Below, piece by piece: positions 1 to 64,000 of a stretch of DNA of 64,000 bases. Source of the DNA: Nitrospirota bacterium (lineage in GTDB: Bacteria > Nitrospirota > UBA9217). Every line of letters starts with the position of its first letter. Position 1 is the stretch's first letter. The stretch lies in contig CAVVOB010000018.1 in NCBI GenBank assembly GCA_963749655.1, positions 32,001-96,000 of the forward strand, in the 5' to 3' direction. A program made the translations under genes and the position numbers. Under the pieces are notes generated by a model. That model was not told the DNA's origin. It saw only the letters and a program-made list of their open reading frames with translations, and did no database searches.

Positions 1-121
1 CTATGATCCGCGCAGCCTCCCGTGCGATCATACGGCCCTTGTCTCCGTTGATTCCCGTGTACTGCAGAGTACGCGATACCTGTCCGAAAAAGCAGGGCAG
101 GCACTCAAGCTCTGTTTTCAC
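1..121 (-). CDS. 5' part of ARMT1/DUF89-like damage-control phosphatase (runs off window start)
   Basis: Manual translation from GTG at 121: MKTELECLPCFFGQVSRTL..., the CxPC N-terminus typical of DUF89; overlaps the purE stop (GTGA). Confidence 0.7.
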   Translation of the reverse strand, partial: MKTELECLPCFFGQVSRTLQYTGINGDKGRMIAREAARII

Positions 122-744
122 GCCGGCTGGCCCTGGGCTGGTGAAGCGCCGCCCGTTTTTTTCTTCCACCGTCTGCGCCGCGACTTTTTCTTCGCCGCCG
201 GCGCCGGTGCCTCGGCAGGTTCCTGCTCCCGCTGCACCGGGGGAGCGGTGATCGTCATGAGCCGCTTGGCCTTTTCCTCGACCTCCCGCTCCATTTCGAC
301 CCGGTATATTTTGAGACGGTTCGCGATCTTCACATCGTTCGTCGCAATGATCTGGGCGGCAAAAATTCCCGCGTTCTTGGCGCCGCCTTTGCCGAGAGCC
401 ATGGTTGCCACCGGGACCCCTCCCGGCATCTGGGCCGTAGCCAGAAGCGCGTCGATCCCCTTAAGGGGCGACGAATCGATCGGCACGCCGATGACCGGCA
501 GCGTCGTATTGGACGCGACAACGCCGGCCAGATGGGCGGCCCACCCTGCTCCGGCAATGATCAGCTTGAGCCCCCGCTTTTCCGCGCTCTGGCTGTACTC
601 GACCACTTTCTTCGGCGTCCGGTGGGCCGAAGCAATGGTCATCTCATATTCGATGCCGAATTCCTGAAGCATGGATGCTGCTTCCTGCATGACGGGCAGA
701 TCAGAGTCGCTGCCCATCAGTATGCCGACGACAGGTTTGGTCAT
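118..744 (-). CDS. purE: N5-CAIR mutase with a basic C-terminal extension
   Basis: VGILMGSDSD, SAHRTP, GAGxAAHLAG and MPGGVPVAT motifs. Confidence 0.97.
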   Translation of the reverse strand: MTKPVVGILMGSDSDLPVMQEAASMLQEFGIEYEMTIASAHRTPKKVVEYSQSAEKRGLKLIIAGAGWAAHLAGVVASNTTLPVIGVPIDSSPLKGIDALLATAQMPGGVPVATMALGKGGAKNAGIFAAQIIATNDVKIANRLKIYRVEMEREVEEKAKRLMTITAPPVQREQEPAEAPAPAAKKKSRRRRWKKKTGGASPAQGQPA

Positions 745-782
745 GGGAACTCCCTTCTTCAAGATGATGTCTGCAGGTTCCG

Positions 783-1539
783 TTATAATTTTTTAGGGTC
801 GTCCACAAATACGGTCTCTACGCCGAACACGTCGGCGACAACCGGCATGAGAGACCTGACGCCGGTCGTTTCCGTCGCATAATGTCCGGCAACGATAAGG
901 TTCATGCCGTATTCCCTCGCGGCATTATAGACTGCGAGGTCGATCTCTCCGACCAGGAAACAGTCGAGGTGCTCCTGTACAGCCTGTTCGAGCAGGCTCC
1001 CACCGCCTCCGGAGACGATGCCCATGGTGCGTACACGTTTTTTCCCGAAGGAAATGGTCCGGCATGTGGTGTGCAAACGCCTGTTCAGTATCTTGACAAG
1101 CGCCTCGGGAGCGGCCGGAGCAGAAAGCGTACCTGCGTACCCGATCGTGATGCCGTGGTACCTTCCGAATCTGCGCGGGTCCCGCAGGTTGAGCATGCGG
1201 GACAACTGGATATTGTTTCCATACTCCTCGTGCCGGTCGAGGGGCAGATGAGCGGCATAGAGAGCTAGTTTATGCTTTTTCAGATACGCTGCTCGACCGT
1301 TTTCCAAGTCGCGGTCCTTTTGAGGCCGCCACTTGATGCCGTGGTGGACGACCAGAAGATCGACGTCGAGTTCAACCGCCTTCTCAAAGGTGGACAGGCA
1401 TCCGTCGACGGCAAAGCCGACTTTAGTCACGGCGCCTGCGCGGGAACCTGCCTGTAACCCGTTCAAGGAAGCATCTTTAATCTGTGCCACCCGAAGCGTA
1501 TTATTCAGGAATCCGGCAATGTTCCCCACCGTCGGCCAC
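783..1539 (-). CDS. Nif3/YbgI-like dinuclear metal centre protein
   Basis: D.S.NGLQ, VVHHG, AAHLPLD, GHYATE motifs; start uncertain (in-frame GTG at 1529, or RBS-preceded GTG at 1539 with a 1-nt indel). Confidence 0.9.
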
Positions 1540-1576
1540 GGACGGACCCCTTTCCCTGTTTTACGCTGCTGCTTTC

Positions 1577-2854
1577 TCAATGTCCGGTCTCTAGCGCACG
1601 GGCGCCGATGTCCCTGCGGTAGTGCGCCCCTTCGAAGGAAATAGCCTGAACCGCTTTGTAGGCATTGTCGATGGCTGCGGCAATGACCGGTCCGGTGCCC
1701 GTCACCCCCAGGACCCTCCCGCCGTCGGTGGCGATCGTATTGCCCTTGAACGCGCTCCCGGCGTGGAATACCGACACGTTGCTCAGTTTCGCCGCATTCT
1801 CCAATCCGTGGATCTCCTTGCCTTTTTCGTAGGCGCCGGGATATCCGCCCGACGCCATGACCACGCAGACCGCAGAATCCGGCTTCCACTTGATCTCTAC
1901 CTTAGCCAGCGTGCCCGCGAGGATGGCCTCGATGATGTCGATAAGGTCCGTATCAAGCCGCATCATGATCGGCTGGGTCTCCGGGTCGCCGAACCGTGCG
2001 TTGAACTCAAGCACCCTGGCCTCTCCGTTCTGGATCATGAGCCCGGCGTACAGCACGCCCTTGAACAGACGGCCCTCTTTTTCCATGGCCCGCACGGTCG
2101 GCACCATGATCGTCTCCATGACCTTCTTCTCAAGCTGCCGCGTCACGATCGGCGCCGGGGAATAAGCCCCCATGCCTCCCGTATTCGGCCCCTTGTCGGC
2201 ATCGAAGATGCGTTTGTGGTCCTGCGACGATGCCATGGGCACGACGGTCTTGCCGTCGGAAAAAGCCATGAACGACGCTTCCTCGCCCCTGAGGCATTCC
2301 TCGATCACTACGCGGTCGCCTGCAGTGCCGAAGGCCTTTTCGGTCATGATCTGGTCCAGCGCCTTGAGCGCCTCTTCCACGGTCTCAGCGACGACAACGC
2401 CTTTGCCTGCTGCAAGGCCGTCCGCCTTGACCACGATGGGGGCTCCCTTCCGGCTCACATAGTCCGCTGCCGCAGCCTTGTCGGTAAAGACCCCGTACTC
2501 CGCCGTGGGGATGTTGTATTTCTTCATCAGGTCCTTGGAGAACCGTTTACTTGCCTCGATCTCCGCCGCCCGCCCGCTCGGTCCGAAGGCGCGGAGCCCC
2601 TGCTTCGTAAACTCGTCCACAATGCCCATGGACAACGGTCCTTCGGGCCCGATCACGGCGAGGTCGATCGCCTTGGCTTTTGAGAAGGCCAGGAGCCCGG
2701 TAATGTCATCGGCCTTGATCTGCACGCACTCGGCGAGCTGCGCGATGCCTGCGTTGCCCGGAGCCGCGTAGATCTTCGTGACTTTCGGACTCTGCGCTAT
2801 CTTCCATACCAGCGCGTGCTCCCTGCCGCCGCCCCCTACTACCAGTACCTTCAT
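1577..2854 (-). CDS. purD: phosphoribosylamine-glycine ligase
   Basis: MKVLVVGGGGREHAL, KADGLAAGKGV, GPNTGGMGAYSP, EFNARFGDPETQ. Confidence 0.98.
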   Translation of the reverse strand: MKVLVVGGGGREHALVWKIAQSPKVTKIYAAPGNAGIAQLAECVQIKADDITGLLAFSKAKAIDLAVIGPEGPLSMGIVDEFTKQGLRAFGPSGRAAEIEASKRFSKDLMKKYNIPTAEYGVFTDKAAAADYVSRKGAPIVVKADGLAAGKGVVVAETVEEALKALDQIMTEKAFGTAGDRVVIEECLRGEEASFMAFSDGKTVVPMASSQDHKRIFDADKGPNTGGMGAYSPAPIVTRQLEKKVMETIMVPTVRAMEKEGRLFKGVLYAGLMIQNGEARVLEFNARFGDPETQPIMMRLDTDLIDIIEAILAGTLAKVEIKWKPDSAVCVVMASGGYPGAYEKGKEIHGLENAAKLSNVSVFHAGSAFKGNTIATDGGRVLGVTGTGPVIAAAIDNAYKAVQAISFEGAHYRRDIGARALETGH

Positions 2855-2904
2855 TCCTGTTCTCCTTGCATTCTCAGATCCCCGAAGGCTGATGTCTCCG
2901 TCAG

Positions 2905-3753
2905 TCAGGGTTTCACATTCCGCATTTCACATTCCGCATTCCGCATTCGCCTCATTGCCTCATTCATACTCCCGCTCCGGTAGCCGTCAAGGTCGAGGCA
3001 TACGTAGGTGTACCCCAGTTCCTTCAGCGAAGCCGAGATCCGGTCCGCCATGTCCCCTTCCATCAGTTTCGCAAAATCCGCGCGGTCTATCTCGATCCTC
3101 GCAATTTCTCCGTGGTGCCTCACACGCACCTGCCTGAATCCGAATGCATGGAGATGATCTTCCGCAGCCTGGACGAGACTGAGTATTTCGGGAGTAATCC
3201 TGGTCCCATAGGGAATGCGTGAGGAGAGGCAGGCAAGGGAGGGTTTGTCCCACACGGGAAGGCCCAGCATACGGGCAAGCCGGCGGACGTCCTTTTTGGA
3301 GAGTCCTGCTTCCACCAGCGGGCTCCGGACGGAATATTCCTGCGCTGCTTTTCTGCCCGGGCGGTAATCCTTGAGGTCGTCGGTGTTCGATCCCTCGATG
3401 ACTGCGGCAATTCCCTCGGATGCGGCGATCGCGGAGAGCTTTTCGAAAAGTTCCTTCTTGCAGTGGTAGCAGCGGTCCGGCGTGTTGCTGACGAAGGCTT
3501 CGGACGCAAGCTCCTCCGTATGCAGGACCTTGTGCGTCACGCCGAGGGAGCGGGCGAAGTCCTTCGCGGCACGCAGTTCACCGGCGGGATAGGTCTCGGA
3601 AACTGCGGTAACGGCAATGCAATGCGGCCCCATGACTTCGGCAGCGGCCTTCAGGAGAAGCGAGCTGTCCACTCCGCCTGAGTAGGCAAGAACTGCAAGC
3701 TGCATATCATGGAGCAACGCCTTAAGTTGATCCCATTTTTGATCAATCACCAT
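2905..3753 (-). CDS. larE: LarE-like PP-loop sulfur transferase
   Basis: AYSGGVDS PP-loop, RCYHCK, DYRPG, ACLSSRIPYG, GYRSGSMN. Confidence 0.88.
   Translation of the reverse strand: MVIDQKWDQLKALLHDMQLAVLAYSGGVDSSLLLKAAAEVMGPHCIAVTAVSETYPAGELRAAKDFARSLGVTHKVLHTEELASEAFVSNTPDRCYHCKKELFEKLSAIAASEGIAAVIEGSNTDDLKDYRPGRKAAQEYSVRSPLVEAGLSKKDVRRLARMLGLPVWDKPSLACLSSRIPYGTRITPEILSLVQAAEDHLHAFGFRQVRVRHHGEIARIEIDRADFAKLMEGDMADRISASLKELGYTYVCLDLDGYRSGSMNEAMRRMRNAECEMRNVKP
2911..2948. repeat. heptamer tandem array (ATTCCGC) at the larE 3' end
   Basis: TTTCAC ATTCCGC ATTTCAC ATTCCGC ATTCCGC ATTC read directly. Confidence 0.9.
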
Positions 3754-3842
3754 CTGGGCGATAATAACACAGCTTGAACAGAAGTGTCAACAATTCTCGC
3801 ACGTTACCGGATAAAGTGCACGCCGGAACGTGAAGAGGCGGG

Positions 3843-4646
3843 CTATTTTGTTCCTGCTCCGGCCGTGAACCCGAGCTTCATGGAAAGCGCCTGCCCCGCC
3901 TCCTGCAGAGTGCTGATGAGACCGCCCTTTTCAAGCCGCTCATTGGTCAGTCTGCCGGCCGGGGCGATGATGCCGATCGCGGCGATCACGTTCCCGGAAA
4001 AATCTTTCACCGCTACAGCGAGGCCGCCCACGTCTTCCTCGGCCTCCTCCTGTTCAAGGGCATATCCTTTCTGCACGATCGCGGCCATCTGATCAAGCAG
4101 CGCTTTGCGGGTCTTGACGCACCGGTCCGTGACTGCGACCAGATCGGGTTCGGGATAGAGCCGCTCTATTTCGACGGGTGAAAGGCGCGCGAGCTGGATC
4201 TTTCCGACTGCCGTGCAGTAGGCGGGATACATCGCGCCGACTCTCGACACCGCCCGCACGATCCGGTCCGGTTCGACGCTGTCCATGTAGATCACCTTGT
4301 TCCCGCGAAGCACCCCCACGACTGCCGTCTCGCCGGCAGCGGCGGAAAGCTTCTCGAGGATCGGCCGCGCCTGACGGCGGCACTCGCGCTGCTCGATGAA
4401 GATCGCCCCGATCTGAAGCGTCTTCGCGCCGAGCCGGTAATTTTCCGTGGCCCTGTTCTGCTCGATATACCCGCGATGTTCCAGCGTCGCAAGCAGTCGA
4501 AACACGTTGTTCTTGTGAAGACCCAGCCGTTTCGAAAGCTCCGTTACGCCGAGCTCGTCCTCTGTTTTCGTGAACGACTCGAGGATGTCGAGGGCATGGG
4601 ATACGGACTGGATCGTATAGTTGGACTTTTCTCTTTTCGTGATCAT
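3843..4646 (-). CDS. IclR-family transcriptional regulator
   Basis: IQSVSHALDILE..GVTELSKRLGLHKNNVFRLL HTH; C-terminal CTAVGK effector domain. Confidence 0.95.
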   Translation of the reverse strand: MITKREKSNYTIQSVSHALDILESFTKTEDELGVTELSKRLGLHKNNVFRLLATLEHRGYIEQNRATENYRLGAKTLQIGAIFIEQRECRRQARPILEKLSAAAGETAVVGVLRGNKVIYMDSVEPDRIVRAVSRVGAMYPAYCTAVGKIQLARLSPVEIERLYPEPDLVAVTDRCVKTRKALLDQMAAIVQKGYALEQEEAEEDVGGLAVAVKDFSGNVIAAIGIIAPAGRLTNERLEKGGLISTLQEAGQALSMKLGFTAGAGTK

Positions 4647-4800
4647 TCTTTCCTAATTCATTCCTTTCCTGTTGTTTTACTTCCGGCCGATTCCTCAAAG
4701 CTCAGTTCGCCCTACGAAGATGCAAGGAGACCCACAATAATAATCAACAAAAACAAAGGTATCTTCCGGGGCCGCTGATACCGGGTCATGTATCAAAATT

Positions 4801-4845
4801 ATAAAACAGGTGTTTAATATTAAAAGGGCAGAACGTCTTTGTCAA
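4801..4845 (-). promoter_or_regulatory. sigma70-like promoter for iclR with an overlapping palindrome
   Basis: TTGACA-17-TAATAT on the minus strand; near-perfect inverted repeat ATAAAACA-GG-TGTTTAAT at 4801-4818. Confidence 0.6.
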
Positions 4846-4954
4846 GCAGAAAGGGCAAAAGTGGCAGGAATTTCAGTCCGTCGTTCGTCCGAATTGAACT
4901 AATACTCTTGGGACGGCAGGGAAGCAAGCTGCGGGGCAGCGTTTACTCCGGAAT

Positions 4955-5539
4955 TCACGCAGAAGAACGAGCAGCGCCGCTGAAAAAAAGCGCACTAATG
5001 AGGCCCCACAATCCGAAGATGATGAAGATCACAGCGGCGACCCACTTGATCTGCTTCTCCGGTATTTTTTTGTGAAGGACGATTCCGGCAATGATGCCGA
5101 TCGCGTCGGCTATGAGCATGCCGGTCGTAGTGCCGATCCAGACGGGAATGATCGTATTGAAGTCTGCAGCCAGGGCGACCGTGGCGAGCTGGGTCTTGTC
5201 GCCCATCTCGGCGATGAAGAAGGCGACCGTGACGGTCCAGAAGGGGCTGAAATTGAACCTTCTGTCCTCGCCTTCCAGTTTGTCGCCGCGGATGGTCCAG
5301 AGACCGAAGATGATGAAGGAGGCCGAAGCCGCGATCTTGATGTAATTCAGCGGAACGAGGTTCGTGAGGTAGTTGCCGACCGCCACGGCAAAGAGATGGT
5401 TCGCTGCCGTGGCCGCAAACACACCCCACATCACGGTCTGCCACCTGAAGCGGGTCGCAAATGCCATGGCGAGAAGCTGGGTCTTGTCGCCCATCTCGGC
5501 CAGGACCACGATCGCGAGCGACGTGAGGAACGCCGTCAC
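4955..5539 (-). CDS. TMEM165/GDT1 (UPF0016) Mn/Ca transporter
   Basis: Two EMGDKTQL signature motifs in a hydrophobic protein. Confidence 0.95.
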
Positions 5540-6243
5540 TTGAGAACTTCCTTCTGCTTCCTGATCAGCGTCTTGACGCCCTTCTCTGCCAGGGCAAGAA
5601 GTCTGCTTAAATCCGCTTTGGAGAACGGTTTTCCTTCCGCAGTCCCCTGCACCTCGACGATCGCTCCTGTGCCCGTCATCACGAGGTTCATGTCCACCTC
5701 TGCCGACGAATCCTCGACGTAGCAGAGGTCGAGCAGCGCTTTTCCCTCCACGATCCCGACGCTGACGGCCGCCAGATGATCCGTGACCGGTATGCAGTCG
5801 ATGAGTCCCTGTTTCTTCATGTGTCTGAGCGCATCGACGAGGGCGACAAAAGCGCCTGTGATGGAGGCTGTACGCGTGCCGCCATCGGCCTGGACCACGT
5901 CGCAGTCGATCAGCACCGATCTCTCACCGAGGGTCTTCATGTCAACAACGGAGCGGAGGGACCGTCCGATGAGCCGCTGAATCTCGTGAGTGCGGCCGCC
6001 TACCTTGTTCCGCTCGCGCTGAATCCGCTGCGCCGACGACCGAGGCAGCATGGCGTACTCGGCAGTGACCCAGCCGGTGCCCTTTCCCCGCAGAAAGGGC
6101 GGAACCGAATTCTCGACCGTGGCCGTGCAGATGACCTTGGTGTCGCCCATCTCGATCAGCGCCGACCCCTCGGCGGACTTTATGTAGTTCCTCGTGATCT
6201 TCACCCTGCGGAGCTCGTCCGCTTTCCTGTCGTCTGTACGCAT
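5536..6243 (-). CDS. rph: ribonuclease PH
   Basis: [40 protein letters not shown]. Confidence 0.98.
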
Positions 6244-6333
6244 GAACCCTCCTGGTGGTTTTAATTGCCGATCAACACGGTTAAACCTGAACCGGGCAGG
6301 TTGCTGAAAAACTCCTGGTAATCTGCGCCTGCA

Positions 6334-7101
6334 TCAAAATTGGAAGTATTTTGTTTTTCCTTTGCCCACGGGCTTCGCGGTTTTCAACATGCTGTCCACA
6401 AGTTCTTTGGCTTTTTCCACGGACTTTTCCACAGGCAATCCCCGTGCTATGAACACGGCGATTGCTGAGGAAAGCACGCACCCGGTGCCGTGAAAATCCC
6501 CTGATCTTCGCGCTGTGGAAAACTGAAACACGGTCTTGCCGCCGTAGAACGTGTCGGTTGCGGCACCGGACCGATGGCCGCCTTTGATCAGAACATAGGC
6601 AGGCCCTGTGTCCAGGATCTTTCCCGCGGCATAGTCCATGTCCCGGTCCGATGCTATGAGCAGGCCGGACAATAGCTCCGCTTCAGGGATATTGGGAGTG
6701 ACCAGCAGGGCGAGCGGAAAGAGCTTTTTCCGGAGTGTTACGATGCCGTCCTCCTCCAGGAGGCAGGCGCCGGAACTGGAGCGTATCACCGGGTCGACAA
6801 CAAGGTTCCTGATCCGTGATGCTTTGATCGCCCCGGCTACGACGGACACATTTTCCTTCGTGAGGAGCATACCCGTCTTGATCGCGTCCGGCCTGATATC
6901 GGACAGCAGGCTGCGGAGCTGCTGTTCGAGGATGCGGCCCTTGACCGACTCCGCGGTGGAGACTCCCCGGCTGTTCTGGGCTGTAAGGGCGGCGGGAATT
7001 GCCATGCCGAAAACGCCAAGCTTCTGAAAGGTCTTGAGGTCAACCTGGATGCCCGCGCCGCCTGAGGGGTCGGAGCCTGCTATGGAAAGAACTTTTATCA
7101 T
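6334..7101 (-). CDS. thiD: HMP/HMP-P kinase
   Basis: IAGSDPSGGAGIQ.DLK, KTGML, TPNIPEAE, HGTGC. Confidence 0.95.
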   Translation of the reverse strand: MIKVLSIAGSDPSGGAGIQVDLKTFQKLGVFGMAIPAALTAQNSRGVSTAESVKGRILEQQLRSLLSDIRPDAIKTGMLLTKENVSVVAGAIKASRIRNLVVDPVIRSSSGACLLEEDGIVTLRKKLFPLALLVTPNIPEAELLSGLLIASDRDMDYAAGKILDTGPAYVLIKGGHRSGAATDTFYGGKTVFQFSTARRSGDFHGTGCVLSSAIAVFIARGLPVEKSVEKAKELVDSMLKTAKPVGKGKTKYFQF

Positions 7102-7110
7102 TGAACCACC

Positions 7111-7205
7111 GTGAGGAGTGAGGGGTTAGGTGTAAGGAGAAAACGACAGCACTCCGGCTCGGCACCCTTTCTTTTTCTACTCGCTCCTCACTCCTTCCTC
7201 CTCAC
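7111..7205. repeat. palindromic heptamer array (GTGAGGA / CTCCTCA arms)
   Basis: GTGAGGA GTGAGGG GTTAGGT GTAAGGA, spacer, then CTACTCG CTCCTCA CTCCTTC CTCCTCAC. Confidence 0.85.
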
Positions 7206-7212
7206 AGGTGCA

Positions 7213-8061
7213 TCATTCCAGCTTCAAATGGATCAGTTCCAGAGGGTCCACCCGGGCGCCCTGAACGCGCGCGCCCCAGTGCAGGCACGAGCCGGTAACG
7301 CGGCCGGTTGCCCCGACCAGCCCGATAATGTCGCCTTTCATGACTGCCTGGCCGTTCCTGACATTAATTTTGGAAAGATGAAAGAACATCGTGTAGATGC
7401 CCTGGCCGTGATCGAGCACGACGCTGTTGCCGGAATAGAACTGTTCCTCCGCCAGCACCACCACGCCGCTGTTCGGGGCACGAACCGGCTCTCCTTCCTC
7501 GGCCGAGAGGTCCACGCCGGTATGAGAATTTTTCGGAATGTTATTGATGATCCTCCTCATTCCGAACAGCGTCGTAATTTCTTTTCCCGGCAAAGGATCG
7601 CTGAAGCCGCCGTCCCACAGGCGCATGGAGTCAACGGGCCATATCCTCGACAATTTTTTCTGCTCCTGCTCTACCCTCGCCTCATTCTCCGGAGAAAGGA
7701 CCACTTTGTCCTCGGGCAGCGTGAGCCGCTGGAGCGGGTAAAATTTCTTTGACACCCTGATTATGCGATGAATTGTCCTGCCTTTGCTTGTCAGGACAAG
7801 AGGATATTTCCCCGGTTCCTTCACGAGGTCGATGCCGATAATGGCCTTATAAGCTCCTTGGATAAAATTGAAGTGTATTGCCCTGTTGTCAAAGCTTCCC
7901 TCCACGGGGCCGTCAGCATTTTTCACCATGACCTGCAGGATGTCTCCGGGGCCCACCTTGTTCGGGGAGAGAAGCACCTTCAACGAAGCAGCATTTGCGA
8001 TCGTTCCTGTTCCCAGCGACGCTGCCAGTGCAATGAGGAAGATAACAAAAAATCTTTTCAT
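7213..8061 (-). CDS. M23-family metallopeptidase with signal peptide
   Basis: HTGVD, LDHGQG, FFHLS, HLHW-like CLHW; hydrophobic N-terminus. Confidence 0.9.
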   Translation of the reverse strand: MKRFFVIFLIALAASLGTGTIANAASLKVLLSPNKVGPGDILQVMVKNADGPVEGSFDNRAIHFNFIQGAYKAIIGIDLVKEPGKYPLVLTSKGRTIHRIIRVSKKFYPLQRLTLPEDKVVLSPENEARVEQEQKKLSRIWPVDSMRLWDGGFSDPLPGKEITTLFGMRRIINNIPKNSHTGVDLSAEEGEPVRAPNSGVVVLAEEQFYSGNSVVLDHGQGIYTMFFHLSKINVRNGQAVMKGDIIGLVGATGRVTGSCLHWGARVQGARVDPLELIHLKLE

Positions 8062-8079
8062 ATCAATTTAACCTTCCGG

Positions 8080-9390
<1,311 letters not shown>

Positions 9391-9394
9391 CTCA

Positions 9395-10027
9395 TTATTT
9401 TCCGGACACGCTGTTCACCAGGTCCGAAACTTCCTGTGCTTTACGCTCGATATCTTGAGCGCTGAATATTTCAGATATCAGAGCTATACCTGCAACTCCC
9501 GTCCCGATCACTTGACCAGCATTCCCACTTTTTATGCCACCAAGCCCAAATATTGGAATTGACACTCCACTCACTGCCGCTCTAAGTGATTCAACACCCA
9601 CCGGTGCGCCGAAATTAACTTTAGATGAAGTCTCGTAAACCGGTCCGTAGGTAATAAAATCAGCGCCGCCCTGTTCAGCTGCCCTCGCCTCTTCGAGATT
9701 GTGAGTCGATGCGCCGATCATGAGCCGGCTGCCGGCCACCTTCCTGGCCGCGTCCACGGGCATGCTGTCATGACCCAGGTGAACACCGTCGGCATCAACA
9801 ATCATCGCCACATCGAGGCGGTCATTGATGAACAATCGCGCCCCGAATTCCCTTGTCAGCGCCCGCATCTCCCGCGCCAGGGCCAGAAGTTCCCTCACCG
9901 GCAGGTCCTTCTCCCGCAGCTGGATCGCACGGACCCCGCCTTTCAGCGCAAGGCGAGCAGCGTCGGAAAGCGGCTGTTTGATCTGCTTCCGGTCGGTGAT
10001 GAGGTAGAGGTTGAAGTCGATAGCCAT
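9395..10027 (-). CDS. thiE: thiamine-phosphate synthase
   Basis: LYLITD, QLREK, INDRLD, DGVHLG, STH, LGGI. Confidence 0.95.
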   Translation of the reverse strand: MAIDFNLYLITDRKQIKQPLSDAARLALKGGVRAIQLREKDLPVRELLALAREMRALTREFGARLFINDRLDVAMIVDADGVHLGHDSMPVDAARKVAGSRLMIGASTHNLEEARAAEQGGADFITYGPVYETSSKVNFGAPVGVESLRAAVSGVSIPIFGLGGIKSGNAGQVIGTGVAGIALISEIFSAQDIERKAQEVSDLVNSVSGK

Positions 10028-10029
10028 CA

Positions 10030-10101
10030 GTGAGGAGTGAAACGTAAGGAGTAAGGAGAAAAACTTACTTCTCCCCTCACGCCTCACTCCTGACTCCTTA
10101 C
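10030..10101. repeat. palindromic heptamer array between thiG and thiE
   Basis: GTGAGGA GTGAAAC GTAAGGA GTAAGGA, spacer, then CCCCTCA CGCCTCA CTCCTGA CTCCTTAC. Confidence 0.85.
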
Positions 10102-10111
10102 GGGTTAGTGC

Positions 10112-10891
10112 TCAGCTTCCGATAACCCCCTCGATCGGACTGCTGGCCGTTGCGTAGAGCTTTTTCGGAATCCGCCCTGCCCGGTATGCCAGCCTGCCTG
10201 CGAGCACGCCGAATTTCATCGCTTCGGCCATGGCGATCGGGTCCCGCGCGCCGGCAATGGCCGTGTTGAGAAGCACGGCATCGCACCCAAGCTCCATGGC
10301 AAGCGCTACATCCGATGCCGTGCCGACGCCGGCATCCACGACCACGGGGACCTTCACGGTTTCCATGATGATCAGGATGTTGTAGGGGTTCCTGATGCCG
10401 AGGCCTGATCCGATAGGCGCGGCAAGCGGCATTACGGCCGGGCAGCCGATGTCCACGAGCTTCTTTGCCATAATGGGGTCGTCGCTCGTGTACGGCAGCA
10501 CGATCAACCCCTCCTTGACGAGCACCTTTGCCGCCTCAAGGGTCGCCTCGTTGTCCGGGAACAATGTTTTCTGATCGCCGATGACTTCGAGCTTCACGAG
10601 CTTCGTAATGCCCGCTTCCGCAGCGAGCATGGCGGTTCGGATCGCGTCCTTCGCAGTGAAGCAGCCTGCCGTGTTCGGAAGGATCTTGTACTTTTTCGGA
10701 TCGATATAATCGAGCAGGTTTTCCTTGCTCTTGTCGATGATGTTCACCCGCCGCACCGACACGGTCACGACATCGGTGCCCGAGACCTCGATGGCCCTCT
10801 TCGTTTCGGCGAAATCCTTGTATTTGCCCGTACCGACCCAGAGGCGGGACTGAAATTCGATGCCGGCTATCGTAAGTTTGTTATCTGTCAT
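10112..10891 (-). CDS. thiG: thiazole synthase
   Basis: [47 protein letters not shown]. Confidence 0.98.
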
Positions 10892-10915
10892 CGGCTTTGC
10901 TCCTTTGGTTAAAAG

Positions 10916-11031
10916 CAGCTGTCAGCGGTCAGCTGTCAGCAACATTCCGCAATCCAATTGCATTCCTGGCCCCTTGTTACTGGCTACTGGCCCCTCACTT
11001 TAATGATTCCGCATTCCGAATTCCGCATTCC
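10916..11031. repeat. three stacked heptamer arrays with different units, between and within thiS and thiG
   Basis: GCTGTCA GCGGTCA GCTGTCA; CTGGCCC CTTGTTA CTGGCTA CTGGCCC; ATTCCGC ATTCCGA ATTCCGC. Confidence 0.8.
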
Positions 11032-11232
11032 AAGGCCGCCCCCCATGAAAGCCACGACTTCGAGGGAATCATTTTCCTTAAGAGCTGTCTGCGGATAGTG
11101 GTCTTTTTTCACAATCGACTCGTTCAGCTCAACCGCAACGCGCTGGTGCTGAATCTGCAAGAGTTCCAGCAGACCGAGGATTGTAATATCGTCGGGGACT
11201 TTTTTTTTCTCGCCGTTCAACGTAATGTTCAT
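10984..11232 (-). CDS. thiS: sulfur carrier protein ThiS, with a 16-residue extension after GGG
   Basis: MNITLNGE, VAVELN, DSLEVVAFMGGG; first gene after the TPP riboswitch. Confidence 0.93.
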   Translation of the reverse strand: MNITLNGEKKKVPDDITILGLLELLQIQHQRVAVELNESIVKKDHYPQTALKENDSLEVVAFMGGGLGMRNSECGIIKVRGQ

Positions 11233-11250
11233 ACTCTTCCGTCATAAACG

Positions 11251-11278
11251 CAAAAAGCCGTATCCGGAGATACGGCTC
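11251..11278 (-). terminator. intrinsic terminator (expression platform of the TPP riboswitch)
   Basis: Minus strand AGCCGTATC-TCCG-GATACGGCT-TTTT. Confidence 0.85.
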
Positions 11279-11304
11279 GAAAGGTTGCCAACCACATGTT
11301 CCTG

Positions 11305-11395
11305 CTCGCCTTCCCTACGCCGGCACTACCCGGATCAGGTTCCAAGGGTCGTCCTATAAGGACTCTCAGCCTTGCGGCTCCCCCGGCACTGTTGT
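11305..11395 (-). ncRNA. TPP (thi-box) riboswitch
   Basis: Minus strand GGGGGAGC..CTGAGA..ACCC..GAACCTGATCCGGGTAGTGCCGGCGTAGGGAA, upstream of the thi operon. Confidence 0.96.
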
Positions 11396-11650
11396 CCTAC
11401 AATACGGCATGACCGATCTAAAAGTCAACGGTTTTGTTGAGTGATGTTGAGTGACTTCCGCTGCAAGAGGTGCCGCAGGACGCCGATTGAGCACAGTTAT
11501 TTTGGTATTTACAAAACAAAAAATGAAAATCATCTTGACAAAGAGTCAGGTAGTGCACTATGATTACATTGATTCCGCCATACAAACCCATCAAGAATTT
11601 CTTCTCGCGGGCCAAAAAGTCTTTTTTTCAATAAACGGAAAGGACCGCCC

Positions 11651-12906
11651 ATGAAAAACGTTCTTGTTTCCCTCGTCCTTCTCACTGTACCTCTTTTTTC
11701 CTTCCATTCGGCAACCGCAAAAGACAAACAAGACTGTGTGACGGCATCAAAGCTCTCCCGCGAGGCCGCCGAGATTTCGGCATCCAACCCCGGCTTCGCT
11801 GAGCTGAAAAGAAGCTCCGCCAGGCCATCGAACTGTGCGATGCCAGCGCTTCCCTCCATTACAACCTTGCCCTCGCAGCGTACCAGCTGACGCAGTATGG
11901 GACAGCGGAGACGGAGCTCGAACGCGCAATCGAATTGAACCCCTCCTTTGCCAGGGCGTACAATGCGCTCGCATCCCTCTACCCCCTTAAACCGGACGGG
12001 GATCTCAGCCGTGCCAAGGAACTTGCTGACAAGGCGATTGCCATCGAACCCGGAAACAAACAGTACCGGCAGACCCTTGAGATGCTGAACGCGAGCGTGG
12101 ATTTTCCTCCCCGCACGACGGCCAGCAAACCTGATGCGGTCGCAGTCGTGATCGGAAACAGGAGCTACCACAACGGGACCATCCCTTCCGTCTCCTATGC
12201 GGTCCAGGACGCTGTCGCCGTCAAAAAATATCTTACCGAGTCTCTGGGCTTCAAAGAGAACAACATCCTGTTCCTCACGAATGCATCCTACGTGGATTTC
12301 ATCAAGCTTTTCGGCGACGCCAATGACTACAAGGGCATCCTGTACAACCGGACGCGAAAGGACCGCTCGGACATCTTCATTTACTATTCCGGCCACGGCG
12401 TGCCCGATACCAACACGAAAAAACCCTATCTTGTTCCCTCGGACGCAGATCCTTCCATCATCAAAATTACCGGATATCCTCTCGAAACGTTCTACGGGAA
12501 CCTTGCAAAGCTCGAGAACGACAAAAAACCCAGGAGCATAACCATTGTGCTCGACGCCTGCTTCAGCGGCGGCTACAACAACGGCATGCTCATATCCAAT
12601 GCAAGCCCTCTTTTTATCGAAGCGTCCAACCCGGCGCTCACGCTCAAGGACGCGGTGGTCTTTTCCAGTTCGAAAGGCAACCAGATCAGTTCCTGGTACA
12701 TTGAACAGAACCACGGACTGTTCACGTACAACTTCCTCAAAACGCTCAAAAGCGACATCGAGCAGGGCAAACGGGGAATCACGGCAAAGGACATTGAAAA
12801 GGCTCTCCTGGATGCGGACGGCGTGAATGACCAGGCCTGGAGACTGTATAACCGCGAACAGGAACCTCAGGTCGTCGGCAATAAGAACATAATCCTGCTT
12901 CCTTGA
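11651..12906 (+). CDS. exported TPR plus caspase-like (peptidase C14) protein; frameshift near 11800
   Basis: Signal peptide; TPR-like SLHYNLALAAY..AIELNPSFARAYNAL after the shift; AVVIGN, YYSGHG and LDACFSG His/Cys dyad. Confidence 0.85.
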
Positions 12907-12962
12907 CGTTTTCCGCGCCCACGCGCATGGAATACAATGTTTGGTAGAAAGGAGATCTTTCC

Positions 12963-13274
12963 ATGAAACACCTGCTTGCGGTGATTATCCTCCTGTCATT
13001 CGCTGCACCCGTGCACGCGCAAATGCCTTCCGGGTTCGAACCTGTGGAAAAACCGCTCATCGAAAAGCAGCAGCTCGAGGAAGACCTGTCCAGGGACATG
13101 CAAAAACAACAGAGTGAAACGGCGAAACCCGAAGAAAAGAAAGGCTCCAACTGGTGGAAGTGGGGCCTCGGTGTCCTGCTTGTCGGCGGGATCGCCGCGG
13201 CCGCCGGCGGCGGAGGCGGTGGCGGAGGAAGCAGCAGCGGAGGCGGCAATGGGACAATCAATGTCGGCTGGTAG
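12963..13274 (+). CDS. small exported protein with hydrophobic helix, poly-Gly linker and terminal Trp
   Basis: Signal peptide ending VHA; WWKWGLGVLLVGGIAAAAGGGGGGGG...GTINVGW; GGAG RBS. Confidence 0.8.
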   Translation: MKHLLAVIILLSFAAPVHAQMPSGFEPVEKPLIEKQQLEEDLSRDMQKQQSETAKPEEKKGSNWWKWGLGVLLVGGIAAAAGGGGGGGGSSSGGGNGTINVGW

Positions 13275-13329
13275 CGGACACGATGATAAACGTGAAACGA
13301 CTGTAATACTGTGCGAGGGAATATTCCAA

Positions 13330-14628
13330 ATGATTAAAAAAATATTTCTTATCACCGCGCCGCTACTCCTGATTCTTTCGGGATGTGGCGGCAATCAATC
13401 AACACAGTCTGCGGATACGGGATCTATCGCATTCAGCGTCGAGTGGCGGGGAACCGCGGCTGCTTCCTCATCCCCGGGAATCTCAAAAGCTCAGCTCGAC
13501 TGCAACGCAAGCGGAATAGCCACGGTTGAAGCGGCTGTATATGACGGCCCCACCCTCGCCGCCTCAGGCGGCCCCTGGAGCTGCTCAGCGCATGCCGGGA
13601 GCATAACGAACGTCCCCCCTGCAAATAATTACAAGGTCACCATCACAGGCAAAGACGCGAGTGGAAACATGGCAGCCTACGGAGAATTGTCCGGCCTGTC
13701 CGTTCTGGGCGGACAGACAACGAACGCCGGGGCCATTTCCGTCTCTGCTATTGCCACGATTGCTACAGGTCAGAATAAACCTTATCACATAACCACAGAC
13801 GGAACCAATGTGTATTGGACCGAGTATGACAATGGCAACGGAGCCGTAAAAAAAACGGGGATTAATGGAGGCACCGTAACACCCTTTGCATCGGGGCTGA
13901 ATACTCCCAACGGCATTGCAGTCGATGCATCTAATGTTTATTGGACTGAACAGGGCGGCTCGAAAGTCAGTATGGTGTCGCTAAACGGAGGCACCCCGAC
14001 GACCCTTGCCTCCTATCCCACCTATCCCACGATGTACAATCCAATGGGAATTGCCGTAGACTCCACAGATGTCTATTGGATAACCAGCATCCAGCCTACA
14101 GGCGCTTTATGGAAGGTGCCGATTAGCGGCGGCACCGCGACAACCATCGTCACGGGGCTGAATAATCCCTACAGCATTGCCGTCGATTCCACGAGTGTAT
14201 ATTGGACAGAGCAGAATGGCGGCACGGTAAAGAAGGCCTCAAAAGACGGTATGACCGTGACCACCCTTGCATCAGGACAGAGCGCTCCCTACGAACTTGC
14301 CATAGATACAACCAATGTCTATTGGGGCCTGTTTTCCGGCGGGGGCGTGGCAAAGGTAGGAATAGGCGGTACCGGAGGTACGGTGACGACCCTTGCAGCA
14401 GGAGGGACTCCCAATATTTATGGCGCTGGAATTGCCGTCGATGCAACGAATGTTTACTGGGTTGAGAGCACAGCAAGTACCGGAACGATAAAAAAGGTGG
14501 GGATAAACGGGGGCACAGTGACGACCCTTGCTCCGAATATGAATTTTTCCTTTGGACTTGCTGCGGATGCCACCAGCGTCTATTGGACCGAGCAGAATGT
14601 AGGAAACATAAAGAAGGTGTTTAAGTAG
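13330..14628 (+). CDS. lipoprotein with an Ig-like domain and a 7-bladed beta-propeller
   Basis: Lipobox LSGC; seven ~40-aa repeats of the type TTLA...IAVDxTxVYW. Confidence 0.85.
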   Translation: MIKKIFLITAPLLLILSGCGGNQSTQSADTGSIAFSVEWRGTAAASSSPGISKAQLDCNASGIATVEAAVYDGPTLAASGGPWSCSAHAGSITNVPPANNYKVTITGKDASGNMAAYGELSGLSVLGGQTTNAGAISVSAIATIATGQNKPYHITTDGTNVYWTEYDNGNGAVKKTGINGGTVTPFASGLNTPNGIAVDASNVYWTEQGGSKVSMVSLNGGTPTTLASYPTYPTMYNPMGIAVDSTDVYWITSIQPTGALWKVPISGGTATTIVTGLNNPYSIAVDSTSVYWTEQNGGTVKKASKDGMTVTTLASGQSAPYELAIDTTNVYWGLFSGGGVAKVGIGGTGGTVTTLAAGGTPNIYGAGIAVDATNVYWVESTASTGTIKKVGINGGTVTTLAPNMNFSFGLAADATSVYWTEQNVGNIKKVFK

Positions 14629-14710
14629 AACGCGTGGATTTGCGCGCGTCAGTTCATTTTCTCCGAACCAGTCGAAACGGCGTAACATCGTGCACCCTCC
14701 AAAAGGAACT

Positions 14711-14749
14711 AAAACGACCGCAGGATAAAATCCTGCGGTCGTTTTTTTT
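14711..14749. terminator. bidirectional intrinsic terminator
   Basis: AAAACGACCGCAGGAT-AAA-ATCCTGCGGTCGTTTTTTTT between convergent genes. Confidence 0.9.
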
Positions 14750-14797
14750 GCCCAGCCTCAAACACTTCCCTCGCACCGGCCGTTCAGGCGCTTCGGA

Positions 14798-15394
14798 TCA
14801 CCCGTTCAGCAGCCTCACCACGGCCATTCCGTCATCGTAATAATCGACGATATTGAGCGCGCCGAAGGATTGGTCGATCCGAAACAGGTTCATCAGGTCC
14901 ATGCCGAGAGCGTCCGCGAGGATGACCCTGTTCACTCCTCCGTGCAGCAGCATGGCGACTTCCCGGTCGTTATGGGAGTCTACCAGGCGCTTGACCACGG
15001 GCAGTATCCGGTCCTGCACATCCATCAGGTTCTCGCCTCCCGGCGGGCGAAAATTGAGGAGGTCCGCGCGCCATAATGCGTAGTCCCGCGGGAACCGGTC
15101 CTTTATCTCGTCGGCAGTAAGGCCCTCCCAGCTGCCTACACTCCGCTCCCGGAGCTCGCGCAGGGACGTTACAGGCGCACTGCATTTCTCAGCGATAATC
15201 CGTGCGCCTTTTACTGAACGGATAAGATCGCTGGAGTAAACGGCGGCGATTTTTTTGCCCGAGAGGAGGTCTGCAAGGCGGTGCATCTGGTGAAGGCCGT
15301 TCTCGGTGATGTCGACATCGATGTGGCCGTTATACCGTCTTTCCGGACCGTTGGCTACTTCACCATGCCGCATCAGGTAGACGGTGGTCGGCAT
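14798..15394 (-). CDS. cobC: alpha-ribazole phosphatase (histidine phosphatase)
   Basis: MRHGE, SSDLIRS, HGGVNR; follows cobS. Confidence 0.85.
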   Translation of the reverse strand: MPTTVYLMRHGEVANGPERRYNGHIDVDITENGLHQMHRLADLLSGKKIAAVYSSDLIRSVKGARIIAEKCSAPVTSLRELRERSVGSWEGLTADEIKDRFPRDYALWRADLLNFRPPGGENLMDVQDRILPVVKRLVDSHNDREVAMLLHGGVNRVILADALGMDLMNLFRIDQSFGALNIVDYYDDGMAVVRLLNG

Positions 15395-15397
15395 GCG

Positions 15398-16168
15398 CTA
15401 CGCCCCGTTCGCGAGAGTGACAAAAACGAGGAAGACCAGCACTTCATTGAGCTCGTTCATCGCCCCGATAGCATCGCCGGTTACGCCGCCCAGTTTGCGG
15501 ATCAGATACCGTTTTCCGGTGTAGGTCATCAGCGCGACGCTGCACAGCAGGACCGCGAAAAGGACCACGGTCCGGATGTCGATCCGCAGGATCACAAAGG
15601 CTGATAGCCCCGCGGCCAGAAGGGAAACCGCGACCAGTCCGCTGGAACGCAGATGCCCGACGAAGGCCTTGCCCATGCCGTTGTCGCGGCCGTAGTCGGC
15701 ATTGAACACCATGAATGCCTGGGACCACCTGCCCAGCACCGGAGCAGTCAAAAGCGCAGGTACCCGGTCGCCTTCGAACAGATTATTGAGGCAGAGATAT
15801 TTCATGAACAGGACGCAGACGATGCCGACTGCTCCGGCAGTGCCGATCCTGCTGTCCTTCATAATGGCGAGACGCGTCTCGTGGCTGCGCCCGCCCATGA
15901 GTCCGTCAAGCGTGTCGGCCAGGCCGTCGATATGCAGTGCCCGCGTGATCACCAGCGAAAGAATAACGAGCAGGAATGTGGCGACCGTCTGGGGCAGCGC
16001 GATCAGGGCAAAAAGTTTGTCTGCATTGACCAGAAGAAACCCTATCAAAAAACCGACGAAGGGGAAGTAGACAATAGATTTGGCCATGTCGCCTTCCTCG
16101 ATTATATGCTTCTTATTCACGGTAAAGATAGTTAAAAACTGCAAGGCGGTCGTAAAATTTTTAATCAT
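15398..16168 (-). CDS. cobS: adenosylcobinamide-GDP ribazoletransferase
   Basis: LHIDGLADTLDGL, IMKDSRIG, GGVTGDAIGA. Confidence 0.95.
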   Translation of the reverse strand: MIKNFTTALQFLTIFTVNKKHIIEEGDMAKSIVYFPFVGFLIGFLLVNADKLFALIALPQTVATFLLVILSLVITRALHIDGLADTLDGLMGGRSHETRLAIMKDSRIGTAGAVGIVCVLFMKYLCLNNLFEGDRVPALLTAPVLGRWSQAFMVFNADYGRDNGMGKAFVGHLRSSGLVAVSLLAAGLSAFVILRIDIRTVVLFAVLLCSVALMTYTGKRYLIRKLGGVTGDAIGAMNELNEVLVFLVFVTLANGA

Positions 16169-16208
16169 TCTTCCTCGTCCTTCACTCTTTCCAGCATGCG
16201 CTGTTTTC

Positions 16209-16733
16209 TTATTTGATCTTCACCGGGATGCCTGATGCCGTAAAGTAGACCTCATCGGCGGCCTGCGCCACCTTCTGGTTCACCGTACCGGCGGCATCGC
16301 GGAATTTCCTGGCCAAGGGGTTGTCGGGCACGATGCCGAGTCCGACCTCATTGGAAACGACGATGCAGACGCCCCGGAACTCCCGGATGGCCTTCACCAG
16401 CGCCTCGGTGCGGCCAAGGAGGGGACCGTCGCCGTCGGTGTGCGCCATGACATTGCTCAACCAGAGCGTCAGGCAGTCGAGGAGGACGACCTCGTATCTG
16501 CCGCTCAGCTTTTGCAGCAGTTCATCTACGGCCAGGGGCTCTTCATAGGTGTCCCAGGCAGCGCCGCGGTCCTTGCGGTGCTTGTCGATCCGCGCCGCCA
16601 TCTCGGCGTCGAGGGCCTGCGCGGTGGCGAGATAGGCCCGCTTCCCGGGGATGCCCGTTGCCAGTTTCTCTGCAAAGGCTGACTTTCCGGACCGGGCCCC
16701 GCCCGTAATGAAATAAATTTTTTCTGCCATCAT
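16209..16733 (-). CDS. cobU: cobinamide kinase / cobinamide-phosphate guanylyltransferase
   Basis: TGGARSGKS, LLDCLTLWLSN, VSNEVGLGIVP. Confidence 0.96.
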   Translation of the reverse strand: MMAEKIYFITGGARSGKSAFAEKLATGIPGKRAYLATAQALDAEMAARIDKHRKDRGAAWDTYEEPLAVDELLQKLSGRYEVVLLDCLTLWLSNVMAHTDGDGPLLGRTEALVKAIREFRGVCIVVSNEVGLGIVPDNPLARKFRDAAGTVNQKVAQAADEVYFTASGIPVKIK

Positions 16734-16749
16734 TCACTTTCACGCAAGA

Positions 16750-16887
16750 CAAAAAACCCCACCACAATAAAACGGGCAGGGGTCAAACGCCGGAGTTTCA
16801 GCATCAAATTGAGCGGGCAAGGGGTCTTGGACCCGCAGTCCCCCTCGACCCAATCGGATAATAAAACAAAGAGTTCGGCAAAGTCAA
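16750..16887 (-). promoter_or_regulatory. promoter plus structured leader with terminator upstream of cobU
   Basis: TTGACT-18-TATTAT; two copies of GACCCC(T)TGCCCG; GACCCC...GGGGTT-TTTT terminator. Confidence 0.5.
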
Positions 16888-17164
16888 GCGTTCATTTTCG
16901 GACGCTCGGCGAAGCCTTCCGGCAAATGGCGTCATGATTTCCCCATCTCTGTGTTCAAGCTCATCGAGCATCTTCCCAAGCCGTTTTTCACGAGTTGTAT
17001 TCATTTTCACGCGCTGACCCGGCAATAAACCAACTTGACCTATTCATCCAAATAAGATATTATTTCTCGGTTCTTTCAGCATGATCTTCCCTGGTCCCTG
17101 ATCATCCTTGCCGTTCAACTTCTGCCGTTGCAGAGACTGACATTCCCCCTCCAATGAGGACACC

Positions 17165-17881
17165 ATGACCGTGCCACGAGACATCGACTCTTTAAAGGTC
17201 AGCATCATCATTCCCTGTTTTAACGAGAAACAGACCATCGAATCCCTGATTTCCGCCGTTCGATCGTCTCCTGTCAAGCGCCAGGAAATCATTATCGTTG
17301 ATGATTGCTCGACAGATGGAACGCAGGACGTTCTCAAAAACACGATACTCCCCTTGGTCCATACCATCATCTACCACGATAAAAATCAGGGGAAAGGGGC
17401 TGCCCTGCGAACAGGCATCGCCGCGGCCACAGGTGATATCGTGATCATTCAAGACGCCGACCTTGAATATGATCCGAATGAATATCACCTTTTGCTCGAG
17501 CCCTTTCTTCAGGGAAAGGCGGATGTGGTATTCGGTTCGCGCTTCATGGGCGGCAGACCCCACCGCGTGGTTTATTACTGGCATTCCCTGGGGAACTGGC
17601 TGCTTACGACGCTCTCGAATATGTTCACCAACATCAATCTTACGGATATGGAGACATGCTATAAGGCCTTTCGACGGGAAATCATACAGTCGATTCGCAT
17701 CGAAGAGGACCGCTTCGGCTTTGAGCCGGAAATAACCGCGAAAGTGGCAAAAATGAATTGCAGAATCTATGAGGTCGGTATTTCCTACTATGGGCGCACG
17801 TACGCTGAAGGGAAGAAGACCGGCTGGAAGGACGGCTTTCGGGCACTGTACGGAATTCTGAAATATAATCTATTCAGATAG
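17165..17881 (+). CDS. GT2 glycosyltransferase (DPM-synthase-like)
   Basis: [39 protein letters not shown]. Confidence 0.95.
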
Positions 17882-18204
17882 TGTTGACAACCCGGCGAGG
17901 GAACACCCTCTACTCCCCCCGGGTTAAGGGTAGTTCTTCTTAAATCGTCAAGCGGTTCGTCTTTCGTGACCAATTGATCCCTCCGTTGTGGTCGGGTATT
18001 CACTCTTGCCGCTTACACAAATTATTCTGCAAACATATACGGAGTTTGGCAACCCTTCAACAAACGCTTGTCAGGAAATACTACCCGAATAAAGCCTCGG
18101 CACTCGTTGTTCTAAATATTTTTGACAGAAAAGGGACAAGGATTGCGTCAGTGATGCAGCGAAATGACCGAAAAGAGACAAGGGAGTTGGTTCCCGTAAT
18201 GCGA

Positions 18205-18978
18205 TTACTTGAACAGTTTCTTAGCTTCCTTTGACTGCAGAAAGTCGATGATCTTCTTAAGGCTCTCCGTCGGCTCGTTTTTAGTGATGATGCAGAGTTG
18301 ACGCTTGAGCGGCGGTGTGCTCACCACCTTCAGCCCCTTGACGTTCTTCACGAATCCTTCCGACAACAGCGCGATGGCAATGGGAGAAGTGGCCACGAGG
18401 TCGACTGCCTCGCGGTCGGTCACCGTGACATAGGCGTTCGCTGCAAAGGCGGCGCCTTCCATGAGAGAATCCTGGATCACCGAGCGCGTACCCGAGCTCT
18501 GCGGCGGTATGATGACTACGATGCGGTCGTCCGGACCGCCCACATCCTTCCAGTTCGTTATCATCCCGCTATGGATGTTCGCAAGCTGCTCCCTGGTCAG
18601 TTTTTTCACTTTGTTGCGCGCATTCACGATTGCAACGATCTGGTCCTGGGCGATCACGTGTTCCCGATACGTGCCTTCGGTGGGGACCCCGGTCTCCTGG
18701 AAGGCAAGTGCGAGCGGGCAGTCGGAGGTTGCTGCGCCGGCAGTTCCCGCCATCAGGTCTTTCATGCCCCGAATCGTTTCGGCTCCTATCACATCGATCG
18801 CAACGCCGGCCTTCTTTTCCATTGCCTTCTTTGCCGGATCAAGGATGCGCTTCTGCATCGTTGACGAGCCTGACAAGACCAGCGGTTCTGCGTGTGCGTT
18901 GCCGGTGATGGCGAGGACAAGCACTATGGTCGCTGCGACGTTCCTTATTAATAATCGTTTTCCCGGCCAGCAGATCAT
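18205..18978 (-). CDS. PstS-like periplasmic binding-domain protein
   Basis: LSGSSTM, ITNWKDVGGPD, SSGTR; signal peptide. Confidence 0.75.
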   Translation of the reverse strand: MICWPGKRLLIRNVAATIVLVLAITGNAHAEPLVLSGSSTMQKRILDPAKKAMEKKAGVAIDVIGAETIRGMKDLMAGTAGAATSDCPLALAFQETGVPTEGTYREHVIAQDQIVAIVNARNKVKKLTREQLANIHSGMITNWKDVGGPDDRIVVIIPPQSSGTRSVIQDSLMEGAAFAANAYVTVTDREAVDLVATSPIAIALLSEGFVKNVKGLKVVSTPPLKRQLCIITKNEPTESLKKIIDFLQSKEAKKLFK

Positions 18979-19859
18979 TTCGACAGCTCCGATTTCAGAC
19001 TTGCCATGAGGTCCGCCGTTGCCTCATCGACCAGTGCGGTAAAAGCGTGCGGTACCTTCTTCTTCGGGTCGGAAAGATCGATGTTCTTTGCTGAGACCGC
19101 CTCCTTGCCCGAGCCGCTGTAGAGGGGGAGCAGGTCGCGCGACGGCGAACTTCCGATGATGGGACGGTCGCCTGTGTCCACGACGATCCTTCCGCTCTTG
19201 TCCACGACCACGAGAGAAGCCGACAGGGCCAGCAGGCCGTCGGTCCGCTCATCAGTTACGATAAAGGCGTTCGGCCGGGGATGAGTGATGGTGCACCGCA
19301 CCTGGACAAAGACAACGGCATCGACCTGCAGAGCAGTGCAAAGCTTTCCAGCCTGATCAAGGAGCAGGGTGCGGATTGCCGGGTCCACCCGGGATTGCCG
19401 CTCATCAGATGCCAGGACTTCACGGGGAATGACCGGCAGCCCCTCCGCTCCGATGAACCGCTCTTGCCACGTCGAAATTGTCGCGCGAACCGCTTCCCGT
19501 ACCCGCTTCTGCTCGTTTATCTCAGGGAACAGGCCGGAAAGGTCCATGAGTGATACATTCCCCAGGAACAGAGCCGCTTTTCCGCCGTCTATGGCAGCGG
19601 AGTCAATCATCTTCCAGGGCCGCAGACCAGCCAGTCCTGTCCGTATCTGCGCAGCAGCATGGTCGACCGCTGCCTGCAGGACCTTTCGGTTTGCCTCATG
19701 CGCTGTGTCGGCAACACGCGGCATCACCGTGCTCACCAAGGCGATGCTGCCTGTCGCATCCAGAACGTCGCGGCGCACGAGCCTGCCGCTGCAGCCGCTT
19801 GCAAGCAGGGCCGCAACGATCAGTAGCAGAATTGAATAGCGTACTCTTTTTGGGAACAT
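18975..19859 (-). CDS. hypothetical lipoprotein
   Basis: Lipobox LASGC; 294-aa ORF overlapping the next gene by 4 nt. Confidence 0.7.
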   Translation of the reverse strand: MFPKRVRYSILLLIVAALLASGCSGRLVRRDVLDATGSIALVSTVMPRVADTAHEANRKVLQAAVDHAAAQIRTGLAGLRPWKMIDSAAIDGGKAALFLGNVSLMDLSGLFPEINEQKRVREAVRATISTWQERFIGAEGLPVIPREVLASDERQSRVDPAIRTLLLDQAGKLCTALQVDAVVFVQVRCTITHPRPNAFIVTDERTDGLLALSASLVVVDKSGRIVVDTGDRPIIGSSPSRDLLPLYSGSGKEAVSAKNIDLSDPKKKVPHAFTALVDEATADLMASLKSELSK

Positions 19860-20132
19860 AATATTTCCTTTCCGTATGGAAGGAGTATAGATTATTATCC
19901 CAGGGAGGTAAAGAAAAAAAATGGGGTATTTTTGGGGTATGCAGGAAAAAATGGTTATTCGTAATTTTTGGCGGAGCTTTTTATAAAGTACAAAATATCA
20001 AGAACTTATCAGGATTTCAGTCTTCAAGACTGGGGCCTCGAAGAGGACAAATTTATGCCCCTCCTAGAGAGTTTTCGGTCGAAATCGGGAGAATTGAACG
20101 TGAAGTGTCGGGCGGATCGGAGAACAGTCGAA

Positions 20133-20200
20133 AAAAAATCCGTGAGATAAGGCCCACGGATCTTTATCATAAAAAATGGAGCGGGCGACGGGTTTCGAAC
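20133..20200. repeat. att site: duplicated tRNA-Gly 3' end and terminator
   Basis: 29-bp identity AAAAATGGAGCGGGCGACGGGTTTCGAAC (20172-20200 = 36115-36143), with colinear similarity over the adjacent hairpin. Confidence 0.92.
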
Positions 20201-20338
20201 GTGTAGCACCTTCTCCGAAAGACTCAAACATACGAACCCCAAAAGATAATAAATCAAAAGGTTAGCTTTGTCAATCTTGCTGTAGTGTTGCAAAAATTCA
20301 TCGGACAAGAGTCGGACAGACGGCCAGGAAAGGTAATT

Positions 20339-21082
20339 ATGCCTGCAGACGATATCAGGGTAAAGCTATCGTTTTTCAATAACATCAAAACCCGACGGAT
20401 CGTAGCAATATACGGGATCGAGGGCGCCGTTTCCATTATTAAGCTTTGGATCTATTCTGCACAGTTTGCGCAAAAGGGCGACCTTACCGACTTCGATGAA
20501 GTAGAATGGAAAGCTGCTACCGGTCGTGATAGCGATTGTATGGCGTTTGTAAACGACTTGTATAAGCCTGGTATGAATTTTCTCGATAAGGACAAAAAGG
20601 GGCGCACTTTACTGCATGATTGGAAGGAGCATCAGGGTTTTGTTTTTCACTCTGATGTGAGGTCGAGGATAGCAAGAAAGAACATAGAAAAACGATGGAA
20701 GTCCGTAAAAACAAAAAAGAAAAAAGATAATACGGATAGGATACCATCCGTATCAGAATCGAATACCATGGGTAATTCTCCTTCTCCTCTTCCTCTTCCT
20801 CTTCCTCTTCCTTCTCCAAAAGGTAGGGGGCAACGCGCATCGAAACCTGAACGCATATCGTTTGAAAAAGCGGAAACCGCCTGGAAGCAATTCGAAAAAG
20901 TGCTCACGTCGGACAACGTGAGGGTCGTGATCAAAGACGATCTGTCGCGTAAGATATTCTTCGACCTGGGCGGGAAGGATCGGATCATGGAGCTTCTCAG
21001 TCAGAATGGGGATCGTTTGAAAGCAGAGTTCGTCACGCGGTATTCGGTCTTGGAAGTTGCTCAATTCAGGGCAGCAGTTTAA
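20339..21082 (+). CDS. phage-type replication initiator (replisome-organiser-like)
   Basis: N-terminal wHTH-like region ending LHDWKEHQ, basic patch, central 11-bp periodic DNA and SPSPLPLPLPLPSP linker. Confidence 0.65.
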   Translation: MPADDIRVKLSFFNNIKTRRIVAIYGIEGAVSIIKLWIYSAQFAQKGDLTDFDEVEWKAATGRDSDCMAFVNDLYKPGMNFLDKDKKGRTLLHDWKEHQGFVFHSDVRSRIARKNIEKRWKSVKTKKKKDNTDRIPSVSESNTMGNSPSPLPLPLPLPSPKGRGQRASKPERISFEKAETAWKQFEKVLTSDNVRVVIKDDLSRKIFFDLGGKDRIMELLSQNGDRLKAEFVTRYSVLEVAQFRAAV

Positions 21083-21540
21083 TTTTATGCGGGCAGTACT
21101 TCACAAAAAACAGATTCTAAGAATATATTTTTTTATTCTCTGTTTATCGTTTTCGTCTGCGTCAGCGTTGTTCAAGGTTATTATTCTGTCGATGGTCTGT
21201 ATTGGGTGGGTCGTCTCGTGAGGGGATTTCAGTCGGAATTCAGTCGGAAGTGTACCGCATTTAATTATTAAATTGTGCGGTATCTCGTTTGAGGCGTTCA
21301 CAACTTCAATGAGTTACATGGGTTGTTTGCTCAGTATTGTGCGGTTATTTTTTATTTTGATGAGGGTGGGGCGATCCCCAGGCCCACCCCCCTTGAAAAA
21401 TATTTGATCTGTTCGCGGGAATGCCCCTCACTGTTGGTTATAAATTGGGGTGTATTCTAAAACCCCTTTCGTTATTGGTCTAAATTGTTTTTTTTGATTC
21501 TCAGTCTTGGAAAAGTGGGGGGCCGGGGGGAGCGCAAATC

Positions 21541-22518
21541 ATGATCAACATTGACTTGAAACTGGTTGAGAAACACATGATGGACCTGAGGAGACTGACA
21601 GCAGCCTCATGCAAACGGTATCTCGCCTGCATCGCGGAGTTCGTCGATTATCGCCGCCAGAATGCGCAGGACGGCGATATGAGCAAAATAACGGGGCAGG
21701 ACATTACGGACTACCTGGCATGGTGTGCGAGCCGTGGAAATGGAAACCAGCGGCGCCGTTTCAAGCTCAGCGCTCTTCAGGCTTTTTTTTTCGTCCTGAC
21801 TCATGTCGGGATCATCGCAAGCGATCCAACCGCCGATATCCGCAGGCCGAAACCCAACAATGACCTGACGCACTTTTTCACGCGCGGAGAGATCTTGAAA
21901 ATGTTCACCGGTTTCCATGTCTCCATCGAGAAAGATATCCGGGACGCGGTTTTTCTAATCATGGGGGCCATGGCGGGATTGCGCGTCAGTGAGATCACCG
22001 GGTTCAACATCGATCATGCCGCGGACGACGGAAAGTGCATCGTCCTTCGTATCGTAAATACACGCGACGGGGGGGACCGCTCTGTTTCGCTCTGGCAGGA
22101 TCCGAGCTCCGTCGTACGAATGCTGCTTCGCGCGCGCCTGGCCCAGGTCGCCGGGAAAGGCGATCCGCTCCTGACGAGTTACAGGAAAGACGGCCGCCCT
22201 CGAGGCAACCGTCGCTTGACGCACGTCGCCTGCGAGAGGCTCCTGAAAAATCTTGCGAACCATGCAGGGATCCGGAAGCCCGTGATCACACCCACCGCGC
22301 TCCGCACTACCCATATCCGGGACCTGCAGCAGATCGTCGGCTACGACACACCGGAGATCAAGAAGCGTCTCGGCTGGGTTCAACTCAACTCCGCGGCCCG
22401 TTACTTTGAGCTGGGAAATAAAGTTCGCCGGCGGTACATCGGGCTCCGGGAGTACTGGGCCGATTTCAAATCGGTACCGATCGTCGAGAGCTGTAGATCA
22501 AGGAGGATATCCCGTTGA
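21541..22518 (+). CDS. XerC-like tyrosine recombinase, paralogue 1 (degenerate catalytic set)
   Basis: SAM-like N-domain; GLRVSEI, TALR in place of HxxR, LGW, AARYF. Confidence 0.85.
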   Translation: MINIDLKLVEKHMMDLRRLTAASCKRYLACIAEFVDYRRQNAQDGDMSKITGQDITDYLAWCASRGNGNQRRRFKLSALQAFFFVLTHVGIIASDPTADIRRPKPNNDLTHFFTRGEILKMFTGFHVSIEKDIRDAVFLIMGAMAGLRVSEITGFNIDHAADDGKCIVLRIVNTRDGGDRSVSLWQDPSSVVRMLLRARLAQVAGKGDPLLTSYRKDGRPRGNRRLTHVACERLLKNLANHAGIRKPVITPTALRTTHIRDLQQIVGYDTPEIKKRLGWVQLNSAARYFELGNKVRRRYIGLREYWADFKSVPIVESCRSRRISR

Positions 22519-22943
22519 AGATAGATAGCCAGCGGCGCAACCGCGAGGCAGTAACGCGGATGTTTCAGGGGCTCGTCGCCGACTTCGGAGACGATGCAGG
22601 CGAAGGAATCATTCGACATCTCGTCTCACAAGCCGGCCGGATCAGGATGTACATCCCCGGGCCCGGCCCGGACCCGCTCTTCCGCTGCGGTCCCTGCTTC
22701 CGTCAGCTCTGGAGAAGCACGTGTGAAAAGTTCGGGCGTGAATACGGGCACACGATCATGAATAAAATAATGGCAGAACTCGGCAACCGCCGCGTACGAT
22801 TTCCTGATCATGAATTTCTTTATCGGGCGGAGCGAAACAGAAGGATACGGGATCTTCACGATGGGAATAACCGCAGCGAACTCGCCTTTCGATTTAAACT
22901 CTGTCTGCCGCAAATCCGCAACATCGTGAACGGTAATACATAA
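22515..22943 (+). CDS. Mor/C-family transcription activator-like protein
   Basis: RNRRIRDLHDGNNRSELAFRFKLCLPQIRNIV matches the Mor HTH pattern; G.RMYIP and G.RRVRFP linkers. Confidence 0.75.
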   Translation: MKIDSQRRNREAVTRMFQGLVADFGDDAGEGIIRHLVSQAGRIRMYIPGPGPDPLFRCGPCFRQLWRSTCEKFGREYGHTIMNKIMAELGNRRVRFPDHEFLYRAERNRRIRDLHDGNNRSELAFRFKLCLPQIRNIVNGNT

Positions 22944-22948
22944 CTTCC

Positions 22949-23935
22949 ATGTCGATCGATCCAGAAGACAGCATGCTGCTTGAAAAGTTTGAGAAGCATA
23001 TACGCATACTCAAAGGGCTCGTTCCATCTTCGGTTCATGCCTATATCAGGCACGTAAAAGAATTTCTTGCATGGCGTGACGGTAACGCTTTGACGGGGCC
23101 AGTCACACGCCAGGACATTGAGAATTTTCTTGAGTGGTGCTATCGACGCGGCAACGGCAATGCCACGCGGATTTCGAAGCTGACGGCCCTGCAGAATTAT
23201 TTTCGTTATCTGGCCTACTCCGGGAAGCTGCCCGACGACCCAACGGCAAACCTCCCGCGCCCGCGATCGAGCCGGCCGTTCATGCTGACGTTCTCGCACG
23301 AAGAGATATTGCGGCTGTTCGGAGCGGTCGACCTGGCGTCCGACAAAGGCCTCCGGGACGCCGTATTCCTGATCCTTGGATCCTTGGCAGGGTTCCGGGT
23401 GAGCGAGATCGTAAATTTCAAGATCGAGCAGGTCCAGGACGACGGCAAGGAGATGGATCTTGTCATACCGAAAACCAAGCGCGGCGCCGGCAGGGTTGTC
23501 TATCTCTGGAAGATGCCTGCCGATTATGTCCGCGCACTGCTTCTTACTCGTCTCAACCAGGGCGCAAAGATCGGGGATCCCCTGCTGACGGGTTATTACA
23601 AAGGCGGCCGCCCGCGCGGAAATCGACCCATGAGCACAAAGGGGCTCGACACCCTGCTTAAAACGCTCGCCAGGCGGGCAAAGATCCGCAAACCCGCTGT
23701 CAAATGCCACATGTTGCGAGGCACGCATGCAAACGACCTGCAGCACGTGAGAGGGTACACCCTTCCCGCAATAATGGAGCGCATGGGCTGGCAGAACCTC
23801 GAGACCGCGGCCCGATACCTCGTTCGGCGAGAGCGCATCCACCGTGAGTGCCGCAGTCTGCACGAATACTGGATCGACCTCGGCCGGGTATGGAGAAAGG
23901 AAGATGCTGCCGCCGATAGCAACCAAGCCGCGTGA
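22949..23935 (+). CDS. XerC-like tyrosine recombinase, paralogue 2
   Basis: FRVSEI (R), KTK (K), HMLR, MGW, AARYL (Y). Confidence 0.9.
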   Translation: MSIDPEDSMLLEKFEKHIRILKGLVPSSVHAYIRHVKEFLAWRDGNALTGPVTRQDIENFLEWCYRRGNGNATRISKLTALQNYFRYLAYSGKLPDDPTANLPRPRSSRPFMLTFSHEEILRLFGAVDLASDKGLRDAVFLILGSLAGFRVSEIVNFKIEQVQDDGKEMDLVIPKTKRGAGRVVYLWKMPADYVRALLLTRLNQGAKIGDPLLTGYYKGGRPRGNRPMSTKGLDTLLKTLARRAKIRKPAVKCHMLRGTHANDLQHVRGYTLPAIMERMGWQNLETAARYLVRRERIHRECRSLHEYWIDLGRVWRKEDAAADSNQAA

Positions 23936-24120
23936 GCACATCACGCCACGTCACGACGGTCACGCTGTGTCACGGTCCAAGGTTAAAACATCTCATCACG
24001 ATAGACTAGCAATTCACAAATTCTGATAATTTGTAAATTCGTCGGTTCAGGCTGGATACCCGGTCCACGAGCGATACAGCAGACACTCCGACGCCGCCCG
24101 CAACTCCCCTTACTTTTCTC

Positions 24121-24161
24121 TTGACAATTAGTCTTAATTTTGACTATAATTCCGATTATAG
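24121..24161 (+). promoter_or_regulatory. consensus sigma70 promoter with two overlapping palindromes
   Basis: TTGACA-18-TATAAT; TAGTC-N8-GACTA and CTATAAT-N4-ATTATAG; AAGGAGG RBS follows. Confidence 0.8.
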
Positions 24162-24173
24162 AAAGGAGGAGCC

Positions 24174-24359
24174 ATGTCGCCATTGAAGTTTGTCACCATT
24201 TCCGAATTTAAAGCCAAGGCAACGGCGATCGTAGCCGAAATCGAGAAAACCAAAAGACAGGTAGTCATCACGAAGAACGGCCTGCCGGTGGTCGTGCTCT
24301 CGCCGGCGCTGGAAGATCAATTCGAGTATCTGGAAAAGCCAAAGAAAAAATCAAAGTAA
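24174..24359 (+). CDS. Phd/YefM-family antitoxin-like protein
   Basis: VTISEFKAKATAIVAEIEKTKRQVVITKNGLPVVVL. Confidence 0.85.
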   Translation: MSPLKFVTISEFKAKATAIVAEIEKTKRQVVITKNGLPVVVLSPALEDQFEYLEKPKKKSK

Positions 24360-24389
24360 GGCCCAAGGGCCGGAAAAGGAGAAGAGACC

Positions 24390-24713
24390 ATGAAGATACA
24401 CAAGCTCAAAGAATTGGTGGAAGAACGTAAGAAGGAAAAGAATGCAGTCGCCGAATTGCTTCACGGGGTTAAAAAGACTAACACAGATCCTGATCTGGTG
24501 AATGCTATTCAACTGAGAATGCACGAAATGGATTCCTTCATCCAGGTTATGCATGCGGCCATGGAAAGCGATAACTACGACGAGAGTTTTTATAGGGAGC
24601 ACGTGAGCGGTATGACATGTTTGCTCGAGGAACGATTTAACGATATCCAAATCTTGGTCGACGCGCTCATCCAGGAAAGGACCGAGAAAACGAGAGCACT
24701 GAAACTTGCGTAG
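24390..24713 (+). CDS. hypothetical helical protein
   Basis: ORF with AAGGAG RBS; no motif recognised. Confidence 0.6.
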   Translation: MKIHKLKELVEERKKEKNAVAELLHGVKKTNTDPDLVNAIQLRMHEMDSFIQVMHAAMESDNYDESFYREHVSGMTCLLEERFNDIQILVDALIQERTEKTRALKLA

Positions 24714-24782
24714 CTATGACCGTAACGAGGGGCAATTCTTCGAAACCATAATGAGAACAATTTCTATAGGAGACTAAATCAC

Positions 24783-24983
24783 ATGAAAAAGGAAATAATC
24801 AGCGCAAAGACCATCTCGATAACCATTGCTGGAAAAAACGAGCATGACATCGATGAAACCATGGAAAGCTTTTTCGAGATAGTTCGCAGGAAAGTCAAAC
24901 GCGGCCATCATATGATGAAGCCGAAGAAGATCGGGGCAGCAAGGGGCTATTTCGATGTCGTGGAATACGCAAGACACGTTTGA
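24783..24983 (+). CDS. hypothetical protein
   Basis: 66-aa ORF with AGGAG RBS. Confidence 0.5.
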   Translation: MKKEIISAKTISITIAGKNEHDIDETMESFFEIVRRKVKRGHHMMKPKKIGAARGYFDVVEYARHV

Positions 24984-25049
24984 AGAGACGGCAACTCTTC
25001 ATATTAGTACTGCCGGCGACGAATCGCGTAAGGACAGGGAGGTCATGCC

Positions 25050-25745
25050 ATGAATATCGTGCTCGCGAATTACGGAATGCCGAAGACGGAATTTAAAGGC
25101 CTGTATGGCCCGGACAACCGACCGCTGCCGTCGATCGCAGCGGAAAAGCCGAAGCCGGTCAAGAGGGTGTACGTGGTTCGGTTTTTCTCATACGAAGCCG
25201 AGAACAGGCTGCTTAGACTCCTGGACAGTCTCAAAGGCGATCATCCGGCGCGAGATCTGATGATCATGGAACTGGGCTTCGGCACCGGGCTGCGCATTGC
25301 GGAGGTCGGCAGGCTTACCGTGGGCCACGTCCGCAACCAGGAGGACCTGACGGTTGTCTGCAAGGGCAGCAAGGAGCGCGTGCTCCCCATCAGCAAGCAC
25401 CTGCAGCGCAGGATCAAGGATTTCATCAAGCGAAAGCTGATCTGGGGCGAGAGCATCCGGGACGATGCCCCGCTTTTCGTATCGCAGATGGACGGGCCAT
25501 TGTCACGGCGCAGCATGCAGGAGATGTTCGAGAAATGGTGCAAGCGGGCCGGGCTCACGGCCGCGAACGGCAAGGCGGCCTACACGTTCCACTGCATGAG
25601 GCACACTTTCGCCATGCGGCTCAGGGAGCGCGGCTACACGATCGAGAAGGTGGCCGAGATGCTCGGGCACTCGTCAATCGAATCCACGCGGAAGTATTTC
25701 CGGATGACCATGGAAGAAATGCGCGAGGCGGTGAATTCGTTGTAA
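25050..25745 (+). CDS. short, catalytic-domain-only tyrosine recombinase
   Basis: GLRIAEV, KGSKER, HCMRHTFA, LGH, TRKYF; 231 aa; GGGAGG RBS. Confidence 0.92.
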   Translation: MNIVLANYGMPKTEFKGLYGPDNRPLPSIAAEKPKPVKRVYVVRFFSYEAENRLLRLLDSLKGDHPARDLMIMELGFGTGLRIAEVGRLTVGHVRNQEDLTVVCKGSKERVLPISKHLQRRIKDFIKRKLIWGESIRDDAPLFVSQMDGPLSRRSMQEMFEKWCKRAGLTAANGKAAYTFHCMRHTFAMRLRERGYTIEKVAEMLGHSSIESTRKYFRMTMEEMREAVNSL

Positions 25746-25821
25746 AACATGCCCGTGAAGTTCATCAAGCTGTTGCAGATGCAGACGCATAACCCGTCGG
25801 GCAAGGCAGAAGGAGGGTAAC

Positions 25822-26242
25822 ATGAAAAGCGAGCTTACGATATCGGAGACCGAGCTAGAGGAGTGTCGTGTTTGGAAGCGTAAAACCGTGACTCGAATTT
25901 TTGAGATGGAACAGTTGGGCTGTCTTCGAGGATTTCATAAAACGTATGCTCAAGGATGTCCGAACGCCGGCAATGTACAAAGGGAATGCGCTGGATATTA
26001 GCGCCCTTTTAAGTCTAACCTCCTGGTATAGAGAACTTGCCCCTTATGCGCTGCCTAACGGAGAAGCGCTTGACTTCACACGCGCTGAGATCGAAGAATA
26101 TTTCGGAGAGCCCGTCGACTGGCTTTGGTTTTGCGGCATGAAAGAGGATCAAAGGGGCACCCTACCGCCAATCTATTTTTTCAGAAACTATGACAAAGCG
26201 GCAGCCATTCATAAAATCGATCTACAAGCCACTACTGACTGA
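25822..26242 (+). CDS. hypothetical protein; probable frameshift near 25900
   Basis: GGAGG RBS and ATG at 25822 join the ORF 25901-26242 across a T run. Confidence 0.45.
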
Positions 26243-26312
26243 ACCACGTCAATTATCGCAGCACGAGAATTCATAAGTTCAAGTCGCCGGTTCCCAGGGA
26301 CAAATAAATCGC

Positions 26313-26341
26313 TTGACACATGTAACCATAAAGGTTACACT
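26313..26341 (+). promoter_or_regulatory. higBA promoter with palindromic operator
   Basis: TTGACA-17-TACACT; TGTAACC-N5-GGTTACA. Confidence 0.8.
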
Positions 26342-26349
26342 ATGAATAG

Positions 26350-26628
26350 ATGATAAAATCCTTCATCCACAAGGGACTAGAAAACTTCTTTTTCGACGGT
26401 ACGAAGAAAGGGATTCTGGCCGCCCATGCTCAGAAGCTCGCGGACATTCTGGATAGACTCGATGCCTCGCAAGCCGTGGAAGACATGAGATACCCCGGTT
26501 CGGACCTGCATCCATTGAAAGGCCAACTGAAAGGTTCTTGGGCGGTAAAGGTTTCCGGGAACTGGCGGGTTGTCTTCACCTTCAAAGAAGGCAACGCCTA
26601 TGACGTGAATTATCTTGATTATCATTAA
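26350..26628 (+). CDS. higB: HigB (RelE-like) toxin
   Basis: MIKSFIHKGLE, LHPLKG, VSGNWRVVFTF, YLDYH. Confidence 0.95.
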   Translation: MIKSFIHKGLENFFFDGTKKGILAAHAQKLADILDRLDASQAVEDMRYPGSDLHPLKGQLKGSWAVKVSGNWRVVFTFKEGNAYDVNYLDYH

Positions 26629-26639
26629 GAGGTGAAAAC

Positions 26640-26933
26640 ATGAGAACGCGAAAGAGAATACCCACTCATCCGGGTGGAATTTTGAAAAGGCAGTATCTGG
26701 ATCCGTTGTCCCTGACGGTTTCTGATCTCGCCGGGACGCTGGGCGTGTCTCGCAAGACTCTTTCAAAAATCGTGAACGAACGCGGCGCCGTAACCCCCGA
26801 CATGGCGCTTCGTCTCTCCAAGGCGTTCAACACGACCCCAGAGCTGTGGCTCACCCTCCAGCGCAATTTCGATTTATGGGAAGCCGCGCATAAGTCGAAC
26901 GACTGGAAGATGATAGAGGCGATAGCAGTTTAA
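26640..26933 (+). CDS. higA: HigA antitoxin
   Basis: HPGGIL, LGVSRKTLSKIVN, TPDMALRLS, PELWLTLQ. Confidence 0.95.
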   Translation: MRTRKRIPTHPGGILKRQYLDPLSLTVSDLAGTLGVSRKTLSKIVNERGAVTPDMALRLSKAFNTTPELWLTLQRNFDLWEAAHKSNDWKMIEAIAV

Positions 26934-27009
26934 CCGGCATAACGCAATCGATGCCGAACCAGGTTCACTCTTTACCGCACCTCTAAAAACCAAAGTACGG
27001 AGGTTGAGC

Positions 27010-27537
27010 ATGAGCAAGAATCTTAGAATTGCCCTGATCGTTTTCGTTTTATTGGTGTTCTGCATGGGTTTCTATTTTTCCCCGTACCTGGCAGTCCATA
27101 ACATGAGGAACGCGGCCGCCGGCAACGATGGGGAGGCATTATCCGGGTATGTTGATTTTCCGCTGCTGCGGGAAAGTCTGAAAGCGAACTTCAACGCCAA
27201 GTTGGTGAGCGAGGCGGCAAAGAATAAGAATCCGTTCGAAACATTTGGATCCGCCCTGGCCATGGCCATGATCGGCCCGATGGTCGACGCGATGGTCACG
27301 CCGGAAAGCGTGGCCATGATGATGAAAGGGAAAAAGCCGAAACTGTCCCCACCGGGCGATAAACCGGCGGTCCAGGAGAAACCGGAAGCGGATAATACCG
27401 AAACGTCCATGGCGTACCGCGGATTGAACAAATTCGTCTTGAGCATCAGACAAAAAGACAAGACAGATGAACCGATCGAACTCATATTTCGGAGGAACAC
27501 GCTATTTTTCTGGAAGCTGTCCAGCTTGAGAATGTAA
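27010..27537 (+). CDS. DUF2939-like exported protein
   Basis: TM helix followed by SPYLAV...YVDFPLLRESLK...MVDAMVTPE...WKL. Confidence 0.75.
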   Translation: MSKNLRIALIVFVLLVFCMGFYFSPYLAVHNMRNAAAGNDGEALSGYVDFPLLRESLKANFNAKLVSEAAKNKNPFETFGSALAMAMIGPMVDAMVTPESVAMMMKGKKPKLSPPGDKPAVQEKPEADNTETSMAYRGLNKFVLSIRQKDKTDEPIELIFRRNTLFFWKLSSLRM

Positions 27538-27571
27538 ACTGGGCCCGGGCGCCCGCACGGAGGGCGAAGAG

Positions 27572-28699
27572 ATGAAAAAAAGCAAAAAATGGAGCACTAA
27601 GAATCATGATAATGATAGATTCTTCCTTTCCGAACGGGAAGATGAGATACTTCTCCAAGAGAAACGCCTCAATGAAATTGGAGGATATGGTTCTGACAAT
27701 CATGATTGGATAGCTGAGTACGAAGAAGAACTTCGTAAAAAGAAGGAGCACTTAAAAAATGAATGCCCCTATCTAAGAAAGTTATCCCCAAAACTTTTAC
27801 CCCATGGTGGAACTTATGAGGTAGACTCGTTTGACGAACGGTACCGGTTGTCGTTTGCGCGCTTTGGTCGAGGAGAAAAAGAATGGTCAGCAGGAAATCC
27901 TCGTTTCATGTTTTTTTATTTTATCGATAAGCAGAAGACAAAATATGAAGAGTGGTTAAGCTTTGAGGAAGTACTGGCACAGGTCAACCAAGATATTCTT
28001 AAAGGGGTCTATGATAAACCGCACCCCCAAGACTACCTGGCTATGCGCGCATTAAACCTATATGAGGATTGTAGCTACCTTGGTGGACGAGCATCTGCTG
28101 CTTGGCTGAAACATTATAACGAAAAAATGGATGAGCTGGTCATTCACGCTTTTTATTCACTACCTTCACTCAGCCAATCGCAAAAACCAGGCATCAAGTT
28201 ATTAATACAGCACTATGACAAACGCCGCGGGCAAATGTTTGACAGTAATCCTGCAGTGAGACACGATGCTGCACTTTTTTGGGAAGGGCTTTTACATTGG
28301 AATGATAGATACAATAAAAGCATATTCCCCAAGCGTCTGTTTATAACAGGTCTCGTGCATTTTTTATTGCCGATTGCCTGGAACCTGAAAGACAAATATT
28401 TGCAGCAATTCCCCAAGGACAAGAAAACGATCAATCGACCCGTGAAGCCCGTTGAGCTGAGGTGCTGGAGAACCAAAGTTAAGACCCTGGACCCTCGCCT
28501 AATTCAGCTAGAAGATGCAGACCAGTTGAAGCATCTCGTGCCGGAAGAGCCAAAATACTATATCGAACAGCATCTCCTCCCTGCGTTTTTCAAACTCTTC
28601 GAATTTAAAAAGACCTCAGCAGGATTCAGCGACGAACAGCTGATTGCGAAGGCAAGACGGGCTATCAAAGACAGAATAATCGCTGAAAAAAGGATCTAA
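27572..28699 (+). CDS. hypothetical protein, AT-rich cargo
   Basis: 375-aa ORF, visibly AT-richer than the host DNA; no motif recognised. Confidence 0.7.
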   Translation: MKKSKKWSTKNHDNDRFFLSEREDEILLQEKRLNEIGGYGSDNHDWIAEYEEELRKKKEHLKNECPYLRKLSPKLLPHGGTYEVDSFDERYRLSFARFGRGEKEWSAGNPRFMFFYFIDKQKTKYEEWLSFEEVLAQVNQDILKGVYDKPHPQDYLAMRALNLYEDCSYLGGRASAAWLKHYNEKMDELVIHAFYSLPSLSQSQKPGIKLLIQHYDKRRGQMFDSNPAVRHDAALFWEGLLHWNDRYNKSIFPKRLFITGLVHFLLPIAWNLKDKYLQQFPKDKKTINRPVKPVELRCWRTKVKTLDPRLIQLEDADQLKHLVPEEPKYYIEQHLLPAFFKLFEFKKTSAGFSDEQLIAKARRAIKDRIIAEKRI

Positions 28700-28895
28700 A
28701 CGATCCTTCCTACCCCCCCTACAGGTGAGCAGATGTAAACTCCTCACCAAGCACCCCCTACCATTTTCGGATGAGTTCGTTTATGCTCATGGCAGATAAT
28801 TTATCGCCATGAGAGAGACCACGGCACAACAACAATTTACGATCGGCCTACTGTTCAACCCGTCACGGGGACCTGAGCAATGCCGTTAATCATCG

Positions 28896-28959
28896 AGCCG
28901 AAGGGACCGCCCGGCAACCGTCACACGACGGAGCTGCTGGGTCACCCTTCGGCTTTTTT
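28896..28959 (+). terminator. long hairpin with T tract
   Basis: AGCCGAAGGG...CCCTTCGGCT-TTTTT with further internal pairing. Confidence 0.65.
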
Positions 28960-29086
28960 GTGTGGATGATCGAGGGGCTGGTGGTTGGCCAAAAGCTCTC
29001 GCGCCCAATTCCATTGCGAGTGTCCTCCTCCGGCTGTCAGCCTCTCGATGATTCATTGAGTCGCTAATCGAAAGGAGAATCGAACG

Positions 29087-29494
29087 ATGATGAAAGAACT
29101 CAGAGAACTCATGAGTAAATTCCTGGAACTGCAAGTACGTTTCGCCGAAACATCTGCTGTGAATGATCATAAGGTCGCTCAGTTGGAGGCGCGAATTGCC
29201 GAACTCACCCCCCTGGCATCTTACGGGCGGCAGTTTCACGGCCATTTGGTCGAAAAATTCATACAGAGCAAGAAGTTATTGGACGAAGTTGCATCCGGGC
29301 TGGAGGAGACCTTAAAAAAGACGGTCGCAGAATGGCCGATCTACATTTTGCAAAAGGAGGTTGAGCTTCTCGAGAAGCGCGTATCCGAGAAAGTCATTGT
29401 ACGTGCAGGGGCCAGCCTTTTACGCCCCAAAACCACGATCGAAAGGCAACTTGTGCGAACGAAGCGAAAAAATCCCCTTCGTTCGAAGCGCTGA
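29087..29494 (+). CDS. coiled-coil protein, possibly capsid-scaffold-like
   Basis: AAGGAG RBS; heptad pattern VAQLEARIAELTPLASYGRQF; function is inference. Confidence 0.5.
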   Translation: MMKELRELMSKFLELQVRFAETSAVNDHKVAQLEARIAELTPLASYGRQFHGHLVEKFIQSKKLLDEVASGLEETLKKTVAEWPIYILQKEVELLEKRVSEKVIVRAGASLLRPKTTIERQLVRTKRKNPLRSKR

Positions 29495-29522
29495 GACAAA
29501 TAATTCGTAAAGGAGTTCCGTT

Positions 29523-29828
29523 ATGAATGACCGGAAAGTCGTCGCGGCTCTGCCCGCCATTACAGACTCACATCTCATGACGTATCTTGAGAGCCAAGGC
29601 GTCCCGTTCAAGGCACAGATACTGGAAATCGAATGTCCAGGCAAGGTAACGGTGGGCTTCATAGTTCCTGATGATGCAAGGACAATGAAGCTCATCACTC
29701 AATATGAATCGAACTGCTTGACGCCTGTCATGGATTATGTTGCGGCAGAAAAGCGTATTAAAGATGTCATCATGCCGTTGGTTCGGTCGGCCAAAATGGG
29801 CAGATGCGTCCCCGTAAGAAATTTATGA
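29523..29828 (+). CDS. DUF5659-like small phage protein
   Basis: TDSHLMTYL..G...V.F..Y.....V.DY....KRIK pattern; AAGGAG RBS. Confidence 0.5.
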   Translation: MNDRKVVAALPAITDSHLMTYLESQGVPFKAQILEIECPGKVTVGFIVPDDARTMKLITQYESNCLTPVMDYVAAEKRIKDVIMPLVRSAKMGRCVPVRNL

Positions 29829-29988
29829 ATTGGAGGGGGCGAGTGATGTTCTGTGGCTCCTAACCATAGCGAGCCTCACAGGGGCTTGCCGAGCCTAAAA
29901 GCTACCTCCTGTTCCTCCGTCGGCCGCCAATCCTAAACGGAGGTTGGTTCGGCCGGCTCCTGTGACGCTCGACGGTCAAGACGAACGT

Positions 29989-30180
29989 ATGATAAAAGAC
30001 TGGCTGAAAGATATCTGTTTCGACGGTGAAAGCATCCTGGTCCAGGGCACAGCAGCCGAGGTCCCGGCCGGTAAAACGCTGACTTTATATAAAAGCGACG
30101 GAGTATCCGTGCTCCAGACCTTCAACCTCAGCGAAGCCACCAGAACCGCACGCGCATTCATTGGAAGGACTCCGGCATGA
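29989..30180 (+). CDS. small phage-virion-like protein
   Basis: TLTLYKSDGVSVLQTFNL; ATGA overlap with the next ORF; start uncertain (29944 or 29989). Confidence 0.45.
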   Translation: MIKDWLKDICFDGESILVQGTAAEVPAGKTLTLYKSDGVSVLQTFNLSEATRTARAFIGRTPA

Positions 30181-30539
30181 GCCTTATAGGGGAAGGCCTC
30201 GGCGGCCGCCAGCTCATTCTTCAAGGCCTCGGCGAATCAGTGCAATCCACGTCCGGATCGATCCAATCCCGCCAGCAGTCCAGCGGAACCGGCTACGTCG
30301 GCGACCAGATCGTTATTCCCCAGGGCGGCTTCGGCACTTTCCGTGGCGCATTCGGCGGCCGGTCGATATCGGTTCCAAAGCCCGTCATCATCGGAGTCGG
30401 TCATTCCATACAGAACCGCCAGCTATCCGACGCTGATGGAACATTCCAGGGGATGGGTTTAGGGGTAGGCGACTTCACCGAAGACGAAGTGATCGCGATG
30501 CTAATGATGGCGGCAGCAGAAGACCACGCTTTATTTTAG
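30177..30539 (+). CDS. Gly-rich hypothetical phage protein
   Basis: LIGEGLG/LILQGLG repeat; acidic-hydrophobic C-terminus. Confidence 0.55.
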   Translation: MSLIGEGLGGRQLILQGLGESVQSTSGSIQSRQQSSGTGYVGDQIVIPQGGFGTFRGAFGGRSISVPKPVIIGVGHSIQNRQLSDADGTFQGMGLGVGDFTEDEVIAMLMMAAAEDHALF

Positions 30540-30548
30540 GAGAGAAAA

Positions 30549-31055
30549 ATGAACAATCCAAAATTCGAACAAGCAGTCAAGTCATTCCGCCAGGCCGTAG
30601 AAGCCGAGGGTGTGCGCCAGGGCATGAAAAAGAAGAGCCTTGACAGATTGGCTGAACTCCAACGTAAAGAAGCCGAGCAACGTGACATCTTCGCCTCGGT
30701 CGAAAAAGAGACTGTTGTAATCGCGGGACGATGTGCGCTTGGGGATTACCCAGAAAGAGAGCTCGACTCCGCAGTTTCACGAAGGAGAGACGCGGCGGAC
30801 GCCTTGGCGTCCACGCAAATGATGATCAAATGCATTGAGCAAGACCTTCCCAAGTTGGAACCCGATCCAAGAAAAGATCCGCCGCTTGAGGAGGCTCGGT
30901 CTTCTTTTTTTAAGGAGGTGTTCGAGATCACACGCGCTGAATTACTCAGCACGCTCCCGCAACTGCATTTCGCTTTCGTTGCACGATGCATGGCTACCGG
31001 CATACTGAACCCCACCAGCGATATTGACTGGCACCTCTTTTTGAGGACGCTCTGA
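30549..31055 (+). CDS. hypothetical coiled-coil protein (may continue to ~31122 by frameshift)
   Basis: AGGAG RBS; 168-aa ORF. Confidence 0.6.
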   Translation: MNNPKFEQAVKSFRQAVEAEGVRQGMKKKSLDRLAELQRKEAEQRDIFASVEKETVVIAGRCALGDYPERELDSAVSRRRDAADALASTQMMIKCIEQDLPKLEPDPRKDPPLEEARSSFFKEVFEITRAELLSTLPQLHFAFVARCMATGILNPTSDIDWHLFLRTL

Positions 31056-31135
31056 GTTCCCGGCTCCGACCCGCGAAGAACGCGAGCGCATCGCTGCACA
31101 AATCCAGAATCTTATTCGTTGATGGAGGGCCCTTA

Positions 31136-31525
31136 ATGCTGATGCCAAAGCTATCTGTGCGTGAGCGTCTTCTGTACAAGCTAAAAAAGTATTCACACCT
31201 TCGTTCTGCCATGCACCAGACAGCGGATGGCGCTGCACGATTCAACCGTCTTGTTGAGCACGACGTTAACTTGCAGGCATGGCTGAGCGCCGAGCAACAT
31301 TCCATTGCTCAAGAGATCATTCGCAATACGCAGTTTTACTACTTCATGAAACAGAGGTCATCAGCGTCAATCTTCGAAATGTATGAGCATCTGGGCAGAA
31401 ATGGCTTTGTCACGCTAGAACAAGCTGCCACGGCTTTCAATGTGCCGCGCAATGAAATGCGAGAACGGATAAAAGAGTATCCAGCGCTTTTTGTAGGCTT
31501 CAACATCACTGTGACTGACGATTGA
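31136..31525 (+). CDS. hypothetical protein with C-terminal HTH-like motif
   Basis: VTLEQAATAFNVPRNEMRERIK; GGAGG RBS. Confidence 0.55.
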   Translation: MLMPKLSVRERLLYKLKKYSHLRSAMHQTADGAARFNRLVEHDVNLQAWLSAEQHSIAQEIIRNTQFYYFMKQRSSASIFEMYEHLGRNGFVTLEQAATAFNVPRNEMRERIKEYPALFVGFNITVTDD

Positions 31526-31537
31526 AAAAGGGATGTC

Positions 31538-32065
31538 ATGCTTGATATTAAAGTTTCCATAAACGGAGACAGGGTTGTACTGGAAAATCTTCAAGGGATC
31601 GCAGAGAGACTTCCCGAAGCCGTGGAACGCGGACTCACGCGATCCGCTGTAGGGATCCACGAGGCGGCCAAACGCTGGCTGTCCGGCGCCGGAGGGCAGA
31701 CGCGCTCTTATAGCCGCAAGTGGAGCGCTGGCGGAGAGGTCCGCCAGAAGAAAACATACGGCGCCGCAGCTGGAGGATATCCAGTTCCGGTCCGCACCGG
31801 GCACCTTCGGCAAGCGCTTGATTGGCTCGCACCGGGACAATCCAAAACCGGCGACACAGGCACGTTTGTTGCCGGCAGCGGCGAGGTCGTCATATTCGAT
31901 TCCGCGTCCTATGCCGACGCTGTCTTTCACGGTAAAGGTTCGTCAGCTTCATACGGTCCCCGCGACGCGCTCCAGGACGCCTTTGAGCTCTTCAATCACG
32001 GAGACAATATTCGCCGGTTGATTTCTGAGGAAATCCAGAAGGAGATCAATTCCCATGGGAAATAA
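31538..32065 (+). CDS. HK97 gp10 / Mu gpG-like neck or tail-completion protein
   Basis: PVPVRTGHLRQAL, SASYADAVFHG, GPRDAL; directly precedes the tape measure gene. Confidence 0.65.
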   Translation: MLDIKVSINGDRVVLENLQGIAERLPEAVERGLTRSAVGIHEAAKRWLSGAGGQTRSYSRKWSAGGEVRQKKTYGAAAGGYPVPVRTGHLRQALDWLAPGQSKTGDTGTFVAGSGEVVIFDSASYADAVFHGKGSSASYGPRDALQDAFELFNHGDNIRRLISEEIQKEINSHGK

Positions 32066-34007
32066 AATACAGATCAGCATAGAAGCTTATGAAAAATTCA
32101 AGGCTATGTTTTCCGAGCTCGATAAAGAGCTGAAGGGCGTGACAGAAGGCCACAAGAAAGTCGCTTCTGACAGCAGCTCCTCGTTCGGGAAAATCAAGGA
32201 AAACTGGCTGGCCATCACCGCAGCCGTGGCGGCAGCCACCGTCGCTGTCAACAAGTCCCTGGATTACATGGCCGAAGGGGCCAAGGCGCAGCAGGCCGAA
32301 GCCTCGTTTCGCCAGGTCGCCACGGCAGCAGGCGAGAGCGCCGACGAGATCCTTGAGGCGATGAAACGCGCTTCCAACGGTACCGTCGACGATTCTGACA
32401 TCATGCAAAAAGCGGTAAAGGGTATGCTTCAAGGACTATCGGGCGAACAGATGGTGAACATAATGGAGGCCGCGAGAGTGGCTGCACGGACGTCTGGCGA
32501 GGACGTGGGCACAGCATTCGAAAAGATCACCGACGCGATCGCAAACCAGATGCCTCGGGCACTGCAGCAGATGGGGCTCATCACGAAGGAACAACTGCAA
32601 ACGCTCAACGAAGAGATTGCCTCGGGCCAGACGAACGTGGACTTGTATTCGCTCGCCATGGCCAACGCCTCGGAACAACTTTCGAAATTTGGAGAATTAC
32701 AGACGAATAATGCAGAAAGGATGCAAAAATGGAAAGCAATGTTCAGTGAGCTGAAAGAGACGATCGGGACGGGTCTCTTGTGGCTCGGGGATAATGTCAT
32801 CGAGCCGTTCGTCGTGGTCGTAGAAAAAGCAGGGGCCAAGCTTGCACAGATTCTTACCAATATCGGCTCTATATGGAGCTGGGTAAAAAGTGGTTTCTCC
32901 GGAGGTATGAGCAGTCTCTTTTCCCAACTGGACGAGAATCAAAAACTCTATGATGAACAGGCCAGTGAGATAGATTCAAAACACAGCACCACATCAACGG
33001 CGGGATCTTCGTCGCTCTCTCAATTCAACGCAACAACACCTACAACAAGCGGCAGCACCGCCGATCCGAAAAAAGAGCTTGCCGCGTGGAAGGCTGCTCG
33101 CGAGGCAGAGATCAACTATGAACTCGGACTCGTTAAATTGGCCGAAAAGGAAGGCTCCATGTCCAAGGCCGAAGCGGCCGAGAAAAGCATTGCACTCTAT
33201 GAAGAGTTACTCGAAACACAGAAAAAATACCTCGCCAACATCAATCTTCTGACCGATCCGACTGGATGGAACAAACAGCAACAGGAAATACTGAAAACAA
33301 AAGAAACCCTCTTGGAATTGAATAACGAAATGAAAGAACAAACCGGCACATTGGGAGAGGGCTTCAGCCAGGGGATTGCGGAATACTTAAAAAACGTGAA
33401 GACCGCTTTCCAGCAGGGCAAAACCCTCGCCGATGACACCGCCAAGGCGATGGAACAGTCGTTCTCAGATTTATTCTTCGACGCCATGACCGGTGACATG
33501 AAGGACCTCAGTAGCTATCTCACATCTTTCCTGAATTCCATCGCCCGATCCCTGTCAAACAGAATCGGAGAGAACATAACCGACGGTATCCTCGGATCCA
33601 TATTTGGCGGCTCCTCGACAACTAGCGGCGCATCTCTCACGAATGCAACTACAGGGGCGTACGACATGGTCCCTACGGCTCACTCTGGGGGCTTGATCCT
33701 GCACAGCGGCGGGTATGTCCCCCGGTTTCACGTCGGCGGGCTCAGCTCCGATGAGCGGCCGGCCATTCTGCAGACCGGAGAGGGCGTGCTGTCCCGAAGA
33801 GGAATGGCGGCCTTCGACGCCATGAACAACGGCCAGGCGGGCGGCGGGAACGTGAACGTTGCCGTAAATATCGACAACAAGTCAAGCCAACAGGTAAACG
33901 CGCGTCAGACCGGATCTCAATTCGACGGGAAAAAGTGGGTTGTTTCGATGGTTCTTGAAGACTTGAATAATTATGGTCCGCTTCATCATGCGTTGAAAGC
34001 AAAATAA
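32055..34007 (+). CDS. phage tail tape measure protein
   Basis: 650 aa, Ala-rich and helical; C-terminal HSGG..PRFHVGGL..DERPAILQTGEGVLSR typical of tape measure C-termini. Confidence 0.88.
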   Translation: MGNKIQISIEAYEKFKAMFSELDKELKGVTEGHKKVASDSSSSFGKIKENWLAITAAVAAATVAVNKSLDYMAEGAKAQQAEASFRQVATAAGESADEILEAMKRASNGTVDDSDIMQKAVKGMLQGLSGEQMVNIMEAARVAARTSGEDVGTAFEKITDAIANQMPRALQQMGLITKEQLQTLNEEIASGQTNVDLYSLAMANASEQLSKFGELQTNNAERMQKWKAMFSELKETIGTGLLWLGDNVIEPFVVVVEKAGAKLAQILTNIGSIWSWVKSGFSGGMSSLFSQLDENQKLYDEQASEIDSKHSTTSTAGSSSLSQFNATTPTTSGSTADPKKELAAWKAAREAEINYELGLVKLAEKEGSMSKAEAAEKSIALYEELLETQKKYLANINLLTDPTGWNKQQQEILKTKETLLELNNEMKEQTGTLGEGFSQGIAEYLKNVKTAFQQGKTLADDTAKAMEQSFSDLFFDAMTGDMKDLSSYLTSFLNSIARSLSNRIGENITDGILGSIFGGSSTTSGASLTNATTGAYDMVPTAHSGGLILHSGGYVPRFHVGGLSSDERPAILQTGEGVLSRRGMAAFDAMNNGQAGGGNVNVAVNIDNKSSQQVNARQTGSQFDGKKWVVSMVLEDLNNYGPLHHALKAK

Positions 34008-34044
34008 AAAACTAATCGAAAGGCCACATAGGAGGGATCCATCC

Positions 34045-34731
34045 ATGGCGGGCGATTTTAACAAACCAACGGGCAGTTCACTGCGGACAATGTTCATGCA
34101 GGAGATCAGGGACATAATCAAAGACGTCGCGCTTATGGTCTACGTCGGCACGTCGAACATTCCCGACGGGCTCATCCGGTATAATGCATCGACCAAGATG
34201 TTTGAAAAATATACCGCCGGCACGACATCGTGGGCCGCGCTCGATCTCTCAGCCATGAATGCCGGACAGGTGGATGGGTTCGACGCAAATGTAACGCCGG
34301 GCAACAATCTCGTGGCCGTGGCGAGCGCCAGCGGCAAGCTCGCGGCCGGATGGGGCGGGGCTGCTTCCTCGCTCGCGACGCTCAACGCGAGCGCGAAGGT
34401 TGTGCAGGATCCGGCGAGTGCTGGGTCCGGCAATGGACTTGATTCCGATAAACTCGATGGAAAACATTGGGTTCAAGTTCTAAGCGGGTCACAGATTATA
34501 TCCGCCGGAGGTACTGCTGCTTTTGGGTTGAGCTATGGTTCTGGAGATCACACTTTTTATAGGTTTTCTACATACTGTAGTGGAAACTATCCAACTGTGA
34601 TGGGATACGACCCTACCGTTTCTTATGCCTATGTCAAAAAAGGATATACGGGACAGCAAGACAATTTCTTAATTAAAAACAACACTGGCTCACAGCAGAC
34701 ATTTTATTATCAAGTCTTTATTTGGATGTAG
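34045..34731 (+). CDS. tail-fibre / receptor-binding-like protein
   Basis: NAGQVDG and GSGNGLDSDKLDGKH fibre motifs; AT-richer, beta-rich C-terminus. Confidence 0.65.
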   Translation: MAGDFNKPTGSSLRTMFMQEIRDIIKDVALMVYVGTSNIPDGLIRYNASTKMFEKYTAGTTSWAALDLSAMNAGQVDGFDANVTPGNNLVAVASASGKLAAGWGGAASSLATLNASAKVVQDPASAGSGNGLDSDKLDGKHWVQVLSGSQIISAGGTAAFGLSYGSGDHTFYRFSTYCSGNYPTVMGYDPTVSYAYVKKGYTGQQDNFLIKNNTGSQQTFYYQVFIWM

Positions 34732-34781
34732 TCTGACACTACTGAAACTCAGAACGATCATGGTCTGCATCTCGGCGGGAC

Positions 34782-34850
34782 GGCGATCTGCTCACCCTGG
34801 ATGAGGCCGCGGGACCGCTGGGAGTAAAAGACCATTGGGGAGTGCGCTGA
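34782..34850 (+). pseudogene. excisionase-like HTH remnant
   Basis: Translates GDLLTLDEAAGPLGVKDHWGVR*; no in-frame start seen; directly upstream of int. Confidence 0.4.
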
Positions 34851-34882
34851 ATCACGGGCTCGCTATGCATACAGATTCTGCC

Positions 34883-34912
34883 TTGACTTCCATAACTGAC
34901 ATATCCTACAAT
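34883..34912 (+). promoter_or_regulatory. putative integrase promoter
   Basis: TTGACT-18-TACAAT, then GGGGAG RBS and ATG at 34937. Confidence 0.55.
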
Positions 34913-34936
34913 CTCCCTAAACGGGGGAGCCTGTGC

Positions 34937-36110
34937 ATGTCAGGTAAAGTACGGACACGAGAAAAGTGTCCACGCTGCAGCGGGGCGTTTAAGATCATCG
35001 AGGAAGTGGACATCTTCTGCCCGCCGTGCGGGACCAAGCCGGAATCTTTCTTCATTCGCCTCTACTGGCAGGGGAAAGAACACCGCATTGCGAAGGATCG
35101 GGACAATCATACCCTTGATAGCTACCGTCGTGCTCATCGGATGCTTGAAAAAATCCGCAGCGAGATAGACGGGCGGACCTTCGACCTCTCCGATTACCTG
35201 CCGAAAGAAATAGATCAATTCCGCGGTCATACCCTTCTCGCCAAAATGGTATGACTCGAAGGTTGCCCTGAACCGGGCGCCCTCTCACCTGCGCGAAGTC
35301 AAGCGATACGTCGATAAGTTGTTCATCCCCTTCTTCGGTGCCCTGGACTGCCGGGAGATCCGGACCTTTCACATCGAGGATTTTTTCAACACGCTCACCG
35401 GGAGCGACAAGACGAAAAAGAACGTCATGGTCATGCTTAAAAACTTCTGTCACTGGCTTCAGGACCGGGACATCCTGCTTCGCTTGCCGAAGTTCCCCGA
35501 GATATCGCCGGCGCTGCCGGTCATCATCTGGACCACAAAGGAAGTGCAGCTCAAGGTCTTGGCGGCCGTTCCCGAGAAGGACCGGGCTATATTCCAGTTT
35601 GCCATCTATCACCCGATCCGGCCGGGCGAACTCCGGGCGCTCCGGGTCAAGGATTTTCTGATGGATCAGGGTATGGTGCAGATCAGCCGGGCTTTCTCTC
35701 TCAAAGAGGAGCGATCGAGGAAGAACAAGAAGCCCTATTACCTTCCCCTGTCCGCGACGTTCGACCACTCAGTGCTCAAGGGGAAGCTGCCGGAGGCTTT
35801 TGTGTTCCTGAACGCAATAGGAAGGCCCTACACGGCGTCAGGACTGCGGAAGATATGGCAGAGGGCCTGCAAGAACGCCAAGGTGCCGTATATCAATTTC
35901 TACAACGCTACGCGCCATTCTATCGCTTCGCAGGCACTCAATGCAGGGGTATCACTGGACAGGATATCCGCAGCGCTCGGGCATAGCACTCTTGAGATAA
36001 CGCGCCGGTATGCGAGCTTGAATGTGCAAAGATTCCGTGACGTGGTGGATGGACTCGGACAAGTCTCGGACAAACAAAAAATCCGTGAGATAAACTCCAC
36101 GGATTTCTGA
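34937..36110 (+). CDS. int: tRNA-targeting tyrosine integrase with N-terminal Zn ribbon; frameshift near 35245
   Basis: CPRC...CPPC; IRPGELRAL, YNATRHS, LGH, TRRY; removing one A from GCCAAAATGG joins the two ORFs. Confidence 0.9.
36076..36106 (-). terminator. tRNA-Gly terminator supplied by the element
   Basis: Minus strand AAATCCGTG-N10-CACGGATTT-TTT. Confidence 0.75.
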
Positions 36111-36119
36111 AGGTAAAAA

Positions 36120-36195
36120 TGGAGCGGGCGACGGGTTTCGAACCCGCGACCCCAAGCTTGGGAAGCTTGTACTCTACCAGCTGAGCTACGCCCGC
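36120..36195 (-). tRNA. tRNA-Gly (CCC)
   Basis: GCGGGCGTAGCTCAGCTGGTAGAGTA-CAAGC-TTCCCAA-GCTTG-GGGTCGCGGGTTCGAAACCCGTCGCCCGCTCCA; 76-nt cloverleaf with encoded CCA. Confidence 0.98.
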
Positions 36196-36397
36196 TTTTC
36201 GTGGACCATTATAACGACGGCCGGCGGCCTTGTCAATCACGAAAAAAGAAAACCGCCTCTGGCTATGCACCTACCATCGCTTGCACGAAGACACGAGGCG
36301 ACGGGATATTCGATACAAGAGCCTTTTTCCGCGTCCTTCGAAGACTTGATCGGACCGCGAGAGATCATTGGCTATCCGTCCACGGATGACCGGCGGG

Positions 36398-36880
36398 TTA
36401 CAAAATGGACTTTATGTCCTGCTCAAGTTCCTCATCGCTCCCGAGGCCGATATACCGCTTCGCGATATTGCCGCTCTTGTCCAGAACGAGCAGCATGGGA
36501 ATGGAGCGCACCTGGTATTGATTTGCTACTTCCTCATCACCCTTGAGCACGATATAGGTCATACCTCTGTCGGAGACGAAGGCCTTTACCGAGTCCCATC
36601 CCCCCTGATCGAGTGAAACCGCAAGGATCACGAGCCCCTTGTCCTTGTAGGCTTTGTGGATCTTTTCGAGGCCCGTGATCGAATCACGGCACGGCGGACA
36701 CCACGTGGCCCAGAACTCCAGTACAACGACCTTTCCCTTGAAATCAGAAAGCTTCACGCTTTTGCCGTTCAGGTCCTGGAGGGTGAAATCGGGGGCCTTG
36801 GCGGAGTCCTTTGCGCTTCGCTGCGTGCAACCGGCCGCGAAGGCCAGCACGATAACGAAGGCTGCGAGATATTTTCTCAT
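36398..36880 (-). CDS. TlpA/ResA-like thiol-disulfide oxidoreductase lipoprotein
   Basis: Lipobox AAGC; APDFTL, FWATWCPPC. Confidence 0.92.
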   Translation of the reverse strand: MRKYLAAFVIVLAFAAGCTQRSAKDSAKAPDFTLQDLNGKSVKLSDFKGKVVVLEFWATWCPPCRDSITGLEKIHKAYKDKGLVILAVSLDQGGWDSVKAFVSDRGMTYIVLKGDEEVANQYQVRSIPMLLVLDKSGNIAKRYIGLGSDEELEQDIKSIL

Positions 36881-36922
36881 GATTAAGTGCATCTCCTCAT
36901 CCTGTCGACGGTCAGATAAAAC

Positions 36923-36948
36923 AAAAACTGCCCGTTAAAAACGGGCAG
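36923..36948 (-). terminator. terminator after trxA
   Basis: CTGCCCGT-loop-ACGGGCAG-TTTTT. Confidence 0.6.
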
Positions 36949-36983
36949 CCGAAAAAAGAAATTCATTCATGCTGCGAAAGGCT

Positions 36984-37307
36984 TTACTTTGCGAGCAAAG
37001 CGTCCACCTTCGTTTTGAGCTGCGCTTTCGGAACGGCGCCGACCACCTGGTCCACGGTCTGCCCGTTCTTGAAGAACATAAGCGTCGGGATTCCCATGAT
37101 CCGGTATTTGCCGGCAACGTCGGGATTCTCATCGGTGTTGAGCTTCATAACTTTGAGTTTCCCTTCGTATTCCTTCGAGATTTCATCCACGATCGGCGCC
37201 ACCATCCTGCACGGCCCGCACCAGACCGCCCAGAAGTCCACGAGGACCAGACCCGGCGCCTTTAAAACCTCCTGCTCCCATGTTGCACTCGTAACCGCTT
37301 CAGCCAT
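36984..37307 (-). CDS. trxA: thioredoxin
   Basis: [16 protein letters not shown]. Confidence 0.97.
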
Positions 37308-37322
37308 GACAGCCTCCTCAAA

Positions 37323-37523
37323 TTATTTTGCAGTTGATAGTGGTGCGGATGATTTCTGCATCTTGATCGCGCCTTCTGGACAGACGCGCGGACAGGCCCC
37401 GCAATCGATGCACTCCAGGCCTATTGCAGCTTTCCCCTGCTCGATCGTTATCGCTTCTGTGGGGCAGACGTCCGGACACGCCCCGCACCCGGTGCATCTC
37501 TCTGTTGTGATCTTGTAATGCAT
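37323..37523 (-). CDS. 2[4Fe-4S] ferredoxin
   Basis: CTGCGACPDVCP and CIDCGACPRVCP. Confidence 0.93.
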   Translation of the reverse strand: MHYKITTERCTGCGACPDVCPTEAITIEQGKAAIGLECIDCGACPRVCPEGAIKMQKSSAPLSTAK

Positions 37524-37807
37524 ATAACAACTGTTTGGGATTATAAATCATGCCCTCACCCTTGTCAATATTTTTCCCCTCCGAGACCGAACAAAGCCGG
37601 GCAAAAACCGACGAGAAGGCATCTCCGGCCCCGGCAAGCCCTCCTGTGCGGGGTTCCATCGCAAATTCAGAACGCTGTTTGGCATGCGGCGCTGTTGTCA
37701 CGATACGCCTGCACCTCATGCTTAACTCCGCATCCTCATCCGGACCGTGACATCCGGACCGGGAACCTGTTGTCTCTTTGCGTCAGTTGTGGCATAATCT
37801 CTCCACG

Positions 37808-40800
37808 ATGAACGCAAGCCTTCTTCCTTACGGAAACGCCGGATGGAGCAGGAAGCTCCGCATGGTCGAGGACATTCTCACCGCACGTCCGGCCCCTCCC
37901 TGCATCTATAATGATGTGTTAATACTCGTCCCGTCAAGCCGGATGAAGCGCGTCTACAGCAGGCTCTTTCTCGATGCCGTAGAACGGCTGTTCGGCAGGA
38001 CTGCGCTCGTCCAACCGGAAATCCACACCCTTCATCAGTTCCTTCAGCGTCTCTACGAACAAATCGGCGGCCCCCCGCTCATAGATGAAAACAGCAGGCT
38101 CATCGTGCTCGAAGGCATCGTCAAGGAACGGCTGTCCGCGTCATTTCCGTTCAAGCTCAGCCCCGACCTGCTCGCCCCGTCGCTTTCTTCGGCCCTGGCA
38201 CAGATGATCGAGCAGCTTTCCGGCGCAGGCATCGGCCCTGGCGACCTCGCCCGCAAAATAGAAGGCTCGGAATTTTCCGGCAAACCGCAGGTGGATCTGC
38301 TCGTAACCGTCTACGGGCTGTACGAACAGCGGCTCCATGAGACCGGTCTCATCGACCCCGCGGGCATGCGCGTCTCGCTCCATGAGCGCTTCGATCCCGC
38401 CTGGTTCCGGCGGTTCCGCACGATCGTCATCGACAGCATCCAGGAGATCGGCGCACTCGATGCGGAGATTCTCAGGAAGGTCACGTCCTGCACGGATTGC
38501 ATATATCTCCTGGAGGCGTCGTCGTCGGACATGGTGATGCATGCTCCCGAAGGCCATCCCCTGAAGATCGTAAAAGACACCTTGGAAAAGATCGGACTCC
38601 CTCTTCCGGACGACGCTTCCTCTGCCGATGAAGAGCAGCTGTTCCTGGCGGGAGCGCTCTTCTCTGACCGGTCCTTTGCGGACTCGGCAGCGTCGGCGCC
38701 TGCATCGTTTGCGAAACAGATCAACGCCCTCTCGGCAATCAACACCCGAGAGGAAGTGACGCTCATCGCCGCAGAGGTCAAGAAGTCGCTCGGGAGCCGG
38801 ACGCCGGCTGACTCGATCCTGGTTGCCTTTCCCTCCCTCGACGACTACGGGCCCCTCGTGGAAGAGATCTTCACCGATTATGGCATCCCCTACAACCGCG
38901 CTCTCGGCCGGCAGCTCAGTTCCTCCGCTGTCGCCACCGCCGTGGTCTCGCTCCTGCGCGCCTGCCAGGAGGACTTCTCCGGCCCGTCGCTTCTCCGGAT
39001 ATTCAGCTCGCCGTTCCTGAAATTTTCCGAAGACCGCGCGATCGCCCCGGCCCTCGACCGTCTGCTGCGGCACAAGAGGATCATCGGCGGCAGGCAGAAA
39101 GTTCTCACGGCATTGAGGTCCCGCAGGTCCGACGAAACAGGCGCTGACGTTCTCACCGGGCCGGTCAACGATCTCTTCGCCGCGCTTGAGCCTTTTGCAA
39201 TGAAGGAAACCCTGCCGCTCCGTGTCTGGATGACGCGGCTGAGCGAGCTTCTCGCCTGGTCGGGCCTCGGCAAAAAAGTCGCCGAGGTCCACGGCCCTCT
39301 CAACATCAATCTCCAGGCCTACAAGAAGATCATTGAAACACTGGGTTCTCTTGACCGGGCCGGCCTCCTTTTTCCTGGATATACCTATACCTTTCATGAA
39401 TGGCTCTTTCTGCTGAAAAAAACCTTCATGCACATACGGTTCCAGGTTCCGCCCGAGGACGAGGGAGGGGTCCAGATCCTGGGTCTGGAAGAAAGTCTGG
39501 GACACCCCTGGCAGGAGATTTATCTCGGCGGGCTCGTGGACGGAAAATTCCCCCAGAGACTGCCCCAGAACATCTTTCTTCCCGAACAGATGCTCGAGGC
39601 CATGGGTGTGCGCACCCTCGAACGGGCGCGGCTGAGTGCGGCCCATCATTTTTACCGGCTTCTGCTCTCAGCGGACAGGGTCACTCTCACGTGGCCGGAG
39701 AACGAAGGAGACCGGCCCGCGGTACCGTCGCCGTTTTTGGAGGAGCTCACGCCTCTCAGAAAAGCCGGATTCATGAATCGAGGGCTGAAGAAGACCTCGG
39801 GAATTCAATTCAGCCTGAAAATCGAGGAAAGCCGCAGCATTCCCGAATTGGCAAAGGCGATCAGTCTCGCCGGAAACACTCCGGGGCTTGCCCCCCTGTG
39901 GACGTCTGACATCCCGGGCATATCAGGGATCAGGTCCGCCCTCGGCTCCGGGCCCGGGCCCGATTCCCCTTTCATCCCGCACCAAAAACACGAGTTCTGG
40001 GTCACCGAGCTCGATGCCTATCTCAATTGCCCCTACGACTATTATGTCACCCATGTTCTTGGCCTCGAACCGCTCGACGAAGTGACGGAAGATATATCCC
40101 CCCGGGAGCGGGGGAGCAAGGTGCACGCAATCCTCCGGGACTTTTACCTCTCCTGGAACAGGCCCGTCACGCGGCATACCAGGGACGAAGCTTCTGCGCT
40201 GCTGCAAAGGCTCGCCGACTCGGCTTTTGACAAAGAGGCCGATACCTTCCGGAATCGACGTGAAAAAGATCTGTTTCTCACCATCATGGCCGAGCGTTTC
40301 CTCGATGCCGAGGAGATGTTCTCTGAGCAGGGCATGCGTCCGGTCTATCTGGAGCAGAAGATCGAGCGCTTCCCCCTTGTTCTTGCGAACGGAGCGCAGG
40401 TAGAACTATCGGCCAAGATCGACCGCATCGACGTTGACGATCAGGGCAACTTCATCATTGTCGATTACAAGACCGGCAAGTATCCCCTGCCGAAAATGAA
40501 CACTCGAACAGGAGATTTTCCAGCTCCCGGTCTATGCCGTCATGGCACTGGCGCCGGGAGCGCTCGCGGCCAAAGGTCCTGCTCTCAGAAAAGCAATCGG
40601 CCTGGCATACTATGACCTCTCCGGCAAAACAGGGGCAGGAGCCCGTGACGTCGTGCTCTACAACAACGATACACGGAATGACCATCCTTCATCGAAACCA
40701 AGGGCAAGCGCAAAGAGTGCCGAGGAATTCGAGACAATCCTGATGCAGAGCATGGACAAGGCGCGCGGGGCCGTCGAATCCATCCTGGCGGGGAATTTTA

Positions 40801-40880
40801 CTTCCCGGCCCCGTGATGAGAATGCGTGTCGCTTTTGTGCGAATGAGATGATGTGCGAAAAGGAGTTCCAGCGGGAATAG
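37808..40880 (+). CDS. addB: AddB-like inactive-helicase / PD-(D/E)XK nuclease subunit; frameshift near 40505
   Basis: CPYDY, RGSKVH, KIDRID, IVDYKTG, QLPVYA after the shift, CRFC....C Fe-S staple. Confidence 0.85.
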
Positions 40881-40899
40881 TGATGTACCCGTAGCACCC

Positions 40900-43800
40900 A
40901 TGGAAAAGGAACAACCAATAACCGCCAAATCCGTCCATCTCTCGGCCTCGGCCGGGTCGGGAAAGACCCGCGCGCTGAGAGACCGTTATCTCGCGCTGCT
41001 CGACGAGCTCGAACGCCGGGGGCTGGGCCTCGACCAGGCCGTTGCCATCACGTTTACGGACAAAGCCGCGGCCGAGATCAAGGAGCGCGTGCTTCGCGGC
41101 CTGCCCGAATCTGTGCTGAAAAAGATCATTCGCGGCAGCCAGGACCTCCGCATCTCGACCATCCACTCCTTCTGTATGAATCTCCTGAAGCGCTATCCGC
41201 TGGAAGCGGGATTGCCTCCCGACTTCGGCGTTCTCGACGCCCGGGACCAGGTCTCGAAAGTGCAGCGGGCCATTGAGGACGCCCTCGAAGAATCGGACCG
41301 CGACCCGTCCATCATGGGTTCGCTCAGGGATTTCACCGTTGATGATCTTCTTGCATCCATCGGCTTTCTGCTCTCGATACGGAGCAGGCTCAAACGCATG
41401 GAGATCGACGCGGGCGGCCCCGACAGGCTTCTTGCGTCCCTGCACAGGGGAATGGCGGTTGAAGAAACTCTTGCCGACCTCCGGTCGCTGCTGGCCGGTC
41501 CCATCTGGAAGGACTCCTTCCGCAAAATGGAGCTCATTCTCCGGTCTCAGGTCGATCTCTACGACGAAAACAAAGGCAGGGAGCATCTTCTTCTCGCCGA
41601 CGTGACGGAGCCTGGCAAGGCCCTTAAACATGCGAGCGCTCTTGTCCCCCTCTATTTCACGGTCGAAGGGAATCCCCGCAAAAAACCTTCGATCCCGAAA
41701 AAGGCTTTTGCCGGGAAAAACCGGTCCGAGTATGAAACGGTTTTTTTCGCGGTCCAGGAACTGCTCGAACAGGTCCGTTCTTTTTCCGATCGGGCGCGCG
41801 CCGGCGCCGAGGCCGCAAGCATGCTCCGGCTCTTTCAGCGCGCCGAGGACAAATACCAGAATGCGAAGCTCCGCGAGGGGCTGGTAGACTTCGACGATCT
41901 TGAGGTTTATGCCTATCGGCTGCTCCAGGACGCTGAATCGCCCGACATTCTCTACTGGCTCGACCGGAAAATCCTTCACTTTCTGGTCGATGAGTTCCAG
42001 GATACGAGCGACATCCAGTGGGCCATCCTGAACAAGCTCACGGAGGAGCTCTTCGCGGGACAGGGGGCGTCCAGACCCATGGCCGCCACGCTCTTTGTCG
42101 TCGGAGACGAAAAACAGTCCATTTACCGCTTCCGCGAAGCGAACTACCGCCTGATCGAAGACATGCGGAAAAAAATGGAAACGAACCTTCCGCCCGGCTC
42201 GCGCGAGATCCTGACGCTCGACAAGAACTACCGTTCAGCGCGCGCTGTCGTTGACACTGTTAACAGGGTCTTCTCGACGCTCTGGGGACAGGGGTATGCA
42301 AAATCCGATGCAGAGCGGAAAGAGCACGAGGGCAGCGTGCGGTTGATTGAGCTGCTTCCCGTCGACGCGGCGACGGCGGGCGCGGGTGCATCGGAGGCCG
42401 AGGTCCTCGCTCGTGAGATCGGATCGCTCATAGCGCGGGGAACGAAGATTTATGAAAAGGCGCCACCCACGCCCGGTGACGGCTCAAAGGACAGCGACTG
42501 GACGGAGCGTACGGCGGACTACGGCGATTGCGCCGTCCTTATCCAGTCGCGGACCAAACTCAAGGAGTACGAAGCGGCCCTCCAGAACGTCAACATCCCC
42601 TACCGCGTGATCGGAGGCATAGGTTTTTACGAAGAAGACGAGGTACAGGCGCTTATGAACGTACTCTTCTTCCTCTGGAACCGCGACGACCGGTTCGCCC
42701 TTGCTGCAGCGCTCAAGTCGCCGCTCTTCGGCCTGAGCGACAGGGATTTGTTCGAACTCCACGGCGAAAATGCCGATATTACCGCCGCCCTTGCCAGGAG
42801 ACATCCCGCTGCTGCGAAGCAACTTGCCCGCTGGGGCGGACTCGCGGGATTCGCTCCCCTCGCCGTTCTCATCCATGAGATCGTGGAAGAGAGCGGCGCC
42901 TACGTGCGTTTCGGAAGAACGAAGCCGCAGGCGATTTTCAACATCGACAAGCTTCTCGACACCGCCCGTGAATTCGACCGTCGGGGCTACGCAACGCTGC
43001 AGGATTTCGTCGAGTGGGTGCGGAACATCCGTGAAACCGAGCAGCGGGAAGCCACGGCGGACATGAACCTTCCCGGCTTCCGGGGCTCGATCAGCATCCT
43101 GACGGTGCACAAGGCAAAAGGACTTGAGTTTCCCATCCTGTTCCTGCCGGGCATGAACCAGCAGCCCAAATCGCTTTTCACCGGCCCCCGCGTGGTAATC
43201 GAGGACAAGGCAGGCCGGGTCTGCATGGCGGCCAAAAGCGACGCAAGCCCGATTTACGATGAGTTGTGGGAGCGCGAGCGCGAAGAGCTTCTCAGTGAAC
43301 ATCAACGGCTCCTGTACGTGGCCATGACGCGCGCCAGGGACCACCTGGTTATGCTCGGTTCCTGGAATGACGGAAAAGCCCCGGTCAAAACCGACACGTG
43401 GCTCGAATTCCTGCACAGATCCGTCCCGATTGCAGAACAGGGAAGCAGGAGAATCGAAGACGGGGATCATCGTTTCGTCCTGCCCCGACTGGGAGGCTGG
43501 GACGTATTCCCCGCAGGGAGAAGCGAGTCCTCATCCCGCGGCTGGGGCCGGGGACAAGGCCCTTTCCCTCGATGTGACTGTGATCAGGGAGAATCTCCGG
43601 CCGATACCGCGGTCGGAAACGCCGGAGTGGAAAAGGGCTACCGATTTCATCGATTATGAGAAAGAAGGTTTGGCAGAACTCATCCAGAGCGCGCAAAAAA
43701 CCAGCGCAGTGTCCCCGCTCACACGCGGAAGCATGCTCCACCGCTGCCTTGAGATGTTGACCACCACCGGGGCTTACGACGTCGACCGCATCATGGCGGA

Positions 43801-44200
43801 ATTCCCCGATCTCCTGAAGCTGGATCCGGCAACAGTCGCCTTGCTCGTGTACGACATGAAAACCGTTCTCGATCAGGTCCTCGCCGACAGCAGTCTTGCA
43901 TGGATATTCGCTCAATCGCAGCAGGCCTATTCGGAGCTGCCCTTTCTGTACAAACGGGGCAACTCGCTCGTGAGCGGCATGATCGACCGTCTTGTCATCA
44001 GAGGGGGACAGGCGGACGTCATAGACTACAAGGCCATTCACATCACTGATGACAGCTCTCTCGCGGCCTGGATCGACCATTATCGACCCCAGATCCAGGT
44101 CTACTGCGAGGCAGTTCAGCAGCTCTTCGGACTGAGCGAAGTGAGAGGTCATCTTCTTTTCCTGGACAGTGCCCTTCTGAAACTGACAACCAAAGTATGA
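40900..44200 (+). CDS. addA: AddA-like UvrD helicase-nuclease; frameshift near 43450
   Basis: SASAGSGKT, AITFT, VDEFQDT, VGDEKQSIYRFR, TVHKAKGLEF, YVAMTRA; GMIDRL and IDYK in the second ORF. Confidence 0.9.
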
Positions 44201-44398
44201 TCAAGATCGACCCCACCGCCCTGTCCCCCCAAAAATATTGTATAGTTATTAGCAGAAGGAAAGCGGCCGCGATATCGGAGAAGCTTTCCGTCCTTATGAA
44301 GGTTTTCAGCAGTCATTGACAGGAAAGAGAATTTTCGGTATAACAAATGCCGGCAAAAAGGTACTACCATTTCATTATTATCGCGAAGGAGGGCATCC

Positions 44399-45856
44399 AT
44401 GAAGATGCAGCAGAAGCACGCAGTATCCAGGCAGTCAATCGTCGTACTCATAGCGGCACTGATCACGGCGATCTTGTCCGGAGGGGGCGTTGTCCTCGCC
44501 AAGGATAAGAGTATCTCGTCGGAATCGTCAAAATTGCTCGGCAGGTTGAGCGATGCGCTTGCCGAAGTTGCTGAAGCGGCCCGTCCTGCAGTGGTGAACA
44601 TTTCGACAACCTCGACCGTGACCACGGAAGACAATCCCATGGGGGATCTTTTCAACGATCCTTTTTTCAGAAAATTCTTCGGAGACCAGTTCGGTCACCC
44701 GGGTGCAGAAGCACAAATACAAATCGTCGGCTTGGGTTCCGGCGTGATCGTCTCCGAGAACGGCTACATCCTGACGAACAACCACGTGGTCAAAGGCGCC
44801 GATGAGATCAAGGTCGTTCTCTTCGACAAGCGGGAGTTCACGGGAAAGGTCGTGGGCACCGATTCGAGGACCGATCTCGCCGTCATCAAGATCAACGCCA
44901 AGGACCTTCCGACGATCAGATTCGGCGATTCGGCCAAACTGAAGATCGGCGATATCGTGCTGGCCATCGGCAACCCGTTCGGGCTCAACCAGACCATTAC
45001 CATGGGCATCGTGAGCGCTGTGGGACGATCGAACATCGGCCTCGCTGATTTCGAAGATTTCATCCAGACCGATGCGGCAATCAACCCCGGCAACTCGGGC
45101 GGCGCACTGGTGAACAGCAACGGGGAGTTCGTCGGCATCAATACGGCGATCTTCTCGACCAGCGGCGGTTACATGGGGATCGGATTCGCCATCCCTTCCG
45201 ATATGGCCAAAACCGTGATGGACAGCATCATCAAGCACGGCAAAGTGATTCGCGGATGGATGGGCGTGAGCATCCAGAACGTGACCCCGGAGCTCGCAAA
45301 ATCACTGGGCTTCAAGCAGACCGAAGGAGCGCTGATCGCCGGCGTGGAAAATGGAAGTCCCGCTGAAAAGGCGGGCCTCAAGCGGGGCGACCTCGTGACC
45401 GCCCTGAACGGCAAGAAGGTCGAGGATTCGACAAACCTCCGGAACATGGTCGCTGCGTCGGCGCCGGGCACGAAGATCGAGGTAACGATCATCCGTGACG
45501 GCAAGGAAAAAACGATCTCCTTGACGCTCGGCGAGTACAAGGAGAAAAAAGTCGTTAAAAAGACGGAGTACAGCAACGTCCTGAAGGGACTTACGATCCA
45601 GGAGCTTACTCCGAGCGTGCGCGACAAGATGAATCTTCCCGAGGATCTGAACGGCGTCGTCATCACCGGCAGCGACTCCGACAGTCCGGCACAGGGCCTG
45701 CTGCAGCCGGGCGACGTGATCCAGGAAGTGAACAAACAGGCGATTCAAAGCGCCCAGGACTACGAAGAGACCGTTTCCAAGATCGGGGAAAACGACACGG
45801 TCCTGCTGTTGATCTACCGCGACGGAGGATCGATCTACCTTACGATCAAGCCCTGA
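44399..45856 (+). CDS. degP: DegP/Do-family serine protease with two PDZ domains
   Basis: LTNNHVV, DLAVIK, IQTDAAINPGNSGG. Confidence 0.93.
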   Translation: MKMQQKHAVSRQSIVVLIAALITAILSGGGVVLAKDKSISSESSKLLGRLSDALAEVAEAARPAVVNISTTSTVTTEDNPMGDLFNDPFFRKFFGDQFGHPGAEAQIQIVGLGSGVIVSENGYILTNNHVVKGADEIKVVLFDKREFTGKVVGTDSRTDLAVIKINAKDLPTIRFGDSAKLKIGDIVLAIGNPFGLNQTITMGIVSAVGRSNIGLADFEDFIQTDAAINPGNSGGALVNSNGEFVGINTAIFSTSGGYMGIGFAIPSDMAKTVMDSIIKHGKVIRGWMGVSIQNVTPELAKSLGFKQTEGALIAGVENGSPAEKAGLKRGDLVTALNGKKVEDSTNLRNMVAASAPGTKIEVTIIRDGKEKTISLTLGEYKEKKVVKKTEYSNVLKGLTIQELTPSVRDKMNLPEDLNGVVITGSDSDSPAQGLLQPGDVIQEVNKQAIQSAQDYEETVSKIGENDTVLLLIYRDGGSIYLTIKP

Positions 45857-45877
45857 ACGCGGAAAGGGGTGATCAGA

Positions 45878-46135
45878 ATGCGATTACGTATATCTCCTGA
45901 CATGGACTTCTATCTCGATATGGATCTGCAGGGAGTGACAGAACGAACCCGTGACCAGGACATTCAGGAATTCGAGCATGTGGTCCACGAGGAATTCGTG
46001 AACAGGCTCAAGAAAGCCTTCCCCGAGGGCGACTTCCGCTGTACACCTTCGAATTCAACGTTGCGCGGGAATCGAATCCCAAGGCCGCATAGCGTCGAGA
46101 GGAGGTTCTGCACCATTGAACGTGAAACGTCCTGA
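45878..46135 (+). CDS. small hypothetical protein
   Basis: ORF after a GGGG RBS; the 3' end may be frameshifted. Confidence 0.45.
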   Translation: MRLRISPDMDFYLDMDLQGVTERTRDQDIQEFEHVVHEEFVNRLKKAFPEGDFRCTPSNSTLRGNRIPRPHSVERRFCTIERETS

Positions 46136-46167
46136 GGTTCAGTCCGGCCTCTGGCGCTCTGAAACAG

Positions 46168-46204
46168 AAATTCCCCGCAGCGCACTGTTGCGGGGAATTT
46201 TTTT
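46168..46204 (+). terminator. intrinsic terminator
   Basis: AAATTCCCCGCAG...TTGCGGGGAATTT-TTTT. Confidence 0.8.
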
Positions 46205-46336
46205 CGGTCGTTCCCTGCCTGGTTTTTTAGATGACCGCGCTGCACTCCCCTCGCACCGCTTCCGCAAACAGCCGCAGACAACGCGTCTTATTTGACTCCT
46301 CGCGGAAACATGCTACAATTCATGGAGGAGAAAATA

Positions 46337-47716
46337 ATGAAAGAATACGACGTCATCATCGTCGGATCAGGCAGCGGCGCGAACCTCATCGAAGATGCCT
46401 TGTCCCACAACAAAACCGTTGCGCTCGTGGACAAGGGTCCGGTGGGAGGCACCTGCCTGAACGTCGGCTGCATCCCCACGAAGCTGATCGTCTATCCTGC
46501 GGACCGCATCATGGAGATCCGCGAATCGAAGAAGCTGGGGATCACCGCGGAGGTCACGGGCATAGATTTTTCCGCGATCATGGAACGGATGAGGATGTCG
46601 GTCAAAAGCAGCCATGATCGCATCCAGGAAGCCCTGGACAACGCCGAGGACTTCGACTTCTATTTCGGTGAGGCGCACTTTACCGGAGATTACACTCTCT
46701 CGGTGAACGACAAGACCATCAAGGGCAAAATGATTTTCCTCGTGTCAGGCGCCCGGCCGCGCATTCCCTCGATCAAAGGCATTGAGAGCATCGAATACCT
46801 CACGAATGAGACGGCGTTGCAACTCACAAAGAAGCCGGAAAGCATGGTCATCATCGGCGGCGGATACATCGCCGTGGAGTTCGCCCATTTTTTCGAAGCA
46901 GTCGGGACCCGGGTGACGATCATCCAGCGCAACACCCGCCTGGTCCCCGAAGAGGAACCGGAAATATCGAGCCTGCTCCAAACCGCGCTTGCCCGTCGCA
47001 TGACTATCCACGCCAATACCGAAGCTGTGGACGTACGGCAGACAGGCAAGGTCACCACCGTCACGGCAAGGGAGCTCCACAGCGGCCGGCAGATCGAGGT
47101 CACGGCAGAGCAGATCCTGATCGCTGCGGGCAGGAAGTCCAACGCCGATGTGCTCATGGTGAAAAATTCAGGGATCAAAACTGATGAACGGGGATATATT
47201 TCCGTTGACGATTACTTCGAGACATCAAAGAAGGGCATATGGGCATTCGGGGACGCTATCGGCAAGAAGATGTTCCGCCACGCAGCGAACCATGAAGCGG
47301 AGCTGGTGTGGCACAACGCTGTCCATGGGAAAAAAGAACGGATGAACTATCTGACCGTGCCCCATGCCGTATTCTCATGGCCCGAGATCGCCTCGGTGGG
47401 CCTCACCGAGGAACAGGCCGTCAAGGTCATCGGCAGGGAGCATCTCTTGGTCGGTAGGGCACAGTACACAGACGTGGCCCGCGGGGAAGCGATGATCGAG
47501 AGGGAGGGATTTGCCAAGGCGATCGTGCACCGCAAAACCGGAAAGATCATCGGTTACCACATCATCGGGCCCCAGGCGTCCATCCTGATCCAGGAGGTCG
47601 TGAATGCCATGGCTGCTGACGGAAATCTCTGGTCCGTGGCAAAGGGCATTCATATCCATCCGGCACTGTCCGAAGTCGTGCTGAAACCCTTTGCAAAGCT
47701 CAAGGAGCCGGGTTAA
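46337..47716 (+). CDS. class-I pyridine nucleotide-disulfide oxidoreductase (Lpd/mycothione-reductase-like)
   Basis: GSGSG, GGTCLNVGCIPTK, GGGYIAVE, HIHPALSE. Confidence 0.9.
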   Translation: MKEYDVIIVGSGSGANLIEDALSHNKTVALVDKGPVGGTCLNVGCIPTKLIVYPADRIMEIRESKKLGITAEVTGIDFSAIMERMRMSVKSSHDRIQEALDNAEDFDFYFGEAHFTGDYTLSVNDKTIKGKMIFLVSGARPRIPSIKGIESIEYLTNETALQLTKKPESMVIIGGGYIAVEFAHFFEAVGTRVTIIQRNTRLVPEEEPEISSLLQTALARRMTIHANTEAVDVRQTGKVTTVTARELHSGRQIEVTAEQILIAAGRKSNADVLMVKNSGIKTDERGYISVDDYFETSKKGIWAFGDAIGKKMFRHAANHEAELVWHNAVHGKKERMNYLTVPHAVFSWPEIASVGLTEEQAVKVIGREHLLVGRAQYTDVARGEAMIEREGFAKAIVHRKTGKIIGYHIIGPQASILIQEVVNAMAADGNLWSVAKGIHIHPALSEVVLKPFAKLKEPG

Positions 47717-48543
47717 AAAATAACGCCGACATTCAGCCCGACCAGCTCCAGCGACGATTTCGGTTGATAATAGTAGAAATTCTGCGATCCCTGTACGTTG
47801 TCGGAGCGGGGAAAACGAAAGTCCTCATAGAACAAACCCGCACGAAGCCGCCGGTACTTTACCCCGATCTCAGCGAAATAGGAAACCTGCTTGCCGGGTT
47901 CCAGTGATACGTTTGATCCTGCTCCGATATCGCTCAGGTACACGTAATTTTCATTATAGAGTGGAATTTTTGCTCCTGCCTCACCATAGAAACGCATAAT
48001 CGCTGATTGTCTTATTGTCGTCCTCATGCCAAGGAGAACGTGTACCGTTCTCCACCGTTCCGTATATCCTTGCACCGCGCCTCCGGTTGCGGTAACTCCG
48101 TTGTTGATGTCCCGTTGCCAGGCTCGAATGCCGAGGCCGGTAAACGGTTCGATCAACCATGGGTCCGTCAGGTTCCTTTCGACGCCGAGCTCGCCCCTGA
48201 CATCGATTCCTAAATAATCCGTCGTGGTTGTTACCGGAACGCCGGACTGGGTTTGGCCGTCATAGTCTATCCTTCCGCGGAATAGTTCCGTCCTCTGCCG
48301 GAATATTATTTGACTCTCGAATTTTGTATCGCATGAAAATCCGATACCGGGCACCCAACCCGACTCTTCGAGCAAACGCTCATTATTGGGCCCGAACTCC
48401 TTCCACAGCCAGTGGGAGGCCGTACCGTACACATCGAGTTCCCCTGCAACGGCCTGCCGGGCATATACACTCGAAAATACAACGAACGCCGTAAGGGCAA
48501 GCACTATTATTTTTCGTCCACCGATCAGGTGTACTGTTTTCAT
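47713..48543 (-). CDS. outer-membrane beta-barrel protein
   Basis: Signal peptide, alternating beta strands, C-terminal GLNVGVIF. Confidence 0.75.
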   Translation of the reverse strand: MKTVHLIGGRKIIVLALTAFVVFSSVYARQAVAGELDVYGTASHWLWKEFGPNNERLLEESGWVPGIGFSCDTKFESQIIFRQRTELFRGRIDYDGQTQSGVPVTTTTDYLGIDVRGELGVERNLTDPWLIEPFTGLGIRAWQRDINNGVTATGGAVQGYTERWRTVHVLLGMRTTIRQSAIMRFYGEAGAKIPLYNENYVYLSDIGAGSNVSLEPGKQVSYFAEIGVKYRRLRAGLFYEDFRFPRSDNVQGSQNFYYYQPKSSLELVGLNVGVIF

Positions 48544-48626
48544 AGGAGATACTCCCTTTTCCGCGACGACATCTGCCTTTCAGGCACTGCCCGCAGCCCG
48601 TTCATGTGTTTCCTTGCGAGCATAGT

Positions 48627-50024
48627 TCACTTTCCCGGTTTCGGTACATGTATCGCGGTCCCATGGACGTCCTCTGCCGCCTCCATGATCGCCTCTGAAA
48701 GCGTAGGATGAGCATGGATAAGGCTTCCCAGCTCTTTTGCCGTGGTCCCCGCCCGGACGGCCAGCGCGCCTTCATGGATCATGTCCGTTGCATGGGCGCC
48801 GCAGATGTGCACGCCGAGCACCTTGTCGGTCGCTTCATCCGCAACGATCTTTACCATGCCCGTGATGGCCCCCATGGCGTGCGCTTTCCCGAGCGCACGG
48901 TACTGGAACCGCCCCACGCGGTACTTGATGCCCTGCTTGACGACCTCATGCTCCCGGAGTCCTACACTGCCGATCTCGGGCATCGTAAAAATGCCCGAGG
49001 GCACGGCGGAATAATCCATGACCGCAGCTCCGCCGAGAGCGTTTTCAACGGCAACAAGACCCTGGTGCGAAGCCACATGGGCAAGCAGGATCTTGCCGGT
49101 TACATCGCCGATGGCGAATACACCGGGGACGCCGGTCTCCATTTTCTCGTTGACGATTATCTCTCCCCGTTTGCCCCGTTCAACACCCACATCGTCACAG
49201 CCGAGATTCTCCGAGTTCAGACTGCGGCCTATGGACACCAGGATCCTTTCGGACCTGATCTCCTGCCCGTTCGAAAGCCGCGCGATCATCATCCCATCGT
49301 CCTTCTCTACCTTCTCGACCTTTACGTTCGCAATAAGCTTGATCTTCGCTTTTTTCAGCTCCCGCTCCAGAAGTTCCGACATTTCCTCGTCCTCGGTCGA
49401 GATGGCGCGGGGCAGCATTTCCACCATCGTTACCTCGCATCCGAAAGACCGGTAGATGAAAGCGAATTCGCACCCGATCACTCCGGCGCCGACGATCAGC
49501 AGGCTCTTGGGGATGGACTCGAGCCGGACCGCCTCATCGCTCGTGAACACGCTCTCGCCGTCAAAAGGGAAGCCCGGCAGTATGGCCGGCCGTGAGCCCG
49601 TCGCGATGATGATCCTGTCGGATTTGACGTCCATGGTCGTGCCGTCCTTCTGCACGACGCGGACGATGTCCGGAGCAAGCAGTGAGCCGCGGCCGGGGAT
49701 CAGGCTGACATTCCAGCTCTTGAATAGATTCAGGATGCCTTTGACCTGCGTGGCAACGACTTTATCCTTGCGCTCGCGGATTTTGGCAAGATTGAAGGCC
49801 GTTGTGCCGGGGACCTCTATGCCGAAATCCCCTGCACGCCGCACCGATTCGAGAACCTCTGCAGAAGCGATAAGGGTTTTCGTAGGGATACAGCCCACAT
49901 TCAGGCACGTGCCCCCCACTTCCGCGTTTTCCACAATAGTGACCAGCGCTCCCTTTTGGGACGCCCGGATCGCGGCGACATACCCGCCCGGCCCCGCACC
50001 GATGATCGTCAATTTGATAGCCAT
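48627..50024 (-). CDS. lpdA: dihydrolipoyl dehydrogenase
   Basis: GAGPGGYVAAIRA, GGTCLNVGCIPTK, LAHVAS, HAHPTLSE. Confidence 0.95.
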   Translation of the reverse strand: MAIKLTIIGAGPGGYVAAIRASQKGALVTIVENAEVGGTCLNVGCIPTKTLIASAEVLESVRRAGDFGIEVPGTTAFNLAKIRERKDKVVATQVKGILNLFKSWNVSLIPGRGSLLAPDIVRVVQKDGTTMDVKSDRIIIATGSRPAILPGFPFDGESVFTSDEAVRLESIPKSLLIVGAGVIGCEFAFIYRSFGCEVTMVEMLPRAISTEDEEMSELLERELKKAKIKLIANVKVEKVEKDDGMMIARLSNGQEIRSERILVSIGRSLNSENLGCDDVGVERGKRGEIIVNEKMETGVPGVFAIGDVTGKILLAHVASHQGLVAVENALGGAAVMDYSAVPSGIFTMPEIGSVGLREHEVVKQGIKYRVGRFQYRALGKAHAMGAITGMVKIVADEATDKVLGVHICGAHATDMIHEGALAVRAGTTAKELGSLIHAHPTLSEAIMEAAEDVHGTAIHVPKPGK

Positions 50025-50172
50025 GTCCTGCTCCTCTTTCTGGTGAGTGGATAACCGCTGCTGCCCGCCCGTTGACGGCAAACAACGGTTTCGGAAATGT
50101 CCGGAGTGTTCCATGCCGGCCGGGTATAATCAGAGCCGCGCTTCCCGGTGATGCGATCGGGAAAATAGCGCG

Positions 50173-50200
50173 AAAAAAAGGGAGAGTATTCACTCTCCCT
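50173..50200 (-). terminator. terminator after gcvH
   Basis: AGGGAGAGT-loop-ACTCTCCCT-TTTTTT. Confidence 0.8.
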
Positions 50201-50236
50201 GTCATAATGCGTTCATTAGTGTTCGACGATCGAGGG

Positions 50237-50626
50237 CTATTTCCCCTCCTCTTCCTTCAGGAACTTTTCGTACTCGGCCTTGCTCATAAGGTCGTTCAGC
50301 TCCGAGGCATCGCTCATGTCGAGCACGACAAGCCATCCGTTGCCGTAGGGGTCTTCATTGATGATCTCCGGAGAATCGGCGAGGTCCTCATTCACCTCGA
50401 CGACCATGCCTGAAACGGGGCTGACAACCGGAGAAGTGGCTTTCGTGGATTCTATTTCCGAAAGCTCTGAATCCGCGTCGATCTCCGTGTCGGCTTCGGG
50501 AAGATCGACATAGACGATGTCGCCCATCTGCTGCTGCGCATAGTCCGTGATGCCGACGGTTGCCCGCTTCCCTTCCGCCCGCACCCAGGCATGTTCTCTA
50601 TGGTATTTGATGTCGTCGGGATTCAT
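50237..50626 (-). CDS. gcvH: glycine cleavage H protein
   Basis: VGITDYAQ, IESTKA lipoyl-Lys, INEDPYGNGW. Confidence 0.95.
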   Translation of the reverse strand: MNPDDIKYHREHAWVRAEGKRATVGITDYAQQQMGDIVYVDLPEADTEIDADSELSEIESTKATSPVVSPVSGMVVEVNEDLADSPEIINEDPYGNGWLVVLDMSDASELNDLMSKAEYEKFLKEEEGK

Positions 50627-50840
50627 TTACTACCTCCAAAAATACACAACGTGACAGTGAGTCTGTTTTTAGCCCATGCGCGGTTTTTTGTCAAGCAAAA
50701 AAAAGACAGAATCATGTTTCTGACCTCTATTGTCGGACCTTGGAGCAGTCTCCAAAACTTTGTTTGAGCTATTATAGCATGATTTGTCAAGAGGGGTGAT
50801 GACCGGCGTCTCACGGGTGCGCCAGTCGCTTGTGCGGGAT

Positions 50841-50872
50841 AAAAAAAGGGATGCGCGTCAGCGCATCCCTTT
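50841..50872 (-). terminator. terminator after rnfB
   Basis: AAAGGGATGCGC-loop-GCGCATCCCTTT-TTTT. Confidence 0.85.
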
Positions 50873-50898
50873 GCCGGGTTCATTTCAAAGATGATCGA

Positions 50899-52062
50899 TT
50901 ATACTGCGACGGGTTCCTTTGCCGCTCCCGCGCGTTTTGCTGTTGCAGACGGTGCGGCTTCCACCATCGTGATGGCTTTCTTGGGGCACCGGCTTTCGCA
51001 CATCCTGCAGCCGATGCACTTGCTCTGGTCGACAACATGAAGCACACGAATATCGCCGGATATCGCATTGACGGGACAGACCTTGGCACAGACGTCGATG
51101 CCTGCGCACTTTGCAGGATCGATGAAAGCCTTCGGCCTCACGGGGATATAGTCGTGGATCGCATTGGTGGGGCACTTCTTCGTGCACAGGCCGCATACGA
51201 TGCACTTGCTGTGATCGATGCGTGCGAGATTATTGTCGATCTTGATGGCATCGACCGGGCAGGTCCTGACACAGATGCCGCAGGCAATGCAGCCTACCTG
51301 GCATTTTTTCTTTACATCGATACCCTTGTCCCTGCTGTGGCAGCTGATCACGACTGCCTTCGAGGCCTGGGCCAGTTCGATCACTTGCTTGGGGCAGGCC
51401 GCGACGCACTTCCCGCAGGCCGTGCATTTTTCCTGATTGATAAGCGGCAAATTGTCTGCGCTCATGGTAATCGCGCCAAAGGGACAGGCGCGCATGCAGG
51501 TGCCGTAACCCATGCATCCGAATTCGCAGGATTTGTCGCCGCCGGCCGCAAGCACCGCTGCCGTGCAGTCCTGCACGCCGGTATAAATGAACTTCCGCTG
51601 GCTGAGCGACTTCCCGCCCTGACAGAAGACGCGGGCGATCTTGGGATCCAGCTTCTCGGCCTTCTTCCCGGTGATTGTGGCGATCTTCTCGGCAACGGGA
51701 GCTTTGCCGGGCGCGCACATGCTGGCTGCGACGTCGGGATTGCCTACGACCGCCTCGGCATATCCCATGCAGCCCGCAAAACCGCAGGCGCCGCAGTTCG
51801 CTCCGGGCAGAGTCTCGCGCACCTGTTCCACCTTCGGGTCGACCTTTACCACGAACCGCGCTGCAACGATGGCGAGCGCGATGCCGAAAATGACGCCCAG
51901 CACGGCCAGGACGACGAGGCCGGACACGACGAGTTGGGACGGAACGAACTCCAAAGCCTCGGCCGATTCGCCGACACCGACGAGGGGCACTAATTTGTTG
52001 GCAAAGATGTTCAGGGCATGGGAGAGTGTGTGTACCAGGATAGAGATCAGTTGTTCATACAT
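50899..52062 (-). CDS. rnfB: Rnf subunit B (polyferredoxin form)
   Basis: LPGANCGACGFAGC plus six ferredoxin-type Cys motifs. Confidence 0.93.
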   Translation of the reverse strand: MYEQLISILVHTLSHALNIFANKLVPLVGVGESAEALEFVPSQLVVSGLVVLAVLGVIFGIALAIVAARFVVKVDPKVEQVRETLPGANCGACGFAGCMGYAEAVVGNPDVAASMCAPGKAPVAEKIATITGKKAEKLDPKIARVFCQGGKSLSQRKFIYTGVQDCTAAVLAAGGDKSCEFGCMGYGTCMRACPFGAITMSADNLPLINQEKCTACGKCVAACPKQVIELAQASKAVVISCHSRDKGIDVKKKCQVGCIACGICVRTCPVDAIKIDNNLARIDHSKCIVCGLCTKKCPTNAIHDYIPVRPKAFIDPAKCAGIDVCAKVCPVNAISGDIRVLHVVDQSKCIGCRMCESRCPKKAITMVEAAPSATAKRAGAAKEPVAV

Positions 52063-52172
52063 GGGTTTGTACCTTCAGAAAATTTATTTTTGGAACCACC
52101 TAACGACCCGGCCATGAGGCTCTTTCATTCCCGTGGAGATCAGTCCCGACCTCGTCGGGAACCTCGCATTCG

Positions 52173-52757
52173 TTACAGCGTTATCATTCCCGAGAATCCC
52201 AGGAACGCCAGCGCGATCAATCCTGTCAGGACAAAGGATATCGGAAGCCCCTGGAAGGACTTCGGCACGTCGGCCAGCTCCAGCTTCTCGCGGATGCTCG
52301 CCATGATGATCAGCGCAAGGCTGAAGCCCAGCCCCGACCCCACGGCAAGCGCCATGCTTTCAAAGAGGCTGTAGTTTTCCTCGGCATTGATGATGGGAAC
52401 AGCCAGGATGATGCAGTTCGTGACGATCAGCGCGAGGTAAATGCCGAGCTTGTAGTACAGCGCGGGAGCCACTTTCTTCATGATCGTATCCGCCGCCTGC
52501 ACGAACGCGGCGACAACTCCGATGAAGATGACGATCTTCAGGAATCCCAGCTGATAGGGAACCATCACGTAGGTGTAAATCAGCCAGTTCAGGACCGCGC
52601 CGATCAGCATTACCGCCGTGAAGGTAAAGCTCATGCCGACCGCCGTTTCCATCCTTTTCGTCACGCCGAAAAAGATGCACAGCCCGAGGTAGCGCGAAAA
52701 TACGAAGTTATTAATGAGCGCCGATGCGATAAAGATTGTCAGAACATGCTGCCACAT
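52173..52757 (-). CDS. rnfA: Rnf subunit A
   Basis: NNFVFSRYLGLC, LIVTNC, IRE. Confidence 0.93.
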   Translation of the reverse strand: MWQHVLTIFIASALINNFVFSRYLGLCIFFGVTKRMETAVGMSFTFTAVMLIGAVLNWLIYTYVMVPYQLGFLKIVIFIGVVAAFVQAADTIMKKVAPALYYKLGIYLALIVTNCIILAVPIINAEENYSLFESMALAVGSGLGFSLALIIMASIREKLELADVPKSFQGLPISFVLTGLIALAFLGFSGMITL

Positions 52758-52775
52758 GAAACCTCCGGGTGAAAC

Positions 52776-52857
52776 AATTTCGGATTTCGAATTGTAAATT
52801 GCGAATTATGAAGCCCTGAGTTCCCAATCCGCAATCCGAAATCCACAATTCGAAATT
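52776..52857. repeat. palindromic heptamer array between rnfE and rnfA
   Basis: ATTTCGG ATTTCGA ATTGTAA ATTGCGA, spacer, then CCGCAAT CCGAAAT CCACAAT TCGAAAT. Confidence 0.9.
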
Positions 52858-52858
52858 A

Positions 52859-53488
52859 TCAATGTCCTCCGCTGCTCGCTCCGGAGCCGCCGAAGAACTT
52901 GCGGTCTATCCAGTTGAGCCAGCCCATCATAAGGCCCATGGCGAAGAAGCCGCCCGCCGGCATGATCATGATCAAGACCGGTTTTCCCGGCAGGATCTGA
53001 TTGCCCCAGAGTGCCCCTTTGCCGAGGAATTCCCTGAAGATGCCGAGCAGCACAAGGGCCAGCATGAACCCGAGCCCCATGGCTGCGCCGTCGACCAGAG
53101 ACGGAAGAAGTTTGTTCTTGCTCGCGAACATTTCCGCACGGGAAAGAACGATGGCAAAGGCCACGATGAGTACGATATAAAGGCCCATTTCTTTATAGAC
53201 CGCCCGCTGTGTCGCCGCCATCACCTGATCGGTGACCGTGACCCAGGTGGCAATGATGAACATGTACGAGGGGATCCTGACTTTGGGGTTAATGAAATTG
53301 CGCAGGAGCGAGACGGTGCCGTTCACCATGGTCATGACGAAGAGCACCGCGACGCCCATGAGGAAGCCGTTCTTCACTCCGCCCGTGACCGCCACTGCCG
53401 GACAGAGGGAAAGAGCAAGCCTGAAGACCGGGTTTTCCCCGAATACGCCGTTCTTGAAGATGGTCCAGTAATTGACGTTATTACTCAT
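52859..53488 (-). CDS. rnfE: Rnf subunit E
   Basis: ENPVF..LCPAVAVT, VRIP, REFLG, PAGGF. Confidence 0.93.
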   Translation of the reverse strand: MSNNVNYWTIFKNGVFGENPVFRLALSLCPAVAVTGGVKNGFLMGVAVLFVMTMVNGTVSLLRNFINPKVRIPSYMFIIATWVTVTDQVMAATQRAVYKEMGLYIVLIVAFAIVLSRAEMFASKNKLLPSLVDGAAMGLGFMLALVLLGIFREFLGKGALWGNQILPGKPVLIMIMPAGGFFAMGLMMGWLNWIDRKFFGGSGASSGGH

Positions 53489-54071
53489 GATTCACCTCGT
53501 GGGCAGCCGTCTTGAAGCCCGCTCCGTATTTGTCGACGAGCGTCTGCACGGCGTCCTTGATCCCGTTGGTCACGCCGCGGCTCGAAATCGTCGCGCCTGA
53601 AATGGCCTGGATATTTTCCTTGGTTTCCCCTTTGATCAAAACGATCTGTGAAAGGTCCTTGCCCTTGAACTGATCGAGGAAACTCTTTTCCAGGACCTGG
53701 TCGCCCAGGCCGGGGGTTTCATTCATGCTCAGGACCTTCACGTCCTTGATTTTCAAGTCGGGATTGAGAGACACGAGCATCTGGATGAAGCTTGAATATC
53801 CCTTGCCCGCCGTGCTCGCGATATAGGCCACCGGTTTGCCTGATGCCGTCGCCGCGTAATACTCGAAGTTCTTGCTGTGGACGGACCATTTCCCCGAGGG
53901 CTGGATGGGATCGGTCGCATCAGGCGCCATTTCCTTGAGTGCTTCTTCTTTTTCCTTCTTCTCAGCTTTGTATTTGATGGGGGAAGTATATTTGTAGGTT
54001 ATCCCCATGATCAGTCCTGCCCCGATGAAGATCGCCACGAGGCTCAGGGTTATTTTCAGCATTTCCTTCAT
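53481..54071 (-). CDS. rnfG: Rnf subunit G
   Basis: [17 protein letters not shown]-attachment motif. Confidence 0.93.
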
Positions 54072-55100
54072 TTCTTCACCCCCTTGGCCTCGGCTTTGCC
54101 GAAGACGGGACTCCTCATGCCGCGGTCAAGAAGCGGCGCAAAGCAGTTCATGAGAAGGATCGCGAACATCACGCCCTCCGGGTAGCCGCCCTTCAAACGG
54201 ATCAGGACCGTAAGCGCGCCGGCGCAGACGCCGAAAACGATCTGGGCATTGCGGACCGAAGGTCCGGTCACGTAGTCCGTCGCCATGAAGAAGGCGCCCA
54301 GGATCAGGCCGCCGGACATCATATGAAAGATCGGGTCGCCGCGTCATAAGGCCTTCCTTGCCGCCGAACATCCAGGTAAGAATCCCCACAGTCGCAATGA
54401 ACGGCACGGGAATATGCCAGGTGATGTAGCGTTTCATCATGAGAAAAGCAGCGCCGAGAAGAAGTGCTATGACCGACGTCTCGCCCAGGGATCCGGCCCG
54501 GTTCCCGATAAAGAGGTCCTGGTAAAGGGCGGCCTTGGTATGATAGATCTCGAGGAGCTTCGCCATGCCCTCTTCCTTCAAGAGAACCAGGGGCGTCGCC
54601 GTTGTTTTGGCGTCCACGGCCATAAAGGAGGTAACCGGAGCGACGAAGGTCGTCATGATCTTGGCGAAACTGATCAGGACAAAGGCCCGGCCGACGAGGG
54701 CAGGGTTGAAGATATTGAAGCCGAGGCCGCCGAACAGGTGCTTGGCGATCATGATGGCCACGATGGACCCGACGAAAGGAATGTAAAGCGGCGCGTTGGC
54801 CGGCAGGTTCATGGCCAGAAGAAGGCCGGTCAGAAAGGCGCTGCCGTCGGCGAGCGTTATGGGCTTCTTCAGCAGCCACTGCATCCCGGCTTCGGCAAGG
54901 AGCGAAGTCACGATGCAGACGAGGATGACCATGATGGCAGGCATGCCGAAATAGTACACCGACATCAGCGTCGCCGGAAGGAGCGCACCGCTCACGGTCC
55001 ACATGATCTTCGCCGTGCTTTCCGTGTCATGCATGTGGGGACCGATCGAGACGATCAGTTTTGGCTGTTCTTTCACTGCTTCTTTTACCGGTGCTTCCAT
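54068..55100 (-). CDS. rnfD: Rnf subunit D; frameshift near 54340
   Basis: [29 protein letters not shown]; FFMATDYVT and GGYPEG in the second ORF. Confidence 0.92.
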
Positions 55101-55119
55101 GAGAGTCCTTTCTTCAAGG

Positions 55120-55191
55120 CGCATGGGGCATCGAGCACGGCGACGTACTCGACGGCATTTACCCTCTGCGCTCCGCGCTCTGTTCTATGCG
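55120..55191. repeat. palindromic heptamer array between rnfC and rnfD
   Basis: CGCATGG GGCATCG AGCACGG, spacer, then CTCTGCG CTCCGCG CTCTGTT CTATGCG. Confidence 0.7.
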
Positions 55192-55193
55192 TT

Positions 55194-56525
55194 CTAGTTT
55201 TTCTTCTTCGCCAGCTCCCGCTTGGCCTTCTTCACCCACTGAACGATCGGCCGGTTCGCAGGGCAGACAAAGGTGCAGGAGCCGCATTCGAAGCAATCCA
55301 TGAGGTTGTAGTCCTTGGCATCCTGGTAGTGTCCCTTTTCGATGAAGACGCCGATGACGGAGGGCTGCAGTTTCATGGGGCAGGCATCGATGCAGCGCGC
55401 ACAGCGGATGCAGGGTCCGTAGGGTTTCGTGCTCACTTCGCTCTTCGGCAGGACCGTGATGCCCGAAGTGCCTTTGATCACCGGCACGTCGAGGGTATAC
55501 TGGCTCATGCCCATCATGGGGCCGCCGGAGATCACCTTGCCTGCGTCTTCGGTCAGGCCGCCCGCTTCTTCAATGAGCTGGGTAAACGGCGTTCCGATGC
55601 GGGCCAGGAAGTTCTTCGGCTCCTTCACGCCCCGGCCGGTCACGGTCACGTAACGCTCGATGAGCGGCTTGCCGAAGCGCACTGCGCTGTAGATCGCCTC
55701 GGCGGTGCCGACATTCTGCACCACCACACCGACATCCATGGGAAGGCCGCCAGCGGGAACCGTCCTGCCGGCGATGGCCTTGATAAGCATTTTTTCTGCG
55801 CCCTGGGGGTACTTTACCTTGACCGGCCAGACCTTGACGTCCGATCCGGCCGCCGCCTTCGTCATGGCCTCGATCGCATCGGGCTTGTTGGCTTCGATGC
55901 CGATGTAGCCCTTGCTCACATTCAGGATCCGCATCAGGATCTTGAGGCCTTCAACGATTTCCCGGGATTTTTCGAGCATGAGCCGATGGTCCGAGGTGAG
56001 GTACGGCTCGCATTCGGCGCCGTTCAGGATCACGACGTCGATCGGCTTTTCCTTGGGCGGGGAAAGCTTCACATGGGTGGGGAACGTGGCGCCGCCCATG
56101 CCCACGATCCCGGCGTCGGCAACCATCTTCTTCAGTTCCTCGGGGCTCAGGGTCAGATAATCGGAAGTTTCCTTCAGACCCCCGACCCACTCATCCTTGC
56201 CGTCGCTCTCGATCACGATCGACGGAATGTCCATGCCGAGGATGTGCGGGAAGCTGCCGAGGGCGACCACCTTGCCGGATACCGACGCATGGACGGGCGC
56301 GGAAACAAAGCCGGTGGTCTCACCGATCTTTTCTCCTTTTTTTACTTCCTGTCCGATGACGACAAGTGCCTTGGTGGGTGCTCCGATGTGCTGGCTTAAC
56401 GGGATGACTGCTCTTTTGGGGATCGCTGCGGAAACGGTGGGTTTGTGTGCTGTGAGCTGCTTGTTATCAGCAGGATGCACACCTCCGCTGAACGTGTCGT
56501 GTGCTTTTACGGTTGAGGCTTCCAT
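55194..56525 (-). CDS. rnfC: Rnf subunit C
   Basis: QHIGAP, GIVGMGGATFPTHVK, NGAECEPYLT, CIRCARC, CFECGSC. Confidence 0.96.
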   Translation of the reverse strand: MEASTVKAHDTFSGGVHPADNKQLTAHKPTVSAAIPKRAVIPLSQHIGAPTKALVVIGQEVKKGEKIGETTGFVSAPVHASVSGKVVALGSFPHILGMDIPSIVIESDGKDEWVGGLKETSDYLTLSPEELKKMVADAGIVGMGGATFPTHVKLSPPKEKPIDVVILNGAECEPYLTSDHRLMLEKSREIVEGLKILMRILNVSKGYIGIEANKPDAIEAMTKAAAGSDVKVWPVKVKYPQGAEKMLIKAIAGRTVPAGGLPMDVGVVVQNVGTAEAIYSAVRFGKPLIERYVTVTGRGVKEPKNFLARIGTPFTQLIEEAGGLTEDAGKVISGGPMMGMSQYTLDVPVIKGTSGITVLPKSEVSTKPYGPCIRCARCIDACPMKLQPSVIGVFIEKGHYQDAKDYNLMDCFECGSCTFVCPANRPIVQWVKKAKRELAKKKN

Positions 56526-56605
56526 TCTGTCTCACCTGCCATTTTATATGTTATATGTAATGAACTATGAAATTACAGTTTGAGAATTTCTAAAAAGCCG
56601 CACCG

Positions 56606-56634
56606 TTTATAGCAGAATGATCCGGATGTGTCAA
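56606..56634 (-). promoter_or_regulatory. putative rnf promoter
   Basis: TTGACA-17-TATAAA with extended TG. Confidence 0.65.
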
Positions 56635-56940
56635 GTTAATTTTTCCCCGATGACACCGTCGTTCACGCTGTTTGTTACAATTCGAAACACCGGGGAGGTC
56701 GTTTGCCGGGTGCGGATAAAACCGCGGGAACCATAAGCTGGCGAGCACCAACTTCGGCGCAAAAATTTCCTTGTACGCAGAGATGAGAGGCCTTCGGGGT
56801 GAGATCGCCGACTGAACAGTCGGACGGAAATTTTGGCTGCCGCCGATGACGTAAAGCAAGGGACCGCCGGGTTCTGCCTCCAAGAGCGGGTGCAGGACCC
56901 GGCGATCCTCATAAACAACAATCCTGATGCAGAAAAATCC

Positions 56941-57168
56941 TTATGCCACCTGAACGACTTCCTTGACGCTGGGGACTTCCTGTTTCAGCATCTTCTCGAT
57001 GCCCATCTTGAGCGTCATGGTCGACATGGGGCATGACCCGCATGCGCCTTTGAGCCGGACCTTTACGGTTCCGGCGTCGTCAACGCTTACCAGCTCCACA
57101 TCGCCGCCGTCCCGCTGGAGCATGGGCCGCACCTTCTTGAGCGCCTCTTCAACTTGTTCCTTCATCAT
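56941..57168 (-). CDS. Nfu/NifU C-terminal-domain Fe-S carrier
   Basis: [29 protein letters not shown]. Confidence 0.95.
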
Positions 57169-57337
57169 CGTCTCCTTTTTCCACCGGTGAATGCGATAAC
57201 AGCATTATTATACACTTTTGTACCTCCCTTGAACAGGATTTTCTATGATCTGGATCATCCTGCCGGCCCACCATTTCGGTTGACTTACCCGCCTCCTTCT
57301 GCTAAGAATACATCGTTGTGCGGAACACGCAAGCCTG

Positions 57338-57713
57338 ATGATGAACTTACTGCTTATAGGCATGGGCGGCTTCATAGGCGCTATCGCGCGGTACGGGGTC
57401 GCCGTCTGGATCGGCCAGAGATGGGGACGGAGTTTCCCCCTTGGGACCTTCGTTATCAACGTCTCCGGCAGTTTTTTAATCGGCCTCCTGATGACGCTCA
57501 TGACCGAACGGATAATCGAAAACCCGCAATGGCGACTGCTGCTCGTGGTCGGGTTTCTCGGCGCCTATACCACGTTCTCGACCTTTGAATATGAAACGGG
57601 AGCTCTGCTCAGGGACGGAGAATGGCTGCTATGCGCTCCTCAATGTGGTCGGAAGCGTGGTTGTCGGTTTCAGCGCGTTGAAGCTGGGAGAAGTGATCGC
57701 GAAGAGCATATAA
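57338..57713 (+). CDS. crcB: fluoride channel CrcB/Fluc; frameshift near 57630
   Basis: GGFIGAIARY, FPLGT, GFLGAYTTFSTF; the shifted frame ends LKLGEVIAKSI*. Confidence 0.92.
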
Positions 57714-57740
57714 TTCTATCTCGGAGACGGAAAAGAAAGG

Positions 57741-57880
57741 ACACGGTGAGCATCCGCAGATTTCGCAGATGACGCAAATTGAGGGACGCTGGATCCCCGC
57801 TTTCGCGGGGACGACCTCTGTGAAATCTGTGCAATCTGCGGATAAAAAGATTCCAGCTTTACCGTGTTCACCTGTGGTTA
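57741..57880. repeat. nested palindromic 9-mer arrays enclosing a REP-like hairpin
   Basis: CGCAGATTT CGCAGATGA CGCAAAT ... AAATCTGTG CAATCTGCG around CTGGATCCCCGCTTTCGCGGGGACGAC; outer ACACGGTGA/TTACCGTGT pair. Confidence 0.8.
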
Positions 57881-57897
57881 AGAAGAAGGAGAGCTCC

Positions 57898-58236
57898 ATG
57901 GTCAAGAGCGGACCTGCAAAAAAACTGACAATCTATATAGACGAGTCCGACAAACTGCACGGCAGGCCTGTCTATGAGGTCCTGCTGGATATCTTCTATA
58001 AAAGGAAGATCGCCGGTGCGAGCGTGTTTCGCGGTATCGAGGGATACGGGAGCGACGGAGTGTTTCATACGGCGAAGATTCTCGAGCTGTCCACGTCCCT
58101 TCCGGTAAAAATTGAAGTCGTGGACTCCGAAGAGATGATCAACGGTGTCCTGGACGATGTCGCCTCGATCGTCGAAAAAGGTCTCATCGAAGTCAGCGAT
58201 ACAAACGTCATCAAGTGCTGCGAACGGAAGAAGTAG
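57898..58236 (+). CDS. DUF190 (PII-like) protein
   Basis: IYIDESD, AGASVFRGIEGYG, LPVKIEVVD; usual neighbour of crcB. Confidence 0.92.
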   Translation: MVKSGPAKKLTIYIDESDKLHGRPVYEVLLDIFYKRKIAGASVFRGIEGYGSDGVFHTAKILELSTSLPVKIEVVDSEEMINGVLDDVASIVEKGLIEVSDTNVIKCCERKK

Positions 58237-58250
58237 CGTAGAATCCGGAA

Positions 58251-58938
58251 ATGCCCATCCAATCTCTCGACGCCCAGCTGCTCCTTTTCATCAACCATAA
58301 GACGGTGAACGCCCTTTTCGACGTGGTCATGCCCGCGCTGTCGCTCAATGGGTATCTGCTCGTTGCACCGTTCCTGGTCGGTCTGCTTGTGTGGGGTTAC
58401 GCGGAAAAAAATGAACCGGGAAAGAACCGTCTTCCGGACGCGATCGCCTCAATGGTTATCGCCTGTCTTGCGGTGTACCTTGCGGGGCATATCGAACACT
58501 GGCTGAAAGATCTGATCGCACGCGTCCGGCCCTGCCGGGCGCTCGAAGGATGTCCGGCTCATCCTTGCCTGTCCGCGGTCCTATTCCATGCCGTCGGGCC
58601 ACGCATTCAGTTCCTTTGCCTTTGCCTCGCCCCTCTTTTTTCTGAGCCGGAAATTTGTCCCGATCCGATGGCGCATCTATCCTCTTGTCCTTGCCGCGCT
58701 GATCGCTTTCTCGCGGCTCTACCTGGGAGTGCACTATCCGACCGATGTCCTTGCGGGCACAACGTTGGGAGTTGTCGTCGGGCTGGGGCTGTCGTTTCTC
58801 TATGAGATGATGGCGGTGAGGAGTACTCCGGGCAGAAATCTAAATCCGCAAGGTCAAATTTCGGAATTTCTTTCGCTCGCATTCCGTATTCCGCATTCCG
58901 CATTCGTACTCACTCCTTCCACCCATGGTTCCCGATGA
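58251..58938 (+). CDS. PAP2-family phosphatase; frameshift near 58550
   Basis: K..IARVRP, MPSGHA, SRLYLGVHYPTDV. Confidence 0.88.
58879..58905. repeat. heptamer array (ATTCCGC) at the pcm/PAP2 junction
   Basis: GC ATTCCGT ATTCCGC ATTCCGC ATTC. Confidence 0.85.
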
Positions 58939-59569
58939 GCGGAACGAATACGCAGGGGATGCTTTTTGTCGTGGACACGCCTTCTGCCGTCTTGACGATC
59001 TTTGCGAGCGTCTGGGAGTAGCGTTCGCCCACGGGGATCACCATCCTGCCGCCCTCTTTCAGCTGGTCCACCAGAGGTTGAGGCACATCTGGCGATGCTG
59101 CGGTTACGATGATTGCGTCGAAGGGCGCCATCTCCTTCCACCCGTATGTGCCGTCGTAGACCTTGATCGCCACGCTCCGGTACCCGAGCCGGTCGAGATT
59201 CAGCCTGGCGCGGTCCGCAAGGGTCTTGATGCGCTCCACCGTATAGACCTTTTCGCACAGTTCGGCAAGCACCGCTGCCTGGTATCCCGATCCGGTGCCG
59301 ATCTCGAGCACCCGCTCCGGACCGCTGAGCGCCAGGAGTTCGGTCATCGCCGCAACCATGTAAGGCTGCGACATGGTTTGGGACTCGCCGAGGGGCAGCG
59401 CGCTGTCCTGGTATGCCATGCCGCGGATGGCCTCAGGAAGAAATTCGTGCCTCGGCACCTTGCGCATGGCATCGAGGACCCGCGGGTTCCGGATACCCCG
59501 CGCCACGATTTGCTCCTCCACCATGCGACCACGTTCCTTCTCGTAGTTGATCAACAGGCTTTTCTCCAC
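58910..59569 (-). CDS. pcm: protein-L-isoaspartate O-methyltransferase
   Basis: VPRHEF, SQPYMVA, VLEIGTGSGYQ, APFDAIIVTA. Confidence 0.97.
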   Translation of the reverse strand: MEKSLLINYEKERGRMVEEQIVARGIRNPRVLDAMRKVPRHEFLPEAIRGMAYQDSALPLGESQTMSQPYMVAAMTELLALSGPERVLEIGTGSGYQAAVLAELCEKVYTVERIKTLADRARLNLDRLGYRSVAIKVYDGTYGWKEMAPFDAIIVTAASPDVPQPLVDQLKEGGRMVIPVGERYSQTLAKIVKTAEGVSTTKSIPCVFVPLIGNHGWKE

Positions 59570-59672
59570 AGACCATTTTCTCCGACAAGAGCGGAATCAC
59601 GTATTCCGCGCAACGGGCGCCGCCCGATACGTCTCATCATCGTTCGGCGGTGCGTCCTTCCCGACTCAATTC

Positions 59673-60449
59673 TCAATCCCCGCTCCGCTGTTTCACCGGC
59701 TCCTCATAAGTCGTCTTTTCCAGTGACCGTAGGCGGTCAAAAGACGCGTAATCGGTCATGTCGAGATGCAGCGGCGTGATGGAGACATACTTCCGGTCAA
59801 CAGCGTCGAGGTCGGTCCCTTCCTCCCGTTCCCAGTCCGGCTCCCCTCCACCGATCCAGTAGTACTTTTTGCCCCGCGGATCCACGCGCTCCACGGTCAT
59901 CTGATGATAGATCCGCTTGCCCAGCCTGGTGATCACGGTGCCCTGCAGCTCGGAAACCGGAAGGTTCGGAACATTGACATTGAGCAGCGTGCCGCTGGGA
60001 AGCCCCTCTTTCAGGACCTGCGCTGCGATGCGCGCCGCGATCTCGGCAGCCTCGGCGAAACGAAAATCCTCGCGCGCGGAGAGCGACACGGCAAAGGACG
60101 GGATTCCGAGCAGGATGCCTTCGATCGCTCCGGCAACGGTGCCCGAATAGGTCACATCGTCGCCGAGGTTCGGGCCCTTGTTGATGCCCGAAACAACGAG
60201 ACGGGGTGTCTCCTTCAGGAGCCCCTTCACGGCGATGTTCACGCAGTCCGTAGGCGTGCCGTTCACGCTGTACATCGAGTCCTTGAGCTCCTCGATGAGA
60301 AGCGGCCGGTGGAGCGTCATGGAATGGCCCGTAGCGCTGCGCTCGCGGTCCGGAGCGACGATTACCACCTTGTCGAGCTCGCGAAGCCGCTTCGCAAGGA
60401 TCTGGATGCCCGGCGAATAAACGCCGTCATCGTTCGTCACAAGAATCAT
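59673..60449 (-). CDS. surE: 5'/3'-nucleotidase SurE
   Basis: ILVTNDDG, GTPTDCV, SGIN.GPN, YSGTV. Confidence 0.98.
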   Translation of the reverse strand: MILVTNDDGVYSPGIQILAKRLRELDKVVIVAPDRERSATGHSMTLHRPLLIEELKDSMYSVNGTPTDCVNIAVKGLLKETPRLVVSGINKGPNLGDDVTYSGTVAGAIEGILLGIPSFAVSLSAREDFRFAEAAEIAARIAAQVLKEGLPSGTLLNVNVPNLPVSELQGTVITRLGKRIYHQMTVERVDPRGKKYYWIGGGEPDWEREEGTDLDAVDRKYVSITPLHLDMTDYASFDRLRSLEKTTYEEPVKQRSGD

Positions 60450-60600
60450 GATTCAAACCTCTGAATGGGGTTAAGATAAGGTTTCCATGAGGGTTATACA
60501 ATAAAAGCGCCGGGAAAGTAAAGGGGAAAGAAAACGTCACAACGCCGTTCACGGGCGACAAAAGCGCGCATGCAGATCGACACGACGCAGAGTCGGCTTG

Positions 60601-63600
60601 TCAGGACACTGCCGATTTCCGCCTGTCCAGGACGTCCCTGACCTTCCTGAGGAGGTCGCGCGGCGATACCGGTTTCAGCAGGAGATCCGCACCCCGTGCG
60701 AGGAAGCCTTCAGTGAATATTCTATCGGCCGTATACCCGGTCATGAAGACGGCCTTCACGTCGCCCCTGACCTTCTTGATTTCCTCATAGACCTCCCTGC
60801 CGCTTTTTCTGGGCATGACCATGTCCAGGAGAAGGAGTCCAACGCTGTTCCGGTTCTGCGCGAACTTATCGAGCGCCTCCTGGCCGTCCGCCGATTCGAT
60901 GACCCGGTAGCCGAACTCGCTCAGAACGGACGAGGTCAGTTTCCGCAGCGCCTCGTCGTCCTCTGCCACCAGGATGGTTTCAGTCCCCCGGGGGATTTCC
61001 TCTTCGTGAACTTGCGCGAAAGCCGCTCGTTCCTTGTCCGGAGGAGCAACGAGCGGCAGATAGATCCTGAATGTCGTGCCCTTCCCGGGCTCGCTGTACA
61101 CGTTCACATAGCCGTTGTGCTGTTTCACGATCCCGTAGACCATGGCGAGGCCGAGGCCGGTCCCCTTGCCCGGCTCTTTTGTCGTAAAGAACGGTTCGAA
61201 GATCCTTTTTTGCGTCGCTTCATCCATTCCCCTTCCCGTGTCCGCCACGACGATAAGGGCATACCAGCCTTCCTTCCCGTATCCGTGCGCCCTGATGTAG
61301 GACTCATCCAGCCGGATGACATCGGCCTCGATCGTGAATCTGCCGCCGCACTCCATGGCGTCGCGCGCATTGGTGGCCAGATTCATGAAAACCTGCTCCA
61401 GCTGGCTGCTGTCGGCGTGAACGATGAGATGTTCCTTCCTGAGGATCGACTGCAGCTCGATGTCCTCGCTGATGATCCTTCGCAGAAAATTTTCCATGCG
61501 GTGAATGATCTCCACCACGTTGACATCCATGGGGTTGATGATCTGTTTCCGACTGAACGCAAGGAGGCTGTGGGTCAGGTGGGCCGCCCGGTCCGCAGCT
61601 TCGAGCATATGCTGCACATTCATCCTGAGGGGATCGTCGTCCTTCATTTTCATGTGGAGGATATGTCCGTATCCTATGATCGCGGACAGAATATTGTTGA
61701 AGTCATGGGCTATCCCTCCCGCGAGATGGCCGATGGCCTCCATTTTCTGGGCCTGCCGGAGCTGGTCCTCGAGCTTCTTCCTCTCCGTAATGTCCGAGAT
61801 CAGCCCGTCGTAGGAAATGAGAGCTCCGTTTTCATCATACCGCGGCACCGGCGTATTTTTCACCCACCGGAGGTCTCCGGTTTTATGAATGATCCTGTGC
61901 TCAAGGGGGGGGGCCGTTTTTTGCGTAAGAATTTTCTTCGATTGCTCTATGACCGCCTGGCGATCGTCATCATAGACCATCCGGTTCCAGAGATAGGGGT
62001 CCACCTGATAATCCTCGGCCCGATAGCCCGTGACCGCAACGCAGCCGGGACCGTGCGTCGTGGCAACAGGTCTGCCATTCTCGACAGTTACTGTGTAGAT
62101 ATAGTCGGTCACCGATTCGACAAGGTGTTTGAATCGCTGTTCGTTTTCCAGAACCGCTTTTTCCGCTTTCCGCCGTTCAGTGATGTCCCGAAAGATCCCG
62201 AGCAGGTACATGCGCCCGCCGATCGTGACCGGTCGTAGAGTTTACATCTGCGTAGAACATCGATCCGTCTTTTCGTTTAACCGGAAGTTCCGATGCTATA
62301 TCGATTTCCCCGCGAGACTGCTTTTCGAATTGCGAAAAAACGTAAGTCTGCGACTCCGGAGGGTGTATGTCGTTCACGCCGAGATGCATCAACTCTTCAA
62401 AGCTGTATCCCAGCATGTGACAGATTCGTTTATTGCCCGTAAAAAACCTCTTGCTCATGATGTCTGCCAGTAAAATGCCGTCAAGGGCGCTGTCGAATAT
62501 GGCGCGCAGCTGCTCCTCCGAATTTCTGAGGGACTCCTCGGCTTGCTTGCGCTCGGTGACATCGCGCGCAGCGGCAAAGACGCCGATGACCGCTCCGGTC
62601 TCGTCCCGGTAAACGGTGGCATTATACAGCACCGATGCGATCGATCCGTCCTTGTGCCGCAGGTCCAGGGGATAATCGCGAACCGCTCCCTTGCTGAAGG
62701 CCTGCAGGTATCCGGCCCGGGCCTTTTCCGGTTCGGTGAAATACTCCGAAAAATCGGTGCCCACGAGCTCTTTCCTCGACCGGCCCGTCGCCTTTTCGGT
62801 GGCCCTGTTCACGTCGGTGATCTTCCCGTCAGGACCGATCGTCACCAGGGGATCGAGGCTTGCTTCGATCAGACTGCGGTGATAAACACCAGCCAGGCGC
62901 AGTTTTTCCTCCGCCCGTTTTCGCCTGATGATATCCCACATGCCCTCGAGCAGCACGGACACCCGGTATTGATCCGATTCGGTGTAATCCTCCCGTTTGT
63001 TGGCCACGCCCGCGACGGCCACGACACGGCCCTTATCCACGACCGGCACTCCCATGAAGCGCGTAAGGTCGAGATGTCCTTTGGGATAGCCCTTCTTAAA
63101 GGGATTCGGCGCACTATAATCATTGATCATCATCACCTTCTGCTGCCTGATCGGTTCCGCCCAAACGCCGGCCTCTGTAAGCGGGAAGTTCAACGGTTTG
63201 CCGATGGAGCAGGACTCCATGGCCTTTTCGGACCAGAGATGGGCTTCCATATGTCGGTCATCGTCGCTGATGAGCCCGACAAAACCGTTGGCGCTTCCGG
63301 TCAGATTCACGCATTTGTCGACAACGAAGGAAATGATATCGCGGACCGGTGCGATGGACAGTTTCTGGTACAAGTCCAGCATGGCTTTTTGACGGATCAG
63401 GTTGAGCCGGGTCTCCTCCTCGGACTTGAGCCGGTCTGTAATGTCCCGTGCAGCCGCAAAGACGCCCGAGATATTTCCCGTCTCGTCCCGGTACACGGAG
63501 GCATTGTAGAGCACCGGCGTGATCCGTCCGTCCACGTGTTTTATTTCCAGGGGATAATCGCGCACCTGTCCTGTCTGAAACACCCGCTGGTAGCCCTCTT

Positions 63601-64000
63601 TCGCCTTTTCCGGCGCCGTGAAGTAGTCGCAGAAATCGCTCCCGATCAGATCGCCTCGCGGATATCCGGTAACCTTCTCCGTTGCTGCGTTGACGTCGGT
63701 GATCTTGCCGTCCGGCCCGATCGTCACCAGGGGATCGAGACTTGCTTCGATCAGGCTCCGGTTATAGGCGTTGGCAAAGTGCAGGGACTTCTCGGCCTTT
63801 GTCCGTTCTGCGATTTCCTTCTTCAGCTGTTCGTTCGAACGGGAAAGTTCGCCGGTCCGTTCCGTCACCCGGTGCTCCAGTTCCTCGGCCGCCCGCTGAA
63901 GCTCTTCCTGCCCCTGCTTCAGGCTCCTGAAGATGACGTCATAGGGAGTGCGAAGACCGGTCTGTATGATGGCGACGTACATGGCATAGAAAGCCGCAAT
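60601..64000 (-). CDS. hybrid sensor kinase (membrane sensor, PAS, GAF, 3 PAS, HisKA, HATPase, REC); starts beyond the window; frameshift near 62232
   Basis: [46 protein letters not shown] receiver; duplicated [27 protein letters not shown]. Confidence 0.92.

Follow-up and report, generated by a model that had tools for sequence, protein, structure and literature searches.

A family of tRNA-gene islands in Nitrospirota bacteria as possible satellites of long-tailed phages

Results and Discussion

Boundaries and composition of the island

The window, i.e. the whole stretch of 64,000 nucleotides analysed here, contains a 15.9-kb island in a tRNA-Gly(CCC) gene (36120-36195, minus strand), flanked by an exact 29-nt repeat of the tRNA 3' end. 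This core (20172-20200 and 36115-36143) belongs to a longer direct repeat of 68 nt (20133-20200 versus 36076-36143, 84% identity). attL (20133-20200) combines a copy of the tRNA-Gly 3' end with the original tRNA terminator hairpin, and attR together with the tRNA gene occupies 36076-36195 on the minus strand. A preliminary description had placed both att repeats at 20172 and 36143, which are indeed the outer edges of the exact core. The island has a G+C content of 51.6%, against 56.5% and 56.9% in its flanks, and a coding share of 84%.

The source genome (G000) is a metagenome-assembled genome of 39 contigs, 86.6% complete and 5.8% contaminated, and figures of this kind would leave room for an artefact of assembly or binning in which pieces of different elements were joined. 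We regard such an artefact as very improbable, given that the island is embedded in a contig of 243 kb, its two att repeats both correspond to the tRNA, and the same core gene order recurs in two other assemblies (G242 and G200, described below).

Replication, recombinase and cargo genes

All genes of the island described here lie on the plus strand. The replication initiator that had been recognised previously was confirmed as a replication-initiator-like gene (rep, 20339-21082; phrog_9474, 3.7e-9), which is a core gene of the element family. It is followed by tyrosine recombinase A, of the XerC/D type (21541-22518; PF00589, 1.8e-10) and with homologues in the G242 and G200 elements, by a Mor-family late transcription activator (22515-22943; PF08765, 9.5e-11, and phrog_836/532) with 49-64% identity in the same two elements, and by tyrosine recombinase B (22949-23935), a paralogue of recombinase A (44%). 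Recombinase-Mor pairs are also present upstream of late genes in related phages. Further downstream there are a 107-aa core-family protein of unassigned function (24390-24713; 48% identity in G242 and 40% in G200) and a short tyrosine recombinase C, also a core family (25050-25745; PF00589, 9.4e-34).

The variable cargo includes the HigBA pair already noted (26350-26933), made up of the toxin HigB (26350-26628; PF05015, 4.7e-23) and the antitoxin HigA (26640-26933; TIGR02607, 2.8e-32), in place of which the other elements hold a ParE/RHH or Phd-like gene. The next gene encodes a DUF2939 protein (27004-27537; PF11159, 1.9e-27) that corresponds to the PADLOC candidate defence gene PDC-S55 (PDLC05037, 6.4e-47). 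This gene, the Mor activator and the three recombinases starting at 21541, 22949 and 25050 were absent from the preliminary description. The family-defining core gene (27572-28699) encodes a mostly helical protein of 375 aa, with 38% identity in G242 and a copy in G200 that is split by an in-frame stop. Only 11 relatives of this protein were found among 1.84 billion representatives, and its AF2 model (pLDDT 75.5) gave no fold match.

At the right end, the tyrosine integrase (34938-36110) is present as described earlier but is not intact, given that its arm-binding part (34938-35254) and its catalytic part (35319-36110) lie in two different frames. The frame change was located between 35214 and 35252, and the A-run at 35243-35246 is most likely its site.

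A block of late genes with a tape measure gene

The compact module previously proposed at 29087-34731 was recovered, with all genes co-oriented and gaps of -11 to 115 nt; no sigma-70-like promoter was detected before it. Its largest gene (32055-34007) encodes a lambda-type tail tape measure protein of 650 aa, which proved to be intact, as had been claimed: it is 41-49% identical to phage tape measure proteins of 628-721 aa over 94-100% of the ORF length, PF09718 is present in 14 of its 20 best matches, and of 69 columns without variation in 16 relatives it retains 64.

The start of the tape measure gene is overlapped by 11 nt by the gene at 31538-32065, which had been called gp10/gpG-like and which, judging from its relatives and a predicted structure, probably encodes a tail completion protein of the HK97 gp10/lambda gpZ type. 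The window protein itself has no Pfam match, and the gp10 part of the earlier assignment finds support in 7 of 22 relatives that match PF04883 weakly (best E 0.0019); all 29 columns invariant in 21 relatives are retained. The best fold match of its model among 48,161 chains, and the only one with a Z of at least 5, was 9mu2_P, a neck entry of SaPI1 (Z 5.6, rmsd 4.0, 98 of 109 residues aligned), a Z that is below the informative level of the tool and was obtained with a poor query model (pLDDT 61). In the 80alpha/SaPI1 neck structure (bioRxiv 10.1101/2024.12.10.627806), the tail completion protein binds three tape measure N-termini and the DNA end, and makes few contacts with the outer neck proteins.

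Two other assignments of the preliminary description are weakly supported. The fibre-like protein (34045-34731) has phage relatives for its N-terminal 89 aa, which resemble ORFs that in 2 of 96 loci follow the tape measure gene at a distance of 7-8.5 kb downstream; no phage relatives were found for the remainder, and the protein has no match in isolated phages. The scaffold-like coiled-coil protein (29087-29494) is a homologue of the C-terminal third of a phrog_16951 phage protein, the gene for which sits upstream of decoration and capsid-like genes.

The remaining genes of the block encode a DUF5659 protein (29523-29828; PF18903, 4.6e-5, at the curated cut-off) that is also present in G200, two small proteins of 78 and 120 aa without assigned function (29944-30539), the longer of which resembles through its residues 8-44 the C-terminus of a 283-aa protein of G242, a helical core-family protein of 168 aa (30549-31055) that adjoins the tail genes in all three elements, and a 129-aa protein (31136-31525) of unassigned function with no family match in Pfam, PHROGs or NCBIfam. 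No tail assembly chaperone was recognised in the element, and when the 168-aa family was compared by hhalign with ORFs at the chaperone position in six phages, the probability was 0.13.

Related islands in two other genera

Comparable islands were found in two further genera of this bacterial family, in other tRNA genes and with other integrases. The G242 element (L195) has 13,823 bp and perfect 45-nt repeats at tRNA-Arg(CCT), while the G200 element (L205) has 15,170 bp and 63-nt repeats (98%) at tRNA-Gly(GCC), and the integrases of the three elements are only 22-28% identical pairwise. Common to all three are rep (58% identity to the window copy in G242 and 48% in G200), recombinases A, B and C, Mor, the 107-aa, 375-aa and 168-aa families and the tape measure gene, with variable gene content between these core genes; searches of the three elements gave no head, portal, terminase or tube gene. 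The recurrent, headless and syntenic gene set that the preliminary description had proposed to look for therefore exists, and because the G242 and G200 islands share the core and are headless as well, the island is not a unique deletion of a full prophage.

The gp10-like gene is present in two of the three elements (it was not found in G200, even by profile search) and the fibre-like gene only in the window element, so that receptor specificity, one of the functions said to be retained, is not a trait of the family. Only three members of the family were found, and their distribution is sporadic: close relatives of rep occur in 3 of 64 genomes of the bacterial family and in 3 of 401 genomes of the phylum, counting G000, and among the 14 genomes of the same genus neither a close rep relative nor the gp10-like gene was found.

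Relatives in full phages

The phage-like genes of the element have similar counterparts in full, Mor-bearing, long-tailed metagenomic phages, where they are separated by kilobases. In such phages, as exemplified by L146 (an IMG/VR contig of 41,961 nt), five element genes have homologues arranged as in the element: recombinase (35-41%), Mor (36%), scaffold-like (35%), gp10-like (46%) and tape measure (40% over part). In none of the 96 and 92 loci inspected did the gp10-like gene sit next to the tape measure gene. Where both occur (10 of 92 loci), tape measure matches start 4.5-7.7 kb downstream of the gp10-like gene, and in 17 of 92 loci the scaffold-like gene is found upstream of the gp10-like gene at a distance of 2-5 kb. 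Unlike the element, these phages are complete, with TerL, portal, decoration, capsid-like and tail tip genes, and in L146 the TerL, portal, decoration and capsid-like genes occupy stretches that are absent from the element. Conversely, searches through the full length of five phage records, and of IMG/VR, found neither rep nor the 375-aa family.

These comparisons bear on the possibility that the three islands are remnants of temperate phages in a decaying prophage lineage, devoid of head, packaging and most tail genes. Such decay would agree with the frameshifted integrase of the window, the in-frame stop in the G200 375-aa gene, the variable content between core genes and the existence of full-phage relatives for every phage-like gene. 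We nevertheless consider it improbable, since the same reduced set is found at three tRNAs with three integrases and perfect or near-perfect repeats, there are no gene fragments, spacing is tight with 84% coding, invariant positions are kept in the tape measure and gp10-like proteins, and the rep and 375-aa genes were not found in the five phage records or in IMG/VR.

Absence of head and packaging genes and of a helper

Among 24-26 ORFs scanned with Pfam, PHROGs and NCBIfam, none matched a capsid, portal, terminase, tube or lysis family. When proteins from 17 related phage loci served as tblastn queries against the three elements, they recovered only the recombinase, Mor, scaffold-like, gp10-like and tape measure genes and the fibre N-terminus, and not a single fragment of a terminase, portal, capsid or tube gene. 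As judged from sequence comparison, the island appears to be free of these genes, none of which the preliminary description had recognised either. No small terminase and no cos or pac site was identified.

Searches for a helper in G000, G242 (91% complete) and G200 (100% complete) gave no match to L146-type TerL, capsid-like and 499-aa tail proteins, phrog_2 (TerL) or PF05065 (HK97 capsid), and blastp with 4,315 ORFs of 96 loci detected no phage gene cluster elsewhere in G000. The helper prophage for which a search of the same genome had been suggested was thus not found at 86.6% completeness, nor was any helper phage, excision product or packaging signal.

Given the absence of head and packaging genes and the presence of the element's own tape measure and neck partner, the island most likely spreads by borrowing the remaining particle components from a helper phage. 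The tail genes could alternatively be weapons captured by a self-replicating island and not serve its own transfer, with tape measure, tail completion and scaffold-like proteins poisoning the tail and head assembly of an infecting Mor-bearing phage. The PDC-S55 gene (6.4e-47), the toxin-antitoxin pairs in all three elements and the failure to find either a packaging gene or a helper point in this direction, and interference with tail assembly by island genes is known from the Tai systems (PMC11364771) and from Rta of PLE11 (PMC12987554). A decoy, however, needs neither a full-length tape measure keeping 64 of 69 invariant positions, nor a scaffold homologue, nor an element sized for a small capsid, and we judge a purely defensive island to be unlikely, if somewhat less so than prophage decay. 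Moreover, PLEs combine defence with their own transfer, and the satellite and defence readings are therefore not mutually exclusive.

Comparison with known satellites

Like P4, the element is integrated, of similar size and has its own replication gene, and its Mor-like and scaffold-like genes would take the roles that in P4 belong to delta, a homologue of the late activator Ogr of the helper P2, and to a capsid-size protein. The differences are that Sid of P4 is an external scaffold, that its replication protein is a primase-helicase, and that P4 is not known to encode a tail protein; scans of the element ORFs with Pfam, PHROGs and NCBIfam gave none of its marker families. PICIs, SaPIs and cf-PICIs are likewise integrated, and are helper-induced islands, and the SaPI protein CpmB, a homologue of the scaffold, gives rise to small capsids; the element yielded no small terminase, Ppi, Stl-type master repressor, HK97 capsid, portal or protease. 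Some cf-PICIs are drawn with putative tape measure genes in one published figure (PMC12987554, Extended Data Fig. 10).

Among the closest parallels are satellites with a tape measure gene of their own. The Vibrio cholerae PLEs carry genes for a tape measure protein, a chaperone for it and a baseplate hub, and have been shown experimentally to assemble chimeric tails (PMC12987554). PLE1, PLE4 and PLE11 are integrated satellites of about 18 kb that have no capsid or tube genes and place their own tape measure in helper-made tails, and capsid remodelling and defence are further functions of PLEs (PMC12987554). The host phylum differs from that of the present element. The tape measure gene is paired here with a probable tail completion protein, neither a chaperone nor a baseplate hub being recognised. 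Further differences are the element's tyrosine integrase at a tRNA gene, its three additional recombinases and its Mor-type activator. The small EPIP satellites of Mycolicibacterium aichiense are reported to have a tape measure gene and a scaffolding protein, with a tail length different from that of the helper (PMC12822802, preprint). EPIPs are 11 kb long and were isolated as particles, and no counterpart was found here to their serine integrase, small terminase, head-to-tail adaptor or stopper. The idea of chimeric tails with a satellite-encoded tape measure is thus not new, being established for PLEs, with a tape measure gene also reported for EPIPs; the established satellite systems listed in the preliminary description included neither precedent.

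A possible mode of transfer

On balance, and by a modest measure, we favour the view that the members of this family of 14-16-kb tRNA-gene elements are helper-dependent satellites that build chimeric tails, with long-tailed, Mor-bearing phages as hosts of the missing parts. The recurrent headless set with a tape measure gene speaks for the virion-remodelling satellite of the preliminary description, as do the sporadic distribution, the lack of phage-gene debris, the conserved tape measure and gp10-like proteins, the wide separation of their genes in full phages, the tail completion reading, the precedent of the PLEs and the deviating G+C content. The missing helper and packaging signal, the frameshifted integrase of the window copy, the in-frame stop in the G200 375-aa gene, the absence of the gp10-like gene from G200, the poor gp10-like model, the lack of a recognised chaperone, the small number of members and the lack of a receptor trait common to the family speak against it. 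The four tyrosine recombinases in one element have no explanation if it is a satellite, and we count them against this reading.

If the elements are satellites, infection by the helper would lead to excision and to replication with the element's own initiator. The Mor-type activator would turn on the late block at 29087-34731 and perhaps helper late genes too, comparable to P4 delta acting with P2, and the scaffold-derived protein may bias the helper capsid to a size fitting 14-16 kb. The tape measure and tail completion proteins of the element would replace those of the helper inside the tail tube, and the resulting particles would consist of helper-made shells and satellite-made tail-lumen proteins, as in Vibrio PLE11, while the toxin-antitoxin pair and the PDC-S55 gene may be cargo that benefits the host.

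Organization of the tRNA-Gly(CCC) element

The element lies in a 243-kb contig of an assembly of 39 contigs that is 86.6% complete. The genome probably belongs to the Nitrospirota, its contigs being matched by the host-like flanks of a locus labelled Nitrospirae. At its right end, the last 24 nt of a tRNA-Gly(CCC) gene (36120-36195, minus strand) form part of a 29-nt core (36115-36143) that is repeated exactly at 20172-20200, and similarity between the two end repeats extends over 68 nt (84%), covering a terminator hairpin on each side. The 15.9 kb between the repeats are 84% coding and have a G+C content of 51.6%, whereas the two flanks have 56.5% and 56.9%, and every gene of the element is on the plus strand. 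An empty-site comparison gave no usable DNA match to the left flank (18200-20140) in 14 same-genus genomes.

The left-hand genes encode a replication-initiator-like protein (20339, hereafter rep), tyrosine recombinase A (21541), a Mor-family activator (22515), tyrosine recombinase B (22949), a 107-aa ORF (24390) and a short recombinase C (25050), and are followed by higB and higA (26350 and 26640), a DUF2939 gene (27004-27537) and a gene for a 375-aa protein with no assigned function (27572). The late block (29087-34731) comes next, after a 387-nt gap that contains a terminator-like hairpin but no sigma-70-like promoter; nothing promoter-like was seen before 29087, and a perfect sigma-70 consensus (TTGACA, 18 nt, TATAAT) is present at 24121-24150, upstream of the 107-aa gene. 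The only candidate for a replication origin downstream of rep is an 11-nt unit repeated 2.4 times together with an AT-rich palindrome, too weak a signal for an origin to be assigned.

In PADLOC the DUF2939 protein matches PDC-S55, a candidate single-gene defence system, at 6.4e-47, and it is probably anti-phage cargo of the element. An alternative to be weighed here is that the whole element is a defence island, in which the phage-like proteins described below would act as decoys; we consider this explanation rather improbable, though somewhat less so than prophage decay (see below).

The integrase gene occupies two frames (34938-35254 and 35319-36110). In the assembly sequence the switch is located within 35214-35252, the A-run at 35243-35246 being its most likely place, and an integrase relative at another locus (L088) is encoded in a single frame. 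CGGACA-type words, noticed by eye, recur within the element close to its two ends (20296-20320 and 36050-36075) and are candidate arm-type integrase binding sites. Outside the window, the same genome also contains a mini-island of about 3.5 kb abutting a tRNA-Val(CAC) gene (contig C28, 234195-237739), which carries an integrase fragment with 91% protein identity to residues 74-259 of the catalytic part of the window integrase. Its far end has a 35-nt match (97%) to window positions 20284-20318, CGGACA-type words included, and between the fragment and this match there are two unrelated minus-strand ORFs of 231 and 506 aa.

The element belongs to a recurrent family

A search with the gp10-like protein (31538-32065) of 401 genomes of the phylum led to a related element in G242, a genome of the same family and another genus. 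This element of 13,823 bp is bounded by perfect 45-nt repeats at a tRNA-Arg(CCT) gene. It shares with the window element rep (58%), recombinases A (51%) and C, Mor (49%), the gp10-like gene (51%) and members of the 107-aa, 375-aa (38%) and 168-aa (34%) families. It also carries a ParE/RHH toxin-antitoxin pair, two small ORFs, an excisionase-like gene, an integrase that is intact, and a tape measure of 527 aa that is of another type and matches four tape measure PHROGs (best E 7.5e-17). A 48-nt unit in three tandem copies was also observed there, between a 95-aa and a 283-aa gene (L195 8613-8756).

Searching all 64 genomes of the family with rep identified a further element in G200, which represents a third genus. 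It measures 15,170 bp, has 63-nt repeats at a tRNA-Gly(GCC) gene and shares the same left-hand core, including both recombinases flanking Mor (62% and 64% identity), followed by a 375-aa family gene interrupted by one in-frame stop codon (L205 11434-11518), a DUF5659 gene, a 168-aa family gene and a 527-aa tape measure. It also encodes a 312-aa phrog_16951 protein, the N-terminal two thirds of which are 43-53% identical to the corresponding phage gene. A gp10-like gene did not turn up in this element, a profile search included.

The 107-aa gene and recombinase C make up a pair that follows recombinase B in the window (24390-25745) and is placed at the far end, before rep, in G242 (L195 15126-16167) and G200 (L205 16368-17801), a shift that reflects block rearrangement within the family. 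RIT elements consist of three adjacent, usually overlapping tyrosine recombinase genes that form a unit. We rejected this class for the present element, in which Mor stands between recombinases A and B and a further 1.1 kb with two other ORFs lies before recombinase C; G242 has only two of the three recombinases.

Close relatives of rep are present in three of the 401 sampled phylum genomes, the window's own genome counted, and in none of the 14 same-genus genomes; the remaining six matches are 29-35% identical, and the two examined (G139 and G218) lack the core. The integrases of the three elements are only 22-28% identical to each other. Since members of the family are 27-64% identical in protein, synonymous sites are saturated.

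The recurrence of the gene set that the preliminary description had proposed to look for was found: the G242 and G200 elements share the core and have no match to capsid, portal, terminase or tube families, so that the window element is not a unique deletion but a member of a recurrent, mobile, headless family. One broken gene each in two members (the window integrase and the 375-aa gene of G200) might be taken as the mark of a decaying prophage lineage; beside the recurrence of the core in three genera, we regard such decay as unlikely.

An intact tape measure protein overlapped by a gp10-like gene

Homology indicates that the 650-aa ORF at 32055-34007 is a genuine tape measure protein, intact as originally described. 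It is 41-49% identical over nearly its full length to proteins of 628-721 aa, the nearest of which are found in Nitrospirota-labelled records, and although its own match to PF09718 falls under the cut-off (20.4 bits against 23, E 5.6e-4), this domain is carried by 14 of its 20 best homologues. Single-protein scans of viral and genome contigs found no relatives, whereas alignment-based scans did: residues 1-648 are 41-48% identical to ORFs of 622-701 aa at L001, L002 and L019-L023. At the six loci with the closest relatives the tape measure gene lies in a lambda-like tail module. ORFs of about 320 and 146-174 aa precede it, small ORFs follow, and at four of the six loci an ORF of 1,294-1,605 aa is located 1.4-1.8 kb further downstream; none of these tail-module neighbours is present in the window. 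The window protein retains 64 of the 69 positions that are invariant among its 16 relatives.

The preceding ORF (31538-32065, 175 aa) overlaps the start of the tape measure gene by 11 nt and probably encodes a tail completion protein of the type of HK97 gp10, lambda gpZ, SPP1 gp16.1 and 80alpha gp51, according to several lines of evidence that are each weak alone. Its 59 relatives, at 39-67% identity and including P0054, P0055, P0057 and P0062 at 58-65%, have no Pfam assignment, and PF04883 (HK97 gp10-like) is weakly matched by seven of 22 aligned members (best E 0.0019). An AF2 model of poor quality (pLDDT 61) contains a helix (26-49), a hairpin (58-71) and a second helix (157-174); Foldseek returned nothing for it at E up to 0.001, and in a VIA-wide comparison of this same low-scoring model the top match was 9mu2_P, from a SaPI1 neck entry (Z 5.6), the sole one with Z of at least 5 among 48,161 chains. 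This chain has 109 residues, as many as the stretch 7-115 modelled for gp51 in the preprint cited below, and by this count chain P may be gp51. For the "gp10" in the name "gp10/gpG-like" there are the weak PF04883 matches of relatives and the fold match to a chain of a neck entry; the window protein itself has no match to PF04883 at E up to 1. Comparison of its profile with PDB sequences gave no match or chance level only, and tblastn against 50,697 isolated phage records gave none. The protein retains all 29 positions invariant among its 21 relatives, and at two loci (L042 and L146) its homologue follows a capsid-like gene and an ORF of 143-149 aa and precedes tail genes.

Kizziah et al. (bioRxiv 10.1101/2024.12.10.627806) give HK97 gp10 as the tail completion protein. 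In phage 80alpha, according to the same preprint, the tail completion protein binds three copies of the tape measure at their N-termini and also the end of the DNA, and both proteins have few contacts with the outer neck proteins.

Gene content relative to full phages

Gene order was compared at 92 loci with gp10-like genes, several of which are the same contig twice. A scaffold-like gene lies 2-5 kb upstream of the gp10-like gene at 17 of the 92 loci and tape measure matches 4.5-7.7 kb downstream at 10; about 9-10 kb upstream there is a Mor gene at seven loci and a recombinase gene at five to six. At none of the 92 are the gp10-like and tape measure genes adjacent. The full Mor-bearing phage L146 has the order recombinase, Mor, TerL, portal, phrog_16951, decoration, capsid-like, gp10-like, endolysin, tail genes, tape measure and gpJ-like. 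Judged from these gene orders, the elements contain homologues of a scattered subset of the genes of one phage type, packed together, and rep and the 375-aa protein are absent from the five whole phage records searched. Two further relatives, of the tape measure (P0012, 43%) and of the gp10-like protein (P0063, 57%), are each recorded on a single 4,561-nt contig; this contig is too short for the 4-6 kb spacing seen in full phages, and the two may be a fourth case of these genes lying close together.

Among the other late-block proteins, the 135-aa ORF at 29087-29494 matches the C-terminal third of the phage phrog_16951 gene, which lies upstream of decoration and capsid-like genes, where a protease or scaffold gene would be expected from gene order. 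Of the fibre-like ORF (34045-34731), only the first 89 residues have counterparts, in ORFs a long way downstream of the tape measure gene at two of 96 loci; tblastn of the whole protein against the 50,697 isolated phage records found nothing. The 168-aa family compares with chaperone-position ORFs of six phages at an hhalign probability of 0.13 and has no PDB sequence relative, its profile and that of the 375-aa family giving no match or chance level only. The 375-aa protein is predicted to be mostly helical (pLDDT 75.5); Foldseek against PDB and BFVD returned nothing at E up to 0.001, and the VIA-wide comparison gave helical-repeat matches only (Z up to 6.8) and no capsid. Eleven of 1.84 billion representatives belong to its family, and a search of IMG/VR gave no member. 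The closest relatives include P0113 and P0115 (51-54% identity), of which P0113 falls in unnamed Protein Atlas clusters only (scores up to 0.90).

Head, packaging and helper genes

When 24-26 ORFs of the element were scanned against Pfam, PHROGs and NCBIfam, no terminase, HK97-fold capsid, portal or protease family was detected, and a tblastn search of the three elements with proteins from 17 phage loci gave no fragment of capsid, portal, terminase or tube genes, in agreement with the original view of the island as headless. No packaging gene or site, no sign of excision and no chaperone were recognised either. A helper prophage, sought in this genome as the preliminary description had suggested, did not appear: searches with L146-type TerL, capsid-like and 499-aa proteins, phrog_2 and PF05065 found nothing in the window's genome, G242 or G200 (controls were positive in 6/14 and 3/14 genomes), and blastp with 4,315 ORFs from the loci revealed no phage cluster elsewhere in the window's genome.

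Comparison with known satellites

The premise that tail-encoding satellites are unknown is contradicted by published work. According to PMC12987554, the products that PLEs build into chimeric tails are a tape measure, the chaperone belonging to it and a baseplate hub, all encoded by the satellite, and putative tape measure genes are drawn there in PLE-like elements and cf-PICIs; EPIP satellites of 11 kb are also reported to have a tape measure (PMC12822802). PLE-type satellites carry their own tape measure without tube or sheath genes, which is also true of the window, G242 and G200 elements, but no family match (Pfam, PHROGs, NCBIfam) to a PLE-type chaperone and baseplate hub was found next to the tape measure. 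PICIs and SaPIs differ by having a small terminase or packaging-redirection gene and a master repressor beside the integrase, neither of which was found in the element by the Pfam, PHROGs and NCBIfam scans, where the HigA antitoxin is the only repressor-like HTH protein. The HK97-fold capsid, portal and protease of capsid-forming PICIs are likewise absent by family scans and tblastn, as are the alpha primase-helicase, Sid and Psu of P4 by Pfam, PHROGs and NCBIfam, the replication gene being of the phrog_9474 initiator type. A tailocin was rejected, the element having no tube, sheath or baseplate genes.

A proposed strategy of tail-lumen replacement

The reading that we favour over the defence and decay explanations, and hold to be slightly more probable than not, is that the element is a helper-dependent satellite supplying tail-lumen proteins. 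A more specific proposal, which we put forward tentatively and hold to be less probable, is that the inner tail chain, formed by the tape measure and a DNA-end-capping tail completion protein, is swapped as one translationally coupled unit and combined with a Mor-type activator and a cut-down scaffold, as a hybrid of P4-like and PLE-like features that would have evolved independently in an uncultured lineage, probably of Nitrospirota. With the swap, satellite particles would have a tail length and a route of DNA delivery of their own; the activator would switch on helper late genes and the scaffold would produce small heads. In 80alpha the inner chain has few contacts with the outer neck and tube proteins, so a unit of this kind could be compatible with the tails of various helpers.

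A satellite tape measure in helper tails has been shown only recently, in one Vibrio system. The gene pair with its 11-nt overlap offers a defined system for studying recognition between tape measure and tail completion protein, and the family cautions against writing off the orphan tape measure genes of small islands as remnants of prophages. If our reading is true, the family would escape current satellite finders, which rely on P4, PICI, cf-PICI and PLE markers, and an unrelated family from an uncultured environmental lineage would have arrived at a similar strategy with another partner, using a tail completion protein where PLEs use a chaperone and a baseplate hub, which would suggest that tail-lumen swapping is a general strategy of satellites.
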